In this document: positions 1-64,000 of the stretch, piece after piece
Layout of the letters: each line of letters starts with the position of its first letter
Numbering within the stretch: the first letter of the stretch is position 1
Origin: Pelagomonas calceolata
Lineage: Eukaryota
Direction of reading: 5' to 3'
Length of the DNA: 64,000 nucleotides
NCBI GenBank assembly: GCA_918797485.1
Contig: CAKKNE010000005.1
Location: 2,480,001-2,544,000, forward strand
Translations under genes and position numbers: made by a program
Notes under the pieces: model-generated
Told to the model about the DNA's origin: nothing
Seen by the model: the letters and a program-made list of their open reading frames with translations, nothing else
Databases searched by the model: none

Positions 1-3000
1 TCTTGTCACCGCCCGCGAGCACGGAGGCGTCGACGTCTAAGATACGTGCCAGGTCCTTCTCGTCCCCGTCAGCCTCGACTAAAGCTCTGTCTACTGAGGC
101 CTTGTCGGCCGGCGACGGCGCGCAGACGCCAGCCGCAGCACCACCATCACATTCCAAGACCACCACAATGTTCTTGATGCGGCGGCGTGTTGTCGTGGGA
201 GGCAGGTAATTCGCGGTAAGATACAAGTCCTTTGGTAGGCCGCCGGGCGCGTCGACGACGCCCTTCTTGCGGGTCGCGGCGACGGGGCGGACTTCCGTCC
301 AGGGTCGAAAAACGCCGCCTTTCCAGGCCGGAGCGTCGAGGAGCGAGACCTCCCAGGGCGTCTCCCCCTCATGATCGCGGTCGTAATCTCCAGGTAGCGG
401 TTCCTCGACCTCCTGTTCCTGCTCTTGCTCCTGCTCTTGCTCCTGCTCCTGCTCTTGTTCCTGCTCTTGTTCTTGCTCCGCTTCTTCCTCTTTCTCGTCT
501 TCGAGCGCGGCCGCAGCGTCGTCGGCGCCGCCGCCGCCGTCGGCCTCGGCTCGGGCGATGGATAAAGCCACGACTTGGGCGGACCGCTCGTCCTGGAGCC
601 AGCGCGGGCGCCGCGACTCGACCAGCCTCTTTAATTCGTCAAGCTGGTCCGGCGGACCCTCCAACGAATTCGGCACCGACGTGTCGACCGCCTCGGAGAA
701 GATCTCGACGCAGGCCGGGTCCGGCGGCGAGCCGGCCTCGGCCAGAAGTTTCGCAAAGGCCTGCTTGCGCCACACCGAGTTGCACGTCTGTATGGTGAGC
801 AGTCGGCCCTGGGCGATCTCCGTACTGAATCCTTGGGCGTAGAGATAAGCGGCGATGTCGCCCAACGCTAGTTCGCTGCCCGCCGTCTTGATCTGGGCGC
901 GGACCTCCGGAATCAACGCGTAGCGGAGCGTTTGTCCGCGACCGACGCCTCTCATTCGATATGCCGCCTGGGCGAGGTCCCGAAATGACATATCCTTCGA
1001 GACGGACACTATAGCGACGCACACGGACGTCTGTTTGATGTCCATCCCCGTGCAGTGGGCCTGGTCATAGAAAGTAAAGCGCCGGGCCATGTCGACGCCA
1101 GCCGATGCCAACGGTAAGGGGCGGTCCACGCCTCGCTTCAGGACCATCTTCTTGCCCGCGCCGTCGAGGTAGACGACGGCCTGGTACGTCTCGGGCAGCA
1201 GCTTGAGGAGCTCCGTCGCGACCCCCAGGTTATTTAGACCCGTGATCAGCGCGCCGGCGTCGATCAATGCATGTGCACCAGATTTGGCCACCTGCTCGAG
1301 AAACGAATTGGGAGACCAGTTGTCGTCGAGCGGCCACACCTCGGCCACCGTCGGATCGGTCAGCGTCTCCAAAATTCGCGCGTCGTCACCCGCGGCGAAC
1401 GCCGCTTCGCCGAGCTCTTCCGGTAACAAATCGTTTGGCGTCCCGCTAAAGCCGAGTCGCTTCTCGAATAACAGCGACCCTCCGAGCGCTTGTCCCGACG
1501 CCGACAGCTTCGACGCGCGGACCACGAGAGCCGTCGGGAACGCGTGCTGGTCTAAATAACGGAACGCGGCCCGCGGGGCCTTGTGCAGGAGGCGAGCGAG
1601 TGCATCCACTTGAGCCGGGTCTCTCACGTCGAGAGAGTTCAGCGGCCAGAGCCGCTGCCAGATGTCGCGCTCGTCGTCATTTATAGGTTCCGCGAGGAGC
1701 GGCGACGCCGGGCTGGCGTCGCTGTCGCGGCGCGACAGCGAGTTGACGTCTCCGCGGACGCGGCCGCCCGCCGACTCTACTAATTCTTTGTACGCGAGCG
1801 CGGCCGGCCGTTTCGACGAAACGCCGTGCTGCTGAGCAAAGTCGTCCCGCAGACCGCGCAGCATCGCCGCAACCGCGTCGCGTCGCATGCCTTCGTGGCG
1901 GAGTGCGAGGATCGTTAGACCGATCGCTACCTCTGGTTGCGAGTACTCGGACGCTTCGGAGGGCACGTCCTTGCCGATGAAGGGTACGGCGAGCAGCTTC
2001 CGGCCGCGCGACTCGCGAGCCCGGAGCTCCTCGGGCGCTAGCGTACCGTACGAGACGCGGTTGACCTTCGACAAAACCCACGGCAAATAGGTCTGGAGCC
2101 ACTGCTGCGCGAGGTTCAGATACTTGCACTCGATGTCGCCCAGGCGCCCGACCGCGGAGCACGCTTGCGGCGAGGGCGAGGCCGATACGTAAGACGCCGC
2201 GTCCTGGGCTGAGAGCGACGAGCCCACCACTCCTTCGGTCCGCAGAAATGCGGCCGCCAGAGCCGTCAACGGCTCGAGCATCTCAGAAGCGTAGAAGTGC
2301 CTATCAACCACTACTAAATGAGGCGTCCGCTGGAGGGCCTTGGCCGCCGAGCCCTTCTGGACCGCGGCTTCTAGACGCGTGCGCGCCGCGGCGTCGTCGT
2401 CATCAGCATCAATGACGCCGGCCGGCGCGCCGGAAGCTCGCAGGCACGCGTCGATGAGGAACCACGGAAGGCGCCAACGCGCACCGGTCGTACTTATCTG
2501 ACAACCTGGAGAGGACGTCGTCATATCTAAGGGTTCTTCTCCTCCTAGCGGCCAATTCAGCTCGCTCTTCAGCGGATGCAATAACATATCAACCTCGTCT
2601 AGTAAAGCACACCCCTTCCTTAGCACGCCATAAGCCTCGACGAAGCGCTTGGCCTCGACCTCCCTGGCTTGAGCCTGGAGCGCGAGGCGCTTGGCCCGCT
2701 TACCTTCGGCGCCCGTGAGCGCGCCCGAGATTTGGCCCACGATGGACTTCTTTTCTTTTCCGGCGACGGTCTGCTTCTTCGCCGCGAGGTAGGTCTCGTG
2801 GTTGAGTTCGGCGAACTTTAAAACAAAAGCCTTGACGTCCGAGGGCGCGGCAACCACAACTCCTCCCGCGTCGCGACAAAAGCGGAGCCGCCGCACCAGC
2901 GCGTCGTCGACGGTCGACGTGCGCGCGAAAGAGAACGTAAACACCGGCTTCAGACACACCGGAGAGCTAAATGTCGACCGGTAGACGTCGCGCGTCATCT

Positions 3001-6000
3001 CCACCAAGGCGCGCGGCGCCACTGCCGTAACTAACGAATCGCCGTTGGCTAAGCAAAGCGCGAGCAAGGGAGCAACTACTGTAGTCTTGCCGGCGCCCAT
3101 TACCATTTGGTGCACGAGGCCGCTCTTGTCGGTGAGGGCCTGTCGGAACGTCCGCACGAGCTCTAATTGTTGGTCGCGCAGCACGACCGACGCCGTAAGC
3201 TCGAAGACCAAGTAGCGCGGGTCGACTGAAACCGCGGATGGCGACCGCTCTAGAGTCACGCGCTTAGATACGAGCGCTGCGACACAGGCCTCGGCCGCGA
3301 GCGCGATCTCCGACGGCGGCGCGCCGCGCTCGACGGCCTTGGCCAGCGCCGAGGCCTTGGCGGCTGCAAAGCGTCTCGCGACGAGCCGTCCAAAGAGTAC
3401 GGCGCAGCTCGCTGTGGCGTCGAGCACCGCCGGCGAGTCGCACGAGGCATTAAATGAGGACAGGTCCGCCTCGCCGCTCGTCGATAGCAACGCCCGCGCG
3501 CAGCGAGCGAAGTCGATGGACGGCGCCGTTCGCGCCAGCGACCGCCGCACGGCATCGCGCCGCTCGCCGGCATTGGCGAGCGCCTCGACGCTTTGAATCG
3601 CCGTCGTGACCTCCTTGACATCGGCCGCGGCCGCCGCGGACAGGTCGTTGACGAGCTGCCGCGTGGACGCGGCGTCGAGCGACGGCAGCGTCGGCTTCGT
3701 CTTCGTCGCGGCTCGTTCGTCGGCCGCGTACTTGATGTCTCGCGCGAGGCGCTCAAGCGTCTTGCGCGCGGTGAGCTTCGAGGTCAAGTCGGGCCGCGCC
3801 AGGTCGAAGGGCGCCGGCTTGGCGACGTAGGTCGGCGCCTTGACGTCGGCGACGTGCGAGTCCTTGAGGGCCTGACCGACGGCGACCTCGTTGAGCACGT
3901 CCGCGAAGCCGTCGCCGAAGGCGAACTTTTGCCGGTCGGCCGACGTCGCCGCCGCGGGCGCCGCCCGGGCGGTGATAGTCGTCGGCGCGCGGAACGGCGC
4001 AGCCGTGTCGGCCGCGCGCGGCGGCAGCGGAGGCGGAGCCGTCACATTGGCTTTGAGGAAGTCGTGGACTCGTTGTAGCACTAGAGCGTTCGCCGCGGCG
4101 ACGACATCGGGGGCGTCTCTTTTGGACTGTTTCGTCCCTTCAGCGACGGCCTGGCCCTGCTTCATAGCCGTACGTGCGGCACCCGATAATTTTCCGAAGA
4201 AGCCCTTGCCCTGTTCCCGCGTCGCCACGGCCTCCTGGAGCGCCATCTCGTAGGTGGGTAGCGTCTTCCCGAGGGCCGCTGCTTTTTCAGGGTTTCGTGC
4301 CAACAGCTGGAGGATCGACAACAGACCCTTATCGGTTGGGATGAGATAGTCCGAGTTGGCCAGTAAAAGTAGCGCCAGATGACGCGGCTCGCAGCCATCA
4401 GCGCCTCGGTGGCCGATTAATAACTCGAGTAGGAGTATGAAGTCGCCCTTGATCTTCACGCACGGAGCCTTCGCCGCGAAGCGTTTCAGCACGAACGCGA
4501 TGGACACCGGCGCGTTACCGGCGCCTGGTACTGATGGGCCTAAGTCCGCGAGCCAGTGGTGGCCGTCGGCGACGCCTAGAGCTTCCGTTGACCAGTCTCT
4601 GATGACCGTCGGCTTGTCCTTCGGGCCGCGTGGCTGCGACAGAGCGGTCACGTCGAGCGGGAAATCGTAGAACGTGTCCACGGTCGCCGGCGACGCCTTC
4701 AGGGGCCAGAGATCTAAGCGCCACGACGAGACGGCCGTGCCCAACGCGGCGGCGTTTGCTAAGGCCGCACGATTTACGAGAACAGCATCCGTGACAACGT
4801 CACAAAACGCTGCAACGGACGCCTCTTCGCCAGGCGACAATACGAGTCTCGCGTCCGCGGCGGAGGTCCGCAGCGCGTACGAGCGCCAGGCGCGCGTCAG
4901 CGACGCGTTAGCGCGGCGCGTCGGCGTGAACGACAGGGCAGCGGCGTCAGAGTGCGAAGCCCTCGTGGCGAGGGCTACTCTTAATCTCAGTACATCCGCG
5001 TCGACCGTGCGGTCGTCGGCCAAAACGTCCTCGAGCGCGCCAATCCACTGGGCCTCGTCGGGCAGGAGCGCGGCGTCGGACGCCATCGCTGGACAGGCCT
5101 CGCAGGCGCCGGCTAACGAGTCGAGGCCCCGCGCGGCGCGCCAGCCGACCAGAGCTAACGTGGCCGCGAGCGAGGGCGACGTGACCCATGACTGCGATAG
5201 GTGTACCGGGTACGCGTGGACTTTTCCACCCGCGACTCGTGAGAGCCACTTCGCATCGTTCCTTTCGGCGACGAGGCGCCCGCCGTTGAGACCTGGTTTC
5301 GCGAGCGCCGACGACACAATGACGAACTCGGACCGCTCGAACGCCGACTCGGCCGCGAGCGCCACGCCAGGCAGGGGCGCCGCGAGCTTCGCGACTTGCG
5401 TCGGAGTGGCGTCGAGTGTCAGATCGTAGCCGTGGAAGTCGCTGCTTGCCCAGCGCTGCGGCCCGCTCGCGTCGAAGGACAGCTCCAGTCGAGGCAGCTC
5501 GATGCGCGTGATAGTACCGGAGCCGTCGGCCCAGGCGAGCACGTGCGCGAGGGAGTCGAGCTTTATCAGCCGGCAGGCGAGCGCGGCCGTCGGCGAGCCT
5601 GGTTTGCCCGCGCGCAAATCAACGAGCCGCAGATCGCCTCGTTTGACGGTCGCCGCGCCGTTGGCATCGATGCTTACAGTAATCGATGGACCATTCTGGC
5701 GCGCCGCGCCCTCGAGGACCACACTTTCGGCAGCTCCCGTCTTCGCGCGGTACCAGAAGCGGTGCGATGCTAACAGCGCCGCGGGCAACAGACCGCGTAG
5801 CGCATAGGACGGCGCCAGCCGCTCGACGCCCTCAGGAGTCGACCGCGTGACAACGAGAGACGGCCCAGTCAAGCCAGCAAAGCCCGAGCGCCGGTCGAGC
5901 TCACCAGCCTCGGCGACAACTGGCGGAGCGGAAGGGTCCTCGTCTTCCTCGTCGTCGTCACCATCGACGTCGTCCGAGATGGGAAGACCGTCATCTAATG

Positions 6001-9000
6001 ACACCTCGGCGTCGCTCGCGAAGACCGACGTCCAGCCCTCTCTACGACCGTGAACGCATCGAGCAAAGACTTGCACCGACAAAGGCTCCCTCAGTACTAG
6101 ACCGCGGCACTCCCGACTATCAATGCGCCCAGACACGACGGCGGTGCCCGCGTCTTCTTGCAACACGCGTCCCCAGGACGCGCCCGAGCCGTCGCGTTTG
6201 AGCGCGGCGGACACCCACGACGAACTAAGTAATCCGGCGGCGCCCGACGTCGACGCCATGAGTGAGGCGCGCTCGGACTTGGAGATCGGCGGCGGCGCGG
6301 CCCACAGCGCGACGTCACATCTCAAGCCCACGCACCGACGGAGTTTCCGCATTTCCGAGGTTTGAATTTCGGCGCACTGGACCTCGCGCGACGCCTCGGC
6401 GCCAAAGCACTCGGCGAAGTCGGACCGCGCCGTGAAGTCGTCCTCGAGGATCTTCAGCTTCCTCGAGCGCACCACGAACTCACAAGTCATGAGGTTGATC
6501 TCGACGTCGCTCGCGGCCGCCAGGCCATCAATGCACCCGGCGAGCCATGCCGCGTAGCTGAGCTTGGCGTCGTCGGCCTTGGCCTCGCTCGGCGGCGGGA
6601 GCTTGGGCGTGAACCGGCCGGCGCACCGCTTCGTTGTGGCCCAGCCCTTGTGCGCACCTTCGAGCTCGACCCACTTTCGGGCCTCGGCGGGCGGCTTCAC
6701 ATTAGTCAACGCCGCGACGGCGTCCTCGAAGCAGGCGTCGGCCTTGCCGTCGCGCGCGAGCGCGAGGACAAAGGGCCGGAGCGTCGCGAAGCAGCCGAAG
6801 AGCTCGCTGTGCGTCGTCCCTAGTGAAGCCCGCTCCTTCACGACCGTCTTCTTCTTCGGGTTTTTGGACGGCGGCGCAAAATTCCAATTTTGAGAGAGGA
6901 ACAATTGCGCGCCGACAACGGAGGCGCATCGCGCATCGTCCTCGAGGCACGGCGGCCGCGCGATGCAGGCCAAGACCGCGCGCACGGCGCAGGACTCGGC
7001 TAATGAGTCCCGAGACTCCGCGGCCGAACGCCGGAGCCACCTATCTAACATGGGCGGCGCGTCGTCGCGCAGGATCCCACCTAGCACGCCGCGGAGCTCG
7101 GCCACGCCGGCGGCGCTCACCTCAGGTACGCGCGAGCCGCGGACGCGCGTTTCCTTGTCCTGTACGAGGGCAGCGTAGCCGTCCAGGCGGCTCAGTAAAC
7201 GCAGCGCGTAGAGAATGGCCGCCGCGTGGCCGCCCTCGGCGACGCCTCGAGACGTCCCCGGGTCGAGCTCGCTAATTCGCGTCCGGAAGCCCTTTGCAGC
7301 GGCAACCAACATGTCCGGCGACCGGTGGAGCTCGTTCACGAGGAGACCGAGCGTCGTCGATAGCTTCTCCTTGGGCGCCGGCGCCGTCGACGGGGCGTTG
7401 TGGCGCTTCTCCGGTGCCGGCGCGAACCAGGCGTCGGCGGGGTCAGGCGACGCGTAGGCGCCCGGCTCGAATAACGCCGCATCTAAAACTCTTTGCATCT
7501 CGATGCACCCTAGTGCCGCGAAGCGCGCCGGCGCCGAGAAGAACTGCAGGAGCAGAGGAATTCGTAGATACGGCGCCGTCAAGTAACTACAGACGAGCTC
7601 CGCGTCCGCGGCGCCCAGCGAGCCGTCGAACGTCGGCATCTTTTGCACGTAGAGCACGTCCGTCTCCGTCTCGATTTGCTCCCCACATAGTACGGACGGA
7701 TTGGCCGCGGACGGCGGCGCCTCGAGCTCCGAGGGCTTCCTGCGGAACATGTTGGCCGCCGAACCGAAGAAGCCCGCCGACGGCGACAGGTGCGCGGGAT
7801 CGACGTCCTGGCCGTTTCTCAGCTTCACCGAGAGCGCACCCTGTGTGGAAATCAAATAATTTCAGGCGCCACACGCCATCGAAGCGACACATCGTCCCAA
7901 AAAATTAATGAGCCATTGGTTGGTTTTCTACACAGGCCCTATACCTTCTTCGCAGTCCAAACTTGGCCGAGCTGCGCCGGCCGCCACAGTTTCTTCTTCG
8001 ACGGGGGCTTGACGGCGTCGCCCAGGTGCGGCGCAAGCATCAGTCTCCACGCCAGGTGGGCGTCGCGGAATGCCTCCAGCGCCGGCGCCGCGTCGACGAT
8101 TTCCGTCTCCGTGCCCGCGAGGTACGCGGCCAATACTTCGTCGTCCGCGGCGAAGCCTAGTTCATGCGCCACCTCTCCGACGAGAAGCTTATCAGTCGCG
8201 CCGAGGGCCGAGAGCGGCTCGGCCTCGCTCCAGGCGAAGATCTGCGGCTTGGCCTTGAGCGACCTCAGGTAGTCTAACGATGCCGCTCGCGCCGCGCAGG
8301 CCGCCGGGTCCAATAGCAGAGACGTCGCCGTGATCGCCTCGAGGACGCCGCCCGCGCTTGCGGCCCCCGCGGCGTAGCCCGCCGAAGGCCGATCCGCCTT
8401 GCCAGCATACCGTCGGCAGAACGCGTCGTCCTGCCCACTGCCGCTTTCGATTGTAGACATCCGTGCTGCGGCGTCGATGAGGCACAACATAGCACCAGCG
8501 CAGCACACTCTATTCGCGTCACCTTCTCTCGTCGGCGCCGCCCGGGGAGAGAGGCACGCCGAGGCGTACTGCCGCGCCACGAGGCCCGCCAGGCGCAAAA
8601 CCTCCACCCTATCAGCGTCTGTGGCGTCGCCGCTCGCCCACGCGCAGGCCTCGTGCGGCACGTCGACGGGAGCTGGGGCGGGCAGGCACCGGAACGCCGC
8701 GTGCTCGACGAGACTGATTCGCAGCCAGCGGCCCTTCTCGTCGTTGCGGTCGTTGGCTAATAAAGTGCCGGCATCGACCACGGCTCGCAAGCACGTCAAG
8801 ACTTCGCGCACGGTCTTGGCGGGCGATGGTGCGCCTAAATCCGCCGGCCGCACAATGGACACGGCCGCGGCACCGCCGGCGAGCGCGTCCTCGTCCACGA
8901 TTTCGTTGAATTTGTCGAAGAGCGGGAAGGCCGTGGGCACGGGCGCGTCTCCGGTAACAGCGGCTAGCGCTGGTGGTGGGTCGGCCGCGTCCCTCAACGC

Positions 9001-10342
9001 GACGGACGCCTTCTCAACGCTCGCCAAAACTTCGTCGGCGAGGGCTTCGGACGTCGCGAACGCTGCGAGGCCCCGCGACGCCGCGTGCAGGGCTCTTTTC
9101 AGGGCGCGGTCGTCCATATTTTCCTTCTGGGCCTCAGCCAGACCCCAGCGAGCGATGGTCACGCGCGTCTCGACGACTGCGGCGAAGGCTTCTGCCTCGC
9201 TCTTCGCCTCCAACGCGAAGCGCATCGCGGCTAACAACGCCGCGGCGCCGGAGCTGTCCTCATCATCATCGTCGTCGTCGTCCGCGACGGCGTCGTCGTC
9301 CTCTTTGTCTGCGCTAGTAGAGCCGCCGAACTGCGCCTGGAGTAGGGCGCCCGCGGCGCCGGCCGACGACAGCGCGCCGGCCGCAGCATTCTGGAGCGCG
9401 GCCGCCGCGGCGTCGACGGTGTTTGGAGGGGAAGCTTGCTTCACGGCGGCCTTGTTGGCTCGTTCCTGGCGCGCCGGAGCCAGCACCGGCGCGAAGCCGC
9501 CGCCGTGGGTAGGCCGCCGGCTTGATGCGAAGAACGGTAAAGCCGCGGCGTAGCACGCCCTCGCCGCAGCGACGTTATCGCTCTGGCCGCGTTTCGCGCC
9601 GGCAGGTGCGGCCGCGAGGTTGGCCCAGGCCGCCGGAGAAACGATCCGCTCGGCGTCGCAGTTCTCGACTACGGCCAGCGCGGCCCGCTCGACCGCCCCG
9701 TCTTGGCCCACGCGGTATTCGTGCCACGCGAGCGCTTCGGCGCCGACGCCACTCACTGCGACGTCGTAGGAGCCGTCCGACTTGCGGCGGGCTGCGCAGT
9801 AGCCCGCCGCGACCGGCGCGACGAAGCCGTCGCCAGGCTTGAGGTCTCTCGCCTTGGAGGCCAGCGAGGCGCCCAGCGCGCCGCTCGGGCGGCGCCAACC
9901 GGCCAGAGGTGCGACCTGTGAATTATTGATTGAGAGCGCGTGCGAGCTGTTTTTATTCAGACGCTGCCAAACGGACGAGTCGCTGCAGCGCGGCGCGCCT
10001 TGGCGCAGACGTGGACTCAATTCGAGCGCACGCCGCGACGACCATCGCGAGCCCTTCGGACCGCGCGCCGCCGGGTAGATCTGTGCGTTCTCTGTGCGCC
10101 GGGCACAACGCGTCGCGCCATGCTGAGCCGAGCGCGAGGGTTTTGGGAGGCGTAACCGCATCCGTGCTGCCAAATAACGTTGCGGCTGCGGAAGCTGCTC
10201 CAGTCTGAATGATGCTCTCCATGGCTGTAGGAGTGCTAGCGGTTGCTTGCGCTGCTGTCTGCGACGCAGCTGTCGCAGCGCTGCTCGCGAGGTCACTGGC
10301 TCCCGCTGCAGCGCTCGCTATGGCACTGTAGAGGCCGTCCAT
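1..10342 (-). CDS. Giant DUF3638/DUF3645-type P-loop (SF2 helicase-like) protein, >3300 aa, 3' end beyond the window's left edge
   Basis: Predicted exons 10342-9977, 9915-7945 and 7840-<1. The last exon appears stop-free to the edge, so it is absent from the ORF track. Hand translation gives HQMVMGAGKTTVVAPLL (~3061-3112), LLDEVDMLLHPLKSELNWP (~2550-2605), RKLLAVPFIGKDVPSEASEYSQPEV (~1930-2005), GFSGTP (~1440), YDQAHCTGMDIK (~1035-1070), QAAYRMR (~950-970) and an (EQ)n tract (~410-480). The first-intron donor is uncertain. Confidence 0.85.
7841..7944 (-). mobile_element. Introner-like element forming a GT-AG intron (104 nt)
   Basis: Imperfect TIRs CTGTGTGGAAATCA (7841) and TGGTTTTCTACACAG (ends 7935), plus internal motif CACGCCATCGAAGCGAC. 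Removal joins ...AKK|GALSVK... in frame. The TSD is decayed. Confidence 0.8.
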
Positions 10343-10592
10343 CTGTAGGGGAGCCAGAGCCTTTTCACAGCCACTCATTCCTCTTTTGCAATTCGGGCTC
10401 GTATGAAACCGCCGCGCGCGCATCATGAATACATTCGCCACACGGACCCGTCCGGTCAAGATTTGGTCGGATAAAGGTACTGGGAGCCGAATTGGACGCG
10501 ACGCGCGACCGCGCTTGACGACGGCCAAAGGGGCTCTAGATACTATAAGTGCAGCGTTAAATAACATTGGGGATTTGTGGGGGCGAATTCGG

Positions 10593-11276
10593 TCAGTACA
10601 CGTCGGGCGGACGGTTGTCCGGGATGCCACCCGGCGACGCACGGTGGAGGTGCACGGAGAGCGCGTAATTCGTCCGCTCGGCGCGGCGCAGGCGCTCGGC
10701 CTGGGCGGACACCGTGCGCTCCAGCGCTGCCTTCTCGCAGTCCGTCGCCTCGAGTCGCCTAGCCTGTACGGCCACGGCCCGCTTCAGAACTTGATTCTCG
10801 CGTTCGAGGCGGTCCGCCCGCTGGTCGGCTTGGCGTGCGGAGCGCGCGCTCACAAAGGACTCGAAGGCGCGCAGGGCTCGCGCGGCCCGCTGGCGCGCGT
10901 CGGGAATGTCGCTCGACCGAGCCATCTCCGCCACGAAGGCGCCGACCCAGTCGTCGGGTGATCGCGCGGTCTCGATCGTGGCCGCGGGCTCCGGCTCGGG
11001 AGCTTTGGGCGGTGAGGGCGGGGCCGTGCGCGCCGCCGTGGAGGCGAGCGCGAGCGCGCTTAGTCTGGCGACCGCGCTGTCAATGTCGCCCTTGCAGGCG
11101 TCGAAGACCGTACGGATAGTTTGATCGTCTACCATGGGAAATAGGCCGCGGAGTCGGGCGTAGCCGTCGAATCGAGTTCGTTTCGTCGTCGGCGCCGCGA
11201 TCGGCGAGATGTCGGCACAAAAACCGCGTTTTCGTGAGACGGTGGACTGTGGGCTCGGGGCGACCAGGGACGCCAT
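10593..11276 (-). CDS. CUE (ubiquitin-binding) domain coiled-coil protein
   Basis: LRGLFPMVDDQTIRTVFDACKGDIDSAVARL is CUE-like. WVGAFVAEM, ENQVLKRAVAVQ, NYALSVHL and terminal PPDVY resemble the plant Cue-protein family. Confidence 0.8.
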   Translation of the reverse strand: MASLVAPSPQSTVSRKRGFCADISPIAAPTTKRTRFDGYARLRGLFPMVDDQTIRTVFDACKGDIDSAVARLSALALASTAARTAPPSPPKAPEPEPAATIETARSPDDWVGAFVAEMARSSDIPDARQRAARALRAFESFVSARSARQADQRADRLERENQVLKRAVAVQARRLEATDCEKAALERTVSAQAERLRRAERTNYALSVHLHRASPGGIPDNRPPDVY

Positions 11277-11545
11277 CTACGTCCCGCGCCGTCCGCGAAC
11301 CGGCTCGTGTACCGCGGTGCTATTTAGGCCTCGCAAGAGGCGGGCGGGGCCGCGCGGGGCCGCGCGCTGCGAATATTCGCGTCCTTGACCTCTCCTCAGT
11401 TTCTCCTCGCCGCGCGGCCGTGGGGGGCGGCGCGGGCGGGACTGGGCGGCGCTGGGCCTTTGTAGAGCGAGGAGGCCTCGGCTGGGTCTCGCGCAGCCGC
11501 GCGGTGGGCTAGGACGGTGCGCGACTGCAAAGCCGCCTACGACTT

Positions 11546-11570
11546 CCTAGTGTCTTTAAAGGACGCTAGC
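11546..11570 (-). promoter_or_regulatory. Spaced palindromic intergenic motif copy
   Basis: Minus strand GCTAGCG-TCCTTTAAAGA-CACTAGG, ~270 bp upstream of the CUE gene. Confidence 0.65.
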
Positions 11571-11650
11571 AGAATTTTCCCTAACGCAAAAGGCGGAACG
11601 AAGAGGACTCCCCGAGGTCGTCGACGAGTCCAAGAGACAAGAAAACTGAT

Positions 11651-13739
11651 TTACGCCGCCTTCGCGAAGAACCCGTGCGCCCCCGACGCCCGCGACGCGC
11701 TCTTCCGCATGGCCCTCAAGAACGACTTCGGCTTGTCCCGGAAGAGGTGCGGCCTCAGTAAAAACACGAAGGCGACGAGCTTCGTGTGGTGGTACGTGAA
11801 GCCCACCAGGCTGCCGACGTGCAGGCCGTCGTGGCCCCGGCACTCGCCCGCCGAGTCGATTTCTAGGATGGTTGATTTCTGAGCGTCCAACACAGACGAC
11901 CGCCCCTGGTCCGCGTAGCCCAGTAGACGGCCTTTTGAGTCTTCGATGCCGACGAGCGCCGCGTCCGTTTCATTCACAGAAACCTTCCCGACGAGCACGC
12001 CGCCGTCGTCCGTCGCCACGCCCAACGCCGCGTCGACGACGAGCAGCCGCGCGCCCTTGGCATCCTTGAGCGTCGCCCCGTCCTCGCAGATGTGGCCGCG
12101 GTACTGCGCGTCCCGATCCACTATCACTAACTGTGCATCTTTCGGAGCCGAGTAGATGTCGGCGCGCTTCTTCGTGGCGGGCGGCGCTTTCCGTGGTCGT
12201 GCTGAACCACTGCGCTGCGCCTCCTGCGCCGCGAACAACGTGTCGCGGTCCTCGCCTTCAATAAACGTGATGACGAGCGGCCGCGGCGCGTTCGCGATCG
12301 CCGACTTGAGCGTCTCGATGCTCTCCTCGTCGGGGTCCACGACGGCGGCGCCGTTCACAGCACACAACTCGTCGCCGGGCTTGACGCTCTCGAAGCACGC
12401 CGAGCCCCGCTCCGTCGAGTCTACCACCACGAAGCGCCGCCCGCTCTCGCCATATTTCGCGAGCGCCACCCTCAACCCGAGGCTCCGCTCCGGAAACTCG
12501 ACGTCAAACACCAGACCCCGGCTCCGCATCGCCGCGACGTGGTCCTGGACCGCGGCCCGCCTGCGTTGGTACGCCGTCGACGCGACGACGGCGTCGAGGC
12601 GGACGCGTCCCATCGGCACGCTGTCGAGGCAGACATGTACAGTCAGCACGCCGTCGAAGCGACGACGGCGGACACGCACAGTCACCACGCAGTCGACGCG
12701 ACGACGGCGGACAAGTGTCGACACAGGGGAAAAAAAAACAAAGACGCAGCAAAAAATACAGCGCGTCGCGCCGCTCCTTCGCGTCGTCGACCTCGGCCTC
12801 GACGCGCTGCGCGTGCTTATCCAATGGATCGTAGCCGCGCGCGTGCCGCGTCCGCGCGTCGTTTTCGTCGTTCTCGTAGAACTCGCCGACGTGCGTCGCG
12901 TGGCGCGCGGCGTCGGCCTTGGGCAGGGGCTTCCTTCCTACGGGATTGGCCTTGGCGGGCGGCTCCTTCGTCTCCTCCGGCTTTGGTGGCTCCGGGGACG
13001 GCGCCGCGGCGACCGCGGGCGCGGCGACCGGCGGCGTCGTCGCCGCGTCGTCGTCGTCCCATTCTCCATCCTCCTCCTCGTCATCCTCATCATCGTCGGG
13101 CGGCCGGCCGACGGCCGTGCGCAGCTCCGCCGCCTTGTCGAGCAGCGTGCGCCGCGCCTTTTGGGCTTCGGCGCGCTTCTCCCGCTTCGCGCTCGTTCTC
13201 ATATGAACGAGCTCGGCGATAGATATGGAGACGACCCACCTCGTTAATACCGCGGGCGCGTCGTCGATTGCAACGTCGCCGAGCGTCGCCGCCTTCTCGA
13301 TCCACTCACTTAACTCGTCAGCTCTTGAATCCTCGCCCTCCCATAAATCGTCGTAGTGCTCGAAGCGCTCGAACTGGGTCAGTGACGGCGACGCGTCCCG
13401 GAACTTGGGCCGCTGTGCCAGTGCAATTGTGTCCGCGAGGTCGTCGCTCGACCCGAAGACGTCGAGCAGCACGCCGGCGGCCCACCTTCGGAACTTCGCG
13501 GCCGCTTCCACGGAAAAGGCCGCCTCGATGCGGGCATCGACGCCGACCATGACCTCCTTGACCCTCGCGATCTCGTCGCCCTCGGACCACGTCCGCACCC
13601 AGGCCGCTACACTTTGCCGGTCCGGTAAACTTGCGTCGTCCCACGACGCCGCGGCTTCATCCTTTTCCTTAAGCCAGGGTGGTTGGGTGGCGTCGATGAG
13701 CAGCGCTTGCAGGGGCTGGGGGGTGGTGAAGTCGGCCAT
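11651..13739 (-). CDS. PDZ-domain protein, two exons
   Basis: Exons 13739-12760 and 12620-11651; the 139-nt GT-AG intron restores frame. Exon 2 has a PDZ-like FPERSLGLRV...VKPGDELCAVNG...PRPLVITF. Confidence 0.7.
12621..12759 (-). mobile_element. Degenerate introner-derived intron
   Basis: Ends CTGTCGAGGC / GTGTCGACACAG, with two tandem copies of the family motif (CACGCCGTCGAAGCGAC, CACGCAGTCGACGCGAC). Splice phase is consistent. Confidence 0.6.
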
Positions 13740-13932
13740 TTCTTTTAGCTCTTGCGTCGCGTTGCAGCGTCGTGCGAATGAAGCGCTGCAGCTGCAATGT
13801 GTCTTAGGGCTCTGTCGTGAAGGTCGTGAGCGCTTCGGCTGGGTCTGACGACTGCGTTCTATACGCAGGCCGTAGTAATGGCCTCTCGACGCTTGCGAAG
13901 CGCTGCTGGCCGGTTTTGGCCGATTGGACCGA

Positions 13933-13956
13933 GCTAGCGTCTTGTAAGACACTAGC
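13933..13956 (+). promoter_or_regulatory. Spaced palindromic intergenic motif copy
   Basis: GCTAGCG-TCTTGTAAGA-CACTAGC between divergent genes (ATGs at 13739 and 14248). Confidence 0.7.
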
Positions 13957-14247
13957 AATCTCGGTGTTTTGCCCAGCCGCCCGTAGACGCTGGCATCGAT
14001 CCTTCGGTGATCGTAAAACCGCGCCAAGGAACACCACGCATAGTGCGCCGAGTCTTGGCAGCATTTCTTGCGCGTTCGAAGTCAGGCTTCGCTACTGACT
14101 CAATCGGCCTTATCCTCGCATACCTCGACAACTCTGCGGAGGGCATCGAGACTGACAACTAAGCACTGACGCAAGTCGGCCATAGCTCGTACTGCGTGGA
14201 GGGTATCGAAACTGACAACCATTGCACCGCTACGCCTCCTCGCGACG

Positions 14248-15066
14248 ATGGCAACGATCAGCCTCGGCGACGCTCTGAGGGCCGGCGCCGAGATCACGAT
14301 GACCGTGGAGCCGCGCCCGCCGACGCCGCCGCCGCCCGAGCCCGAGCCCGCGTGCCGCTGGGAGGCCATGTGGAAGCGCGGCCTGGAGCCGGGCGACGCG
14401 TTTGATGTTGGCGGCGTGTCCGGCGCGCTCGCGTCCTACCTCAAGCGCGCCCCGCGGCCGCCGGAGGGCAGCGCGGCCCTCGTGCCGGGCTGCGGCCGCG
14501 CCTACGACGCGCTGGCCCTGGCGCGGCACGGCTTCGACCGCGTAGTGGCCGTGGACATCGCGCCGACGGCCGTGCGGGCGGCCATGAGCTTCCTCGAGGA
14601 CGAGGCCGACGGCTACGACGAGGACCTGGGCATTTATTACATACAGATCAAGGGGACGCGCTTCACGAAGATCGAGGTGTACGAGGTCGACTTCTTCGAC
14701 GTTCCAGATAAGTTCGACTTCATCTGGGACTGCACGTTCCTCTGCGCGCTCGACCCGTCGCTACGGGAGAAGTGGGCAACGAAGCAGAAGGCGCTCCTCG
14801 ACGAGAACGGCACGCTGCTTTCCTGTATTTTCCCCATTTGCGAGAAGGTCGGCGGGCCGCCCTACGCGCTCTCGGTGCCGCTCGTGACGGAATTATTGAA
14901 GCCGGAGGGCTTCGAGGCCGTCGAGACGCGCGTCTGTGAGGGCGCCGAGCGGCACGTGCCCGGGGCGATGGCCGGCGACGATTGCCCCGGGACGGCGCTC
15001 GTCGCGTGGAGGCTGGGCAAGCCCGACGCCGTCGAGGCGACCAGGGAGATAAGGAGTTCACACTAA
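14248..15066 (+). CDS. SAM-dependent thiol/halide methyltransferase (TPMT/HOL-like)
   Basis: [46 protein letters not shown]. Confidence 0.85.
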
Positions 15067-16175
15067 ACCTTCTTAACGACCTGGATCACGTCCTCGTCCG
15101 CGAGGACGTGGTCCTTGCCGACCTTCTGCGGCTGGTGGCGACACGACGACCCCCAGACCCAGGCGTACTTGAACTGCTCCATGATGCTCTTGTGGATGCG
15201 GTTGCAGAACTGCTCGACTGTGGGGCCATCCGCATGGAGCACGACGGGCTCGTCGTAGTCGGGGACCTGGCCCTTCGGTTTCGTGTAGACCCGTAACATG
15301 TTGCACTTCTGCCAGATCGTCTCCATGAGCTCGTCGATGTTCCACTCGTCCCTCGAACTGATAGGGACATAATTTGGAATCTCGTCGATAATATCTAATT
15401 CTTCTATTGTTAACTGATCAATTTTGTTCATCACATATAAGCCTGGAATATAAGTCCGTTTCCCATCACACACGTCGATGAACTGGTCATGTGTCACATC
15501 TTCTCGAAACGTGACGGTCGCGCAGTTGATGCGATACTCCTTGAGAATACGAGTCGCGATGTCTTGATTCATACCTTTAGTCTGGGGACACAGCCACTGA
15601 AAATCAATGCCGCCCCGCTCCTTCTTCTTGATCTTCACGTCCGGCGGCTTCTGGTTCAACCGGATCCCGAAATTGTCCAGCTCCCTTTCAATCAAGAATT
15701 TATGAGTAACGGGCTTCCCGGCATCCAGCACGATCATGATCATGTCGCAGGTGCGAGCCGCCGATATTACTTGCCTTCCGCGCCCCTTGCCCGTGGCCGC
15801 CCCTTCGATGATCCCTGGTAGGTCCAAAATTTGAATTCGCGCGCCGCGGTACTTCATCGTACCGGGTATGGCGGTCAACGTCGTGAACTCGTAGGCCGCC
15901 GCTTCACTCTTGGTCCCCGTCAGCGTTGTTAATAAAGTAGACTTGCCGACCGAGGGGAAGCCCACCAACCCGACGCGCGTGTCGCCGACCTTCTTCACAT
16001 CAAAACCGCGCTCGCCGCCGCCGCCGCCCGATTTCGAACCTTGGTCCTCGAGTTCTCTCCTCAACTTCGCGAGCTTGGCCTTGATCAAACCGAGATGGCC
16101 TTCCGTCTGCTTGTTTTTTTGCGTGCGCGCGTACTCCGCCTCGAGCTCCTTGATCTTGTCCTCGGTCGTGGGCAT
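15063..16175 (-). CDS. DRG1: Developmentally regulated GTP-binding protein (OBG family, TGS domain)
   Basis: [32 protein letters not shown] and C-terminal [23 protein letters not shown]. Confidence 0.95.
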
Positions 16176-16440
16176 GGTTTATGCTCTCTGCAGCTATGTG
16201 GCGTGTCGCAGCGACAGCGATGGCTCTCTGTGGCCTGTTCGCAGCTCTTTGTTGGGTGCGCGCCGCAAGCGATGGCGTCGGCTACTGGGTAGCGATGGCT
16301 CTCCTTGCTTGTCGTGCGGCTTTCTGCCTTGCGTAAATGCGTGCCACAGCGACTGTGTCGAGCTATGCGCTTGCAGTATGGGATCCGTTGCTCAGCTTAA
16401 GGCGCTTCACGACCAGCGACAGACCAAGGCCAAAAATCGG

Positions 16441-16463
16441 GCTAGCGGCTGTAAGACACTAGG
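16441..16463 (+). promoter_or_regulatory. Spaced palindromic intergenic motif copy
   Basis: GCTAGCG-GCTGTAAGA-CACTAGG midway between divergent DRG1 and SGNH genes; first 22 nt identical to the copy at 30603. Confidence 0.7.
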
Positions 16464-16711
16464 CATTCCCGTCGTCTAGCCCTAGCTACGGCCTGCGGGG
16501 AGCATCTGTGCCGCCAGCGCGTTTGGAGGTCCTGGGACATCGTCCGCGCCTGGCGTAAAGAGCTAGCGTCGAAAGCTAGCCGGCTCGGCGGTCTGCGAGT
16601 GCCCAAAAGCTGCTGCTCTGCGCGAGGCCCTAAATCGGCGCGCGACCGCGAACGGATTCCCAAATTGCTGGTAGAGAAGCATCTAAGGACGACTCTCACT
16701 GTGCACGCAAA

Positions 16712-17662
16712 ATGAAGCACTCCACGCATAACGCGCTAGCACTTTTGGCCTCGCTCCTCGCCGTCTCGTTGATTGTCAGCGCTCTCCGCCAGCGTCGGCT
16801 CAGCGCGGGGCCGCCGCGCCGCGCGCCACCGATACGCGTCGGCTTCGTCGGGAATTCCTTCACCTACTACAACGACCTGCCGGGCGTACTCTCGCGCGCG
16901 ACCGGCGTCGCCGTCGACGCCTGCACGCGCGGCGGGGCAAGTCTCGCATCCCTGCTTCGCGATGGCGGCGACGGCACCGGTCTCGCGGCCGTGCGCTTCG
17001 CCAAGGCCGCCCTCGCGCGGGCCCGTGGCGCGGACGCCTCGAAGAAGCGAGCGGCGGAGGCGGAGGCCACCGAGGCACAGCGCATCGCGGACGCCACCAA
17101 CAAAGTGGACGTGCCGGCCGCCGCGCGGGATCTCAGGGCGTTCCTGGGAGACGTCCAGCGAGACGTGGTCGTGGTCCAGGACTTTTCGCGCGGACCGATC
17201 AAGAATCGCGACGAGGGCGTCTCAGCGCTCCGAACGCTGGCGCCGCTGCTGCGCGAGGCGCGCGTCGTGGTATTGTATTCGACGTGGGCGTACGACAACG
17301 CCTTGACGCGCGCCGACGACGACCTACGCGACACGACGGCGATGGCGCGGGGGTTACAAGAGGGCTACGAGGAGTACGCGAGGGCGTTGCAAGCCGCCGG
17401 GGTTGAAACTATAGCGATCGCGCCCGTGGGCGCCGCTTTCGAGCTCGTGCGCGAGGCAGACGAGGCGCGATGGCGGTCCTTGTTCGCCCGTGACGGGTAC
17501 CACCCGTCGCCCGCGGGGACGTACCTCGCGGCCCGCGTCATCCACCTTACTATATCGACCGCGCTTCGCGACAAAGGCGGTGCCGAGATCGCGTGGCATG
17601 AGGACGACGGTCCAGCGGACCTCGCCGACGCGGCGCGCAGAGCGTGCGAGGCCCGCGTCTAG
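16712..17662 (+). CDS. SGNH/GDSL-type hydrolase with N-terminal membrane anchor
   Basis: FVGNSFTYYNDLP (block I), VVVQD, DGYHPSPAGTYLAA (DxxH). Confidence 0.75.
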   Translation: MKHSTHNALALLASLLAVSLIVSALRQRRLSAGPPRRAPPIRVGFVGNSFTYYNDLPGVLSRATGVAVDACTRGGASLASLLRDGGDGTGLAAVRFAKAALARARGADASKKRAAEAEATEAQRIADATNKVDVPAAARDLRAFLGDVQRDVVVVQDFSRGPIKNRDEGVSALRTLAPLLREARVVVLYSTWAYDNALTRADDDLRDTTAMARGLQEGYEEYARALQAAGVETIAIAPVGAAFELVREADEARWRSLFARDGYHPSPAGTYLAARVIHLTISTALRDKGGAEIAWHEDDGPADLADAARRACEARV

Positions 17663-17726
17663 CATGGGGATGTTGTGAGAATGTATTTTGTTACAGCTCG
17701 AAACTTATGAACACCCCTCCTCATGA

Positions 17727-18641
17727 TCAGTCCGTCCACCGCGCCGGCGCCGCCCCGTCGTCCTCGGCGTCGTCCAGCGGAGAGGTTCTCCGCCCGTATA
17801 GTGTAGGATCGTCGCGTTCGGGCCCCGGCGGCACGAGCGTCAGCCGCAGCCGGTCGCGTCCCACGTCGACGGCCTTGACCCAGCACTCCTGAATACTCTG
17901 CCCCGGCGCCTCGAGCTTGAGCCGCGGCACGCGCGCGGCGCCGACCTTGCGCCGCGGCAGGAGCCCGATGTCCGCGACGTGCAAATAGGCGGGCACGCGG
18001 GCGCCGACGTCCACGAAGGCCGCGTGCGGCGTCACGCGCGTCACGGCCACATCTTCTAAACGCTCGTCGACGCTGTAAGTTGATACGGCTCTCCTACTTT
18101 CGTCGACGGGCTCGACCTGCAACATTGATAGAGACAGCACGCGCTTCGCCGCGTCGGCGCCCTTGACGCACACATCAATCTCGTCGCCCAATCGCAAAAC
18201 CTCGCGCGAATCAGATACAAAGTCCGTGTCGGACATGTCCCGGCAGTGCACGAACCCGTCGACCTCGGCGCCGATCGACACCCAGGCGCCGTGGGGCTTG
18301 AGGTTGCGCACGACGCCGCTGAACCACTGGCCCGCCGTCGCGTTTTCCAGAGACGCCTCGGGCTTGAGCGGGAGGTAGGCCGGCCGCTGGCGCTGGCGCT
18401 CCTTCATCTGCCGCTGCGCGTCCAGCATCAAGCGCCGCGCCGCGCCGGCCTTGTCGAGCGGGCTGAAGCGCTCCTGGCGCTTCCTCGCCTTAATCCGGTT
18501 CTCCTCGAACTCGGGCGGCTCCCACTTTTCTTCCCTTTCTGCTAGCATGGGGGTTGCCACGGTGGGCTTTTTGTGGGGCGAGGGCCCTAAGAAGGCCGCC
18601 GCGCGGGTGAGGGCCAGCATCGCCGTCAGGGGGCGCGCCAT
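17727..18641 (-). CDS. S1 RNA-binding domain protein, probably plastid-targeted
   Basis: Two S1 repeats (GVVRNLKPHGAWVSIGAEVDGFVH; AFVDVGARVPAYLHVADI) and a signal-like N-terminus ending AAA-F. Confidence 0.8.
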   Translation of the reverse strand: MARPLTAMLALTRAAAFLGPSPHKKPTVATPMLAEREEKWEPPEFEENRIKARKRQERFSPLDKAGAARRLMLDAQRQMKERQRQRPAYLPLKPEASLENATAGQWFSGVVRNLKPHGAWVSIGAEVDGFVHCRDMSDTDFVSDSREVLRLGDEIDVCVKGADAAKRVLSLSMLQVEPVDESRRAVSTYSVDERLEDVAVTRVTPHAAFVDVGARVPAYLHVADIGLLPRRKVGAARVPRLKLEAPGQSIQECWVKAVDVGRDRLRLTLVPPGPERDDPTLYGRRTSPLDDAEDDGAAPARWTD

Positions 18642-18782
18642 CGCTCCCTTCCCAATTCGCCGGGGCTGTGCTGCGTGTCGCTGATGCCACAAACGCACGC
18701 TCTGCTGCGTGTGTCACTGTGGTCTTTTGGGACAGTGGTTCGCCGGGACACTCTGAAGTGCAAGCGAAGCGCTGCGGAGCGA

Positions 18783-18804
18783 GCTAGCGTACAAGGCCAC
18801 TAGC
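18783..18804 (+). promoter_or_regulatory. Spaced palindromic intergenic motif copy
   Basis: GCTAGCG-TACAAGGC-CACTAGC between divergent S1 and OTU genes. Confidence 0.65.
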
Positions 18805-18870
18805 ATCTCGTCCTTGCCGCGGTTTTTGCTGATTTTGGCCGTGCTGCGCGCTTGATTGCAGTAAGGAGCA

Positions 18871-20031
18871 ATGCGCGCAGTCCTCCTACTGCTCGCGGGC
18901 ACCGCTGCGCGCCGCCGCGGCGGCCCGCCACCGCTGCGCCACAAAAACAAGGGTACCGGCCTCACAGGCGGCGGGCCCGCGCGGCGCCGCGGCGGAGCGC
19001 ATCCGCTGCGCCACAAAAGCAACGGGCGCGCGCGACCGCTGCGCCACCAAAGCCGGGGCGGAATCGACCTCACCGGCGGCGGGCCGCTCATCGATGGCGA
19101 CGGCTTCCTTAGAGATCTGCTCCCAGTGCTGGACTACGACGAGTCGCAGGAGAACGTGACGACGAAGACGCCGACGCGCGGCCGCGCGCGGGGCTACCTG
19201 CGCGCGCGCCAGGTGCCCGGCGACGGCGCGTGCCTCTTCCACACGCTAAGCGCGGGCTTGTGGGAGTCGGTGAACGGCACGCACCACCCGATGGACCGCA
19301 AGGTCCTGAGGAGCCAGTCCCTGCGCCTGCGCGCGCGGGCCATCGACGTGCTCGAAGATAGGAGAGACCCGAAGCTCTACATGGGCGACAACGAGTACAT
19401 GAAGGCCTCGCAATTACTCGAGATGGCGGCGGAGCAGGCCGCCTGCGCCAAGGACGAGTACTGCGCCAAGCTGCGCGACCCGCGCGCCTGGGGCGGCGGG
19501 CCCGAGATTGTGGCCTTGTCGAACGCGTTGTCCCGGCCGATCCACATCTACGAGCTCGTCTGGGCCTCGGCCGACGCGCCCTGCGCGCGCAAGAACCTTA
19601 GAGGAGGCGCCGCAGACAGCGCGCCGAACGCGCCGCGGTGGTGCGTCCAGTGCATTGCGGAGTTTGGAACCCCAAAATGGAGCCGGCGCTACCCGCCCAT
19701 CCACGTGCTTTCTTGTGATTCCCGCTTTCCCCACCTCCAGCCGGAGCAGCAGCTCGAGCAGGGCAACCACTTCCTGCTCTTGTTTGAATGCGACCCGCAG
19801 GAGGCGCGCGAGGCCGCGCTCGAGGCCGGGGCCGACGACAGGGCCGCCGATCTCGTGTTCGCCGAATGCGCGAGGCGGCGAGTGCAGAAGGCCAAGGCCG
19901 TGACGGCGGATAGAGACGTTACCTGGGCGCCGTATTATGATCCATCGAAACCGCCGCGCCGGCGCTTCGGCGTGTCTCCTTTATTAGTGGGGGCGCTTGG
20001 GGTGGTGGCGAAGCTGCGGTTTGGTTTATAA
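18871..20031 (+). CDS. OTU-like cysteine protease (deubiquitinase)
   Basis: RQVPGDGACLFHTLS (catalytic D/C), WGGGPEI, GNHF (His); three N-terminal PLRH repeats. Confidence 0.8.
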   Translation: MRAVLLLLAGTAARRRGGPPPLRHKNKGTGLTGGGPARRRGGAHPLRHKSNGRARPLRHQSRGGIDLTGGGPLIDGDGFLRDLLPVLDYDESQENVTTKTPTRGRARGYLRARQVPGDGACLFHTLSAGLWESVNGTHHPMDRKVLRSQSLRLRARAIDVLEDRRDPKLYMGDNEYMKASQLLEMAAEQAACAKDEYCAKLRDPRAWGGGPEIVALSNALSRPIHIYELVWASADAPCARKNLRGGAADSAPNAPRWCVQCIAEFGTPKWSRRYPPIHVLSCDSRFPHLQPEQQLEQGNHFLLLFECDPQEAREAALEAGADDRAADLVFAECARRRVQKAKAVTADRDVTWAPYYDPSKPPRRRFGVSPLLVGALGVVAKLRFGL

Positions 20032-20041
20032 GTATGACAAG

Positions 20042-22276
20042 TTAAACAAACGGCCGCCCCGCCTCGAACGTCACGCGCTCGCTAGTCTCCGGATGCGGCA
20101 GCGCGAGCGACGCCGCGTGCAGACATAAACCGCCGCCCGGTGTCGCGTAGAGCGGGTCGCCGACGATGGCGTGCCCCGCCGCGAGGCAGTGGACGCGGAG
20201 CTGGTGTGACCGGCCCGTGAGCGGCTCGAGCCGGAGCAGCGACGTCTCGTCGCCGCTCTCCAGGGCCTCCCAGCGCGTGCGGGCGCCCTTCGCGCCCTCT
20301 TCACTTTCTTCCGCCGCGCGGTACCGCGGCTTGCCGTCCTTTTGCCGTGCTACAGCGTCCGCCGTGATGGCGGCCGTCCACTCGCCGCTGCCACTTAGCC
20401 GCCCGGCCACGCGCGCGACGTACGTCTTCCGCGTGTCGCCGGCGTCGCCGTCCGTCGACTTGCGGAAGGCGGCGCACAGCGCTGATGCGGCGGCGGTGGT
20501 GCGCGCGAAGACCAGGACGCCGCTAGTCTCATAATCAAGACGATGAACGGGCCGCAGGTCGCGGTCGCCCGCCGCGGCGCGCGCGAGGGCCAGCGCGTTC
20601 GGCGCCTCTTCATCGTTGTCGGGCGCCGCCAGCGCCTTGGCCGCGTCGTCGAGCTCGCGCCACAGCGTCCCGACGGCCGCGTCGTCGACGGCGCCGACGC
20701 GGCCCCGCGCCCGCTGCACGTGGGCCCGGAACTTGTCCTCGCGCCGCGGGATCGACGCCAGCGAGCCCACGCCGTTCAAGAGGCGGCCCGCGAGCGACTC
20801 GGCAGAAGCTTCGTCGCGCGCCCGCGCCAGCGCCTCCTCCCAGTACTCGCCGGCGCGCTTCCGCTTTTTCGTCGGCGCCGGCGCGTCGGGGTGGCGGCCC
20901 GGCACGGACAAGAGGTCCCGCGGCTTATTCACGACGACGAGCGACGCGTCGACGTGGAGCAGCTCGATCGTGTGCCTTATCTTCTCCACCACGCCGAGAA
21001 TCAGCTCGTTCGGCACCGGCAGCGACAGATTGTATTGAGCCAGCTTCCCGCCAATTATGACGCCCGTGCTCCGGCACCGGCCGAGATTCGCGTTGTTCAG
21101 CACCTCGTCGAACGCGACCACGCCGTCGCTCACTTCGTCGCAGCGCCGCGCGACGACGGTGTAGGCCCACGTGTTCCCCGTGGCGAATCTCTGACGCGCG
21201 TACTGGAGGAAGGCGTCGCGCGCCCACCGCTCCTCGGCCGCCGTGCCGAAGAAGACGAACGCGTCCGCCGCGAGGGCCTCGAGCGCGTCGCCGTCGCCGC
21301 GCGCGCAGGCCGCGTGCCACGCGTCGAGGGCGTCGGCGGCGGCTCTAGTACTACGAGCGCCGTCGACGGCGGGTGTTTCGTCGACGCGGACCTCCACGTA
21401 TGCCACGGCCGACGAGCCAAGGTCCACGAAGTCGTGACCGCTCATAGGGCTTCGCATCCGCACGACGTGTCGCGTGCCGGAGCGCGCCAGCGGGAACGAC
21501 AAGGTAGCTACCCGCGAACATTCGTCCGGCGTCGGCGTCGTCGCGGCGCCGAAGCGCATCGAGGCGCCGTCGCGCGTGAGCTTGTCGAGCGCCGCCGCCG
21601 GGAAGGGCCGGATGCCGCTCGGCCGGTGGCCCAGCCACACGTTGACGAGGAACGTGTAGCGCTTGCCTCCTCCGCTCGTAGTGAGAGCCCGCGGCGCCGC
21701 GTGCAAACAACGCCCGTCGAAGACGAGGTGGCGGCCGACGCGCGGCGCGCACGCCGCCGCGGCGTCGACGGGGCCGTCGGCGATGGCGCCCGTGAACGAG
21801 TCCGGTCGCTTGTCGAGGACCACCGTCGGCGCGCCCCCCTCAGAAAGGTACGTCACCGTCGCGAGCTGCGGGAAGACGTACATGCCGTGCAGCGTGTGCG
21901 CCTGCTCGTCCTTGTCCCAGTGGAAGCAAACCTCCCGTGCCGCTTCTTGGTTTGCCGTCGGGTCCTTGACCTGGGCCCACCACTCGACGCCGGACTTGGG
22001 GTCCGCGGCATGCGGCGACGCTGCGGCGTGCTTTCTAAAAATCTCCAGGGCCACGGCTTCGAGCGCGCAGCGCGGGCTCTCGCCCGCGCCGAGCCAGAAG
22101 GTGTCCTGCGGGACAAGCGGGCTCGCGACGAACTCTAGATCACGTTTCAGCTCCTCCAGGCGCTCGCACTGCAGCGCTTCGTCGTAGCACCGCGTTTTTA
22201 AGTCGAGGTGTTCTGTCGTCCCTTCGATCGTGCCGTTGTGCGCGATGGCGACGCAGAAGTCGTCGTCGAGGCTCAT
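20042..22276 (-). CDS. Three-domain fusion: 2OG-Fe(II)-like + SnoaL/NTF2-like + RluA-family pseudouridine synthase
   Basis: EWWAQ..FHWDKDE..ATVTYL..LH; then LDAWHAAC..FFGTAAEERW..FDEVL..GRCRSTGVI..QYNLS; then VNKPRDLLSVPG, HRLDYETSG, TGRSHQLRVH. One uninterrupted ORF. Confidence 0.8.
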   Translation of the reverse strand: MSLDDDFCVAIAHNGTIEGTTEHLDLKTRCYDEALQCERLEELKRDLEFVASPLVPQDTFWLGAGESPRCALEAVALEIFRKHAAASPHAADPKSGVEWWAQVKDPTANQEAAREVCFHWDKDEQAHTLHGMYVFPQLATVTYLSEGGAPTVVLDKRPDSFTGAIADGPVDAAAACAPRVGRHLVFDGRCLHAAPRALTTSGGGKRYTFLVNVWLGHRPSGIRPFPAAALDKLTRDGASMRFGAATTPTPDECSRVATLSFPLARSGTRHVVRMRSPMSGHDFVDLGSSAVAYVEVRVDETPAVDGARSTRAAADALDAWHAACARGDGDALEALAADAFVFFGTAAEERWARDAFLQYARQRFATGNTWAYTVVARRCDEVSDGVVAFDEVLNNANLGRCRSTGVIIGGKLAQYNLSLPVPNELILGVVEKIRHTIELLHVDASLVVVNKPRDLLSVPGRHPDAPAPTKKRKRAGEYWEEALARARDEASAESLAGRLLNGVGSLASIPRREDKFRAHVQRARGRVGAVDDAAVGTLWRELDDAAKALAAPDNDEEAPNALALARAAAGDRDLRPVHRLDYETSGVLVFARTTAAASALCAAFRKSTDGDAGDTRKTYVARVAGRLSGSGEWTAAITADAVARQKDGKPRYRAAEESEEGAKGARTRWEALESGDETSLLRLEPLTGRSHQLRVHCLAAGHAIVGDPLYATPGGGLCLHAASLALPHPETSERVTFEAGRPFV

Positions 22277-22463
22277 CGTCGTGCTGTGTTGGTTGAGAGC
22301 AGCCCAGGTGCGCAAGTGCTGTGCTTGGAGCGCTTTTTTTGGCACCAGCTGTGCCGCAGGAATGAATAATGATACTAGACGGTGCCTGTGGACGCTTCTG
22401 CTGGCGATCAACCGTCAACTAGCCCGGTTGCAGGCAATAAGCTGGCTTGGTACTTGCCTGCTT

Positions 22464-22486
22464 GCTAGTGTCTTACATGCGCTAGC
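22464..22486 (-). promoter_or_regulatory. Spaced palindromic intergenic motif copy
   Basis: Minus strand GCTAGCG-CATGTAAGA-CACTAGC, ~190 bp upstream of the RluA fusion. Confidence 0.7.
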
Positions 22487-22638
22487 GAAGATCCACGCGT
22501 GGGAGCCCTAGAAACCGCGCCCCGGGGACGGTATCTCGGCGCTTGGATGGACGGGGAAACCCGTACGCAGGATCGCGTCGAAAAAAATACTGAAAAAGTC
22601 ATTTACACGATGATACTAATAATTGCGAGCCCCGACAA

Positions 22639-25600
22639 TCAGAGCTCCTCCGACACGAGGTCGGGCGGCGGCGGCGACGGCGGCCGCGGCACAAGCGGCG
22701 CTTCACTTTTTTTAACGACGTCGCCGGACGGCGCGCGCGGCGTCGGCACGGGGTCCGGCCGCTTCGTCTCGGCCACTGTTTCTCCCCTAGGCGGCGCTGA
22801 AAACGAGAAGTCCTTCCACGCGTTGTTCGACCGCAGTCTCCTGATTTCCTCGTCGTCGCCCGCCAAGGACGCCGTTTGCCTTGATATCCGAGCCTCACGA
22901 GAGGTCTGCGGCTGCGCGGCCGCGTCCGAATCGTGGAACTCGTCGGCGATGGACGCGGCCCGGCGATCCGTGACCCGCCGAGGTACATAAGCGATATCCG
23001 CCGCATGCTCGAGCGCGGGCACCCAGGGCGGCGGCAGGCGCCGCTGCTCCAGAGCTTCCCAATCGATAGCTTCGAAGTACTTTTGGTGCTTGATCTCATC
23101 TTCGCCCCGATGCATATCTGAAGAATCGCGGTCCACGCCGACGGTCGTCGTATCGGAATTAGTCTTGCCCATCATCCTGCCTAGTAGTCCAGTTCGCTGT
23201 GGAGGTGTTTCGTCGGAAGGCGGCTCTTCGACCGTCGTCAGTCGTTTGACGCCGAACCTTCGCTCCGGCCGCTTCTCCAGCAGGTTCGTCAGCAACTCAA
23301 TCAACTCGTTCGAAAAGTCCAACGGAAACGGCGGCGGCAGATGTAATATCGCGTAGAACATGCGCCGTCGATTCTGGTCCTCGAACGGAGGTCGGCCGGA
23401 AGCCATCTCGAAGATGAGTGCGCCGAGCGCCCACCAGTCCACCGACGTGCCGTAGGCGTGGCCTACGAGTAATTCGGGAGCCATGTACGTCACCGTGCCA
23501 CAAAACGATCGGAGGGGCGCGCCGTCCTCGTGGACACCCAAGGCGCACAAACCAAAATCCGTCAGGGCGACGTCGCCTCTGGAGTCGAGCAAGACGTTGC
23601 CCGGTTTTAAGTCGCGGTGGACGACACCGGCGGCGTGGCAGTGGCGTAGAGCGCACACTAATTCTGCGCCGTAGTATAGCGTTCTTGGATCTCCTAATCC
23701 GGTAGGATGGGCGTCGTCCAGGTGCCGCTCTAGGGAGCCACCGGCGTAGAAATCAGTAACCAAGTACAATCGAGCTCGAGACTGGAACGCGTAGCGCAGT
23801 CGCACGACAAATGGATGCCTTAGTGAGGCGAGAGTTTGTCGCTCGGCTCTGGTATGGGCCGCCTGTCCCGTGTTCCGCACGACCTCCTTATCCAACACTT
23901 TCACGGCGAAGGCCCGCCCGTGCTCCGTTCCCGCGGTCTTCGTCGCCAGTAAAACTCGACCGAAAGCCCCCTTGCCGATGACGTGAGTGACTTCGAAGTC
24001 CCCGACTTTGGTAGAAGCTCGCCTTTTAGCCGTCGAGGGCGGCCGACTATTGGTCGAGGAGGGCGTGTCCGGCGGCGGGCCGGGCGGCGGCGGCGGCGGC
24101 GGCGGCGGCGGGCCGCGCGGCGTCGCCCGCGCGCCCCGTAGTTGATTATCATACACCTCCCAGTCGTCGGGAGACTTCGGCGGGGTCCGCAGTCGTCCCC
24201 TATCGCTCTGCGACTGCGCGTCCTTCCGGATCTGATCAATCTCGGACCCGCGCCGCGCAAATGCTAAAACATCGGCCGGCCAGCCGCTCGCGTCGTCCAA
24301 GACGCCGCCCAACGAATCCTGGGGGTCGTCCAGTAGTAATTCAGCGTCGCCGTCGACGCCCCAGGCCGTATCTAACCTGCCTAACTCGACGTCGGCCTCC
24401 TTCGTGTCCTCTGAATCTAAATTGGCGCGCTTCACTTGTGTCCGTGGCCGTCTCCACATAAATGCGACGCAGCAGCAGATCAGCGCCGCGGCGGCGACGC
24501 ACACGATGATGATGATGTACAGCAAGCTGTTGTTCGAGGAGGACTTCTTGCTGCTCTTCAGCGACGTCGGCGCCGCCGTCGGCGCTGGCGAAGGTTTTGG
24601 TGAAGGCGCTGGCGACGTCGTCGGCGAGGCCGTCGACGGCATCGGCGTCGTCGGCTCGGGGCTTATGGACGGCGCCGGCGACGGCGGGATGAAGGTCGTC
24701 GGCGCGAACGTGGGCGGCACGGACGGGAACTCCGTCGGGTTTGACGAGGGTTTTGGTGTCACCGTCGGCGCGGCCGTCGGGTGGAAGTCGAACATCCGTA
24801 TGGAGTCGAGCGCGAAGTCCGAGAGGGCGCCGGAGCCGGTCGTCGCGACGAAGGAGACGTATGACGTACCGGGAGGCAGGTGGACGACGGCCTCCTCCCA
24901 GACTCTGGCAGGATTATCTCCGGAGACGGACCATAATTCAACTTCAGTGTAGTCGTTCTCATCGACGCAGTCGTAGGTCCAGCACCCCGTGACCGTGACC
25001 TGTAAGGTACCTAGGTCGGCGCCGTACATCATGTAGGCGAAGCCCAGGGCCACTTCGCACGACGGCGGCCAGAGCCAATCACCCAGACTAGAAGGGTACG
25101 TCGGCGAGTCCAGCCGGAACACTTTCGAGGGATAGGCGTTGTCCGCCATCTGATTCGAGCGGAACGTCCCCGAATTGTCGCACCGCACGAACGCCCACGG
25201 CTGGTCGGGGCCCTCTGAACTCTCGAGCGCGCCCGTTTCAAGACCATCGGCCTTCGACGTGTCCGACCGCGACCAGCACCGCTCAAAGCCGCCGAGGCAC
25301 ACGAAGTCGTCCTCCACAATATCGTAGAACTCGCCGCCCTTCCAATCTCCCCACCCTTCACCGCCGTCGCTCACCTCGAAGCTCACGGCGAGGGGCCACT
25401 GCGCTTCTAGATCGGCGACTCTACAATATAATGTAGGCGCGGCCGTCGTCGGCACGGCCGTCGTCGGCTTTGGTGTGGGCATGCCTGTCGGTACGTTCGT
25501 GGGCACCTCGCTCGGCGCTGCGGTGGGTTCCGCGGTCGTGGGCCTGGCCGTCGTCGGCTTTGCTGTAGTCGGCGCGGCCGTCGTGGGCCGCGCCGTCGAA

Positions 25601-25761
25601 GGCGCCGCCGTCGTGGGTTGTGGAGTCGTGGGCCGCGCCGTCGACGGCGCGGCCGTCGTCGGCCGCGCGGTCGTCGGCGCCGGCGTGGGCCGCGGCGTCG
25701 GATCTTGGGCGACGGCTAGGCCGACCAGGGCGACCAGCGCCAGCTGGCGCGCCCTCGCCAT
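22639..25761 (-). CDS. Receptor-like kinase: signal peptide, P/T stalks, MAM domain, TM helix, AGC-group Ser/Thr kinase
   Basis: Signal MARARQLALVALVGLAVA; MAM-like FAYMMYGADLGTLQV..W.VSG..DFALDSI; TM LLYIIIIVCVAAAALICCCVAFM; kinase IGKGAFGRV, HRDLKPGN, DFG, SFCGTVTYMAPE, VDWWALG; AGC tail PPPWVP..WKDFSF. Confidence 0.9.
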   Translation of the reverse strand: MARARQLALVALVGLAVAQDPTPRPTPAPTTARPTTAAPSTARPTTPQPTTAAPSTARPTTAAPTTAKPTTARPTTAEPTAAPSEVPTNVPTGMPTPKPTTAVPTTAAPTLYCRVADLEAQWPLAVSFEVSDGGEGWGDWKGGEFYDIVEDDFVCLGGFERCWSRSDTSKADGLETGALESSEGPDQPWAFVRCDNSGTFRSNQMADNAYPSKVFRLDSPTYPSSLGDWLWPPSCEVALGFAYMMYGADLGTLQVTVTGCWTYDCVDENDYTEVELWSVSGDNPARVWEEAVVHLPPGTSYVSFVATTGSGALSDFALDSIRMFDFHPTAAPTVTPKPSSNPTEFPSVPPTFAPTTFIPPSPAPSISPEPTTPMPSTASPTTSPAPSPKPSPAPTAAPTSLKSSKKSSSNNSLLYIIIIVCVAAAALICCCVAFMWRRPRTQVKRANLDSEDTKEADVELGRLDTAWGVDGDAELLLDDPQDSLGGVLDDASGWPADVLAFARRGSEIDQIRKDAQSQSDRGRLRTPPKSPDDWEVYDNQLRGARATPRGPPPPPPPPPPGPPPDTPSSTNSRPPSTAKRRASTKVGDFEVTHVIGKGAFGRVLLATKTAGTEHGRAFAVKVLDKEVVRNTGQAAHTRAERQTLASLRHPFVVRLRYAFQSRARLYLVTDFYAGGSLERHLDDAHPTGLGDPRTLYYGAELVCALRHCHAAGVVHRDLKPGNVLLDSRGDVALTDFGLCALGVHEDGAPLRSFCGTVTYMAPELLVGHAYGTSVDWWALGALIFEMASGRPPFEDQNRRRMFYAILHLPPPFPLDFSNELIELLTNLLEKRPERRFGVKRLTTVEEPPSDETPPQRTGLLGRMMGKTNSDTTTVGVDRDSSDMHRGEDEIKHQKYFEAIDWEALEQRRLPPPWVPALEHAADIAYVPRRVTDRRAASIADEFHDSDAAAQPQTSREARISRQTASLAGDDEEIRRLRSNNAWKDFSFSAPPRGETVAETKRPDPVPTPRAPSGDVVKKSEAPLVPRPPSPPPPDLVSEEL

Positions 25762-26371
25762 CGCCTCGTCCTCACGCCAGAGGCGAAGACAATTGACCTC
25801 TCCAAGGGCCGCGGACCTAGGCAGCGAACCAAGCCTGGCTTCTTTTTCCGAGCGCTAAATTATGAATCCATTTTTGGGCTCGCAGGAGCAGCGCAACACG
25901 CCTCGCGGCTGCGGCTTTGCCGGTGCCTGCCAAAAACTCTCTTTGCTGCCTCGAAAGCAATCGAAATTAAATCAGCGCTCTCGGCCAGGCCGGCCGACGC
26001 GCTGGCGAAGACGGATCCGGAGCTCTCGCGGGCGAAACCGGAAATGGGTTGAAAAACGGGTTCAGAGTGGTTGCGGACTCGCGGCGCTGTAGAGCTCATA
26101 CAGCTCCCATCGCTGCCCGTAGTAGCACAGGAATCGTCTCTGTGCTCCGCTTCAGCCACCTGGCACGACTGCTGCGCGAGCGCCGCCGCCGCGGGCCAGC
26201 CAAAGCAGCACTCGCTGCTGCCGCCGCGCGCGACCACCGCGCCAGCGACCTCCGCCGCGAGGCGCTCGCACAAAAGCCGCACTCGCTGCCGCCAGCAATT
26301 GCACGTGCGCATACTGCCGCGCTCGCGTGCACCAACCGCCTCCGCCGGCGCTCGCTGCACATACCGCACCC

Positions 26372-26962
26372 ATGGCCGCCACGTCAAAGCGCTGGGGCGC
26401 GGGCCCACCTTCTGTTGATGACTTTGATGAATTAGTGTTCGACTTCGAGCCGTTTATCGCCGACATCCTGCCGCCGATGTCGATCACGGGGCATCACCAG
26501 TCGGAAAAAGCCCGACGCGAAGCGATCGAGCGCGCCGCGGTCTCGGCCCCGGCGGGCATGTCGCACCAGAAACTGGCGGAAAAGTACCGCACCGTCGTCT
26601 GCCGCCACTGGCTCCGGGGTTTGTGTATGAAAGGAGACAATTGCGAATTTTTGCACCAGATGGACATGGACCGCATGCCGGTGTGTCGGTGGGGCGAGAA
26701 CTGTCGCATCAAGGACTGCCCCTACAAGCACGAGGCCGAGGCCGACAAGCCGCAGTGCGTGTTTTATCAACAGGGGTTCTGCTACCACGGGCCCGAGTGC
26801 CGCTACCGCCACTGGAAGCAGGCGGCGGACAAGCGGCCGGCCATCGCCGACTTTAGCCTGGGCATCGCGCAGGGTCGGGACTTCAAACAAGCGGCCGCGG
26901 AGCGGCGGCGGCCGAGCGAGGCGCGGCCCGTGGGGATGCCGTCTTACGCTCTGCGGGGCTAA
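26372..26962 (+). CDS. CCCH zinc-finger protein, CPSF30/YTH1-like
   Basis: FDFE, then TVVCRHWLRGLCMKGDNCEFLH and two further CCCH fingers. Confidence 0.85.
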   Translation: MAATSKRWGAGPPSVDDFDELVFDFEPFIADILPPMSITGHHQSEKARREAIERAAVSAPAGMSHQKLAEKYRTVVCRHWLRGLCMKGDNCEFLHQMDMDRMPVCRWGENCRIKDCPYKHEAEADKPQCVFYQQGFCYHGPECRYRHWKQAADKRPAIADFSLGIAQGRDFKQAAAERRRPSEARPVGMPSYALRG

Positions 26963-27716
26963 GTCGTCTTGTGTGTAGTTCTTTCTCCTTCTCCTGGTCG
27001 CGGCCCAATGTGTAGCGTTCCTGGGCGCGCCAGCTATCGAGGGCAAGAGGCCGAGGGCAAGGCCGAGCTGTGGCTGTGGAAACACGTCGAATTCAGCCTA
27101 TATAACCCCCCTAGATTAGCCCAGGTCCACCCCCGCGTCGTTATCATATCTTCAGTAGTACTTCTTGCTATTGCGAGCGCGCGCGCGGCCGCGCGCGCGC
27201 TACACTGGTCAGAGATATGAAGCCAAGTTGATTTTTTGCCTTGGCCGCGCGCCGCGCGGACGCGCCGGGTCCAAGCTACCCACACGCGGCTCTCTGAAGG
27301 CCTCGTCGGCCGCGCCACGCACTCCTCGTTCCCCCGCCCGGTGGAGCTCGCGGTTCGCCCGCCTTCAATATCCGGCCGCGGCGAAACCGCCCCAGAGTTC
27401 GCCATCGCCGTCAAGGGTTCGCGTCGCAACTGAAAATTACCGCTCTCGTCCAAGTTGTCGCTCGAACGCAGGTGCTCGCGACCTGAAGACGAAGAAGACC
27501 AAGCGCTCGACCCCCGCCAGCCACAGCGCGTCGCCGCGAAGAAAGCACTGGTCTCCTCGCGCCCCCGCGGTCCGCGCGCGCTCCGCGCCGTCGCCGCGAG
27601 CGAGCCCGCGGCGACGCCTTCGCGAACACACACCTCCCACCGGCACGCAGTCGCCGCAAGCACGCTTCCGCGCCGCGGACGCGCCCCAGGGGCTCATGTT
27701 TTGCGACGCAGGCATC

Positions 27717-28676
27717 ATGTACATGCGCGCCGCCCTTCTGGCGCTCGCCCTCGGGCAGGCCTCGGCCCTGCTCAGTTCGCCTCCGAGCGACGACAAGCAC
27801 GCGTCGGCCCTGACTTCGCCTCCGAACGACGACAAGCACGCGTCGGCCCTGAGTTCGCCTCCGAGCGACGACAAGTTCGCCGTCCTTCGTGGGCTCGACG
27901 ACGCGCAGGTGATGGCCGAGGTTGCGCGGCGGAACCTGAACGCGTGCGACGGCGCGCCCCCTCAAGAACATCGCGCGCTGGCTGAGCTGCACTACTCTTT
28001 CAAGTACGAGTGCGAGTGCGACCCGACGCCGGAGCCGACGCCGGCGCCGTCGCCCTCTCCGACGGTCTCTCCCACGATTACGACTACGACGTCGACGAAG
28101 TGCGAGACGCACTTCCACTTTTCTGGCGAACACAAGGACTACCATGCGTGCCGGAATTATTGCGAGCATAAACATCCAATTGGGGACTGGCAGCTCCCGT
28201 GCCTCTACGACGAGCACGTGGACCTGGCGCTCGAAGCTGAGATGAGCGCCTACCCGTGCGGAATCATTTTCAAGGCCACAATTCTCACTCACTAGTCGAT
28301 GTACCACACAGAGTCGAGGGAGTTGAAGGGCGTCTGGCTCCCTTTCACTCGATATTATTATAATAAGTACTGGTCGTATCACAAGCACAAGTGGATTACA
28401 AAAACGAAGTGGAAGTGGGAAGGTTGCAAAGATATGCACGGACACGCGTACTGCGTGAAAGAAGGAAGCCACGTGCATGAGTGCGTGCCTAAGGAAAACA
28501 GCCACGGGGAAGGCCCACCGTACTTCCGCTGGGAGCCCGGTGAGCCTAACACTTCGGGCGGGTACGTCCGGAAGTCGTTCGCATCTGGCCACGACTGGGA
28601 GCATAACGGTGGGATGGCCGACATCAAGGGCGATTGTGTGGACTTCGAGTGTGTCTGCCAGAAGAAATGCCATTAG
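27717..28676 (+). CDS. Secreted C-type-lectin-like protein, one intron
   Basis: Signal peptide, 3x SPPSDDK, PT stalk, then YHACRNYC..LPCL..GVWL..WKWEGC..RWEPGEPN..CVCQK. The in-frame TAG at 28293 is removed by a proposed intron at 28246-28311. Confidence 0.7.
27774..27875 (+). repeat. 39-bp coding tandem repeat, ~2.6 copies
   Basis: Unit AGTTCGCCTCCGAGCGACGACAAGCACGCGTCGGCCCTG encodes SSPPSDDKHASAL. Confidence 0.9.
28246..28311 (+). mobile_element. Degenerate introner-derived intron, probably GC-AG (66 nt)
   Basis: CCGTGCGGAATCA...CTCACTAGTCGATGTACCACACAG resembles the family ends. A GC lies exactly 8 nt before the left TIR, and splicing gives EAEMKSRELKGVWL. Confidence 0.55.
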
Positions 28677-28750
28677 AGTATGCAAGACCGCCGCCGCCGG
28701 CCGCTCCGTGCGGCCGGCGGCGGCGCCAAGACCCGGTCGGCGTTGAGGAC

Positions 28751-28918
28751 GCCGGCGTGGTGGATTAAAGAGCCCGGCGCGGCGGTGCCGCCGGGAGACG
28801 CCCAAGACCCTTGCCCGTCGACGTTCTCGACGAGGCAACCACGCCGTCGGCGGTCGCTTCGCGCGGCCGCCGGCGTGGTGGATTAAGAGCCCGGCGCGGC
28901 GGTGCCGCCGGGAGACGC
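28751..28918. repeat. ~50-bp intergenic direct repeat, 2 copies
   Basis: GCCGGCGTGGTGGATTAA(A)GAGCCCGGCGCGGCGGTGCCGCCGGGAGACGC at 28751 and 28869. Confidence 0.85.
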
Positions 28919-29059
28919 TGACCACGGTCCCGTCCGGAAGGGCGCGCGAACCGTCACCGCGCTTGCCGTGGTGCTACATATCCCTTTGTCATCCCGCGGC
29001 GTCCGGGCGAGTCGCTCCCCCCTGACTGTAAAAAAAAAAATAATAATAATCGTCCACCA

Positions 29060-30386
29060 TTAGCTCCTCGGCGGCCACTCGTCCACCAGCACGCACCCCC
29101 GCTGGACGACGACGCCGCGGCGCCGGCACGCCGCGAGCACGGCCTCCCCGTCCGCGCCCGGCTGCGCGAAGATGAAGCGGACGCCCCGGTCGGCCAGCAC
29201 GTCCACCTCGCGCGCCCCGATGCGGGGCGACACGCACAGGTCGACGGCGTCGAGGGCGCCGCGCACGTCGGCGACCGTCGTGAGGCCGTCCTTGACGTAC
29301 GGCGAAACGCCCGCGCAGGACGCCGCCTCAGCCGAGACCCTCGCGAGGACGCGACTCGCGGGCTTGGCGGCGTTGAAGACGTCGCCGACGACGGCCCACC
29401 TACCGCGCGCCACGGCCGGCCGCCCCAGCACGGGCCCGAGTCGGGGGTAGACCAGCGGATAGCGTTCAGCAAACGCGCGCCGCGCCTCGACGACGTCGCG
29501 CAGCTGCGCCGCCAGCGTCGTCGTCGAAAGCCCCATGATGCTGTCGACGCCGCCCTCCACGCCGCGCACCTGTGTGGAAATCAAATTTCGGGCGCCCCAC
29601 GCCATCGACGCGACTTTGTCCTTGTGACTGCATCTGCTCAATGGTGTGGAGATTCTACGCCATTGACGCGTCCCCGTGAGTGCGTCTGCTCAATGGTGTG
29701 GAGATTTGAACCTAACTCACTGGTTCGGTTTCCACGCAGCCGCGCACGTGGGGCTGCAGGAGCGGGTGCTCGACCATGAGCCCGCCGGCGCACTGCAACA
29801 CCACGGGACCGTCGTCCGACGCCAGGATGTCGTCGACGAGCGTCGGGGGGAACTCGCCGAAGGCCACCGTCGCCTCGTGCACGTCGACGCGGCGCGTGCC
29901 GTGGAGGATGTCGTGCGTGATGACGCACCCCACGGTGCTGCAGCTACTACCTGAATAGCTCCGGGCGAAGCGCCGCGCCTCATCCAAATCCGCCGGCTTC
30001 TCGCGCACCCGCCCCTCGAACGTCACGACCTGGTCGCCGCAGACGAGCACGGCGTCGTCGTCGCCCTCGGTCGCGAAGTGCCGCTCGAGCAGCGCGTCGC
30101 ACTTGGCTCCGGCGATCGCGCGCACGAGGGTCCCGGGGTCGCCGGCGCGGTCGCCGATCGCGTCCTCGTCGACGTCCGCGACGCGCGTCTCGAAGCCCGC
30201 GCCGCCCATGGCCTCGAGCAGCGCGCGGCGCGACGCGGACTTCGAGCCCACGATTATGCGCGGCGTGTCCGCTGGCATGGGTGCGGCGCATTTGCGCGCC
30301 GCGTCCAGCGTGATCTCCGGCGGCGGCGCGAGCGCGCCGGCGCTGCGCGTCGAGAGAGCAGCCATCAGTGCGAGGCGCCGGCGCAT
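29060..30386 (-). CDS. Maf-family nucleotide pyrophosphatase fused to a YccU-like CoA-binding domain
   Basis: Exons 30386-29748 and 29569-29060. Maf motifs IIVGSKSASRRALL, VDEDAI, CGDQVV, REKP, AGG, EGGVDSIMGL; then WAVVGDV..KPA..DAVDLCV..FAQPG..GCVLV. Confidence 0.85.
29562..29747 (-). mobile_element. Intact introner element: 170-bp TIR element with 8-bp TSD, forming a 178-nt GT-AG intron
   Basis: TSD CCGCGCAC at 29562-29569 and 29740-29747; TIRs CTGTGTGGAAA (29570) and TTTCCACGCAG (ends 29739). The GT comes from the TSD and the AG from the TIR. Internal duplicate TCTGCTCAATGGTGTGGAGATT. Confidence 0.93.
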
Positions 30387-30602
30387 GAATCGATGGCCGT
30401 GCCCGCTGCTTAATAGAGGCACGCAGATGCACACAACTGCACACGGAGACCGCGAGCAGAGGTGATGCTGTGGCCGGCGTGAGTCTAGGGCTAGAAGGCG
30501 ACAGCGATGGATTTGCTGGCGTATTAAGCGAATCAATGCGGGACTGCGAGGTCTTACCTTGCCTCCCAGCCTGCAAACTCAGTCTCCGCGGCAGCAGCGC
30601 TA

Positions 30603-30625
30603 GCTAGCGGCTGTAAGACACTAGC
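30603..30625 (+). promoter_or_regulatory. Spaced palindromic intergenic motif copy
   Basis: GCTAGCG-GCTGTAAGA-CACTAGC, ~215 bp upstream of the Maf gene. Confidence 0.7.
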
Positions 30626-30732
30626 ATTTGCAAAAACCGCACGCTGTAGCGTCGCTTGCGGGGAAGTCGTGTGGCAACTCGATCGGTCCGGACGTACGAG
30701 ACAGGACCTCTTAGGACGGGGAGCATAGGAGC

Positions 30733-31317
30733 CTAGAAGATCCCGAACCAGCCCTTGGCCGCCTCCTTGCGCTCGGCCTTGACCTCGGCCTCGAGGACCT
30801 CGCGCTTCGTCTGCGCGTCGACGATGCGCTGCTGCTGGACCTTCTTCTGCTGGCCGAACATGTCCGCCAAGAAATTTTTTTGTTCGGCTTTGGATTGGAG
30901 CACGAGACTGCACGTCGGGCCCGCCCGGACCTCGATCGCGCGCATGACCCGATCGAGACCCGCGCCCCGCGTCGACCACATCTGGTTCCCGAAGGTCGCC
31001 GAGCACATCTGGATCGTGTCGCCCACTTTAACGTTGCCCACCGCTTCCGCATTACCGCCGGGCGTCACCTCCTTGACGTAGACGTCGCCGCCGGGCCGCG
31101 CGTCCAAGACGAGACCGAGCGGTTTCCGGATCGTGACCTTGCGCTCGCCCGCGCCGGCGTCGCGCGCGGCCCGCTCAAAGTCCGTGAGCCGGTTCTCCTG
31201 CTCGCCGTTGAAATTCGTGTTCGGCTGCCAGCTGTGTAGGGCTGTCCTTGGTTGGGTCGCGGTCGGCGGCACGAGGGCCAGCGCACCCGGCAGGGCCAGG
31301 GCGAGGAGGACACGCAT
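30733..31317 (-). CDS. Plastid-targeted PDZ-domain protein (resembles the MET1 PDZ region)
   Basis: Signal MRVLLALALPGALAL; RKPLGLVL..GGNAE..VKVGD..SATFGNQMW. Confidence 0.7.
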   Translation of the reverse strand: MRVLLALALPGALALVPPTATQPRTALHSWQPNTNFNGEQENRLTDFERAARDAGAGERKVTIRKPLGLVLDARPGGDVYVKEVTPGGNAEAVGNVKVGDTIQMCSATFGNQMWSTRGAGLDRVMRAIEVRAGPTCSLVLQSKAEQKNFLADMFGQQKKVQQQRIVDAQTKREVLEAEVKAERKEAAKGWFGIF

Positions 31318-31501
31318 TTTTGTGCTTGGCTTTATGTGCTTGCAAAGCGCTTGGCTTCGCGGCAGGAGCGACGAGCGATGCGGTTGAACCAAGTTATGTG
31401 CAGAGCGTTCACCCTGGTCACGTTCACTCAGTCTCAGCTGTAGGAGGATGGTCGTGAAGGGGCTCGTGCGGTGGCTTGGCTCTGCATCAGAGCTTGACAT
31501 G

Positions 31502-31524
31502 GCTAGTGTCTAAGCTACGCTAGA
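31502..31524 (-). promoter_or_regulatory. Spaced palindromic intergenic motif copy
   Basis: Minus strand TCTAGCG-TAGCTTAGA-CACTAGC, 185 bp upstream of the PDZ gene. Confidence 0.55.
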
Positions 31525-31612
31525 ATAACCAAGCGTCGCTACCCGAGTGGTCTGTCGCAATTTCACAAACACGTCACCTTACTCTCACTCACTCGCCACC
31601 AGTCCCCGAGGG

Positions 31613-31966
31613 TCACTCGTGCACGCCGTACGCGTCGCCGCCGGGCCGGTACGCCTCGGGCACGCGGTACGCGGCCGGCTGCGGGCGCGCGCGCTCGTGC
31701 CACGCCAGGCACTTGCGGTACGCGGCGAGCGGCGCCGCGCAATCCGCGAGGCCTCGCGCGCCGGCGGCGGCGTCCTGCGTCGCGCGAAAAGCGTGACGCG
31801 TTCACACGCCTTATGTTTTTGGACGCTGCGACCGCACTGCGACGTCCTTTTGCATGCCTGCTGCCGTAAAACAGTCAAAGAACTTCTGCGAGGGCTTCTC
31901 GCAGCCCTTGGGGGCCAGGGGGAAGCCGTCTGGCAGCGTCAGCTCCGCATCGCTGCTCGAAGCCAT
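31613..31966 (-). CDS. Small twin-CX9C protein (96 aa), two exons, not in the ORF track
   Basis: Exons 31966-31838 and 31774-31613, with a 63-nt GTGCGG..CGCAG intron. Translation: MASSSDAELTLPDGFPLAPKGCEKPSQKFFDCFTAAGMQKDVA|DAAAGARGLADCAAPLAAYRKCLAWHE...YRVPEAYR. Confidence 0.75.
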
Positions 31967-32425
31967 CTAAATCAATCGAGCGCTTGTGGATGGCAGTATG
32001 ACGACGTAAGCACAGATAGATGCACAGTCACACCACTAGCTCAGTACAGAGAGCAGCTCTCTGCCTCAGCCGCAGCTGGCGCGGGTGCTAAATCACCTTT
32101 GCTTGGAGCAGGTGTGCATTCCCTCCCAGGCATCTTGTTTAGCAGGAGCCCTCTTCTTCGGCGCTAGGTCGGCTCGCGGCTGAAGCTAAGTTCGAGACTC
32201 AAAGTTCGCACTCGACGTGTCTCTCCGTGGCTGCGCAGTGACAGCGCGCATGCTGGGCAGCCGAAAAGCGAGATAATTCGTCGCGCCAGTCGCCACAGAC
32301 AGCAGCCCAGGGTTTCACGTGTAACCGGAAGACACTCTCTGTGGCAGACCCCAGCCACAACCGGCAGCACCCACACCACCTTTCTCTGGCAGAGCCAGCT
32401 AACCGGTAGCACCCGCCTCAAGAAT

Positions 32426-32731
32426 ATGGCCGCCTGCGAGCAGCCCTGCCTCGCCTGGAGCCTCATCTGCGCGCCGCCGCCCGAGAGCCCGCGGCAGCGG
32501 CGGCGCCGCGACGACGACGACGCCCGCCAGGCGGCGCAGGTCGCCCAGGCGCGGCGGTCCGCGAACGCGCGTCAGTGCGCGCCCTTCGCGCGCGACGCGG
32601 CCTTCGAGGCCTTCGACGCCCAGGCGCGGTTCGCGGCGACCACGCCCGCGACGCCGCCGTCGCTGCGGCCCCTCGACGCGTCGCCGTCGCCGTCGACGAG
32701 CCCGCCGCCGGTCGGCCGTCGACGAGAATAA
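32426..32731 (+). CDS. Hypothetical protein (101 aa)
   Basis: GC3-rich ORF filling an otherwise empty slot and ending 7 bp from a convergent gene; no recognisable domain. Confidence 0.45.
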   Translation: MAACEQPCLAWSLICAPPPESPRQRRRRDDDDARQAAQVAQARRSANARQCAPFARDAAFEAFDAQARFAATTPATPPSLRPLDASPSPSTSPPPVGRRRE

Positions 32732-32738
32732 TTAAACT

Positions 32739-34389
32739 CTATTTGTTAAGGAGGTCCTCGCGCCGCCGCGCGGCGTCCTTGGCGGACATGGGCCGGACCT
32801 CGGCGTCGCGCGGCCGCGCCCACGTCGTCACCTCGGTGACGTGGTTGAAGTAGTAGACGTGCTTGTGGTTCGGATCCCAGCCCTCGATCCAGTCCGGCCC
32901 GTCCTCGGAGTACTCGCTGCCCGACTCGTCCGACGACTCCTCCTCGCTCGATTCCGACGCGGGCGTTTGCGGTTTGCGGGGCAGCGTGTCGACGGCGCCC
33001 TTGGCGATGAGGCGGTCGCGGAGCGACTGGGCGGCCGCCGGCGCGGGCGCGGGCGCGGCGAAGGCGCTCGCCGCGAAGGGGTCCGCGAAGGTCGACGCGG
33101 CGGCGGCGAAGGGGTCCGCCGCGCCGAAGGACGACGCGGTCGCGGCGAAGGGGTCCGCGGCGGCCGGCGGCGTCGGCGCGCCGAACGCGGATGACGCGGC
33201 CGGCGGCGTCGGCGCGCCGAAGGCCGACGCGGCCGGGTCCACCGGCGCGCCGAAGGCCGACGCCGCGGACGAGAACGGGTCCGCCGCCGCGGGCGCGGGC
33301 GCGGGCGCGCGCGCCGCGGGGGCCGCGGGCGCGCCGAAGGCCGACGCGCCGAAGGCCGACGCCGCGAAGGCCGACGCCGGCGTCGCGTCGCGCGGCAGCA
33401 GCGAGGGCGGCGCGGGCGCCGGCGCCGGCCGCGCGCCGCTCGCGTCGCCGCGGCGGCGCGCCGCGGCGGCGGCGGGCGCCGCCCAGGCCCGCCGCGGCGC
33501 GGCGGGCGGCGCCTTCGTCGTCGAGAGCGCGTTGCGCACGTGCGAGGGCACGGCGTGGCCGTGGCGCCGGTCGGCGCAGAGCGGGTTGCGGCCGACCTTG
33601 ACCTTCGCGAGCTTTTTCAGCGGCGCGAGGTGCTTCAACCTGCGTGGACACAACGTCGCGTCGACGGCGTAGAAGCTCCGCGCCGTCGAGCAGGCGCGAT
33701 TTCGACACCGACACAAACTGGTCCGCCGCGAGGCGGTTGCCCCGCAGATCGAGCTCCTCGAGGTTCGGCGCCTTGGCGATGTCGGGAGCGACGAAGCGCA
33801 CGACGTTGTGCGCCACGACCAGCCGCTTGAGGCACGGCGCGCCCGCCGCGCCCAGACTGAGTTTTTGCACGCGGTTGAAGGCCGCGAGCAGCACCTCGAG
33901 GCGCGGCGGGAAGCCCCCCTTCACACCAGCCGCGCGCGCGCCCGGGTGAGCGGCGAGCACCTTCGCGTGGTCGCCTGGTATGGTAACGGCGCCCGTCGGG
34001 CCGAGGCGCTCGAGCTCATTTCTGGAGACGTCGAGCTTGACCAGCGCGATGAGTGGCGCGAGCGTCCGCGCGTCGAGGTGCTGCAGGCGGTTGTTTCTCA
34101 GCACAAGGGTGTGGATGGTCCGTGTTGCGAGGGTCCTTTCCACGGCCGCTGGTACCGTGAATACTTTCAGTTCTTTGCCCCGCAGGTCGAGCACGCCGTC
34201 CTCGCAAACGTCGTTTTCCTCCGTTACTGTGTGGGCGTGCGCGCTTTCCAGTTCCGCGTAGAGGCGCTCGGCGCGCTCGCAGCGCTGCTGCTGTTGTGTA
34301 GAGAGGAGCCGCGTGTCCCGCTCGATCTCGTCTCGCTTTCTTGCGCAGAGCCGCTCCCAGGCGTGCTCGTCTCGATCTGGGCGGACCAT
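32739..34389 (-). CDS. LRR protein with DPF/AFG repeats and a C-terminal WW domain
   Basis: Exons 34389-33719 and 33639-32739. LxxLxLxxN repeats, four ADPF motifs, and WW domain WIEGWDPNHKHVYYFNHVTEVTTWARP. Confidence 0.8.
33640..33718 (-). mobile_element. Introner-derived intron (79 nt), sense orientation
   Basis: Minus strand: GTTTGTGT (8 nt) + CGGTGTCGAAATC...TACGCCGTCGACGCGAC..GTCCACGCAG. Splicing gives LAADQLKHLAPL. Confidence 0.75.
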
Positions 34390-34554
34390 CGTTTGCCTTC
34401 GTTTTGCAGGGAAGCCGCAGGGGGCAGCCGCGACGACGGCGTCCGGTGGAGGTGCGTGCCCTGTGGCCGCTTGGCTTATGCGTGCGTCGTCCGAACGCCA
34501 ATATTTGTAGGCGCGCCGGTTGCTCGAGCCCCGGCGCCCGAACGGTTTGTTGGA

Positions 34555-34578
34555 GCTAGTATGTCACTATACGCTAGG
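34555..34578 (-). promoter_or_regulatory. Degenerate spaced palindromic motif copy
   Basis: Minus strand CCTAGCG-TATAGTGACA-TACTAGC between divergent LRR and CENP-S genes. Confidence 0.5.
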
Positions 34579-34814
34579 ATCGGCGCCGAGACCTTTCACG
34601 GGGCATATTGATCCTATTATCACTCTTCAGCGGCTGAGAGTCTATAGAAGTGCCGCAAACAGCGAGCGCTGGCCGCAGAAGCGAGCGCTAGGCCGCAGAA
34701 TCGAGAATCCACTGGTTGAGAAGGACACCCAGCTTGCGTGTGCTCCTTAACACCTGCCAAACCAAACGCACGCCGCCGGCCGTAGACAGCAGCGCCGGCC
34801 GGCCGCCCAGCACC

Positions 34815-35183
34815 ATGTTCGACGGCGAGGACGGCGACCAGGACGACGCGCTGCGCTCCGCGCTGCGCCACGCCGTCGGGACGATCTGCGACGCGGGCAA
34901 GGGGCGCCACGGCCTCGAGGCGGACCCGGAGTTCGTCTCGACGCTGGCTTATGTGGTCGAGAAGTACGCGAAGCGCCTCGCGACGGACCTTCCCGCCTTC
35001 GCGAAGCACGGGAAGCGGTCCGTGGCGGGCGCCGAGGACGTGCTGCTCGTGGCGCGCGACAACCCGGACCTGTTGCGGCGGCTGACGGAGTTCGTCGACT
35101 TCCACGACCACCGCGGCAAGCCGGCGGGGCGCAAGAAGAAGAAGGATATCGATCCGGCGGACGCCATGCCGGGGCTGCGGTAA
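34815..35183 (+). CDS. CENPS: Centromere protein S / MHF1 histone-fold protein
   Basis: LRSALRHAVGTIC...LATDLPAFAKHGKRSVAGAEDVLLVAR. Confidence 0.85.
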   Translation: MFDGEDGDQDDALRSALRHAVGTICDAGKGRHGLEADPEFVSTLAYVVEKYAKRLATDLPAFAKHGKRSVAGAEDVLLVARDNPDLLRRLTEFVDFHDHRGKPAGRKKKKDIDPADAMPGLR

Positions 35184-35256
35184 GGAGCGTGTGTGTGTGT
35201 GCATCGCTTTTGTCGGACTCCTCTCGCGTCGATGGCGTAGAGGTTTTGCGCAAGAA

Positions 35257-35280
35257 GCTAGCGGCCCGTAAGGCACTAGC
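35257..35280 (+). promoter_or_regulatory. Spaced palindromic intergenic motif copy
   Basis: GCTAGCG-GCCCGTAAGG-CACTAGC, ~135 bp upstream of ATG 35414. Confidence 0.65.
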
Positions 35281-35413
35281 AGCGAGCATGTGCAATTTTG
35301 CTGCTGCGGCATGTCCACGGCCCTAAGGGTGGGCGGTGTTGCCGCCTTGGCGCTCGTTCCGGTGGCTGTAGTGCTGACGGTGTGGCTTCTGAGAGTCTGA
35401 GGCAGCCCCACCG

Positions 35414-36589
35414 ATGAGGTGCTGGCTTGGGCTGCTAGCAGCAGCCAACGCGAGCCTGTTCCAATACTTCCGGAGGCACAGGGAGCCCGTCAAAGACGCC
35501 ATCCCCGCGGCGATCGCCTCAACGACTGTCCGCGCGAACGCGAGCGGCCACTTCCCGTTCGACTGGAAACGGCTCACGCTCTGCGAGGTCCTGCGGAAGC
35601 GGGGAAGGCAGCAAAAGACGCCGGGCGGCCACGCGCTGCTCGTCTACGCGACCGACCAAAGGTACCTGGACGGCGTGCAGACGAAGGCGCACCGTGCTCT
35701 TAGTTTACGCTATGCCTTCAGCAAGAAGCTCCGCTACTGCACAAAAAAAAAGCTGCGCCTCTTCGCGCTGCTGGGCCGCTTTAACGAGGAGAAGACCTGC
35801 CCGTTGTCCCAAAACTTCTGCCACCAGATGTTAAGGGTGGCCGGCCTCGCGGCGTTGCTGGATCGACGGGGACCAGAGGGCCAGAAATTCGAGAGCGTGA
35901 CCTACGCCGACCTGGACACCGTACCTGTAGATTTCACAGTGACACCGGCGCACTACCTCGCCATGGCGTCGTCCGCGGACTTGATCGGCAGCGCGAACGC
36001 CGCGGGCATGCCGATCCTGATGAACTCCGGTTTGCTCATCGTGCGGAACACGGCCTGGAGCCGCTCGGTCCTACTGGAGGCCTGGTGGCGGCGCCGCGCG
36101 CAGACGCCCGACCAGCTGTCGCTCTGGGAGGCGCTCTTCGAGGGCTGGGGCGACGCGTACACCTTCGCGAACTACGCCGCGGGCCACCGCGAGGCGCTAC
36201 TAAGGCTCCTGCAGCAACGGTTGGGAGGCCCCTGTGCGGCGTCGGAAACGTGCCAAAACATCTTGGAACGGACGGGCTGCCTCGCGGCGCCCCTGCAAGT
36301 GGGTCGGGTGCTGCTGCTGCCGGCGCGGTTTGCTATTGGTGCTTTACCGCCGCTCCAGGCGGACCACGTCCACGCGCGGCCCTGGTTCTGCCACAAGAAG
36401 TGCGGCCGTAGCACAAGGAGGCGCCTCGGCGGCCACTCCTGGGGCCGCCACGGCCGGCGCGCGAACGACACGTCCTTCGCGCGCTGCCGCGACGCCGCGG
36501 CGGGCTTCGTCTGCCGCTGCGCCGACGTCGTCGACACGCACTGCTCGGCCGTCGGCTCGGGCGACGGCGTCCTGTGTCCCCGTGAGTAG
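35414..36589 (+). CDS. Putative glycosyltransferase (GT34 / GMA12-MNN10-like)
   Basis: Hydrophobic N-terminus, YADLDT (DxD), NSGLLIVRNTAWS, PDQ. Confidence 0.6.
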   Translation: MRCWLGLLAAANASLFQYFRRHREPVKDAIPAAIASTTVRANASGHFPFDWKRLTLCEVLRKRGRQQKTPGGHALLVYATDQRYLDGVQTKAHRALSLRYAFSKKLRYCTKKKLRLFALLGRFNEEKTCPLSQNFCHQMLRVAGLAALLDRRGPEGQKFESVTYADLDTVPVDFTVTPAHYLAMASSADLIGSANAAGMPILMNSGLLIVRNTAWSRSVLLEAWWRRRAQTPDQLSLWEALFEGWGDAYTFANYAAGHREALLRLLQQRLGGPCAASETCQNILERTGCLAAPLQVGRVLLLPARFAIGALPPLQADHVHARPWFCHKKCGRSTRRRLGGHSWGRHGRRANDTSFARCRDAAAGFVCRCADVVDTHCSAVGSGDGVLCPRE

Positions 36590-36645
36590 TTTTTGTGATT
36601 TTTTCTCTCTCTGGTCTTTCTATAGAGCTACTACGATAGACCGCA

Positions 36646-36667
36646 GCTAGCGGTGTAAGACACTAGC
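36646..36667 (+). promoter_or_regulatory. Spaced palindromic intergenic motif copy
   Basis: GCTAGCG-GTGTAAGA-CACTAGC, ~115 bp upstream of ATG 36783. Confidence 0.7.
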
Positions 36668-36782
36668 AATCAGGGAGCTTTTGCAGGGCACAAATCATAC
36701 GCGCCCTGTGCAATCGCTGCGTAAACGTCCTCATCATTCATTCCACCGGCACGTCGAGCTCGCAAGCTATAAATCGGCCACC

Positions 36783-37700
36783 ATGCGTCGCACCGCATTG
36801 ATCTCCCTAATAGCCGCCTGGCAGTGCGCCGCCCTCGCGCCGGCGAACCGCCCGCTCGCCGCCCCGGGCAAGCATGTGCACGCGCAGCGGGCGCCCGCGC
36901 GCGCCCTGCCGCCGCAGGCGGAGCCCGCGCCGGACCTCGAGGCCGCGGTGCCCGACGGGCTGCCCGCGACGCCGTCCTTTAAACTCGTGGCCTTCCTCTG
37001 GGCCAATACGTTGTTATTAGCACCGGTAGCTTTGGCGGGCGCGGCCATGGGCGCGAACGTGCTCGGGCCGAACTGGGCCTGGTCCGCGAAGGCCGCGCGC
37101 CAGGGCGTCCTCTTCGCGCTCCCGTGGATCGCGCTGTCCTTCGCGCCGCTGGACAAGTGGGTGCCGGCCATGGCTGATGTGACTGCTCATACCGAACTCC
37201 TCACGGCGACGGCCCTGGGCGTCGAGTTCGGCGGCTACCGGCGGTGGGGCCAGGTCGCCGGCGCGACGGCTCTGGTCTCGGCGTCGGCCGGAGCGCTCGA
37301 GGAAGCCGCCTTTAGAGGAGTGGCGCAGCGGGGCGTCGCCGCGGCCGTCGCGTGGCTGCTGCGCCTTGGCCGCGCGGCAACGGCCGGCCCCGTCGACCGC
37401 GTCGCGACGGCCGTGGCCGTCGGCGTCGTCGCGGGCGGCTTCGGCGCGCTGCACGACTACTGCCGGGGCTACGCGCTGCTGGCGGCGCTCGCGGGCGCGT
37501 ACTTTGGCGTCGTCTACGCGTGCACGGGGAACCTGCTCGTCGCGGCGGTGGCGCACGCGGCCGTCGACGCTGTGGCCTTCGTCACGTGCTACTGGTCGCT
37601 CTGCCGCCGGTCGGCGGCAGACAAGGCCAAGCTCGCCGCGCGGTCGTTCAAGGTCACGGACGCGCTCCGCGCGACGCGGGCGCGGCTCGAGGCGGCGTAA
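36783..37700 (+). CDS. CPBP/Abi-family (CAAX) intramembrane metalloprotease
   Basis: EEAAFRG, FGALH, AHAAVD, multiple TM segments, signal-like N-terminus. Confidence 0.85.
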   Translation: MRRTALISLIAAWQCAALAPANRPLAAPGKHVHAQRAPARALPPQAEPAPDLEAAVPDGLPATPSFKLVAFLWANTLLLAPVALAGAAMGANVLGPNWAWSAKAARQGVLFALPWIALSFAPLDKWVPAMADVTAHTELLTATALGVEFGGYRRWGQVAGATALVSASAGALEEAAFRGVAQRGVAAAVAWLLRLGRAATAGPVDRVATAVAVGVVAGGFGALHDYCRGYALLAALAGAYFGVVYACTGNLLVAAVAHAAVDAVAFVTCYWSLCRRSAADKAKLAARSFKVTDALRATRARLEAA

Positions 37701-37717
37701 TATTTTATCGACAACAT

Positions 37718-38791
37718 TTAGCCCCCCCCCGCCTTCCGCAGGAACGTCAGCCACTGGTATCGGTCCGACACCTTGCGCCGGAACGCCTCCGTGAAGTAGT
37801 GCTGGCGCGCCTTGAAGACTCGATGGAAGAGCGCCAGGTCGTGCTTGCGCCGCTTGCTGTCGTTCCGCGCGTAGACTACCTGCTGCGCCGCGGCCAGTGC
37901 GACTCTTGCGTCGAGCGGCGGCCGGCGCGCCATCGCCGCGTCGACGAAGAGGCACGGCTCGAGCGCGGGATCCGCGAACCCGAAGGACAGCGCGACGCGC
38001 GGCGGCTCGCGGTGGTCCGGCGCCGCCGCCGCGCCCCAGTGCACGACTCGATGAGAGAGGAGCAGGAACCCACCCGCGTCGAGTGGCAACGCGCGCACCC
38101 TCTGATAGCACGCTTTCGCGCCCGACGCCTCGTCGGCGCCGAGCGCCGCGGCGACCGGGTCCGCCACTGCACCGTCGCCGCCCTCGGCATACGCCCTGTC
38201 GCCGCGCCGTGGAACGACGTACATGCAGCCGTTCGCCGGCGTCGCTCGCGACAAAGCGACCCAGGCGACGTTCGACCGTGGCGCGTCGTCCTCCCGAAAC
38301 GTCGTCGCTGCGTCCTCGGGTTGCCGGTCGCGGTGTGGCCCGAAGCCGCTCGCGCCGGGCTCGACGCGGAACGCGATGGCGTCGCCGGTCGCGACGTTGC
38401 CGCCCGTCGCCGTGGAGATTACCGTCGCGAGTTGCGCCTGGAGCCGCCACGACGCCTCGTAGGCCAATAGGAAGCCTGGCGGGAAGCCGTGCGCCGCCAA
38501 GGAAGCTGCGGCTCGCGCTAGCCGCGACACGTCGACGCACCACGGCGGCGGTCGCTCGACGGCGACGAAGCCGTCAGCCGCGAGTGCAGCACGGAGTTTT
38601 TCACCATCGCCCGCCGCGACCTCGAACGGTGCCGCGTCGGCGTCGGCGCCGTCCAGACCCGGCGCCAGCGCCGACCACAGCTCGGGCGCGAAGAGCTCGT
38701 CCAGCGTCTGCGAGTCCAAGTGCAGTTCTGGACGTTTTGTGACTGGCGGCGCGTCGGCTACGGAGAGTGGCGTGAGATCGATGGCCACCAT
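37718..38791 (-). CDS. Phytanoyl-CoA dioxygenase (PhyH)-family 2OG oxygenase
   Basis: FGPHRD, AWVALSRATPANGCMYVVP, VVHWG. Confidence 0.8.
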   Translation of the reverse strand: MVAIDLTPLSVADAPPVTKRPELHLDSQTLDELFAPELWSALAPGLDGADADAAPFEVAAGDGEKLRAALAADGFVAVERPPPWCVDVSRLARAAASLAAHGFPPGFLLAYEASWRLQAQLATVISTATGGNVATGDAIAFRVEPGASGFGPHRDRQPEDAATTFREDDAPRSNVAWVALSRATPANGCMYVVPRRGDRAYAEGGDGAVADPVAAALGADEASGAKACYQRVRALPLDAGGFLLLSHRVVHWGAAAAPDHREPPRVALSFGFADPALEPCLFVDAAMARRPPLDARVALAAAQQVVYARNDSKRRKHDLALFHRVFKARQHYFTEAFRRKVSDRYQWLTFLRKAGGG

Positions 38792-38992
38792 AGTTTTGGA
38801 GACTGGTTTGCAGTGAGTCTGGGTCGTGCAGTGACACTACTACAGCTGCCCCTTGGAGGTTGCAATGTCGACGTCGAGCGACTATAGAGTGCGTCTCAGC
38901 CAACTCAGATCGATCTTAAACTCAACTTCCGAGCAGTTTGATGCACGCAGTGCTTCGCCAAGGGAGCCTCGCAAATCGAGTCTCTCTAGCAA

Positions 38993-39017
38993 GCTAGTGC
39001 CTCTATACACCGCTAGG
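38993..39017 (-). promoter_or_regulatory. Spaced palindromic intergenic motif copy
   Basis: Minus strand CCTAGCG-GTGTATAGAGG-CACTAGC between divergent genes. Confidence 0.6.
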
Positions 39018-39173
39018 GTATTATTATTGCCAAAAAGCGCTGCCGTAGGTCACAGGGGACCTCGCACGGCACGGATAGACGAGAAATAAGAAGCAGCCAT
39101 AACACGCAAAAAGAGCTCCGCAAAAGCAGCGGCGAGCGGCCATCAGCGGTAGGCCAAGACAGCAGCAGTGACC

Positions 39174-40403
39174 ATGGCGCTAGACGCCGCGGATCACGCG
39201 GACATCATGAAGCTCAGCCTCGAGGAGCGCGTCGCGCAGCGCGTCAAAGACGTAAAAACCATGACGAAGCGGCCCTACGCGCCGGCCGCGGACCCGCTCC
39301 CTCCAAAAAGTTCGGAGAACCGCTTCGCGGCGCCCACAAATAGCTTCGCGCTCGGGAGCGCGGAGCGGCCAAGGAGAAGGAAGCCCCGGGGGCGCGCGAC
39401 GAATGATCTGAATGACGTCTGGGCCTCGCTGGACAAGCTCAACGAGGCGGACGAGGCCGACGCGCTCGACGGCGTCACGTTGGATGAGGACTTGTGTGCC
39501 GCGTTCGACGCGGCGGCGAAGATTGCTGACGACGACGAGTACGACTGGAGCGCCGGAGCGACGAGCTTCGCGGAGCTGGCCGTCGAGAAGCTCGAATTTG
39601 GCGTCTCGCTGCTGCCGGAGGCGTCCCTCGAAAATGATGCGGGGCCCTACCGCGACCAGGAGCCTCTACTAGAATCGTCGGACGACGAGTCGTCGGAGGA
39701 CGACGCGCCGCCGGAGATCGACGAGGTCCTCGAGCAAGAAAGAGAAGAGGCCGAGGCCTTCCGGAACCGGAGATTGGGAGAGGCGCCTCCAGTCGTGGCG
39801 AGGGGCAAAGGCAAGCTCAAACCCAAGGCCTCGCCGACGTGCGTCGCGGACTTCGCCGATTTGCAATCGGGCGAGACGTTGGATATCACAAAACTCGAGG
39901 AGGCCTGCGAAAAGGAAATCGTCTACCCCAGAAATCCTAACCGCATGAAGGATGAGGAAGCTACAAAGCGGGGCGAGGCCATCGCGAAGCATTACCGGGC
40001 GCAGATGGAGCGCAAGGAGGCTAAAGAACAGCGACGTCGGACGCGTGCGATGCGCGGCCGCGTGCTCGGCGAGGACGAGGCGGACACGTCGTCGTCTGAG
40101 GATGACGACGGCGCCTTGCGCGAGCCCATCCCGCCGGGCGCCTTCGACCACGGCGGCGCGTCTACAACCGCGGAGCCGCGGCCGTCGCCGTTCCCGGCCT
40201 GGGACGACAGTAAGAACGTGGCGGAGAACCTCGACGCGTGCCTCGCGCGGCTGCGCGTGGGTGCGCCCCTGGCCGACGCGGACGTCGCGGGCACCGCCGG
40301 CGCCGCCCTGGTGAACGAGCTGCCGCCCGACTTGGATGGAGAGGGCGCGTTCAACCCGGCGCTCGGGGCGCTCGCGGACGACGGCGGGGCGTTCGCGGAC
40401 TAA
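39174..40403 (+). CDS. Hypothetical acidic protein
   Basis: ~409-aa ORF with typical codon usage; no domain recognised. Confidence 0.7.
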   Translation: MALDAADHADIMKLSLEERVAQRVKDVKTMTKRPYAPAADPLPPKSSENRFAAPTNSFALGSAERPRRRKPRGRATNDLNDVWASLDKLNEADEADALDGVTLDEDLCAAFDAAAKIADDDEYDWSAGATSFAELAVEKLEFGVSLLPEASLENDAGPYRDQEPLLESSDDESSEDDAPPEIDEVLEQEREEAEAFRNRRLGEAPPVVARGKGKLKPKASPTCVADFADLQSGETLDITKLEEACEKEIVYPRNPNRMKDEEATKRGEAIAKHYRAQMERKEAKEQRRRTRAMRGRVLGEDEADTSSSEDDDGALREPIPPGAFDHGGASTTAEPRPSPFPAWDDSKNVAENLDACLARLRVGAPLADADVAGTAGAALVNELPPDLDGEGAFNPALGALADDGGAFAD

Positions 40404-40978
40404 CGTGTGGTTTTGAGACCCGGGTGCCGCCTCTACGTGCCGCCTGGTGGACTCCTGGTGGATTCGTCCCGTCCACGCGAGTTTCCTGTTACGGTGGAGG
40501 CCTCCCTGGGGGCGATTTGTTACGGTGCTAGGACTAGTGGGCGGGGCCACTGGGGCAAAGACACCGCACGTCGCCGATCCCTGGAGGGGAGAGACCGCGC
40601 GTCGCGCGGTCCACGCGACACTCCCCTTCGGTCGCCCCGATCATCGCCGCTCCCAGACGTCCGCTCGACGCGCTCCATTCGCAGCTTCGAGGGCAGTCCC
40701 GGGAGCCGCGCGCCGATTTCGCTTCGCGCGGGTGCGGCGCGAGGCGCCGTGCTTTTTGCGGCCGCCGATCTGTTATTTCAGCGGCAAAGGGCTGCCGTGT
40801 GCGCTGTCACACGCCTCGGACAGCACCGCGGCCCATTGTTACGCCACGATTGCGGCCCGCCGACACATTGGTACCGAGCCCAAACCATGAACAGCCTGGT
40901 GGCATAGTAACAGCAAAGTACTGAGCGTCCGCGGGCATAAGGAAGGAGCCAACGCCGGGCACGCACAACAACGACCGG

Positions 40979-43900
40979 ATGCCGTCGCCGAGCATGAGCG
41001 CGTCGCGCACGCCGTCGCGCGCCGTCGGCCGCCTCTTTGGTCTGGACGCCTCGCAGCCGCGGCACCAGGCTCCTCCTGTTGATGACGACTGGGACGACGA
41101 CCACGACGAAGACGCCTTCTACGAGAGTACACGAAGGCGGAGCGACGCGTCGCGGTCGGCGTCGCGGTCGCGCACGCCGCGCCGGTCCCTCAGTCGACGA
41201 AGGAGGTCGTCGGCCACGCAGTCGCCCAACGTCCTGAGGGAGCCACATAAAGCACACAGCAAGACGTGGCGGCCGCCCGGCGCCGCCCACGCTTCCCAGA
41301 GGACGCTGCCGCCCGCGCCATCTAGAACTGAGGGACGGCCCCTGACCTTCGACGTCGACGCGCTGCAGAAGGACCACGCCATCATTGTCGATCAAGTGAT
41401 TGAGCAATTAACGCGGGGCAACGCCCTGAGCGTGTCTTCCTTAACATTAGCGGAACCTCAAAAATTCGGCGCGGTCTACGACCGCCTCCAGGCGGAGCTC
41501 GAGCGGGTCCTCGATAGTAGGGAGGACAGCACGCCGGCGGACGCCGCGCGGTCGCGCGACGTGCAGCACATCGTCTCCATCCTCTTTTCTTTAGTGGAAC
41601 ACGAGCGGTCTTCATTTTTATTCTCGATGTCTTCATTAAGGGAGACGGTCAAGCGGCGCGAGGGCCGGCTGGCGGCTAGAGCATCGTCCGAACTGTCGCA
41701 GGGGCTCCAGCGGCGCCTGAACGCCGGCGCGGCGCTCCTCACGGCGTTGACGCGCGTCGCGTTGGAAGAAAGGCCGACGCGCCGGGCCTGGAGCAAGTGG
41801 CGCTTGTATACCGCACAAAGCATCAGCGCGTCACGGTGCGCTGCTTTAGAGACGGCATTGAGGTTCGCCGCGGGCCAGTCCGAGGAGGCCGCGCTGCGGG
41901 AGCAGGAAGCGCGCGAAAAACTTTTGAAGCGCGTCGCGAGTCGGTGGCTGAACATGGAGAAGCACGGCATCTTTGACCGGTGGAACGAGTGGCGCCGGGA
42001 ACGAGTCTACGTGAGGCAGCTGGCTAAAAGAGTTCTGGGGCGGATGATGCACGGGAAAGTGGCCTCAGCACTAGCGTCGTGGGTGAGGATGGTGCAGGTG
42101 TGCAAGGAGGAGGAATCGGAGAAGAAGCGCCAGGAGGTCATCCTCCAAAGAGTAAGGGCGAAGTGGCTCCTTGGCTCGTTATCAAGAGTCATGAACCGGT
42201 GGTGCGAGATGGTCTCCGAAAGGAAGCACATGCGTCGACTCGTGAAGAAGGTCATCGGCCAGCTCATGAACGGGTTGAGCGGGAGTGCCTTCCGGACGTG
42301 GACGTGCAACGTGACGGAAATGAAGGCCCAGGAGGAGGAGGCCAAGCGCCAGGCCGTCATTTTTGAGAGGATACGCAAGAGGTGGCTCAACCAGACGACG
42401 GGCGCGGCCTACCGGTCCTGGCTCGAGTTCGTGTATGAAAGGAAGCGCATCCGAGGTCTCGTGAACAAGGTGGTAGGGCAGCTCATGCACGGTTTGGAAA
42501 GTTCCGCGTTCCGAGCTTGGTTGGAGAACATGAAGGCCATGGACGAAGCAAAAGAGGAGGAGCAGCGCATGCAGCGGATCCTGGACAAGGTCCGGCGGAA
42601 CTGGCTGATGGCCGGCGTGAACAGCGCGTTCCGGCGGTGGAACGAGTATCGGGGCGAGCGGCGGCAACTGCGCAAACTGGCCACAAAAACGATCCAGCAG
42701 ATGTTGAATAATCGCGTGCTGCCAGCATTTAAAGAGTGGGTCAATAAGGTCGAATTGTTTAAGCGGGCGGATTATCTGATGCGCAAGGTGATGGGGCAGT
42801 TATTACATGGGCTGACCGGGTCCGGGTTCCGGTCGTGGTGTGGCGTCATTACTCAAATGAAGCAAGAGGAACACGAGGCGCAGCTTGAGAAGTGTCGCCG
42901 GCTCGAAGCCCAACTCCAAGAGAAAGAGGACGAAATGCAGGCCATCGAGCAGGCGAGGATCCAAAGTTTGATGAGCCGCGTCGCTCTACGCCTAAAGAAC
43001 GGCGGCTTACTGAAAGTATGGGCGCGCTGGGAGGAGCTCGTCTACGACCGTAAATTGATGAGGAAGGTCGTCGGTCAATTGCTACACGGGTTGACTGGTG
43101 TTGCCTTCCGGTCGTGGTTTGCGTTCGTCGAAGAGCAGGAGCGAGCAGAACAGGAAGCGGCGCGGCACGACGCGATCTGCGCCAAGTTCGTCGCGCGCAT
43201 GCGCCTCGTCTCCGCCTCGAAAGCCTTAAATTCCTGGCGCGAGAACGCGCACGAGCGGAAAAGATTAAGGCGCCTCATGCAGCACGTCCTGACGCGATTG
43301 ATGAAAGGCAGGCTCGTGCCCTCACTAAGTCAGTGGCGCGCCGCCGCGACGGCGCTGCGATTGGAGGCGCGCGAGAAGGAACGGCAACAAAAGCTCCTCG
43401 ACCGCATGCGCCGGCGCATGCAACACAAGTGCATCTTCTCGGCGCTCCTCGCCTGGGACCACTTCGTGGGCGAGCGGAAAAGATTAAGGGCCCTCGCGCT
43501 GCACGTCCTGAACCGCTTGTCGCGGGGCAAGGTCGTTTTGGCTGTAGATAGGTGGCGCGCGGTTTTACGAGAGGAGAAGCAAAACGAGCTGAAACACGAC
43601 CGAGTCGAAAAGTTGATGCGGCGCGTCGCGCTCCGTCTAAAAAACGCGGGCTTCGTCAAGGTCTGGGGCGCCTGGGAGGAGTTCGTCTGGCAGCGGCGGA
43701 CGCTGCGGGCGCTCACTCACAGATTTATCGACGGCAAGGTCGCGGCGGCGCTATTCACCTGGAGGGAGGAACGGCGCTGCGGGATCATTCTCGAGAGGTT
43801 CGGAAGGCGGCTGCGGTTCGCTTGTGTCTCCAAAGCATTAACGACGTGGATTCTTTATAGAAGAGAGCGGAAACGCGTGCGCGCGCTCATGACGCACATC

Positions 43901-46555
43901 CTGGTCACGCTCAAGCATGCCTTAGCGCACAAGGCCTTCGGGACCTGGCTCGCCTACGAACATGAGGAGCGGCGGCTCGAGAATGTGGGAAAGCGGGTCC
44001 TCGTCATGCTGACGCGCGGCTGCCTTTTAAGGTGCTTCCACGCCTTGCAGGCGGAGCGCGATGAAAGGAGGAGGTTGAGGGAAATTGTGAAGAGAGCCGT
44101 GCGCCAGATGCGCCAGGGCAAGCTGGGTTTGGGTTGGCGGTGCTGGCGCGAGGTTGTGGTCCAAGGTCGACTCCTGGGCGACGTCGGCGCGCGGCGCCTG
44201 GCGCTCATGCGCGTTTGTAGGTTTGTGCGCCATTCTCTAGTCGTGAGCTTTTCCACGTGGCGGCGGGGCAGCACGTTGCTCGTCTCGCACGCTTACGAGG
44301 ACTACAAAATGAGGGACGAGCACTGGCGCGAGAAGCGAGCTCTACAAATGTGGACGGACAACGTCGCGGGGCGGTGCTTCGATACTTGGAGGGAGGTAAT
44401 CCGGACGGAGAAGAGGGAGCGCGTGGCCCTCTACCGCCACTCACTAAGAGTGAACAAGCGCGTCCGCCTCGACATCTTCACGAAGTGGGATCGCATGCGA
44501 CGGGACCGGCGGCTCGCGCGGTCCGTGCTGAGTAGGATGATCCACGTCGCTGTTGATGGTACCACAAGAGCAGCAATAGATATCTGGCGGGACCAGGCCT
44601 TTGATATGCGGCGGCACGAGGCCGTGTTGGATAGAACCAGAAGGCGGTGGCTCCACCGGACGGCCACGAAGTCCTTTGAGCGGTGGCGCGAGTACGTTTT
44701 AGTGAGGAAGCACGTGAAGACCGTGGCGCTCCACGTCCTCCAGCGCCTCGCGCACAGCAACGCGGCGCCGGCGTTTATTCAGTGGCGCGACCAGACGCGG
44801 CGTTTGGCCCATTGCGACCACCTGGTCGGAAGTGCCTTGGCGCGCATGCGCCACGCCTGCGCAGCTAGAGCTTTCGTGGGGTGGGTGCACCGCTGGGAGG
44901 AATCGAAGAGGCGGACCGACCTCCTGACGCACATTGTGATGAAATTACTACATGCGAAGCTGGCGCCGGGCTTCCGGAAGCTCGTGGCTTGGGCCTTGGA
45001 TTACGATAGGCGCGCGCTCGCGCGGGAGCGCACAGATAGGTTACTGCGGCGCGTCGTCGCCGTCTTCGAGCACACGCGATTGAACGAAGGGCTCAACGGC
45101 TGGAAGCGGTTCACTTTCTTGAGGAGGGAGGCCGAGGAGAAACAGGTAAGGCAGGACGTCATCCTGGACAGATGTAGAAGGCGCCTGCGCCACTCGCTGC
45201 TCGGAAGGTCGTACAACCAGTGGGTCTTCTACAAGCGGGACCGGAAGCGCCTCCGGACGCTGGCGCGGAGGATAGTAAAACAGTTCTACAACAACGAGAC
45301 CTGGCCGGCCCTGAACACGTGGAAGGCCTTTGTCGTGCGGCAGCGGTCCTTAGAACGGCTCATGCATAAAGTAATCGGGCAGCTGCAGCACCGGCTCACG
45401 AGTACGAGCTGGAGGACCTGGACCACGACCGTACGAAGGGCGGTCCGCTACGAGACCATAATCGATAGATCCAGAAGGAAGTGGCTCTACCACGCGCAAG
45501 CCAAAGCTCTCACGGCGTGGTGCTTCATGGTCTCGGAGCGCCAGCGGCTGCGGAACCTCGTGAAGAAGGCCTTCTACCGCATGCGGGCGTCGAAGTTAGG
45601 TAGAGGCTTCCGGACGTGGGCGCGCATCGTCGAAGCGGGCCGCACGACTTTAGTGAGGGACGCGGCAGCATCAGCAAAGACGGCGGCGCGCTACTGGTTC
45701 GACGCGGCCGAATTAAGGAGCGAGCACGTGTTGCGGCGGAACGCGTTTGGGGCGTTCAAGCAGCTGAGGAGGCGGCGCGCGCAGAATCGATTGAGAGCCG
45801 CGCGGTGGGCGCGGGCGTTGAAGAGGCGGCGGACGCGGGGCGTCTTCGAGAACTGGAGAAGGTACGGTAAACTAAGGATGCTGCAGGTGCCGGGGAAGTT
45901 AAGGGCGGCCTTGAGGGTGGCGCACGACGAGTGCGCGCGGCAATTAAGGAGGGGCTTTTCCATCTGGTTGCACGGCGTGGACGTGGCGAAATTGGAGGAG
46001 GCGAGAAAAGCGGCGCAGGGCGCGTCGCGGCTGCAGCGCCTCGACAAGGCATTGGTGGCCATCGAATACACGCAGTATCAGTTGGTAAGGAAGGTCTTCG
46101 TGGCGTGGACCGACGTCTTCCTCCACCGGAAGCGGAGCGGGCGCCTGACGTCCTTCGTGGGGGTCGCGCTGGCCCGCGCGACGATGATCAAGGCGTACCA
46201 CGCCTGGGGCCGCTACGTCGAGAGCCACCGCCGCGTGCGCCGCACGCTCAAGACGCTCTCGACGCGCAAGCACGCGACGAACTGTTTTCGGGCCTTCGGC
46301 CGCTGGCACGCCTACTCGGCGTCGCTGCCGGCCGTCGGCGCGGACTTCGTCGCGGGCTTCGCCGTGCCGCCTCCGCCCTGCGACGACTCCGACGAGGACG
46401 TGACGCTCACGCCGCCGCCGCCGCCTTCTGGATTGTTCTCTTCCGGTCCATCCTACGCGTCGACGCCGACGGCCGCGCAGCCGTACTTCGACGACGATCC
46501 GGCAGCTGGCGCGACGCTCTACGAGAGCCCGGTCGGGCGCGCGGTGGAGTACTAG
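40979..46555 (+). CDS. Sfi1-like repeat protein (candidate centrin-binding fibre protein), 1858 aa
   Basis: Dozens of basic helical repeats ending (A/G)FxxW, e.g. KVIGQLMNGLSGSAFRTW and KVVGQLLHGLTGVAFRSW. Confidence 0.7.
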   Translation: MPSPSMSASRTPSRAVGRLFGLDASQPRHQAPPVDDDWDDDHDEDAFYESTRRRSDASRSASRSRTPRRSLSRRRRSSATQSPNVLREPHKAHSKTWRPPGAAHASQRTLPPAPSRTEGRPLTFDVDALQKDHAIIVDQVIEQLTRGNALSVSSLTLAEPQKFGAVYDRLQAELERVLDSREDSTPADAARSRDVQHIVSILFSLVEHERSSFLFSMSSLRETVKRREGRLAARASSELSQGLQRRLNAGAALLTALTRVALEERPTRRAWSKWRLYTAQSISASRCAALETALRFAAGQSEEAALREQEAREKLLKRVASRWLNMEKHGIFDRWNEWRRERVYVRQLAKRVLGRMMHGKVASALASWVRMVQVCKEEESEKKRQEVILQRVRAKWLLGSLSRVMNRWCEMVSERKHMRRLVKKVIGQLMNGLSGSAFRTWTCNVTEMKAQEEEAKRQAVIFERIRKRWLNQTTGAAYRSWLEFVYERKRIRGLVNKVVGQLMHGLESSAFRAWLENMKAMDEAKEEEQRMQRILDKVRRNWLMAGVNSAFRRWNEYRGERRQLRKLATKTIQQMLNNRVLPAFKEWVNKVELFKRADYLMRKVMGQLLHGLTGSGFRSWCGVITQMKQEEHEAQLEKCRRLEAQLQEKEDEMQAIEQARIQSLMSRVALRLKNGGLLKVWARWEELVYDRKLMRKVVGQLLHGLTGVAFRSWFAFVEEQERAEQEAARHDAICAKFVARMRLVSASKALNSWRENAHERKRLRRLMQHVLTRLMKGRLVPSLSQWRAAATALRLEAREKERQQKLLDRMRRRMQHKCIFSALLAWDHFVGERKRLRALALHVLNRLSRGKVVLAVDRWRAVLREEKQNELKHDRVEKLMRRVALRLKNAGFVKVWGAWEEFVWQRRTLRALTHRFIDGKVAAALFTWREERRCGIILERFGRRLRFACVSKALTTWILYRRERKRVRALMTHILVTLKHALAHKAFGTWLAYEHEERRLENVGKRVLVMLTRGCLLRCFHALQAERDERRRLREIVKRAVRQMRQGKLGLGWRCWREVVVQGRLLGDVGARRLALMRVCRFVRHSLVVSFSTWRRGSTLLVSHAYEDYKMRDEHWREKRALQMWTDNVAGRCFDTWREVIRTEKRERVALYRHSLRVNKRVRLDIFTKWDRMRRDRRLARSVLSRMIHVAVDGTTRAAIDIWRDQAFDMRRHEAVLDRTRRRWLHRTATKSFERWREYVLVRKHVKTVALHVLQRLAHSNAAPAFIQWRDQTRRLAHCDHLVGSALARMRHACAARAFVGWVHRWEESKRRTDLLTHIVMKLLHAKLAPGFRKLVAWALDYDRRALARERTDRLLRRVVAVFEHTRLNEGLNGWKRFTFLRREAEEKQVRQDVILDRCRRRLRHSLLGRSYNQWVFYKRDRKRLRTLARRIVKQFYNNETWPALNTWKAFVVRQRSLERLMHKVIGQLQHRLTSTSWRTWTTTVRRAVRYETIIDRSRRKWLYHAQAKALTAWCFMVSERQRLRNLVKKAFYRMRASKLGRGFRTWARIVEAGRTTLVRDAAASAKTAARYWFDAAELRSEHVLRRNAFGAFKQLRRRRAQNRLRAARWARALKRRRTRGVFENWRRYGKLRMLQVPGKLRAALRVAHDECARQLRRGFSIWLHGVDVAKLEEARKAAQGASRLQRLDKALVAIEYTQYQLVRKVFVAWTDVFLHRKRSGRLTSFVGVALARATMIKAYHAWGRYVESHRRVRRTLKTLSTRKHATNCFRAFGRWHAYSASLPAVGADFVAGFAVPPPPCDDSDEDVTLTPPPPPSGLFSSGPSYASTPTAAQPYFDDDPAAGATLYESPVGRAVEY

Positions 46556-46662
46556 AGACGCGTCGACGCCGACGGCCGCGCAGCCGTTCACTTCGACGAC
46601 GACCCGGCAGCTGGCGCGACGCTCTACGAGAGCCCGGTCGGGCGCGCGGTGGAGTACTAGAG
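46455..46662 (+). repeat. ~103-bp tandem duplication of the gene's 3' end including the stop codon
   Basis: Copies at 46455-46557 and 46558-46662 are nearly identical (2-nt insertion, one substitution). Confidence 0.9.
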
Positions 46663-46685
46663 ATGTAATACATGAATACTACAAC

Positions 46686-47141
46686 TTATGCCGGTGGTGT
46701 GTCTTGCCTCCTCGACTCGGAGAGCTTCCGGCGCTTCGCCAACGCAGCGGCTCGATTTCGTTCGATGCGCCGCTTTGCCTCGGGGGAGAGCGTCGTCGTC
46801 GACGACGCAGGGGCGGCTGGCGGCCGCGGGGGCGCCACCGGTAGCGCCGCCGCCATCTCCTCCTCCCAGCGCCGCGCCGCGTCCTCCTCCTCGGCTTCGA
46901 AGGCCGCAGCCGCTGCCTGGTCCTGGCGCTTTCGTTCGGCCGCCGCCTCCTCGTGCCGCCAGCGGTGGTCGGCGCGGTCCGCCGCCTTGGCCTCGCGGTT
47001 CCAGCGCTTCTGCGCCGTGTCCTCCTTGAACGATGGCGCTTTCAGGCCCACGCTGCCGACGCCGCAGCCGAAGCGCCGCTTCGGCGGCCAGGCGATTTGC
47101 TGGCGCCGCCGGTTTTGTGACGGGAACGCAGACCGCCTCAT
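46686..47141 (-). CDS. Small protein with an RPA32-interacting-type motif
   Basis: LSPEAKRRIERNRAAALAKRR resembles the SMARCAL1/XPA/TIPIN/UNG2 RPA32C-binding helix. Confidence 0.6.
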   Translation of the reverse strand: MRRSAFPSQNRRRQQIAWPPKRRFGCGVGSVGLKAPSFKEDTAQKRWNREAKAADRADHRWRHEEAAAERKRQDQAAAAAFEAEEEDAARRWEEEMAAALPVAPPRPPAAPASSTTTLSPEAKRRIERNRAAALAKRRKLSESRRQDTPPA

Positions 47142-47378
47142 GGCTGGCCGAAATTACACGCGTACGAGTACGAGTATGCGCACGCGGGGCCGCCTCGAGC
47201 AGGTCTGTGATTCAGCACAGAGAGGACAGTGCCTTGATTCAGCAATTATACAATCGAATCGATCGTCCGCAGCGAATATTAGGCGAAGCGGCGACCTGTT
47301 CGATCCAAATTGTGACCTAGCGCTGCTCAGCCTCCCAGCACCCGCCGCGCGCTCACTTGCTTGCTAGTGTCAGTGCTT

Positions 47379-47402
47379 GCTAGTGTGTTACATGCCGCTA
47401 GC
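47379..47402 (-). promoter_or_regulatory. Spaced palindromic intergenic motif copy (extra half-site at 47363)
   Basis: Minus strand GCTAGCG-GCATGTAACA-CACTAGC between divergent genes. Confidence 0.7.
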
Positions 47403-47495
47403 TGTCATTATTGCAAACCACCTCACTTCATCAACTCGTTAGTTTGGTGTTATCTTCAGAGCCAATTTTGCCAGAACTTAACCCAACTTAAAGGC

Positions 47496-48947
47496 ATGGC
47501 CAAGCTCTTGCCGCTGACGCTGGCAATAGCGTGCAATGCAGAATTAATCCTCGATGGCGGCGACAACGGCTGGTCGCAATGGTACCGCTCCGTCGACGGC
47601 GTCATGGGCGGCCGCTCGTCGATAAGCGTGCAAAGAGACGGCAACGTCCTGGAGGCATCGGGCGAGATTGTCACCGCGGGCGGCGGCTTCGCCGGCATGT
47701 ACACTCGCCTCGACGACGTCGACGCGTCGAATTTCGCGGGCCTCCGCGTTACGTACGAGGCGCTGCCCGCCGGCCAGACGCCGCTCGCGTGGGAGGTTCG
47801 GCTCAAGGGGCGCGGCGACTCGAGTCGCTACATCGACTTTGGGGCGAGTTTTGCCGTGCCACCTTCATCGAACAACAACGGCGTCGGCTCGGCGTCGCTG
47901 CCGTTCGAGGAGTTCCTGCCGCGCTGGCGCGGCAATGACCGCACCGGGACGCTTGATCTGACTGCCCTCAACGAAGTGGGCTTCCAACTTTTGTTCCAGG
48001 ACGGCCCCTTTACTCTGCGCCTCCGGGAGATATCGCTGGTGGATAGCATCGCGCCCCCCGCTGATCCGGCGCCGGGGATGGACGCTACGCCGTCTGCCGT
48101 CCGCGACGCCATCGACGCCGCGACGCGCCGCGCGGACTACCTCGTGGGCAAGGGCTACGCCGCCCAAGCCGCAGCCGTCCTCGCATCCACTGCGCGCGCC
48201 GTCGCTACGACCCTCGACGGCGTTCCTGGTACTGCTCGTGCCCAAGAGGCCCTCGGCGCCGCTCTGGCCGAAGCCTCCGCCATCGTGGCGACCAGCGAGG
48301 AAGGACGCATAGGGGCTTTACGTGTCGGTCTCGATATCGCCCAGACCGAGGCCGCCGGGTCGGCGTGGACGAAGTCATACGCCGAGGTCGGCCGCGTGTG
48401 CCGCCCGAAGAACGACGATGGCTACGTGACGACTAAGGTTGAGGACGCGGCCGCCTGTCAGGCGCTGTGCGACGCCGACACGACGTGCGGGGCCTGGGAG
48501 TACGAGAACTATGCGGCGGACGACCGCGAGTGTGAGCTCCACGAAGCTAGTGTTGTCGATGCAAAGGCGACCGCGGCGCAAGGGCCGTGCCAGACGTCGG
48601 ATCCCGAGAACTACCGGTGCTGTCATATCGATGAAGCGTTGATTGAGACGCCCGCGGACGACCCAGACACGGAATCTGAGGAGGACGCGACCCAGTACGT
48701 CCCCCCTGCCAAGCCGGCCCCCGCGGACGACGCGACCGCCGGTGACCACGGCGGATCGAAAAAGAAGCAGAGCAAAGGCAGTGAATGGCCCGTTGTCGTT
48801 GGCGTCGTGCTGGCGCTCACGTTCCTGATGATCCTCGGCATCGGGTGCTCGCTCTGGGCGCGCGGCGCCCGCGTGGACCCCTCGGACTCCAAGGCCGCGG
48901 CGGCGGCGCCCGGCGAGGAAACGGAGGAGCCGCTCCAAGTCGTCTGA
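47496..48947 (+). CDS. Type I membrane protein with CIA30-like and PAN/apple-like domains
   Basis: Signal peptide; WYRSVDGVMGGRS, GGGFAG, PFEEFLPRWRG, DGPFTLRL; AACQALCDADTTCGAWEY..ECELH; TM VVVGVVLALTFLMILGIGCSLW. Confidence 0.75.
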   Translation: MAKLLPLTLAIACNAELILDGGDNGWSQWYRSVDGVMGGRSSISVQRDGNVLEASGEIVTAGGGFAGMYTRLDDVDASNFAGLRVTYEALPAGQTPLAWEVRLKGRGDSSRYIDFGASFAVPPSSNNNGVGSASLPFEEFLPRWRGNDRTGTLDLTALNEVGFQLLFQDGPFTLRLREISLVDSIAPPADPAPGMDATPSAVRDAIDAATRRADYLVGKGYAAQAAAVLASTARAVATTLDGVPGTARAQEALGAALAEASAIVATSEEGRIGALRVGLDIAQTEAAGSAWTKSYAEVGRVCRPKNDDGYVTTKVEDAAACQALCDADTTCGAWEYENYAADDRECELHEASVVDAKATAAQGPCQTSDPENYRCCHIDEALIETPADDPDTESEEDATQYVPPAKPAPADDATAGDHGGSKKKQSKGSEWPVVVGVVLALTFLMILGIGCSLWARGARVDPSDSKAAAAAPGEETEEPLQVV

Positions 48948-49015
48948 GGGGTCGTCGCTTCGTCTCTCCCGGCCCCAATCCTGTAAAAATCATGTGCTTT
49001 GACTCGTTTGATGGA

Positions 49016-49042
49016 CTGTAAGACACTAAGACACTCACTAGC
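49016..49042 (+). promoter_or_regulatory. Partial or rearranged copy of the intergenic motif
   Basis: CTGTAAGACACTAAGACACTCACTAGC (core and right arm only), ~135 bp upstream of ATG 49176. Confidence 0.5.
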
Positions 49043-49175
49043 AAGCCCATTGCCCAAACTTGTGAGCCCTTGCGAGCCACACACGGGCTCGTGGCGCTGC
49101 ACGGCTGGACACAAGCACCAGCTGCTACACAAGTACCAGCGGGAACAAAAAGGTTGCACCTCTAAGCCGCCGACC

Positions 49176-50111
49176 ATGCCAAAAAAGCAAAAGCACAAGA
49201 GAGCGCAAAGCAGCAGTGATGCGAAGAAGAGAGCCCAAAGCAGCGATGCGACGCCGGGCACCAGCATGTCGCGCCCAGCGCTCTTGGCTGCAGCCGTCTG
49301 CGCGGTGGCGGCGGTCGTGCTGCGCAGCGCGCGCCTCGCGCGACCAGAGGTTATGCCGCAGCGGCTCACGCGGACGATGCGCGTGCGGCACGCGCGGCGC
49401 ACGGTGCCGTGCGCCACGACGTCGGTTTGCGGCGCGCGGCCCTGCGACCGCGTCGTCATTGACGACTGGCTGCCGCCCGCGGAAATCGACGCGCTGCGGG
49501 ACATCGCGCGGCGCGGCGCAGCCGCGGCGGACGCGGCCGCGGCTGCAGGCGGTCCGACTATCATCGATATCAACTCTGGCTTCGTGATGGCGCCCGGCGC
49601 GCGCCTCGTGAACCTCTACCAGGCCAAGTCCAAGCGGAAGCCCTTCGGTGGCGAGGACTACGAGCTCTACCGGTCTGTGATAAGGCGCCTCAAGGCCGAG
49701 GTCGAGGCCGCGTTCCCGCGCGCGTCGGCGCTCTACTTCACGGCGCCGACATTCTTGACTCGGCTGAGCGGCGAGAACGCGACGTGGGAGGCGTCGGAGC
49801 CGCACGACGAGTATTATCAGTGGCACGTCGACCGCGAGAACACGCCGCACTACGAGTTCTCGGGGCTGCTCTACCTGTCGGACTACGACGAGGACTTCGA
49901 GGGTGGGCTCTTCACGTACGACGACGGGTCGGTCGTCGAACCGCGGCGGGGGCGCCTGAACATGTTCGCGTCGGGCGCCGAAAACAAGCATCGCGTGACG
50001 CAAGTGACGGCGGGCCAACGGCTCACGCTGAGCTTCTGGTTCGCCTGCGACCCGGCGTACGAGTTCCGAGATTTTCTTGATGGGCAGGCGCACGCGCGGT
50101 ACCGGAGCTAA
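49176..50111 (+). CDS. 2OG-Fe(II) oxygenase, OGFOD3-like
   Basis: PTFLTRL, HDEYYQWHVD, LLYLSDYDEDFEGG, VEPRRGR..SGAENKHRV..GQR. Confidence 0.85.
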   Translation: MPKKQKHKRAQSSSDAKKRAQSSDATPGTSMSRPALLAAAVCAVAAVVLRSARLARPEVMPQRLTRTMRVRHARRTVPCATTSVCGARPCDRVVIDDWLPPAEIDALRDIARRGAAAADAAAAAGGPTIIDINSGFVMAPGARLVNLYQAKSKRKPFGGEDYELYRSVIRRLKAEVEAAFPRASALYFTAPTFLTRLSGENATWEASEPHDEYYQWHVDRENTPHYEFSGLLYLSDYDEDFEGGLFTYDDGSVVEPRRGRLNMFASGAENKHRVTQVTAGQRLTLSFWFACDPAYEFRDFLDGQAHARYRS

Positions 50112-50123
50112 GCTAGATGTGTG

Positions 50124-51113
50124 TTACCTTAGTATTACCAGCGCGGCGAGCAGCAGCCACCACGGCCTCCTTGTGGCCGCGCCGTTCACGTTGCAGTACC
50201 CACCGTCCTTCGCCGTCGAATCCTTGTCGATCTTTTTGGTCGTGTCGTCGTCGAGGTATTTCTTTGGCTCCTGCACGTCCGTCTTGCCCTCCTTCGCGTA
50301 GACGCACGTCCACCCCGGGAAATCCTTCTCGCAGTCCTTCTTGCAATCTTTCGCGGGGTAGCCGCCGTCGACGTGGTGCCTGGCCTCCATCTCGGCGTCT
50401 CCCGGCCAAGACGTCTCGGGGTTCAGCTCGTCGGATGAGCCGCAGCAGCAGGCGCACGCGCTCTGGCCGAAGCAGCCCGTGTCGAGCGCGGCGTCGTAGC
50501 AGCAGAGGCACTGCGGGGTGTCCAGAAAATCGTCGGCCATCGTCGGCCGCGGCGAGGGCGCGCCCATCTGCAGCCCCAGGCGGCCGAACGGCTCGCCGTT
50601 GAGCACGTTCTCCCCTCGGAACCAGTTGCTCGCGGTCATCTCCGTGCCGGAATTGGCGAGCTCGCAGTCTTTCGCGAGGAAGCCGTCGAGCTGCGTCTGG
50701 TCGGCGCCGTCCCGGACGCCGAACGAGTCCCAGTTGCCCAGGTCCTCCTTGATGGCCCAGACGCACGCTGTTTTACAACTCGGCTCGGCGAGGTTCGTGC
50801 AGCGCGCGCCGGCCATGCCCCCCTCGGCCGTCGAGGGCCCGAGGCAGTCGCGGCACGCCTGCAGGAGGCAGTCGATCGCGTCGGCGGCGGCCGTGCTCGC
50901 GAGCGCGACGCACGTCGGCGCGGCCGTATTGGTCGGCCTGGCCGTCGTCGGCGCGGGCGTCGGTCGCAGCGACGGTGCGGGCGTCGTCGCGGGCGACGAC
51001 GCGCCGGCCACCGTCGGCCGCCACGTCGTGAACGTGGGCGCCTGCGTCGGCGACTGCGCCTCCGCCGCGTAGGCCCACAGCGCGGCCAGCGCGAGCCGCC
51101 CCATCCGGGGCAT
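50124..51113 (-). CDS. Secreted or GPI-anchored Cys-rich protein
   Basis: Signal peptide, PT-rich stalk, many Cys, hydrophobic C-terminus WWLLLAALVILR. Confidence 0.7.
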   Translation of the reverse strand: MPRMGRLALAALWAYAAEAQSPTQAPTFTTWRPTVAGASSPATTPAPSLRPTPAPTTARPTNTAAPTCVALASTAAADAIDCLLQACRDCLGPSTAEGGMAGARCTNLAEPSCKTACVWAIKEDLGNWDSFGVRDGADQTQLDGFLAKDCELANSGTEMTASNWFRGENVLNGEPFGRLGLQMGAPSPRPTMADDFLDTPQCLCCYDAALDTGCFGQSACACCCGSSDELNPETSWPGDAEMEARHHVDGGYPAKDCKKDCEKDFPGWTCVYAKEGKTDVQEPKKYLDDDTTKKIDKDSTAKDGGYCNVNGAATRRPWWLLLAALVILR

Positions 51114-51417
51114 GGCTCGGGCGCCTGCTAGGCGTGGTGCGCCGTCGAGGCAGCCGTATTTATTCTTCTCGTCGCACGGATGATGCGTGCTTACCAGGAG
51201 CCGTGCGATTCGGGGCAGCACGGCCGGTTTGTGTCCAGCGGCGCTGCCACCAAAAGCTGCCCCCGGCCGGCCGAAGACGGTGGTCCGCGAGTTGTCCGGA
51301 CGCCGCCCTAGGGGCTCTTGGGAAAAATAGACTCTATGGAATGGCCAGAGTGTGCGATCCTGGAGGCGCGGTAAATCCGCCCGCGACGCTCCGACACGAG
51401 ATAAACAAACAGCCCAC

Positions 51418-52440
51418 TTATGTCGGGTCCCAGGCGTAGTCCGGCGACGCGATGATGCGCGCGTGGGCCGCCAGGGACGCCTCGACGCCGCGGCGCGGGT
51501 CGCGGAGCGCGTCGAGCCGCGCGACCTGGTCGGCCGTGAGCGCGACGTCGTCCAGGCAGCGCGCCGTCGCGCGGACGCGCTCCGGGTCGAGGCTCTTCGG
51601 GATCGGCGCGGCGCCCTTGGCCATGGCCCAGGCCACGCAGGCCTGCGCCGGCGTGCACCCGGCCTCGGCCGCGACGGCCGCGACCGTCGCGTCGTCGAGG
51701 ACGCTTGCTGCGGGCCAGGGCACGAAGGACGGAAAGTACTTTGCCAGCCAACAGGTCCCATATGGAGAATATCCCACGACGCGCACGCCCCGCGCCTCGC
51801 ACGCCGCCATTAGCTCCTCCTGGTAGCACCGGGGAGATACTTCGACCTCGTTGAGGACAGGCCGGTGCCGGGCGAGCGCGATGATCTCATCCATGAGCTC
51901 CACGTCAAAATTCGACAGCCCGAGGCAGCCGACAAGACCCTCGTCGACCATGGCCTCGAGCTCGCGCCACGCGTCGGCGCGCACTGACCGCGCGTCGTCT
52001 TCAGAAGCCGGCGCATCTAGGAGGAGTGGCCAATGCAGGGCGACAGCGTCGAGGCGCCCAAGCTTTCGCTTCGATTCCGTCACCTGGCGCCGCATGCGCC
52101 GCCGCGGGTCCTCCCGGCTCCGCGTGCAGAGGTCGACTTTGCATCTGTGCGAAAATCAACCAGTGAGTCGGGGGCTCGGCCGTGGAGGTCGTGATTCATG
52201 CACTGCCTCACACAACACAAAAACGTCGTCGCGGCCGCTCCGGCGCAGGCCGTCGCCGATGGCCGCCTCGCTGCCGTAGTTCTGCGCCGTGTCGATCATG
52301 AGCACGCCGCTGCGCACGGCCGCGTCGACCGCGCTCGCCATCGCCTCGTGCGGCGGGCCCTCGGCGCTGCCGAGACCCAGGCGCGGGATGGCGACTGCTG
52401 CCGCGGTTTGGGCCATGACTGCCAGCGTCGTCAGCCGCAT
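51418..52440 (-). CDS. Aldo/keto reductase, one intron
   Basis: Exons 52440-52214 and 52144-51418; IPRLGLG, IDTAQNYGSE, VFVLCKV, LHWP, LGLSNF, GYSPYG, PIPKS. Confidence 0.9.
52145..52213 (-). mobile_element. Introner-derived intron (69 nt)
   Basis: The 3' end CTCACTGGTTGATTTTCGCACAG matches the opposite TIR end of the 29570 element (CTCACTGGTTCGGTTTCCACGCAG). It contains an in-frame stop that splicing removes. Confidence 0.7.
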
Positions 52441-52657
52441 GTGCAGCCGTCCGTAACCGCACAGAACTATCACTGCTCAACACAGCGGGCTTGTGCCGCG
52501 GTATTGGACAAGCTTTCTCAGAGATGATGATGAGCCAGCCAGCTTGCAAACCACATGATCACACAGATCGCTTGCGCGGCAGACACCTACACAGCAAAAG
52601 TGAGCCCGCCATATATCATTCCGAATACTTGAGAACTGCGGCGGAAACCGCGCCACG

Positions 52658-53941
52658 ATGCGAGCAGCCCTCGCCTGCACCCTGCTCCTATCAATAGCAA
52701 GCGCGCTCCGCCCGCCGCCGCGCAAGCGATGCATCAACCCATCACAGACGGCACTCCAGGCGCTACCGGTGCAACGCGTGGGCCTCGCCGCGGCGCGCGC
52801 GCGCTTCGCGGCGCAGTGGCCGCTCTACGCAACCATACCAATGTGCGCGGGCCTCTTCAACGCGCTCACGAACAAGCTGGCGGTGACGATGATGTTCTTC
52901 CCGATCCGGCGGCGCGGTTTTGGCTTGCTGGGCTGGCAGGGCGTCGTGCCCAAAGCCGCGCGGCGCATGGGCGGCGACGTCTCCGACCTGCTCACCAAGG
53001 ACCTGCTGAACGTGACCGAGGTCTTGCGGCGGGTCGACCCAGAGACACTTAGCCAGAGATTATGCACGCCGGCGCTCGTGGAACTCGGCAAACGGCTCGT
53101 GAAGGACGAGGTCGAACTAGCGTCGCCGCTGGTGACGCCGGCGCTGGTCCGGCGCGTTATACAGAGGTGCGTCGCGCGCGTCCAGGGCGACGTCGACTCG
53201 TTCGTGGACGTGCGCCACCTCTGCGTCGAGCGACTTACAAAAGATCCATATCGATTAGTGCGCCTCTTCAAGACGTGCGGCAAACGGGAGCTCGACCTCG
53301 TCGTGAGCGTCGGCGGCTGGGGCGGCTTGGGGCTGGGCCTGGCCCAGATGGGCGCCTGGGCGGCGTTCCCCTTCTCGTGGACGCTGGCCGCGGGGGGGGC
53401 TCTCGTGGGCCTCGTGACGGACTGGGTCGCACTACAATTACTTTTTAGACCCGTGGAGCCGCGGCGGTTTTTGGGAGTGATGTGGCACGGGTTCTTCCTG
53501 CGGCGGCAGGCCGAGGTGAGCCGCGACTTCGCGGCGTTCGTGGCCGCCGAGTTGGTCGCGCCGCGGCACCTCTGGCGCGCATTGTTGGAGGGGCCCCGTT
53601 CATCACGTTTCGTGGAGGCCCTCGCGGACGCGTTCGCCGAGGAGCTGCCGGGTGGGCTGGGGGCGGTCGGCGGCCCGCTGCGCGGCGCGCTCGAGGCCGC
53701 GGCGGCGCGGGGCGTCGCGGCGGTCGCGGCGGACCCCGCGGCCTACACGGACCCGTCGGCCGACTACGTGGCGGGCGCGCTCGACGTCGCGGGCGCCGTC
53801 GGCGCCGCGCTCGAGGCGCTGCCCGGGGCGCGCTTCGAGCGCGTGCTCCACCCCGTCTTCGAGCAGGACGAGGCGACGCTCATCGCCGTGGGTTGTTTGT
53901 TAGGGGGCCTCGTGGGGCTCGCGCAGGTGCCGCTCTATTAA
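52658..53941 (+). CDS. DUF445-like membrane protein
   Basis: GLFNALTNKLAVTMMFFP..GWQGVVP, a second repeat GLVTDWVALQLLFRP..WHGFFLRRQ, C-terminal DEATLIAVGCLLGGLVG. Confidence 0.75.
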   Translation: MRAALACTLLLSIASALRPPPRKRCINPSQTALQALPVQRVGLAAARARFAAQWPLYATIPMCAGLFNALTNKLAVTMMFFPIRRRGFGLLGWQGVVPKAARRMGGDVSDLLTKDLLNVTEVLRRVDPETLSQRLCTPALVELGKRLVKDEVELASPLVTPALVRRVIQRCVARVQGDVDSFVDVRHLCVERLTKDPYRLVRLFKTCGKRELDLVVSVGGWGGLGLGLAQMGAWAAFPFSWTLAAGGALVGLVTDWVALQLLFRPVEPRRFLGVMWHGFFLRRQAEVSRDFAAFVAAELVAPRHLWRALLEGPRSSRFVEALADAFAEELPGGLGAVGGPLRGALEAAAARGVAAVAADPAAYTDPSADYVAGALDVAGAVGAALEALPGARFERVLHPVFEQDEATLIAVGCLLGGLVGLAQVPLY

Positions 53942-54066
53942 TTTATCCTTGAAGTCATGACGAGCACCCCCTCCACGCCATCGACGACGCCGCGGCGAGC
54001 TAGGACAAACCAAGTTCTTGAAAAACCGGCATTACAACGAGCGAGCGATAAGGGGAGGGTATGGGC

Positions 54067-55305
54067 TCAGTCGCCCATCTTCTTCTGCTGCGAGAAGACC
54101 CAGCGCTCCGTCACGTGCGGGTCCTCCGCGTACGAGGCGACCTCGTCGACCGCCGTGCCCAGCCACTTCGGTAACAAGGACCCCTTTTGTCGGTCGCTCG
54201 AGAAGCCCGCCTCGTCGACCTCGGCGGCCGCCGCGCCGCCCACGAACAGGCCGCGCTGCTGCGCCGTCAAGGTCGCGTCGACGGCGGGCGGCGCGTCGCA
54301 GACGTCCGCGCCGTTGCGCACGGCGCAGAATTCACTGGGAGACCAGCCCGCCTGTTTTGCGAGTGCATAGACATGTTGCTTGGCCCCAGCCGGCAGCGAC
54401 GGCTCGCGCGCGTAGACGAACGCGCCCTCGTACGTATTTTGGGACGTCTTGCCGCTGTAGTGCACGAACTTGAATTCCGGCTCGTCTTTACTATTCTCTC
54501 CAATAACAGACCAGTTCTCCCAGAAGGTCAGGCCGAACATGTGGCCTTCCGTTCTCGCGTGCCTTCTCTTCTGCGATAGGACACTATCAGGAGCTTGCTT
54601 GGAGTCGAACACAAGCTTCTCAGACAAACGTAAAGGGTAGGCCGACGCCTCGCCATTACGGCCGGGCCGGGGCATCTGGAACTCGACGTCGACGTCCAGC
54701 TTGTCCTTGCCCGCTTGCTTGAAGGAGTTCTTTTGGCAGTCGAAGCAGTCGTACCGGTTGTTGTAGCCCATGACCTTGTACCAGCTCCCTTCCAGGGACT
54801 TCGTGTCGAAGTTCGATACGGGAGTCAAGGGGGGCATCGGCGCGTCGGCGGCCTTGTCCGGCCCCGGCGGGAGTATGGCCACTTTGATGCACTCGTGCCT
54901 TTCGATCGAGCACTCGAGCAAGTCGTCCATGGGCGCGTTCCCGTACTTCGCGAAGCAGCCCGTGATGCAGGCGTTGTCCCCCAGACACTTCGCCGTGCAG
55001 GTCATGCCCCGCCGGCAGTCGTCGGTGCGCAAACACGACTGCGCGGCGGCGCCGCACGCGCCGTCGGGCTTGAAGCACGACGTGTCGATGAGCGACGCGT
55101 CGAGGCCGCCGCCGTACTTCGCCGCTAATTCATTATCCGCGAGGGCCGGCCCGGCCGCGCAGAGCGCGGCCGCGGCCGCGGCCGCGGCCGCCGCGCGCGC
55201 GAGGCCCGCCCAGGGCGCCGCGGCGGGCTTGATCGCGGGCTTGACCTGAGCGGGGCCGCGGAGGCCGTGGCTCGTCGCCGCGAGGAGCAGGAGCAGGCGC
55301 GCCAT
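54067..55305 (-). CDS. Violaxanthin de-epoxidase-like protein (VDL), thylakoid lumen
   Basis: Signal plus thylakoid-transfer PALA-DNE; Cys-rich CTAKCLGDNACITGC; lipocalin WYKVMGYNNRYDCFDCQ, ENWSV, FVHYSG...YEGAFVYAR. Confidence 0.85.
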   Translation of the reverse strand: MARLLLLLAATSHGLRGPAQVKPAIKPAAAPWAGLARAAAAAAAAAALCAAGPALADNELAAKYGGGLDASLIDTSCFKPDGACGAAAQSCLRTDDCRRGMTCTAKCLGDNACITGCFAKYGNAPMDDLLECSIERHECIKVAILPPGPDKAADAPMPPLTPVSNFDTKSLEGSWYKVMGYNNRYDCFDCQKNSFKQAGKDKLDVDVEFQMPRPGRNGEASAYPLRLSEKLVFDSKQAPDSVLSQKRRHARTEGHMFGLTFWENWSVIGENSKDEPEFKFVHYSGKTSQNTYEGAFVYAREPSLPAGAKQHVYALAKQAGWSPSEFCAVRNGADVCDAPPAVDATLTAQQRGLFVGGAAAAEVDEAGFSSDRQKGSLLPKWLGTAVDEVASYAEDPHVTERWVFSQQKKMGD

Positions 55306-55962
55306 CCAAGCCGGACTGGTTGCCGTCGAGAGCCTTGTTTGGGGCCGCTGGGGCGCGTGCGAGCACGACGCGCGCTGTGGGACGTTGCTGGGCTGAGCTT
55401 TGAAGCTTAACGAGCTCTGCTTGCAAGGAGATGCGTAGATGGCGTGTTTGGGCCAATTTTGCGGCTTGTCGCAGATATCCTGATTTTGACCCCGTACGGT
55501 TTCGTGCAACGTGGCATGCGCCCGACTTACGTCAAAGTTGCAAATCCGCCGCCCGTCCACCAGAGAGCCCGAAACGGCTCCGCTCCCGTCGCGGTTTGTC
55601 TTGGGTGGGCTTCTCTGATACAAGCTCGTATGCGAGTGAAGCCGCTCGAAAAGAAACAGCAGCCCCGGGGTTCGGAAACATCGTAGCGCGAGCTGAGGAG
55701 TTGGTTGGGACGCGGGCGGCGGAGGCGCGGAGAGGAGGCCCCGCATCCTGCAAAACACAGGCGGATTAAAACCCAATCGGCAGCGGTTAGAGACGCACCC
55801 GCAAGCTCGTGAGTTCTTCATTCATCACCCAAGCCCACCGGCAAGCCAAACCGTGCCGCACCGCGCTCACCAGCCAACTCTCAGTGCTCTGCCTGGACAC
55901 CTGCTGGCCCACGCGCGCGCCGAGTGCCGCGGTAGAGCGCAAACAAAAGAAAACCAAAAGCC

Positions 55963-56799
55963 ATGCGACGAAACCGCCGCGTCGCGCTCGCGCTGGCCGC
56001 GGCGGCCGCGCGCGCGATCCGCCCGACGCCGCGCGCGCCGCGGCCGCCGCGGCCCCGCCCAGGGCCGCGCGCCGCGCCCCGGGCCGCGGGCGCGGAGAAG
56101 CCGAACCTCGCGGCGGCCGACGTCCGCGGCCGCCTCGAGGCCATGAGCCGCCGCTTCGACCGCGACGCGACGGACCTGTTGAAGACGTGGCTGCCCGAGG
56201 ACGTCGACGCGCGCGCCGTCGGGCGCAGCCTGCGCTTCTACCTGCGCATCGTCGCCGTGTCCTTTTTGGTGAGGTGGTTCGTCGCCGAGCCGCGCTACAT
56301 CGAGTCGTCGAGCATGGCGCCGACCTTCTTACCGGGCGACCAGATCGCCGTCGAGAAGGTGTCGACGCTCGCGCGCCTGCCCGCGCCCGGCGAGGTCGTC
56401 CTCTTCCGGCCGCCCCGGAGCGCGCTCGACGCCGAGCGCCAGTCGGAGCTCGACCGCGCGGCGCGCCGCGGCGCGCCGCCGCCGCGCGACCGCACCCAGC
56501 AGCGGCGGCGCGACGTCTTCGTGAAGCGCGTCGTCGCGGGCCCCGGCGACGTCGTCGAGGTCCGCGACCGCGTCGTCTACGTCAACGGCGCGGCGGCGGC
56601 CGGCGCCGCGGCCGCGACGGCGCCGGCGTACACGCTCGAGCCCCGGCGCGTGCCGCCGGGCAGCCTCTTCGTCCTGGGCGACAACCGCAACCGGAGCTTC
56701 GACTCGCACGTCTGGGGCGCGCTGCCGCGCGAGAACGTCGTCGGGCACGTCATCCTGCGCTACTGGCCCCCGGGCCGCTTCGGGCTCGTGGAGCACTAG
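55963..56799 (+). CDS. Signal peptidase I (thylakoidal processing peptidase-like)
   Basis: EPRYIESSSMAPT, DVFVKRVVAGPGD, VLGDNRNRSFDSHVWG. Confidence 0.9.
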   Translation: MRRNRRVALALAAAAARAIRPTPRAPRPPRPRPGPRAAPRAAGAEKPNLAAADVRGRLEAMSRRFDRDATDLLKTWLPEDVDARAVGRSLRFYLRIVAVSFLVRWFVAEPRYIESSSMAPTFLPGDQIAVEKVSTLARLPAPGEVVLFRPPRSALDAERQSELDRAARRGAPPPRDRTQQRRRDVFVKRVVAGPGDVVEVRDRVVYVNGAAAAGAAAATAPAYTLEPRRVPPGSLFVLGDNRNRSFDSHVWGALPRENVVGHVILRYWPPGRFGLVEH

Positions 56800-57077
56800 A
56801 TTTTTAAGGGGGGCCTTGTGTGACCCGTGCGTTCCCTAGTCGACGGGATATAGGCACTATGCTGGCGCGTGGGGCCCCCGTGCGGCGGTGGGGCGCCCGC
56901 CACCGAATACCGCGAACGTTGGGTTGGGCCGTCGCCCCGCGCACGAAGCTATCTCGCGGCCAGGCTTCGGCTAGTAGCTTTAGAGCTGGTTTATCTTAGC
57001 TTTGATCGATTCCAACATAGCCATCTTTAGCAGCCCCGGGAGGCGCTTTGAGGTTCAGGGCCAACAACAGCTTCGAG

Positions 57078-58541
57078 ATGCGGGCCCCCCGGCGGCGGGG
57101 CGCAGCGGCGGCAATCCTGGCCGTGGGGTGCTGGTGCCACCAGGCGGCCGGCACGCCTACCTCTTCACCGAGCTCCTCGCCGAGCTCCTCGCCGACGTCG
57201 GCCCCGAGCGGCGCCGCGGCCGCCGCGGCCGCCGCGGGCGGCGGCGCGCGCGAGCTGCCGACCGGGCGGCGCCTGCAGGCACCGGACGTGCCGACGCCCT
57301 GGCCGACGGAATACGACCCGTTCAGGCCGACGGAATGGCCGACGACCGCGCCGACGCTCACGTCGAAGCCGACGGCGCACGAGTACCAGGACAACCTCGT
57401 GGCCTACTACCCGATGACGCGCGGCAAGCTGGACGACGCCCACGCGTCGGGATTCCACGGCAAAGCCAAGAAACCCGAGTACCCTGAGAGCGACATTATG
57501 GTTGCCGCGGATCTGCGGCAGACCGAGGCGCGCGACGGTCCCGAGGGCGACGCGGTGGCGCTCAACAACAGCAAGCACATCGAGCTGCCGGACAACGTGA
57601 CGAGGTCCATCTCCGGGGACCGGCCGAGGACGGTCTGTCTCTGGGCGCGGATCGACAAGTGGAAGAACAAAGCCCGGATCTTCGAGTACGGCAGGAAGGC
57701 GCCCCAGGGAGAGCTGTTCGGCCTGCGCACCTGGAACGTCCCGGGCGAGTTTGCGGTCGAAATGTCATGGAACGTTCGGAACCATTGGGACAATCGACAC
57801 GTCGTCCTGAGCACGAACGTCAGCATGGTGCCGGCGCCGACGCCGATGCCATTTGAGAGCCGCCGACTTGACGGCGCCGCCGGCGAGACGTCGTTCCCTA
57901 CGGCGGCCCCCACGCCGCAGAGCCCGTGGGTGAAGACGTGGCACCACTACTGCATGACGTACGCCGCGGAGCCGCACCCGAAGGAGAAAGATCGGTACCT
58001 CCCAGGGAACGTGACCCTCTACGTGGACGGCCGCAAGGAGGGGTTCTGGAAGAACGCGACCGTCAACACGAGCCTCGGCTCGCCGCTCTACATCGGCGCG
58101 GACATCCACGGCTCCGGAACGCTAGAGGGCGCCGTGGACGAGGTGTACGTCTACGACAAGGCTCTGGAGGCCTGGCAGGTCGAGGTGCTCCACGGCATCC
58201 TCAGTCCGCCGACGGTCGCGCCGTCCGCTGCGCCGACGCCGGTGCCGAGCCCAGCCCCGACCATGACACATGCCCCAAGCAACGCGCCGACCGAACTCTG
58301 CAGAGACTACCGGGTGAGCGGATTTTCGTGCCCCGATTCGGAAGGCGGGGATTTGAACGGCCACTACGAGTACGTCGCGATGACGAGCGACGGGCGGCCG
58401 ATCTACGCCTCCGCCAGCAGCACGCATTACCTCTTCTACGACGCGAGCTGCGGCGACGGCAGCGATGCGCCCTGGAGTAGCGGTTGGTTCGTTACACTGT
58501 CCCCCCGATCCCCGGCAATAAATTGCCTTTGCTTTGCTTAG
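57078..58541 (+). CDS. Secreted LamG/concanavalin-like domain protein; 3' end uncertain
   Basis: Signal peptide; LVAYYPM, RTVCLWAR, WHHYCMTY, LYVDG, LYIG, GAVDEVYVYDKAL. Confidence 0.75.
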   Translation: MRAPRRRGAAAAILAVGCWCHQAAGTPTSSPSSSPSSSPTSAPSGAAAAAAAAGGGARELPTGRRLQAPDVPTPWPTEYDPFRPTEWPTTAPTLTSKPTAHEYQDNLVAYYPMTRGKLDDAHASGFHGKAKKPEYPESDIMVAADLRQTEARDGPEGDAVALNNSKHIELPDNVTRSISGDRPRTVCLWARIDKWKNKARIFEYGRKAPQGELFGLRTWNVPGEFAVEMSWNVRNHWDNRHVVLSTNVSMVPAPTPMPFESRRLDGAAGETSFPTAAPTPQSPWVKTWHHYCMTYAAEPHPKEKDRYLPGNVTLYVDGRKEGFWKNATVNTSLGSPLYIGADIHGSGTLEGAVDEVYVYDKALEAWQVEVLHGILSPPTVAPSAAPTPVPSPAPTMTHAPSNAPTELCRDYRVSGFSCPDSEGGDLNGHYEYVAMTSDGRPIYASASSTHYLFYDASCGDGSDAPWSSGWFVTLSPRSPAINCLCFA

Positions 58542-59283
58542 AGCTAGGGCGCCTAGCCCCACCGAGCCGTCCGTGACGAGTCGCGTCGACGGCGCGGGGT
58601 CTGCCTCCATAGGGGGGGGGACGCCAGGTCCTGAGCGAGTCTTAATCGATCCAAAATTACGTGCTTTTTCGCATGGAGCCTCCGAGAGGGGTCGGTAGCC
58701 CCGCCCTAGGTCAGGGGTCTGCACGGAGGTCGATGACGATGAGAGGGAGAGCTCCAAAGTCGTCAAAAACCCGTTTAGTAGGTTTAGCGGCGTGCCGGCT
58801 GCAGCTGCATGCGTTCAGCGCGGCGGATACAACGGTCTTTTAGGGTGCTGCAGCAAAGGTGATGACTTAGTGGCGGCTCTGGACGCCGTTCGGGCCGATG
58901 AAGGCAGCTTAGGAGCGAGCCGAATCACATCGTGCGGGTATTTTTTGCAGTCATCGGTCTGCCAAAACGCCAAATCCCGACGACCCCATCCCAAACTTTG
59001 TTAGGGGACGGGAATCGACCTGGTTAACCTTCGTTTTAGAAAATCCGGCGCATAGGACTGCGTTTATATTCGCTATGGAGCAATCCTAGTCTGGTGTCCC
59101 CCCCCATGCCTCCATACACCGACGGCGGCGATTCCCACACACGTGGTTTTTCAATCCTCTCTAGAGAAATTATGAGGGCGTACTGTCACGCGTCCCGTGG
59201 CCCAGGCAGCTCTAAGCAAAGCATCGCTACAAGGTCGCGTCGTCGCCAGGCGAAATGCCACCTCTCAAGGACGGACCCAGTGT

Positions 59284-60579
59284 TCACACGAAAACAGGCC
59301 AGTTACTTCTTTTCCGCCGCTTCTTCCGCGACGCGTGGTTCCCGCAGTCGGCGCCGCCGTTCGCCGCGGCGCAGCACACCTGGCAGCACGACCGGACGCA
59401 GGCGTGCTTCGCCGGCTCGCCGCAGCCGCAGAGCCGCAGGTTCGCCCCCGCGACGGCGCGGCGCTGCCTCTCCGACGGCGGCCGCGGCTCGCGGCGCCGC
59501 GGCGCCGCCGGCGCGTTCGCGCGCATGGCCGCGTCCTTCGCCCGGCGGCGCTCGGCCCGGCCCCGCGCCAGGAGCGCCGCGTAGGCCGGCGCGTCCGGCG
59601 CGGCGCGGTCGCGCGCCCGCAGCGGGCCGGCGTCGTCCGGCAGGGCCGCCGCGAGCTCGGCCACGGTCCGCGCGGCCGCGACCGCCTCGCGCAGGTCGGC
59701 GTCGCGCGCCAGCGCGGCGTGGAGCATGGCGACGACGTGCGCGCGCGCCCACGAGACGGGCGCGGCCGCCGCGAGCGCGAGGTACGCGCGGCACGCCGCG
59801 GCCGCCGCGGGCCGCGGCGCCGGCGCCGCGGAGAAGAGCCAGGGGTCCGCGAGCAGCGCCTCGGCCGACATGACGGCCGCGCAGCCCGTCGCGCGCCGCA
59901 GCGCCGCGGCGTCCGCGGCGCGCCGCACGCCGCCGTTCGCCACGACCGGCACGGCCGCGCCGACCGCGGCGACGACCGCCCGCACGGCGGGCCAGCAGGC
60001 CTCCGCGAACGTCTTGCCCGCGCGCGTCCGCGCGTGCACGCAGACGGCGGCCGCGCCGGCGGCCACGAGCCGCTCCGCGAGCGCGACCGTCGCCGCGACG
60101 TCGACGTCGAGGCCCTCGGCGTCGCCGGCCGCGCGGCACCGGATCTTCGCCGTCGCCGGCAGGGGCGAGGCCTCGGCGACGGCGCGCACGGCGCGCGCGG
60201 CCCCGTCGTCGTCCAGGAACGCGCCGTAGCCCCCGCGCCGCGCGCAGGCCTGCGGGCAGCCCAGGTTCACGTCGATGGCGTCGCAGCCGCCCCGCGCCGC
60301 TATCTCCCGGGCCGCCGCCGCCAGCGTGGCGGGGTCGCCGCCGCCCAGCTGCGCGATCAGCGGCCGGTCCTCGGCGCACGCGTCGTCCGGCACGTGGTCC
60401 CGGCGGTACGCCGCGTCGCGGACGACGAGGTCCGCGTGGAGCATGGGCGTGTAGCACAGGTCGCAGCCGTGCCGCCTGACCAGCAGCCGGAAGGCGCGCT
60501 CCGACTGGTCGACCATCGGCGCGCAGACGGTGGCCGGGCTCCCGAGGGACCGCCACCAGGCCCACGGCTCGCGGGCCAT
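59284..60579 (-). CDS. DUS1: tRNA-dihydrouridine synthase, DUS1-like
   Basis: APMVDQSE, YTPM, DRPLIAQ, DVNLGCPQ..ARRGGYGAFL, KIR, ANGG, MSAE, C-terminal Cys cluster. Confidence 0.88.
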   Translation of the reverse strand: MAREPWAWWRSLGSPATVCAPMVDQSERAFRLLVRRHGCDLCYTPMLHADLVVRDAAYRRDHVPDDACAEDRPLIAQLGGGDPATLAAAAREIAARGGCDAIDVNLGCPQACARRGGYGAFLDDDGAARAVRAVAEASPLPATAKIRCRAAGDAEGLDVDVAATVALAERLVAAGAAAVCVHARTRAGKTFAEACWPAVRAVVAAVGAAVPVVANGGVRRAADAAALRRATGCAAVMSAEALLADPWLFSAAPAPRPAAAAACRAYLALAAAAPVSWARAHVVAMLHAALARDADLREAVAAARTVAELAAALPDDAGPLRARDRAAPDAPAYAALLARGRAERRRAKDAAMRANAPAAPRRREPRPPSERQRRAVAGANLRLCGCGEPAKHACVRSCCQVCCAAANGGADCGNHASRKKRRKRSNWPVFV

Positions 60580-60600
60580 GCCCCGCAGTGGATTGCTTTG

Positions 60601-60670
60601 GCTGCACGCTGTCGAGCCAAAAAGCTGTGTCGTCTGCTGCACGCTGTCGAGCCGTAAAAGCTGTGTCGTC
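60601..60670. repeat. ~35-bp tandem duplication in the DUS1 5' region
   Basis: GCTGCACGCTGTCGAGCC(A/GT)AAAAGCTGTGTCGTC twice. Confidence 0.85.
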
Positions 60671-60936
60671 GAGCCCTCCGCGCAGGAAGCTAGGCGACAG
60701 TAAGGTACTGTATAAGTTAAGTATAGTACTCTTATAACGGGTTTCTATGCCCGCACGATAAGAAAGCTCGGGTGGACCTCTCGGAGCCCGTCGTCGGACG
60801 AGCGATACGCGTGGTACTGGCCTTCCCGTCGCTGGACTCTGCTCTGAAATCCTGCGGACCGAGCAAAGCACATCGTGGAGGAGGGAAGTGCCGTAGTTCA
60901 TCCCAAATCGTGGAGGAGGGGGCTGCCGTCGTTCTC

Positions 60937-63816
60937 ATGATCGCCTGGCGGTGGCGGTGCTTGTTCCTCAGCGCGGTGGTCGGGGGGCAGCGCCCCCCCC
61001 GCAGCGGGCCGAAGGCGCGGCGGTCCAAGGGGCGGCGCGACGGCGCGCGCCGGCTCGAGGACACGACCGTGCCGACGTCGAAGCCGACACTCTCGCCGTC
61101 GTTTGCCACGCACGTGCCGACGGCGGCGCCGACCTCGGTGCCGACGTCGCCGACGGCGGCGCCGACGGCCGTGCCGACGGCCAGGCCGACGTCGGAGCCG
61201 ACGCCCGAGCCGTCGAAGGTCCCGACGGGCGTTCCGACGGAGCAGGACCCGACGCCCGCGCCGACGTCACCGCCAAGCGCGGTGCCGACGTCGCCGACGA
61301 GCAATCCGACTCTCGTCCCGACGCCCGTCCCGACATCGACGCCGACGGCGGAGCCGACGCCGACGGCGTTTTCCCGCAAGCCGACCGGCGTCCCGACGAC
61401 GCCCCCTTCGGCCGAGCCGTCGTTCTCGCACCACCCGACATCCGTGCCGACGTCCCAACCTTCGCCCGTGCCCACGTTCACGCCGGCGTGCTGCGTCGAG
61501 CACCAATTTACCGAAACCGGGGAGGTGGAAGGCACGACGTGTAGCGGCGGCCGCTCGCCGTGGGACGCCGCCACCATGACCGAGCTGTGTACGGCGGGCT
61601 ATTCGGAGTACGGCGCGGCGGCGCCGCCCTTCCGCGATTGCAGGCAGGAGGCGATTGACTCGGGGAACTGCGGCGACACTGACTCGGGGAACTGGGGCCA
61701 ATCGTGCGAGGGTTGTTGGGATCACGACTACTGGGCGAACGTCGGCTACGAAGCGTGCCCCGACTGGGTGGTCGACGCCATGAACGCGGAGGGGGCCACC
61801 GGCGGCCAGTGCGCGGATTGGGTCCGCGACGGCTACTCGTATCCCTCCGGTTCGTGCGGGCACCACGCCTGGGGCGCCGATCGCGACGGATACTCCAAGT
61901 GCGCCTGGCTGGGTAGAGAGCCCTATCCCGAGGGCGACGCCGCCCTCCACGCGATGGGGGACGACGCCGGGTTGTGCTGCCCGGAGTATCCCTCCGGTTC
62001 GTGCGGGGACCACGCCTGGGGCGCCGATCGCGACGGATACTCCAAGTGCGCCTGGCTGGGTAGAGAGCCCTATCCCGAGGGCGACGCCGCCCTCCACGCG
62101 ATGGGGGACGACGCGGAGACGTGCTGCCCGGGCGAGGACTGGAGGTCGGCGAACGGCTGTCGCCAGGACTACTGCACGTCCACGGGCGACGACTGCTACG
62201 CCTCGATGGACTGGGGCGAGCCGGCGACCTGCTCAAACGGCTACACTCCGTCGCCGCCGAACCCGACTATGGACGACCCCGAGTACACGTGCTGCCCGAG
62301 CGCGACCAGCTGCGAGTACGTCGCCGGCCAGCCGTTCGTCCTCGTGGCGTTTGAGCCCGATCCAGCCACCCAGGCAATGTTGGGCCTGGCAGACGGGGAG
62401 TTCTCGGTGGGCCTGAATGATGCGGACAAAAACTACATCGCCGACGAGACTCCAAACGTCCACAGCAACACATTTGTCAGCACGCAAACGACGGAGGGCA
62501 CGAAGATGCTTCAGGTCTGTTCGAACCCGACGTGCTCCGACGGCAGCGCCGCGACGTGCTGCGACGTCGATGGAGACTGCGAGGACGGCGACGACGACTA
62601 CTGCTGCGGCGCAGACTACTACTGCTCGAACGACGGTGCCGAATACGCGGCGACCATGGGCGGCGTGCTCTGCTGCTCGCTCGGCCACGCGAACGGCGGC
62701 ATAACTTTCCCGGATATGCCGGACGAGTGGACGACGGACGCGACGCGGCCGCCGTCCATCGACGAGGACTTCCTCATCAACGTCGGTCTGCACGTTCACT
62801 GCCAAGAGTACGCGTCGGGGGTCAAGGCGATAGCGATCGGGAACGCGGGCTCCGCCGGGAGCTGGGTCGTCAACGGTGACGGGACAATTTCGCCGCATGA
62901 TGCCCCGCACCTCGTGCTCGTCTGGGGCGACTTCACCACGGCCTCGTGCTGGGAGTCCGCGACTGGGTACATGGACCCGCAACCGAACAACCTAGTCCTC
63001 ATGGACTCCGCGATGGCGCTCGGTTGCGAGGCCGCGAGAGAGGCCGATCCTGCTCAGATGTGCGCGCCGGTCTTCCGCGCGAGAGGCGTCGACTGCGATC
63101 ACGCCGGCCACGACCATGGCAGCGCCTGCGACGGCCTCCACCCCATGGCGGGCTGGACCGGTGAGGCTTGCAGCTGGGCGCACGGGGAGACGCACGGCTG
63201 CCCGGTCGCGAACGTGCCGCGGCACCGGTGGGAGTCCGACCTCTGGTCCTGCGACCAGCTGTGCGGGGAAATCGGCGGGCGGTGCAACCGCGCGGCGTAC
63301 ATGAGCAACAACCACTGCGGGTCGGACGTGACCGAGCAGTGGGAATTCTCGTGCTGGGACCACGTCAACGGAATGGGGGCATGGGTCGAGGACTTCGATC
63401 CGGAGCACGCGCTGTGCTGGTGCGAGGCCGACGACACGGACCACTGGTGGCACTACTACGACGAAGACGACGACGACGACGACGGGTTAGGCGGCGGCTC
63501 GGAGCTCGTCATGTCCGGCGGCCTCGTCGCGATTGGCCTCACGTTTACCGGAATCAGCATCGCTGCGATCGCAAATGCGGTCCAGGAACAATGCGCCTTG
63601 GGACCGACGATCGTCTACGAAGCTGGCACGACTCACCCCTACTACATCTCCCCAAATCTATGCTCCATCGGGACCAAGACCTACGCTTCGAAGACGACTG
63701 TCCGCGACGCGTCGCCGCGCAAGGTCTGCCGCAAGTTTTGCGAGGCAGCTTCAGAGAAGGGGAAACTTGCACTGAAGCACGTGCAGGGCCTCACTTGCTA
63801 CTGCAAAAGGAAGTAA
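60937..63816 (+). CDS. Large secreted or surface Cys-rich modular protein with mucin-like PT stalk
   Basis: Signal-like MIAWRWRCLFLSAVVG, RRL, long PT repeats, many CC-ending modules, hydrophobic segment near the C-terminus. Confidence 0.75.
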   Translation: MIAWRWRCLFLSAVVGGQRPPRSGPKARRSKGRRDGARRLEDTTVPTSKPTLSPSFATHVPTAAPTSVPTSPTAAPTAVPTARPTSEPTPEPSKVPTGVPTEQDPTPAPTSPPSAVPTSPTSNPTLVPTPVPTSTPTAEPTPTAFSRKPTGVPTTPPSAEPSFSHHPTSVPTSQPSPVPTFTPACCVEHQFTETGEVEGTTCSGGRSPWDAATMTELCTAGYSEYGAAAPPFRDCRQEAIDSGNCGDTDSGNWGQSCEGCWDHDYWANVGYEACPDWVVDAMNAEGATGGQCADWVRDGYSYPSGSCGHHAWGADRDGYSKCAWLGREPYPEGDAALHAMGDDAGLCCPEYPSGSCGDHAWGADRDGYSKCAWLGREPYPEGDAALHAMGDDAETCCPGEDWRSANGCRQDYCTSTGDDCYASMDWGEPATCSNGYTPSPPNPTMDDPEYTCCPSATSCEYVAGQPFVLVAFEPDPATQAMLGLADGEFSVGLNDADKNYIADETPNVHSNTFVSTQTTEGTKMLQVCSNPTCSDGSAATCCDVDGDCEDGDDDYCCGADYYCSNDGAEYAATMGGVLCCSLGHANGGITFPDMPDEWTTDATRPPSIDEDFLINVGLHVHCQEYASGVKAIAIGNAGSAGSWVVNGDGTISPHDAPHLVLVWGDFTTASCWESATGYMDPQPNNLVLMDSAMALGCEAAREADPAQMCAPVFRARGVDCDHAGHDHGSACDGLHPMAGWTGEACSWAHGETHGCPVANVPRHRWESDLWSCDQLCGEIGGRCNRAAYMSNNHCGSDVTEQWEFSCWDHVNGMGAWVEDFDPEHALCWCEADDTDHWWHYYDEDDDDDDGLGGGSELVMSGGLVAIGLTFTGISIAAIANAVQEQCALGPTIVYEAGTTHPYYISPNLCSIGTKTYASKTTVRDASPRKVCRKFCEAASEKGKLALKHVQGLTCYCKRK
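61839..62132 (+). repeat. 147-bp in-frame tandem duplication
   Basis: YPSGSCG(H/D)HAWGADRDGYSKCAWLGREPYPEGDAALHAMGDDAxxCCP twice, with near-identical DNA. Confidence 0.92.
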
Positions 63817-64000
63817 GCGACCCCTGTTCTCCCCCCTCCCTCTTCTTGACTGTTTGACAGTTTGCATCGGCAGCGCCGCCCTAGACGCCGCCCGTTCCGA
63901 AAGAAGCTTCCCCGCCCTACCTTCATCCAACCATTCGTAACTGCAGATTTCATGACCACTCCTAGTACTCCGCTGCATCAATAACTATGGGCCAGCGGAG

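Follow-up and report, generated by a model that had tools for sequence, protein, structure and literature searches.

What is the function of a long, spaced inverted repeat that recurs between the genes of Pelagomonas calceolata? In the window, by which we mean the whole 64-kb stretch of DNA analysed here, the earlier note had taken this repeat for a general, possibly bidirectional promoter element, a proposal now supported by its distance to RNA 5′ ends, its absence from coding DNA and the lack of a longer shared repeat or of outside TSDs. We consider it probable that this repeat acts as a promoter sequence of the TATA-less type, to which a putative constitutive protein with sequence specificity would likely bind, fixing the transcription start on whichever side carries a gene. 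Our literature search found no description of this element and none of any promoter element in pelagophytes; the accessible parts of PMC4815162, PMC6672047, PMC11267843 and 10.1101/2025.04.21.649811 have no bearing on it.

Sequence and architecture of the element

The consensus reads GCTAGCG-(GCC)-TGTAAGA-CACTAGC-AAGC and spans about 24–28 bp. Exact matches to CTAGYG-N7-14-CRCTAG number 11 in the 64-kb window, compared with 0.10 expected and a maximum of 2 in 100 shuffles, and a generic repeat search of the window did not return the element among its top families. All 12 full copies reported earlier are present, 11 of them fitting the pattern and the twelfth (34555) carrying TACTAG instead of CACTAG. 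They are listed here with the strand of a copy called plus when its GCTAGCG arm comes first; gene calls derive from a simple gene model made for this analysis.

11546..11570, minus strand: full element in a tandem interval, upstream of a CUE-domain gene (ATG 11276); minus-strand 5′ pile-up at 11509, 37 nt from the edge
13933..13956, plus strand: full element, divergent, between a gene of unknown function (ATG 13739) and a TPMT-like gene (ATG 14248); minus-strand 5′ pile-up at 13907 in 2 runs, 26 nt
16441..16463, plus strand: full element, divergent, between a DRG-type GTPase gene (ATG 16175) and a DUF4886-like gene (ATG 16712); minus-strand 5′ pile-ups at 16405, 16407 and 16421, 20–36 nt
18783..18804, plus strand: full element, divergent, between an S1-domain gene and an OTU gene; none among the 5′ pile-ups listed, low depth
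22464..22486, minus strand: full element, tandem, upstream of a pseudouridine synthase gene (ATG 22276); none among the 5′ pile-ups listed, low depth
22501..22520, minus strand: companion box GCGCGGYTYCYAGGGCTCCC, oriented like the 22464 element and 15 nt away from its GCTAGCG arm
30603..30625, plus strand: full element, tandem, GCTAGCG arm towards a Maf gene (ATG 30386), unlike the other tandem copies; none among the 5′ pile-ups listed
31502..31524, minus strand: full element, tandem, upstream of a highly expressed PDZ-domain gene (ATG 31317); minus-strand 5′ pile-ups at 31469–31482 in 4 of 4 runs, 20–33 nt
34555..34578, minus strand: full element, TACTAG variant, divergent, between an LRR gene and a CENP-S gene; minus-strand 5′ pile-up at 34525, 30 nt
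35257..35280, plus strand: full element, tandem, upstream of a gene of unknown function (ATG 35414); plus-strand 5′ pile-up at 35312, 32 nt
36646..36667, plus strand: full element, tandem, upstream of an Rce1-like gene (ATG 36783); none among the 5′ pile-ups listed
38993..39017, minus strand: full element, divergent, between a PhyH gene and a gene of unknown function (ATG 39174); plus-strand 5′ pile-ups at 39044 and 39049 in 4 of 4 runs, 27–32 nt, on the GCTAGCG side
47379..47402, minus strand: full element with an extra half-site (47364), divergent, between a small gene and a CIA30 gene (ATG 47496); outside the read-mapped stretches
49016..49046, plus strand: partial copy, right block with an internal duplication, lacking the GCTAGCG arm

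The last of these had rightly been called partial, being an internally duplicated right half. Two weaker copies were lost on rescoring: that at 60689 reached 11.7 bits with a first matrix and less than 8 bits with a second, and that at 56835 was missed by the first and stayed below 8 bits with the second.

The spacer measures 8–11 nt in all full copies, as had been claimed (8 nt in two, 9 nt in four, 10 nt in four and 11 nt in two). The half-sites had further been placed roughly one helical turn apart and assigned to a dimeric factor; the centres of the CTAG cores are in fact separated by 16–19 bp, or about 1.6–1.8 turns. A symmetric dimer at one turn does not fit, because one arm consistently has CG where the other has CA, the right block TGTAAGACACTAGCAA does not vary, and the distance between the cores differs by up to 3 bp. 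Among 25 unselected pattern matches, 21 keep the C/A asymmetry and none has the symmetric form CTAGCG...CGCTAG.

The element is under position-specific constraint, strongest in the two CTAG cores, with mismatches at 1 of 168 core positions versus 40 of 273 other positions (p = 3e-8). Information content drops to background within about 2 bp on the left and 6 bp on the right, AT skew flips sign across the element, A/T tracts lie within 30 nt and GC content is lower alongside. The left arm contains the hexamer GCTAGC in 9 of the 12 window copies, and a G stands at −1 in 95% of copies in a largely pattern-selected set. Seven non-coding copies of the companion box GCGCGGYTYCYAGGGCTCCC adjoin an element, all in identical orientation, at 14–25 nt in six cases and 69 nt in one. 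One may also speculate that the arms represent CTAGY words, a motif methylated in the giant virus of Aureococcus, a related alga.

Placement relative to genes and RNA 5′ ends

The distribution over intervals largely follows the earlier description. Six of the full copies separate divergent gene pairs and six lie in tandem intervals, where the CACTAG arm points gene-ward in five, 30603 being the exception; taken over 23 tandem copies, 17 have this arm towards the gene (p = 0.035), and element orientation is thus mildly biased rather than fully free. Predicted start codons in the window are about 65–290 bp away, each interval carries one strong copy or nothing above 8 bits, and the downstream genes are functionally unrelated. 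No window copy falls in coding DNA. The claimed absence from convergent intervals stood for the window (none of five intervals of at least 40 bp) but is weak after correction for length, the element occurring in 0 of 22 convergent intervals where about 3.4 would be expected. Because 14 of the 26 promoter-side intervals of the window lack the element and 12 carry it, it is not universal.

A metagenome scan, with seeds chosen by exact pattern, added 138 copies from marine contigs, several of which could be linked to Pelagomonas. Not one of the 138 lies in predicted CDS, nor do any of the 88 in loci of at least 1.4 kb; random positions do so in 1548 of 2670 cases, and other CTAGs in 124 of 430. 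Start codons stand at a median distance of 174 bp on one side (n = 45) and 171 bp on the other (n = 49), and for 94 copies with an assigned side, a gene start adjoins 78, a 3′ side alone 15 and a 3′–3′ arrangement one. In homologous promoters of diverged lineages, in pairs chosen for having the element, it is retained at a flank identity of 72–90% and its orientation is flipped in two. The flank matches of L124/L211 and several more were discarded as homologous promoters, being dispersed repeats instead, and a homolog search with the L188 protein returned no named relative. In a viral collection, a 14-base pattern gave scattered single matches among the matches listed and a 17-base pattern two, in DNA of 45–48% GC with non-consensus flanks, all read as chance; a 20-base pattern gave none. 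Five matches in prokaryote genomes, two of them the same locus, were not counted as prokaryotic copies, their neighbouring ORFs resembling putative eukaryote-type islands in MAG contigs.

Where do transcripts begin relative to the element? In stranded reads, 22 of 23 listed 5′-end pile-ups, at seven of eight loci, lie 20–37 nt outside an element edge, beyond the CACTAG arm at four loci and beyond the GCTAGCG arm at three, which bears out a fixed relation to transcript 5′ ends with both arms in use. The chance of such placement is about 7e-8, even with ends restricted to the gap between element and ATG. Locus 14660 is the sole one unrelated to the element, four of the 11 elements within read-mapped stretches have no listed pile-up, and no promoter without the element gave a listed pile-up that could serve as a control. 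Among the rows listed, the pile-ups showed no loose ends of the kind expected from trans-splicing. The reads are poly(A) RNA-seq from a single sample in four runs and do not map caps, so that true starts may sit somewhat nearer the element. Two-way use at 13933, 16441 and 34555 is seen as binned depth only, plus-strand RNA at 13933 already appearing in the same bin as the minus-strand pile-up; exact 5′ ends on both sides of one copy were never seen. Since 5′ ends pile up 20–37 nt beyond either edge, the element is likely the landing site of a start-setting putative protein.

Proposed role and alternative explanations

We propose the following model. The role is most likely Reb1/Abf1- or ZNF143-like and tolerant of orientation. 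A candidate protein would recognise both CTAG cores with a pair of linked modules, one for the fixed right block TGTAAGACACTAGCAA and one for the left block AGCTAGCG; a tolerance of 3 bp in their spacing would suit a heterodimer or a factor with several domains, and not a rigid symmetric dimer. Once bound, it would hold a short stretch open, keeping nucleosomes out or positioning them in the manner of yeast general regulatory factors, and the Pol II machinery would assemble just outside the element. The direction of transcription would be decided downstream, because little stable antisense RNA emerges from the gene-less side of tandem copies. We infer the binding protein, the clearing of nucleosomes and a necessity of the element for initiation.

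Two known systems come close, as far as the accessible parts of the cited papers describe them. Yeast Rap1, Reb1 and Abf1 exclude nucleosomes and control the place of initiation in intrinsically bidirectional promoters (10.1101/331793), and their sites, like the element, are sequence-specific, occur in promoters of unrelated genes and are used in two directions. They differ in sequence, and the element is longer (24–28 bp), quasi-palindromic, variable in its inner spacing and nearer the 5′ end. Human ZNF143, a pervasively expressed factor, stimulates initiation from a 29-bp promoter motif, and motifs of its class are enriched in bidirectional promoters (PMC11754675). Both sites are long and are found at promoters, bidirectional ones included; unlike the element, the ZNF143 motif as described in those parts is degenerate, anchored on TGGGA and without inverted CTAG arms.

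It is possible, though rather unlikely, that basal machinery or a dedicated lineage-specific initiation factor reads the element in place of TATA, as a fixed ruler independent of nucleosomes. A TATA box is positioned around −30, which the distance of 20–37 nt from edge to 5′ end resembles, whereas TATA itself is nearly absent, TATAWA occurring within 60 nt of just 4 of 150 copies; the all-or-none presence of a single copy per promoter would fit as well. Yet a basal factor is expected to have a directional site, and here both arms work; 5′ ends scatter over 18 nt, more loosely than a ruler would suggest, although RNA-seq blurs ends, about half of the promoters lack the element, and flank profiles contain no fixed initiator letter. 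A precedent exists in oomycete core promoters, which, in the portions seen of PMC3599244, likewise lack TATA and have their own elements, INR and FPR at the start and a mostly forward DPEP about 25 nt downstream, with INR plus FPR in about 13% of genes. These are, like the element, stramenopile, TATA-less, lineage-specific and fixed in position relative to the start; the element differs in lying upstream, outside the transcript, in working from either arm and in its share of 12 of 26 promoter-side intervals.

Could the element instead serve a condition-specific regulator (light, cell cycle or nutrient) of a large regulon? Its restriction to those 12 intervals would agree with such a role, as would GCTAGC in Toxoplasma, a 6-bp single site bound by the ApiAP2 domain of AP2XI-5, which occurs in 12.3% of promoters with a peak 82–84 bp ahead of gene starts and belongs to a late cell-cycle programme, according to the parts seen of PMC13734140 and PMC6631176. 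The exact hexamer recurs in the left arm, both are promoter-enriched and both organisms are SAR-group eukaryotes; unlike in Toxoplasma, however, GCTAGC here forms one arm of a two-block element whose right arm is ACTAGC, and the resemblance may be one of chance. With downstream genes unrelated and their depth ranging from about 1x to more than 400x, and with a tight 5′-end distance and single copies better suited to a structural role, we regard this regulator as improbable.

The copies might also be relics or footprints of a mobile element in open promoters, perhaps domesticated later, either as a 13–14-bp insert with a duplicated CTAG(C) target or as a CACTA-like end. With MITEs and CACTA ends the element has in common short inverted repeats, many copies and the word CACTA. 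The long consensus would agree with such an origin, with one exact 24-mer accounting for 27 of 124 pattern-selected copies, since long sites would rarely arise by point mutation; so do the flipped copies in two homologous promoters and a CTAGC direct repeat at both ends, invisible to a test for outside TSDs. The longer shared repeat with TSDs that would betray such an origin was looked for and is absent: flanks are unique (156 matches fall into 141 flank clusters), and outside TSDs stay at chance level over 32 boundary choices and six lengths, in a test blind to an invariant CTAG target. Those CTAGs that would have been duplicated are more constrained than any other position, where neutral decay would predict the reverse; there is no tail of degenerate copies, the element is kept at homologous positions in diverged lineages, and its CACTA word faces outward into unique DNA. 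Unlike MITEs, CACTA ends and the introner elements of pelagophytes, intronic mobile elements used here for comparison (10.1101/2021.10.25.465678, seen in part), the copies have no shared body, are non-intronic and have arms enclosing only 8–11 bp. We give this origin little credence, although a transposon ancestry long ago is conceivable.

Least probable is a DNA cruciform or RNA hairpin rather than a protein-read sequence: on one strand the inverted arms could form a complete RNA stem that includes a G-U pair (about −8 kcal/mol on average), but RNA 5′ ends lie outside the element on both sides, the C/A arm asymmetry is kept, the spacer folds no better than shuffled spacers as RNA or DNA (n = 26), DNA energies are just −2 to −3 kcal/mol, and an Rfam search gave no match for the element.

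Relevance for pelagophyte promoters

Favouring a promoter sequence bound by a constitutive protein, we venture a broader and distinctly tentative proposition: in Pelagomonas-type algae, a lineage-specific initiation factor on a long, two-armed site may have replaced TATA-based start selection at about half of the promoters, sending Pol II off some 30 bases from the site in either direction, and evolutionary flips of the site in place may leave its function intact. Pelagophytes include abundant open-ocean picoalgae. A 24-bp word at about half of the promoter-side intervals examined, from which 5′ ends can be predicted to about 20 nt, would help gene annotation and flag pelagophyte DNA within metagenome assemblies. 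Genetic tools would gain a ready-made minimal promoter that works in two directions; the element could also be used directly as bait for its factor, and it offers a case in which to study the choice of start site and direction in compact, TATA-less genomes.

Position of the element

The window is eukaryotic, 66% GC and dense in genes; its PDZ-domain protein has pelagophytes as closest named relatives (65–69% identity) and matches many marine sequences at 92–97%. An earlier note had described a recurrent spaced palindrome here, and the pattern CTAGYG-N7-14-CRCTAG indeed matches 11 times against 0.10 expected, giving 12 full copies when 34555 (copies are named by their start), with its TACTAG variant, is counted. 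CTAG alone is not enriched (112 observed, 117 expected), and the signal therefore lies in the pairing of the arms. The partial copy of that note was also recovered, and no support was found for its weak copies at 56835 and 60689.

49016, partial copy, right half only

Genes were called with a Markov model trained on the window's ORFs, with exons added by hand, and on these calls a copy is present in 12 of the 26 intervals having a gene start. The downstream genes are functionally unrelated, as had been claimed: CUE, TPMT, DRG-type GTPase, S1, OTU, pseudouridine synthase, Maf, PDZ, LRR, CENP-S, Rce1-like, PhyH and CIA30. The density of one copy per 5 kb, if typical, would amount to thousands across the genome.

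A 20-base pattern retrieved at least 122 stretches from at least 121 loci of a metagenome collection and was not found in viral contigs. A relaxed pattern gave 156 matches on those loci and the window; leaving out four without clear orientation and two true duplicates, the set comprised 138 copies plus the window's 12. Nine proteins from the metagenome loci were looked up; six were present in the collection, and three of these fall into 90% clusters together with named Pelagomonas calceolata proteins, so that Pelagomonas or a close relative is the likely source of the window. Five prokaryote MAG contigs (L244–L248, with L246 and L248 representing one locus) carry the element among eukaryote-looking genes beside bacterial or archaeal ones, and look chimeric.

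The absence from coding DNA holds: among the matches listed, 0/138 copies (0/88 in loci of at least 1.4 kb) fall in predicted CDS, compared with 1548/2670 random positions and 124/430 other CTAGs, and 128 kb of CDS yielded no match of 12 bits. Convergent intervals are likewise empty (0/5 in the window on our gene calls; elsewhere, in intervals not holding a seed, 0/17 versus 9/37 promoter-side), but this claim is weak by itself because those intervals are short, with about 3.4 copies expected by length. Among the matches listed, 78/138 copies are flanked by a gene start on one side or both, 15 were assigned a 3' side alone and one lies 3'-3' (44 unassigned); the distance to the start codon is 51–276 bp on one side (median 174, n=45) and 47–382 bp on the opposite side (median 171, n=49). 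Of 23 tandem copies, 17 point CACTAG toward the gene (p=0.035).

Two-sided relation to RNA 5' ends

Four stranded poly(A) runs from one sample were mapped on 30000–40000 and 11000–23000. The fixed relation to transcript starts anticipated earlier is evident: 22 of the 23 listed 5'-type pile-up rows are 20–37 nt beyond an element edge (31–49 nt from its centre), although these ends come from RNA-seq, not caps, and true starts may be a little nearer the element. The 22 rows belong to seven elements, on the CACTAG side at 11546, 31502, 34555 and 35257 and on the GCTAGCG side at 13933, 16441 and 38993. If ends could have fallen at any point from element to start codon, such clustering would have a chance of about 7e-8. 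The eighth pile-up locus, 14660, lies within a gene and follows a stretch of poor coverage; 4 of the 11 elements in the mapped stretches have no listed pile-up, and depth is low there. On this evidence, the element is outside the mRNA. In binned depth, RNA departs both ways from 13933, 16441 and 34555, and the gene-less side of tandem copies (11546, 22464, 31502, 35257, 36646) shows little stable RNA, about 0–1x.

The reads also confirmed two introns, the first near the introner length reported in the accessible part of a Pelagomonas preprint (10.1101/2021.10.25.465678).

12560–12758, intron of 199 nt, CT..AC on the + strand
33637–33715, intron of 79 nt, CT..AC on the + strand

A short repeated sequence, CACCTGTGTGGAAATCAAATTTCG...CCATCGACGCGAC (29561–29703 and L134:5280–5429, a metagenome locus; 76% identity), is likely an introner-type intron. 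At 16612–16642, 200–460 reads per run match this 30-nt piece alone and then run on into different sequence; at 16620 they show G>C. They come from a related copy elsewhere, in an abundant RNA.

How might the element act? We consider it rather probable that a constitutive protein binds it, keeps a gap open and fixes transcription starts. A putative protein with two DNA-reading modules would bind the element and hold open a short gap, and transcription would start just outside. A direct TATA substitute is a less likely reading. TATAWA occurs near just 4 of 150 copies (138 among the matches listed plus the window's 12). That the element is the site of a condition-specific regulon seems improbable.

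Anatomy, constraint and persistence

The oriented consensus is (A)GCTAGCG-GCC-TGTAAGA-CACTAGC-AAGC. Most of the length differences fall between the left arm and TGTAAGA; the element can thus be read as two blocks, the right one fixed and the left one at a spacing that varies. In the window the centres of the two CTAGs are 16–19 bp apart, about 1.6–1.8 turns, and not the single helical turn once proposed. The arms are asymmetric: 21 of 25 matches outside exact-seed selection pair a CG arm with a CA or TA arm, and none has the form CTAGCG...CGCTAG. AT skew has opposite signs on the two sides of the element, and A/T tracts are concentrated within 30 nt.

Could the element be a mobile relic? This is about as doubtful as a regulon site. 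Information reaches background about 2 bp to the left of the arms and about 6 bp to their right, and a target-site duplication outside the element is absent for every boundary choice; the longer shared repeat with duplications that would have spoken against a promoter element did not appear. An unweighted consensus scan (metagenome seeds left out, up to 4 mismatches) gave 21 non-coding and 0 coding matches, with mismatches at 1/168 CTAG-core positions versus 40/273 others (p=3e-8). The element is also kept in homologous promoters of diverged lineages:

L128/L142, same orientation, flank identity 82–87%
L148/L176, same orientation, flank identity 90%
L151:1525/L234:301, opposite orientation, about the same place, 76–77%, both flanking genes homologous
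L140:1153/L166:551, opposite orientation, about the same place, 72%, one flanking gene

Because these pairs were found through both members having the element, they document that it persists and flips but give no retention rate. On its opposite side L140 retains TGCTTG, which is the usual tail in reverse; its element looks as though it had been inverted in place, flipped between its arms. A distant transposon origin of a now-selected site is compatible with the constitutive-protein reading too. A structural role is most unlikely, since the spacer makes no contribution to folding and a comparison with Rfam gave no match.

About 5% of elements have a companion box, (GGG)GCGCGGCTTCCAGGGCTCCC(GCG), beyond their GCTAGCG arm and in constant relative orientation; the distance is 14–25 nt for six of the boxes and 69 nt for the seventh. 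A second factor may bind there, or the box may serve as a terminator or roadblock.

22501–22535, minus strand, companion box in the window
L123:1351, L128:754, L135:4127, L141:1441, L181:737 and L205:331, companion boxes outside the window

A different palindrome with perfect arms, CTAGTGGCGCAAAACTCACTAG, lies within a shared repeat near elements (L135:3883, L192:14), and L159, L189 and L193 have in common a repeat of about 70–90 bp (GCCCGCCGCCAATGAATCGGCGACGCGCGGT...) that lies near the CACTAG arm of several elements. The unrelated loci 58611–59104 and L188:2775–3267 share 494 bp of non-coding sequence at 92% identity, probably a dispersed repeat.

Relation to known promoter elements

The proposed role resembles that of yeast Rap1, Reb1 and Abf1, which, according to the accessible text, keep a short gap open and fix starts just outside (10.1101/331793), and that of ZNF143, whose site is given in the available portion as 29 bp (PMC11754675). 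Oomycete core elements, as excerpted, are likewise TATA-less, yet their sequence and their position are different (PMC3599244). The left arm contains GCTAGC, the Toxoplasma AP2XI-5 hexamer in the sections available, possibly by chance (PMC13734140, PMC6631176). An Aureococcus giant virus, in whose genome CTAG is uncommon, is described in the accessible pages as methylating adenine in CTAG, CTAGY and CYTAGC (PMC12700378); both arms of the element described here are CTAGY, and a link is speculation.

Our literature search found no description of the element, and with subscription papers (mostly) and supplements outside its scope a mention may be missed; the 11 papers containing pieces of the sequence had unrelated topics, judging from their listing, and 'palindrom' and 'motif' do not occur in the accessible text of the Pelagomonas genome preprint (10.1101/2021.10.25.465678). 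The element is real and probably functional, belonging to a known kind of promoter element in a variant that is apparently undescribed.

What the first reader, a model, noticed from the sequence alone, without database searches (positions are those of the whole stretch)
22639..25761. Single-pass receptor with a MAM ectodomain and an AGC-group kinase
Seen in one uninterrupted 1040-aa ORF: signal peptide, PT stalk, MAM-like domain, PT stalk, TM helix with a CCC cluster, polyproline, and an intact kinase with AGC hallmarks (SFCGT activation loop, VDWW, PPPWVP, WKDFSF hydrophobic-motif-like tail). Established: AGC kinases (S6K, SGK, Akt) are normally cytosolic, and MAM receptors are known with tyrosine kinase (ALK) or phosphatase domains. 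Inference: an independently evolved receptor kinase class, possibly feeding TOR/PDK1-type signalling.
Basis: partly seen in the sequence, partly recalled or inferred. Interest (0 to 1): 0.75.

Follow-up and report, generated by a model that had tools for sequence, protein, structure and literature searches.

The report
Algal surface receptor with AGC kinase
In tiny marine pelagophyte algae, one expressed and conserved gene joins an outside MAM domain, a single membrane-spanning stretch and an Akt/S6K-like (AGC) kinase, a kinase type that normally works inside the cell, so it likely acts as a surface receptor that passes an outside signal straight to this kinase.

Summary
Confirmed. The minus-strand ORF 22639-25761 (1040 aa) encodes a signal peptide, a Pro/Thr stalk, a MAM domain, a second stalk, one TM helix and an intact AGC kinase with turn and hydrophobic motifs. 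The MAM domain passes the Pfam cutoff and its model best matches solved MAM domains (Z 17.8). Stranded polyA RNA covers the ORF with one polyA site and no intron; reads do not bridge the polyproline repeat. MAM (whole or part) + TM + kinase recurs in one frame in 8 distinct 90%-identity clusters; named members are pelagophytes (CCMP2097, Aureococcus). All parts are under purifying selection. The kinase nests among soluble stramenopile AGC kinases; 0 of 184 non-family kinases fetched had an upstream TM. I found no paper describing it. Ligand, location and activity are untested.

The parts
22639..25761 (-). Whole ORF, 1040 aa, intronless: signal peptide - PT stalk - MAM - PT stalk - TM - juxtamembrane linker - AGC kinase - AGC tail
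   Evidence: stranded RNA over the ORF with no intron joint; intact single ORFs in L001 and L002
25708..25761 (-). Signal-peptide-like N-terminus (aa 1-18)
   Evidence: hydropathy and pattern, similar starts in P0022, P0029 and P0028 (from an internal Met); no SignalP run
25432..25707 (-). Pro/Thr/Ala-rich stalk 1 (aa 19-110), likely O-glycosylated
   Evidence: composition; PT stalks also occur in other secreted ORFs of the window
24778..25431 (-). MAM domain (aa 111-328); six of its seven Cys are kept in all aligned relatives that cover them
   Evidence: Pfam above cutoff; AF2 pLDDT 81, pTM 0.84; Foldseek top hit neuropilin-1 MAM; VIA Z 17.8 to 8yt7 MAM; Cys columns
24526..24777 (-). Pro/Thr/Ser-rich stalk 2 (aa 329-412)
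   Evidence: composition
24454..24522 (-). Single transmembrane helix (aa 414-436) with Cys cluster (possible S-acylation, inferred), followed by basic residues
   Evidence: KD19 3.19; equivalent helix (KD19 2.6-3.6) in all 8 family proteins examined for flanks
24322..24354 (-). Conserved juxtamembrane motif 1 (DxDA-x-hydrophobic-DDP, aa 470-480)
   Evidence: pattern in 10 of 10 family proteins, 0 of 186 other kinase hits
24253..24300 (-). Conserved juxtamembrane motif 2 (LDxxxGWP..L.FAR, aa 488-503)
   Evidence: aligned in 8 of 8 rows; pattern absent from 186 other kinase hits
24148..24168 (-). Conserved juxtamembrane motif 3 (DDWxxYD, aa 532-538)
   Evidence: aligned in 8 of 8 rows; the strict pattern matched 9 of 10
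24070..24111 (-). Polyproline run (aa 551-564)
   Evidence: sequence; the read-laying tool skipped this repeat
23236..24003 (-). AGC-group Ser/Thr kinase domain (aa 587-842), all catalytic residues present, activation-loop Ser752
   Evidence: dN/dS 0.025 against L002
23098..23235 (-). Variable insert between kinase core and AGC tail (aa 843-888), predicted disordered
   Evidence: low pLDDT; length varies across the family
22792..23097 (-). AGC C-terminal tail (aa 889-990): PxxP, likely turn-motif Ser937, conserved RISRQ motif, hydrophobic motif WKDFSF with Ser986 (22801-22818)
   Evidence: W-x-D-F-S-F/Y in 8 of 8 family rows of alignment A5
22588..22638 (-). 3' UTR and polyadenylation site at about 22588
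   Evidence: poly(T) loose ends at 22588 in 6 reads (X21) and 4 reads (X22)

Best explanation
This gene encodes a predicted single-pass membrane protein with an outside MAM domain on a Pro/Thr stalk and an inside AGC kinase with all catalytic residues, conserved across pelagophyte algae, and it likely works as a cell-surface receptor kinase. Shown: the one-gene layout, the MAM fold, AGC membership, expression, conservation and purifying selection. Inferred origin: a soluble stramenopile AGC kinase (sister to small soluble pelagophyte AGCs, within the Arb2/FYVE 'AGC/AKT' clade) was fused to a stalk-MAM-stalk-TM module of a type common in pelagophyte surface proteins, before the sampled pelagophytes diverged. 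Inferred mechanism: binding of the MAM domain to a protein ligand, or to another copy of itself, would cluster the receptors. The membrane anchor would replace the PH/PX lipid recruitment that Akt and SGK need. Clustering would then drive phosphorylation of Ser752, Ser937 and Ser986, in trans or by PDK1/TORC1, so that the WxDFSF tail docks on the N-lobe. Three conserved juxtamembrane motifs would act as an intramolecular brake or as docking sites. Its substrates are probably not classic RxRxxS/T sites.
For: Layout and domains. Kinase nearest to Akt2, S6K1, SGK1 and RSK among PDB sequences; model matches PKC and Akt. One polyA site, no intron and similar depth on both sides of the TM-kinase linker in 4 runs of one sample. 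MAM (whole or part) + TM + kinase in one frame in 8 distinct 90% clusters; MAM identity 33-42% and kinase identity 83-87% in the distant members with an intact kinase frame. Family monophyletic at 100/99, with five soluble AGCs at 100/97, within the stramenopile Arb2/FYVE clade at 98/94. 0 of 184 non-family kinases had an upstream TM. dN/dS against L002: MAM 0.32, juxtamembrane 0.17, kinase 0.025, tail 0.18. Multi-MAM proteins with Pro/Thr linkers exist in the pelagophyte Chrysophaeum. In neuropilin, MAM is described as needed for oligomerisation (PMC6387129 passages).
Against: No ligand, location or activity data exist. Short reads do not physically bridge the polyproline repeat: depth falls to 2-4 at 24054-24214, where the tool skipped a repeat. 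The ectodomain evolves much faster than the kinase, which fits a sensor but also a loose tether. The 150-310 aa flexible linker between TM and kinase makes direct allosteric coupling unlikely, so only clustering is plausible. TORC2 is reported absent from pelagophytes. The tree lacks named Akt, SGK, NDR and Aurora rows and is rooted only on CAMK-type domains.
Confidence: 0.6

Rival explanations
1. Membrane-tethered kinase with a structural or mechanical ectodomain: the Pro/Thr stalks and MAM anchor the protein to the cell covering or report wall and turgor strain (like mucin-type wall sensors or plant PERKs, both recalled), while activity is set mainly from inside by TORC1/PDK1.
For: Long Pro/Thr stalks on both sides of MAM in all full-length members; all three AGC phospho-sites kept; RAPTOR reported in all stramenopiles examined; long flexible linker between TM and kinase.
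Against: MAM keeps six Cys and family-specific stretches across 33-42% identity and has dN/dS below 1, more than a plain spacer needs; the DFG+3 phosphate-binding Lys is lost in 8 of 8 family rows.
Confidence: 0.25
2. Release by cutting: the ectodomain is shed or the TM is cleaved, and the freed AGC kinase acts in the cytosol or nucleus.
For: Long disordered juxtamembrane region and a self-contained kinase plus tail.
Against: No conserved cleavage motif was seen next to the TM; nothing direct supports it.
Confidence: 0.06
3. Pseudokinase or scaffold receptor: the domain binds ATP or partners but does little phosphotransfer.
For: Loss of three acidic substrate-pocket residues and of the DFG+3 Lys.
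Against: Gly loop, K621, E640, HRD, N722, DFG and APE are intact, apart from GPE in place of APE in the Aureococcus-cluster row; kinase dN/dS 0.025; similar KPGN and DFGLCA forms occur in fish PKC-like rows P0323 and P0326.
Confidence: 0.05
4. Two genes read as one, or an assembly chimera.
For: RNA depth dips between TM and kinase; two transcriptome-derived relatives (P0030, P0310) look chimeric with other kinases.
Against: The same fused frame occurs in independent metagenome contigs L001 and L002 at 87% and about 74% nucleotide identity and in 8 clusters. The dip coincides with the repeat the tool skipped, with no polyA or start cluster there and equal depth on both flanks.
Confidence: 0.02

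Closest known systems
Akt/PKB, p70 S6K, SGK and RSK N-terminal kinase (AGC group; PDB 8q61, 4l45, 7pue, 5d9k)
   Same: Closest catalytic domains (E about 1e-67 to 1e-59); activation-loop xFCGT site, PxxP, turn and hydrophobic motifs.
   Different: They are soluble, and Akt is recruited by a PH domain (PMC13089146 passages). This protein has a signal peptide, ectodomain and TM and no PH or PX domain. Its hydrophobic motif starts with Trp; GGE is GGS676, KPE is KPG721, GTxE is GTxT758 and DFGLCK is DFGLCA740; there is an insert of about 45 aa before the tail.
Stramenopile Arb2- and FYVE-domain 'AGC/AKT' kinases and small soluble pelagophyte AGCs (P0044, P0050, P0097, P0106, P0325, P0348)
   Same: Sister groups in the tree (98/94 and 100/97). 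The Arb2 rows share the D-x-x-YVP tail and GG(S/T)L hinge with the family.
   Different: None has an upstream TM. Domain names Arb2 and FYVE were read from the Pfam accessions by recall; the P. infestans kinome table lists both in AGC kinases.
ALK/LTK receptor tyrosine kinases (MAM-LDLa-MAM-Gly-rich-TM-TK)
   Same: Single-pass receptor with MAM outside and a kinase inside (PMC2708929 passages).
   Different: Tyrosine kinase, animals only. In a 128-species survey all 53 PF00629 hits in the stored table were in animal proteins with PF07714 kinases (file cut when stored). This protein has one MAM, no LDLa or Gly-rich region and an AGC Ser/Thr kinase: convergence, not kinship.
Receptor PTPmu/kappa, neuropilin and insect scavenger receptor C (MAM-bearing single-pass proteins)
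   Same: MAM fold, Z 12.4-17.8.
   Different: They have a phosphatase or no catalytic domain inside, and Ig/FN3, CUB or other domains outside.
Oomycete, Dictyostelium, plant and brown-algal receptor(-like) kinases
   Same: Signal peptide-ectodomain-TM-Ser/Thr kinase built by lineage-specific domain shuffling (PMC10463195, parts 1-3 of 5).
   Different: Those are mainly TKL/Pelle-type. In P. infestans all 99 TM kinases are TKL and none of the 47 AGC kinases has a TM (PMC3019232 passages). Dictyostelium's classic receptor kinases are TKL. The brown-algal case is recalled.
DMPK (AGC group) tail-anchored isoforms
   Same: An AGC kinase held in a membrane by its own hydrophobic segment (PMC2778554 abstract).
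   Different: C-terminal tail anchor on organelles, with no ectodomain: not a receptor layout.

Membership tests
AGC kinase group | Catalytic domain closest to AGC kinases | tested here: met
   The 60 best PDB sequence hits shown are all AGC kinases; nested among AGC rows in both trees; outgroup in the careful tree only CAMK-type domains
AGC kinase group | C-terminal extension with PxxP, turn motif and hydrophobic motif (hydrophobic-X-X-hydrophobic-S/T-hydrophobic, as defined in bioRxiv 2020.03.04.976555) | tested here: met
   PPPWVP 910, Ser937 (one column off the S6K turn Ser), WKDFSF 982-987; hydrophobic motif in 8 of 8 family rows; tail aligns to S6K1
AGC kinase group | Activation-loop phosphoacceptor in an xFCGT context | tested here: met
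   Ser752 aligns with the Akt2 and S6K1 TFCGT Thr
AGC kinase group | Measured Ser/Thr kinase activity switched by these sites | not testable with these tools
   Catalytic residues intact; no assay
Basophilic Akt/S6K/SGK/RSK-type kinases | Acidic residues that bind substrate Arg/Lys (hinge GGE, catalytic-loop KxEN, P+1-loop GTxE, helix-F E/D; positions recalled from PKA, principle in PMC13089146) | tested here: not met
   Three of four replaced (S676, G721, T758) in 8 of 8 family rows; E785 kept
S6K/RSK/MSK clade | Groups with animal S6K, RSK and MSK | tested here: not met
   AU test p 0.013; the group was named after the tree was seen
Akt/SGK orthologues | Groups with named Akt/SGK and carries a PH or PX domain | tested here: inconclusive
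   No PH or PX domain by Pfam; sister clade carries database labels 'AGC/AKT', but no named Akt or SGK row was in the tree
MAM domain | Pfam PF00629 above gathering score | tested here: met
   32.2 against 26.4; also above cutoff in P0003, P0022 and P0149, below it (E 9e-5 to 1e-3) in P0027, P0028, P0029 and P0031, and no hit in P0289
MAM domain | MAM beta-sandwich fold | tested here: met
   The top 7 VIA rows are MAM-containing chains, Z 17.8 (rmsd 2.3, 162 aligned) down to 12.4; first other fold Z 12.2; Foldseek agrees
Type I receptor kinase (layout) | Signal peptide + ectodomain + one TM + cytoplasmic kinase in one chain | tested here: met
   Hydropathy and positive-inside pattern, single ORF, RNA; no SignalP or DeepTMHMM run
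Type I receptor kinase (function) | Surface location and ligand-regulated kinase activity | not testable with these tools
   No data
ALK/LTK receptor tyrosine kinases | Tyrosine-kinase domain with LDLa and Gly-rich ectodomain | tested here: not met
   PF00069 scores 199.7 against 118 for PF07714; no LDLa or Gly-rich hit; AGC best hits
Plant RLK/Pelle and oomycete TKL receptor kinases | TKL-group kinase domain | tested here: not met
   Best sequence and structure matches are AGC and an AGC tail is present; no TKL rows were in the tree

The most novel reading that the evidence does not exclude
Pelagophyte algae built a true cell-surface receptor on an Akt/S6K-clade AGC kinase. Ligand-driven MAM clustering replaces the lipid-recruitment and TORC2 steps that this lineage lost, the kinase phosphorylates its own activation sites, and its substrate pocket is rewired away from basic motifs: a receptor-kinase origin outside the TK, TKL and histidine kinase groups, in some of the most abundant open-ocean algae.
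Probability: 0.35. Interest if true: 0.85.

Novelty: new variant of a known kind. Interest (0 to 1): 0.7.

Why it matters
Receptor kinases arose many times, but the described ones draw mainly on tyrosine kinases, TKLs and histidine kinases. AGC kinases are described as cytoplasmic and sit several steps below receptors. A conserved, expressed type-I receptor with a complete AGC regulatory tail shows the group can be wired directly to the cell surface. That makes it a natural experiment on whether clustering alone can activate an Akt/S6K-like kinase in a lineage without TORC2. It also converges on the ALK layout (MAM outside, kinase inside) in a single-celled alga. It gives a concrete candidate for how bloom-forming and open-ocean pelagophytes sense cells, viruses or their own covering. 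In Aureococcus the public gene model covers the kinase only, which likely explains why it was missed there.

Tried and rejected
No whole genome is held, so paralogues, PDK1, RAPTOR and RICTOR could not be searched in this organism. A second read-laying request on older assembled runs did not complete, so no RNA contig across the polyproline repeat was seen. Complex prediction (juxtamembrane motifs on the kinase) was not available; no binding claim is made. A 205-nt skip at 22939-23145 in 3+1+1 reads has TC..GG ends and 6-nt microhomology and was rejected as splicing. Loose ends at 25436/25468 come from other transcripts that share a Pro/Thr repeat word. P0030 and P0310 were left out of the trees as likely chimeras with other kinases. 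The whole-protein Atlas search returned only generic kinase clusters. Viral contigs gave two short generic kinase matches at 30-37%. Of the 146 proteins newly returned by the ectodomain search (P0143-P0288), none had a kinase domain; P0027, P0029 and P0031 were the other hits there with one. Paper searches: MAM domain + receptor kinase + stramenopile gave 0; five phrasings of 'transmembrane AGC' gave 1 paper, about guanylate cyclases; searches listed nothing on this protein by title or abstract. The Pelagomonas genome preprint has 2 'kinase' passages, both on nitrate sensors (its supplements are closed and could list the gene). Neighbouring genes (OTU, pseudouridine synthase fusion, CCCH zinc finger) are syntenic in close relatives but not in L003, so no functional cluster is claimed.
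Full report
Observation. The ORF is real at 22639..25761 on the minus strand, 1040 aa, with no internal stop. Pfam finds MAM at 180-324 (32.2 bits, cutoff 26.4) and Pkinase at 589-841 (199.7 bits). Hydropathy shows a signal-peptide-like start and one strong 19-mer at 416 (KD 3.19) followed by RRPR; the flanking stalks are 26-33% Pro and 19-31% Thr. No SignalP or TM predictor was available, so topology rests on hydropathy, charge and conservation.

One gene. Four stranded polyA runs of one sample (6-12% of each read; 1256-1733 reads laid) cover the ORF on the strand expected for a minus-strand transcript, with a poly(A) site at 22588 and no GT-AG joint. Depth falls to 2-4 at 24054-24214, where the tool skipped the polyproline repeat. 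The flanking bins are alike (21-39 and 15-38) and show no 3' end or start cluster. One run has no depth in two 5' bins. Short reads therefore do not physically bridge TM and kinase. The fused frame recurs in independent DNA: L001 (87% nucleotide, 99% amino-acid identity) and L002 (78% amino acid) are single intact ORFs. L003 holds MAM, TM and kinase at one locus split by a probable intron.

A family. MAM (whole or part), TM and kinase occur in one frame in 8 distinct 90% clusters: those of P0002, P0003, P0027, P0028, P0029, P0031, P0025/P0289 and P0306/P0411. P0031 has a truncated kinase, and P0289 and P0411 have only part of the MAM. Named members are Pelagophyceae sp. CCMP2097 (KAJ1458320.1) and Aureococcus anophagefferens, whose public model EGB06114.1 is a kinase-only partial in the P0411 cluster; the others are unnamed. 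The window is therefore most likely a pelagophyte, probably Pelagomonas (inference). Against distant members MAM identity is 33-42%, and kinase identity is 83-87% where the kinase frame is intact. Codon comparison with L002 gives dN/dS 0.32 (MAM), 0.17 (juxtamembrane), 0.025 (kinase) and 0.18 (tail); the simple counting method inflates dN. Three short juxtamembrane motifs are kept throughout an otherwise divergent linker and match none of 186 other kinase hits.

The ectodomain. An AlphaFold2 model of aa 111-330 (pLDDT 81, pTM 0.84) matches neuropilin-1 MAM first by Foldseek. By VIA-align the seven best chains all carry MAM: Z 17.8 (8yt7, rmsd 2.3, 162 aligned), 17.3, 15.9, 14.8; carbohydrate-binding modules follow at Z 11 or less. 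The Atlas gives a mostly haptophyte MAM cluster at 0.94. Multi-MAM proteins with Pro/Thr linkers exist in the pelagophyte Chrysophaeum taylorii, so the parts for the fusion were at hand (inference). The fold does not reveal the ligand.

The kinase. Best PDB sequence matches are Akt2, S6K1, Akt1, SGK1, RSK and PKC, and the model of kinase plus tail matches PKC and Akt. All catalytic motifs are intact, and the three AGC phospho-sites are kept: Ser752, probably Ser937, and Ser986 in W-x-D-F-S-F/Y, present in 8 of 8 family rows. A quick tree of 77 rows and a careful tree of 52 rows (25 long-branch or near-duplicate rows dropped, including the bacterial outgroups) agree. In the careful tree the family is one clade (100/99), joins five soluble AGCs that include Pelagomonas and Aureococcus proteins (100/97), and lies within a stramenopile Arb2/FYVE 'AGC/AKT' clade (98/94). 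A clade with animal S6K/RSK/MSK is rejected (p-AU 0.013). The tree has no named Akt, SGK, NDR, Aurora or TKL rows. None of 184 non-family kinases had an upstream TM. The family differs from Akt and S6K at four positions in 8 of 8 rows: S676, G721 and T758 replace acidic substrate-pocket residues, and A740 replaces the Lys after DFG (the roles of these positions are recalled from PKA and Akt, and the general principle is in PMC13089146 passages). These changes are not unique: S/T at 676 is shared with the sister clade, and two fish PKC-like rows also have KPGN and DFGLCA.

Mechanism. Most likely a surface receptor activated by clustering. MAM is described as an oligomerisation module in neuropilin (PMC6387129 passages) and as taking part in cell-cell interactions (PMC2708929 passages). 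The 150-310 aa flexible linker argues for proximity-driven phosphorylation rather than rigid allostery. The TM would stand in for PH/PX recruitment. [quoted passage not shown] All steps after the layout are inferred. The main rival is a tethered kinase with a wall- or strain-sensing stalk, regulated from inside.

What is known. In P. infestans all 99 TM kinases are TKL and none of the 47 AGC kinases has a TM (PMC3019232 passages). Dictyostelium AGCs are described as small and cytoplasmic, and its classic receptor kinases are TKL (PMC1420674 passages). A 128-species survey (PMC10463195: parts 1-3 of 5, part 1 of 2 of the species table, searches of its supplements) has no hit for Aureococcus or Pelagomonas, and all 53 MAM hits are in animal tyrosine-kinase proteins (the big table was cut when stored). 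Its broad protist 'clade I' contains the AGC outgroup among others, so AGC-type TM kinases in other protists are not excluded. DMPK has tail-anchored isoforms without an ectodomain (PMC2778554 abstract). My ten searches found no description of this family; subscription journals and preprint supplements were not searched. The protein itself is in public databases. The scan holds no look-alike but has an unchecked note on a membrane-anchored NDR-like kinase in a mushroom, which suggests AGC-plus-TM fusions are rare but not unique.

Verdict. Real, expressed and conserved; a new variant of the receptor-kinase kind, built on an AGC domain. Interest 0.7.

Noticed in passing
window 22639-25761 against L001 1679-4801: The two alleles or sister strains are 99% identical in protein, yet differ at up to 19% of bases per 150-nt block, nearly all synonymous; codons of about 330-450 (stalk 2 and TM) are almost identical. 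This looks like a recombination block between deep haplotypes.
   Followed up: partly
window 20042-22276 (-): 744-aa ORF joining an unnamed N-terminal domain, a SnoaL-like domain and an RNA pseudouridylate synthase; in L002 the syntenic ORF has only the synthase part, so the fusion may be recent or reflect introns.
   Followed up: partly
window 26372-26962 (+): CCCH zinc-finger gene (resembles CPSF30, recalled) head to head with the receptor gene, expressed, same arrangement in L001.
   Followed up: no
window 27696-28676 (+): Two consecutive same-frame ORFs (199 and 125 aa) separated by one stop codon and no spacer; together they look like a secreted Pro/Thr-stalk protein with a Cys/Trp-rich, lectin-like end. 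No Pfam hit; possible intron, readthrough or pseudogene.
   Followed up: no
window 40979-46555 (+): 1858-aa ORF of Trp/Arg-rich helical repeats with no Pfam hit; resembles Sfi1-type centrin-binding repeats (recalled).
   Followed up: no
window 60937-63816 (+), 57078-58541 (+), 50124-51761 (-): Further secreted or surface proteins with Pro/Thr stalks (one with a LamG domain, one Cys-rich with an internal repeat), showing the stalk is a general feature of this genome's surface proteins.
   Followed up: partly
P0030 and P0310 (transcriptome-derived): Both join the N-lobe of another kinase to this family's C-lobe at the HRD motif; likely assembly chimeras.
   Followed up: no
P0027, P0028, P0029, P0289, P0149: Most distant family members carry an extra Cys-rich insert (C-x3-C-x2-C) inside the MAM domain that the window's protein lacks; a candidate ligand-binding loop.
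   Followed up: no

Follow-up and report, generated by a model that had tools for sequence, protein, structure and literature searches.

Introner elements of Aureococcus anophagefferens were reportedly described by Huff, Zilberman and Roy in 2016. The way in which introns are gained through a target-site duplication (TSD) and terminal inverted repeats (TIRs) is summarised in PMC10228655, PMC11282704 and PMC12130899. In Aureococcus sp., introners have a TSD of 8 bp (legend of Fig. 2F in 10.1101/2022.06.06.494994), and it is known, more generally, that in some introner families the element carries the 3' splice site while the TSD provides the 5' one, and that splicing of introners is generally more efficient than that of other introns (10.1101/2022.06.06.494994, PMC9860276). 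In Pelagomonas calceolata itself, 956 putative introner elements with GT or GC donors, an AG acceptor and conserved TIRs have been reported (10.1101/2021.10.25.465678, PMC9481584), and Table 6 of PMC9860276 lists four families from Pelagomonas MAGs, with both TSD and TIR scored '?'. The available text of the P. calceolata account does not give the length of the TSD and is silent on a bidirectional design, on retention and on polymorphism (10.1101/2021.10.25.465678, PMC9481584). The locus analysed here is an RNA-verified DNA-transposon introner in a pelagophyte, and since such elements have already been reported in this lineage, it is unsurprising on its own. What is added is the anatomy of the family (8-bp TSD, 15-bp TIR, both orientations), together with a possible natural experiment, namely several introns that are present or absent among wild alleles of one gene and whose retention can be measured.

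The locus lies in a 64,000-nucleotide stretch of P. calceolata DNA, referred to here as the window, in which the octamer CCGCGCAC occurs at both 29562-29569 and 29740-29747. These two copies form an 8-bp duplication flanking a 170-bp element (29570-29739), which is devoid of an ORF, whose ends are inverted repeats of each other with 10 of 11 positions alike (13 of the first 16), and whose GC content is 54% as compared with 72-76% in the exons on either side. On the minus strand, to which all features of the locus belong, the GT-AG intron defined by the sequence and by RNA joints is 178 nt long (29747..29570), begins with GT, finishes with CAG and lies in phase 0 between codons 213 and 214. The donor is the GT at 29747-29746 in the intronic copy of the TSD (29740..29747; RNA joint 'skips 178, CT..AC (cut +9)'), and the exonic copy (29562..29569) makes up the first 8 nt of exon 2. 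The acceptor-side TIR (29570..29584) is identical to the 15-bp family consensus and provides the CAG acceptor, and the donor-side TIR (29725..29739) departs from it at 3 positions per 15 bp. In other words, the donor lies within the duplicated target, the acceptor lies within the TIR and splicing is seamless: it removes one TSD copy together with the element, so that the mRNA equals the pre-insertion sequence. The interior holds two imperfect copies of a unit of about 52 bp (29604..29707). Further splice signals may be present as well. In particular, a TGAT in the acceptor-side TIR, 14 nt before the intron end, is a candidate branch point, and a subterminal motif, GTGAGTTAG (29712..29720), looks like a U1-type donor on the minus strand and contains a branch-point-like CTAAC on the other, its role as a splice signal being putative; in both cases we take the U1 and branch-point consensus as our guide. 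No joint that uses GTGAGTTAG as a working donor is present among those listed from the reads.

With the intron removed, the host gene, which is a housekeeping gene, has an ORF of 382 aa (30386..29062), and the unspliced ORF stops 11 codons into the intron. Exon 1 (29748..30386), whose start codon at 30386 is predicted from the gene calls of relatives, encodes a Maf domain (PF02545, E 2.2e-23), and exon 2 (29059..29569) encodes the end of that domain followed by a CoA_binding_2 domain (PF13380, E 2.1e-12), such that an intron-retaining transcript would terminate ahead of the CoA-binding domain. The Maf domain is preceded by a 36-aa N-terminal extension (30279-30386), which we take to resemble an organelle-targeting peptide. 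The nearest named homologues are those of pelagophytes, with Aureococcus at 57-69% identity, and the fusion of the two domains recurs in 15 of 19 longer homologues. The spliced protein is colinear with 16 aligned homologues, without indels at the junction, with two Aureococcus gene models diverging nearby. Two minor features accompany the gene. Over 29099-29265, a second sequence with 10 differences per 167 bp is present at single-copy depth in both DNA runs, and RNA reads of run X24 carry its letters; it is a transcribed paralogue of the 3' end of the host gene located elsewhere in the genome. Downstream of the gene, there is an intergenic direct repeat of about 50 bp (about 28750-28800 and 28869-28918).

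Splicing was followed in 8 of 24 sequencing runs, six of RNA (X24, X21, X22, X14, X9 and X15) and two of DNA (X7 and X4). The predicted 178-nt intron is spliced out in five of the six RNA runs and in neither of the DNA runs. Namely, the junction is crossed by raw reads in X24 (3 reads with 3 starts), X21 (9 with 7) and X22 (6 with 5), all three of which come from one sample, and by contigs from two further studies, X14 (depth 2.8, with a short side of 21 nt) and X9 (depth 124), while the joint is absent among those listed for the wild metatranscriptome X15. The first mates of the junction reads all map to the plus strand, which is what the usual stranded library yields for a minus-strand transcript. 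That said, splicing of this intron looks incomplete. The mid-intron depth, with all reads in sense orientation, is 4.7 as against 21.1 in the exon in X21 (22%) and 11.0 as against 21.0 in X22 (52%), which are upper bounds on retention, because about 3-5 similar copies exist. In X14, intron-containing pieces reach a depth of 5.5-8 as compared with 2.8 for the spliced form, X9 has the spliced contig only, and one transcriptome-derived gene call (P0216) runs into the intron. An in-frame alternative donor 27 nt inside the intron was considered and set aside, with no matching joint among those listed. Separately, hundreds of polyA reads from other loci bear the element end (29570-29613), some in one orientation and some in the other, perhaps a sign of intron retention across the family or of copies in UTRs.

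How does this locus compare with the systems described before? It is like the introners of A. anophagefferens (PMC10228655, PMC9860276, PMC11282704) in that a short TIR element with a TSD is found in both orientations, carries one splice site, co-opts the other and leaves the mRNA unchanged, the likeness being one of description. The Aureococcus sp. introner of Fig. 2F in 10.1101/2022.06.06.494994, in contrast, adds 12 nt to the mRNA, whereas the present one adds none. The introner elements of Micromonas are alike in being repeated introns that wild populations carry at some alleles and lack at others, but the published IE1 example is reversed, with a 3-bp TSD that gives the acceptor and an element that carries the donor (PMC4540971, PMC11282704). 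Finally, the intron lengths of P. calceolata peak near 210 bp (10.1101/2021.10.25.465678, PMC9481584), as compared with 203 + 8 = 211 for the full-length copies described below, and the present family is probably that of the published P. calceolata elements.

A search of metagenomes with a 26-nt end motif, which by its nature selects conserved copies, returned at least 120 loci; the matches listed comprise 109 distinct sites, at 103 of which a left end is paired at a distance of 61-214 bp. Full-length copies measure about 203 bp with a 15-bp TIR and differ from one another by 16% on average. The copy in the host gene is about 33 bp shorter, its best matches among them are 80-85% identical across about 140 bp, and its interior has only about 3-5 look-alikes. 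In both DNA runs, coverage of the acceptor end exceeds that of the flanks about 2,000-fold, a ratio that is not a copy number and is read only as a rough sign of a large family. The 8-bp rule is a property of the family as a whole. For the 102 paired copies listed, identity between the flanks is 0.74 at a length of 8 bp and 0.20-0.33 at every other length from 2 to 12, and perfect 8-bp duplications are found in 27 of the 102, as opposed to 0.06 by random pairing, while in 22 of the 102 the duplication is weak (at least 4 mismatches). What is more, among the 80 listed duplications in which no more than 3 positions disagree, one end is GT or GC in 78 (background 0.31; p 4e-37), the orientation being forward in 32, reverse in 27, either in 19 and neither in 2. 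Since the same CAG-ending 15-bp TIR stands at both ends, an acceptor is available in either orientation and the only demand on the target is a GT or GC at one of its ends; insertions lacking one would mostly have been purged or avoided, selection and target preference being inseparable here. The subterminal motif GTGAGT falls within the first 30 nt of 65 of the 103 listed copies. The TIR is not better conserved where it serves as the acceptor (20/360 versus 17/465 mismatches, p 0.24), and TSD mismatches, compared between third codon positions and the rest, amount to 10/44 as against 8/88 (p 0.057; 22 loci, with the frame inferred).

Empty sites with a single 8-mer were recovered for 2 of 100 queries, namely L049 for locus L012 and L108 for locus L037. 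A search with stricter end criteria found none, two gapped candidates for L089 were rejected, and no empty allele of the site in the host gene was seen as DNA. In locus L012, part of the gene appears to be doubled over 3027-5813 (positions 459-700 of L049 match 3231-3472, and 547-1237 match 5113-5813), with an extra copy of the element near 4632-4756. The window contains a second member of the family as well (7841..7944, minus strand), a 95-bp element (7841-7935) with a 9-nt GT-starting spacer and no recognisable TSD; removal of the predicted 104-nt intron 7944..7841 extends an ORF of 740 aa to 1686 aa. In sum, the intron in the host gene is spliced where predicted, and it is very likely a non-autonomous cut-and-paste DNA transposon, i.e. 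an introner, which duplicated 8 bp of exon on insertion. The staggered cut would have been the work of a transposase supplied in trans, and a stagger of 8 bp accounts for the 8-bp duplication by established transposon biology. The original prediction, made from the letters alone, thus fared well as regards structure and mechanism. Its TSD around a 170-bp element with near-perfect 11-bp TIRs is found as described, the junction 29748/29569 that it proposed to look for is seen in RNA reads, and its claim that splicing restores the pre-insertion sequence agrees with both the RNA junctions and the indel-free alignment. The Aureococcus-type mechanism that it put forward, with the donor from the TSD and the acceptor from the TIR, is supported by the same RNA junctions and protein alignment, by the 103 family copies and by the two empty sites.

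Is the insertion recent, as the original prediction also held? A wild assembly contains the orthologous site (L099) with the element at the same position, with one change in the exonic TSD copy and without 52 bp of the repeated internal unit; its flanks differ from ours with a pS of 0.26 (dS 0.32), the introns differ at 6 of 126 aligned positions, and the diagnostic left end is shared by 2 of 113 copies only, those of the window and L099. Among the matches listed, with at most 15 members for each cluster, there are 86 gene calls from close relatives (10 distant ones having been dropped), of which 34 read into the intron, 7 start inside it, 8 run across the site without interruption and 37 leave it uncovered. 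Four of the 8 uninterrupted calls begin inside another intron, and two (P0280 and P0242) lie on contigs of 4.4 and 3.9 kb, which suggests, as far as gene calls can tell, genomic empty alleles; the 8 could be spliced transcripts instead. In a sister lineage with 81-82% aa identity, the calls P0166 (82% identical to the host protein), P0167 and P0169 run through the site as single calls of 369-376 aa on contigs of up to 56.6 kb. Judged by these calls, the intron appears to be lacking there, which points to a gain and not to an ancestral intron. Taken together, L099, the tally of gene calls and the sister lineage imply that the insertion is not private to one strain, arose after the sister lineage had split off and is probably polymorphic. 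We therefore lean towards the view that it postdates that split and continues to segregate in the wild, in a population that is very diverse and recombines. On the scale of populations, then, the word 'recent' stands; it does not stand in a stricter sense, given that the insertion is shared with wild alleles at a pS of 0.26, and that the copy is a shortened derivative at most about 80-85% identical, over the aligned part, to the full-length form. The presence/absence comparison that the original prediction had proposed has, in the same way, a divided outcome: the wild allele L099 carries the insertion, and some wild alleles seem to be without it, the latter going by gene calls.

One could object that the intron is ordinary and old, or an artefact of assembly, and that the repeats around it arose by chance in GC-rich DNA. 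Indeed, GC-rich 8-mers repeat often, and CCGCGCAC itself is present 7 times in the window, both strands counted. However, a match of 8 letters at one given place has a chance probability of about 1.3e-4, and a scan of the whole window for an 8-bp direct repeat with an 11-bp TIR, at most 1 mismatch allowed, gives 2 sites as against a total of 7 over 30 shuffles, or 1 as against 0 when limited to elements that start with CTG. A general repeat finder reports only GC-rich low-complexity families in the window, the element and both of its flanks are covered by difference-free pieces in the DNA runs, the family is widespread and the sister lineage is without the intron, so that we attach next to no probability to this objection. 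Another alternative would have the family spread through RNA: whole introns would be reverse-spliced, a route proposed for fungal introner-like elements, and the TSDs and TIRs would be remnants or coincidences. What could be cited in its favour is a recurring donor octamer. Namely, GTCGAGAG precedes the left TIR at 7 of 91 unrelated listed loci, mostly without a matching copy downstream (the exact loci are L016, L037, L040, L052, L061, L077 and L120, those with one mismatch L026 and L055, and it is also found at L093 and, on the other strand, at L095). This 91-locus set leaves out 12 loci as duplicates, of which L104 and L020 proved to be non-orthologous. Yet, the empty site for L037 fits an ordinary target starting with GC, and the octamer differs between L044 and L093, which occupy one orthologous site, so that it seems to arise at existing sites. 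Locus-specific 8-bp duplications, the TIRs and, above all, insertion in both orientations largely refute spread through RNA, and we consider it very improbable.

The alternative that deserves the most weight accepts the same origin, but takes the insertion to be old and fixed, held by purifying selection for splicing or nucleosome positioning or by conversion between copies, with the uninterrupted gene calls being spliced transcripts or later precise losses of the intron. The low divergence of the element would fit such a history: L099 has changed at only those 6 of 126 intron positions in spite of the pS of its flanks, and across 8 orthologous pairs the elements differ at 24/595 positions (4.0%) as against 180/1770 (10.2%) in the flanks, in a tally that leaves out L034/L104 and L010/L020, for which no flank aligned. 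The 16% mean difference among full-length paralogues and the small number of look-alikes of the interior may be counted on the same side. That said, the search motif itself selected conserved copies, and with the two mis-paired pairs kept the difference shrinks to 53/690 (7.7%) versus 180/1770 (p 0.07). Moreover, orthologous copies tolerate large deletions (170 versus 118 bp, 72 versus 57 bp), and the sites of P0280 and P0242 are uninterrupted on contigs of several kilobases. If the insertion is fairly young and the population diverse and recombining, the smaller divergence of the intron between alleles, relative to the adjoining exons, would be accounted for without any special constraint. 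On balance, an old and fixed insertion appears to us unlikely, though far from negligible. Our search of the open-access literature, limited as it was, turned up nothing relevant on conversion or low divergence of introners.

Returning to a segregating introner as the preferred reading, we note that the intron is not alone in its gene. Wild alleles with 90-97% aa identity (P0196-P0291) appear to have three more interruptions where the window has none, at 30182, 30044 and about 29900 (minus strand), i.e. at codons of about 69, 115 and about 163, and three further introns thus seem to segregate in the host gene. At codon 115, the listed gene calls divide into 39 without and 31 with an interruption, and it would seem from them that all four combinations of presence and absence occur between this intron and the one studied here. 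A limited search of open-access literature found nothing related to intron diversity in Pelagomonas. Retention, the several segregating introns of one gene and the recurring donor octamer are, in our view, the side observations worth following. As regards the octamer, it is possible that donors are replaced by conversion among copies. One could go further and picture the family as a symmetric intron cassette in mid-invasion, in which each TIR would be a full 3' splice signal, the subterminal motif would act as a U1 site or a branch point depending on the strand, and any target ending in GT or GC would work. New copies would at first splice poorly, with a fifth to a half retained as here, and would then gain the shared, stronger donor octamer by conversion, and at least four such introns would be segregating and recombining in the host gene in the open ocean. 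We offer this picture tentatively and regard it, as a whole, as quite doubtful. If it were true, wild populations would allow a direct measurement of the selection that acts on newborn introns. The possible natural experiment in the host gene would, for its part, let the cost of new introns to fitness, and the way in which they mature, be tested with existing ocean sequencing data. As a separate observation, exon divergence between orthologues is patchy in L018/L107, L037/L090 and L002/L067, where stretches of 30-90 bp with hardly any difference are interspersed with strongly diverged ones, possibly as a result of recombination mosaics, chromatin-linked rate variation or assembly mosaics.

Finally, the superfamily deserves comment. 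Both ends of the element read 5'-CTG, and those of hAT elements read 5'-CAG/TAG. Buster elements, which are hAT-type, have an 8-bp TSD and a TIR of 14-16 bp (PMC12637253), so that the present family is like hAT-type MITEs in its 8-bp TSD and short TIR, but unlike them in its CTG ends and in having no link to a transposase. Merlin elements, with TSDs of 8-9 bp and TIRs that start with 5'-GG (PMC8101967), fit in TSD length and differ at the ends. The hint of hAT in the original prediction, which was drawn from TSD length by itself, a trait found in Merlin too, is therefore not upheld. The autonomous element or transposase with these termini that it proposed to look for was found neither in the window, nor in 229 kb of loci, nor in viral contigs searched with two patterns, nor among prokaryote genomes, and the 229 kb hold no TIR pairs longer than 300 bp. 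Three loci without a left TIR within 1.6-3 kb were considered as long elements and rejected, since they hold truncated or decayed copies. Elsewhere in the window, at 58603-59115, there is another, intergenic MITE-like element of 497 bp (58611-59107), which is flanked by an 8-bp duplication, GCCTCCAT, and has G-run TIRs that match at 15 of 17 positions.
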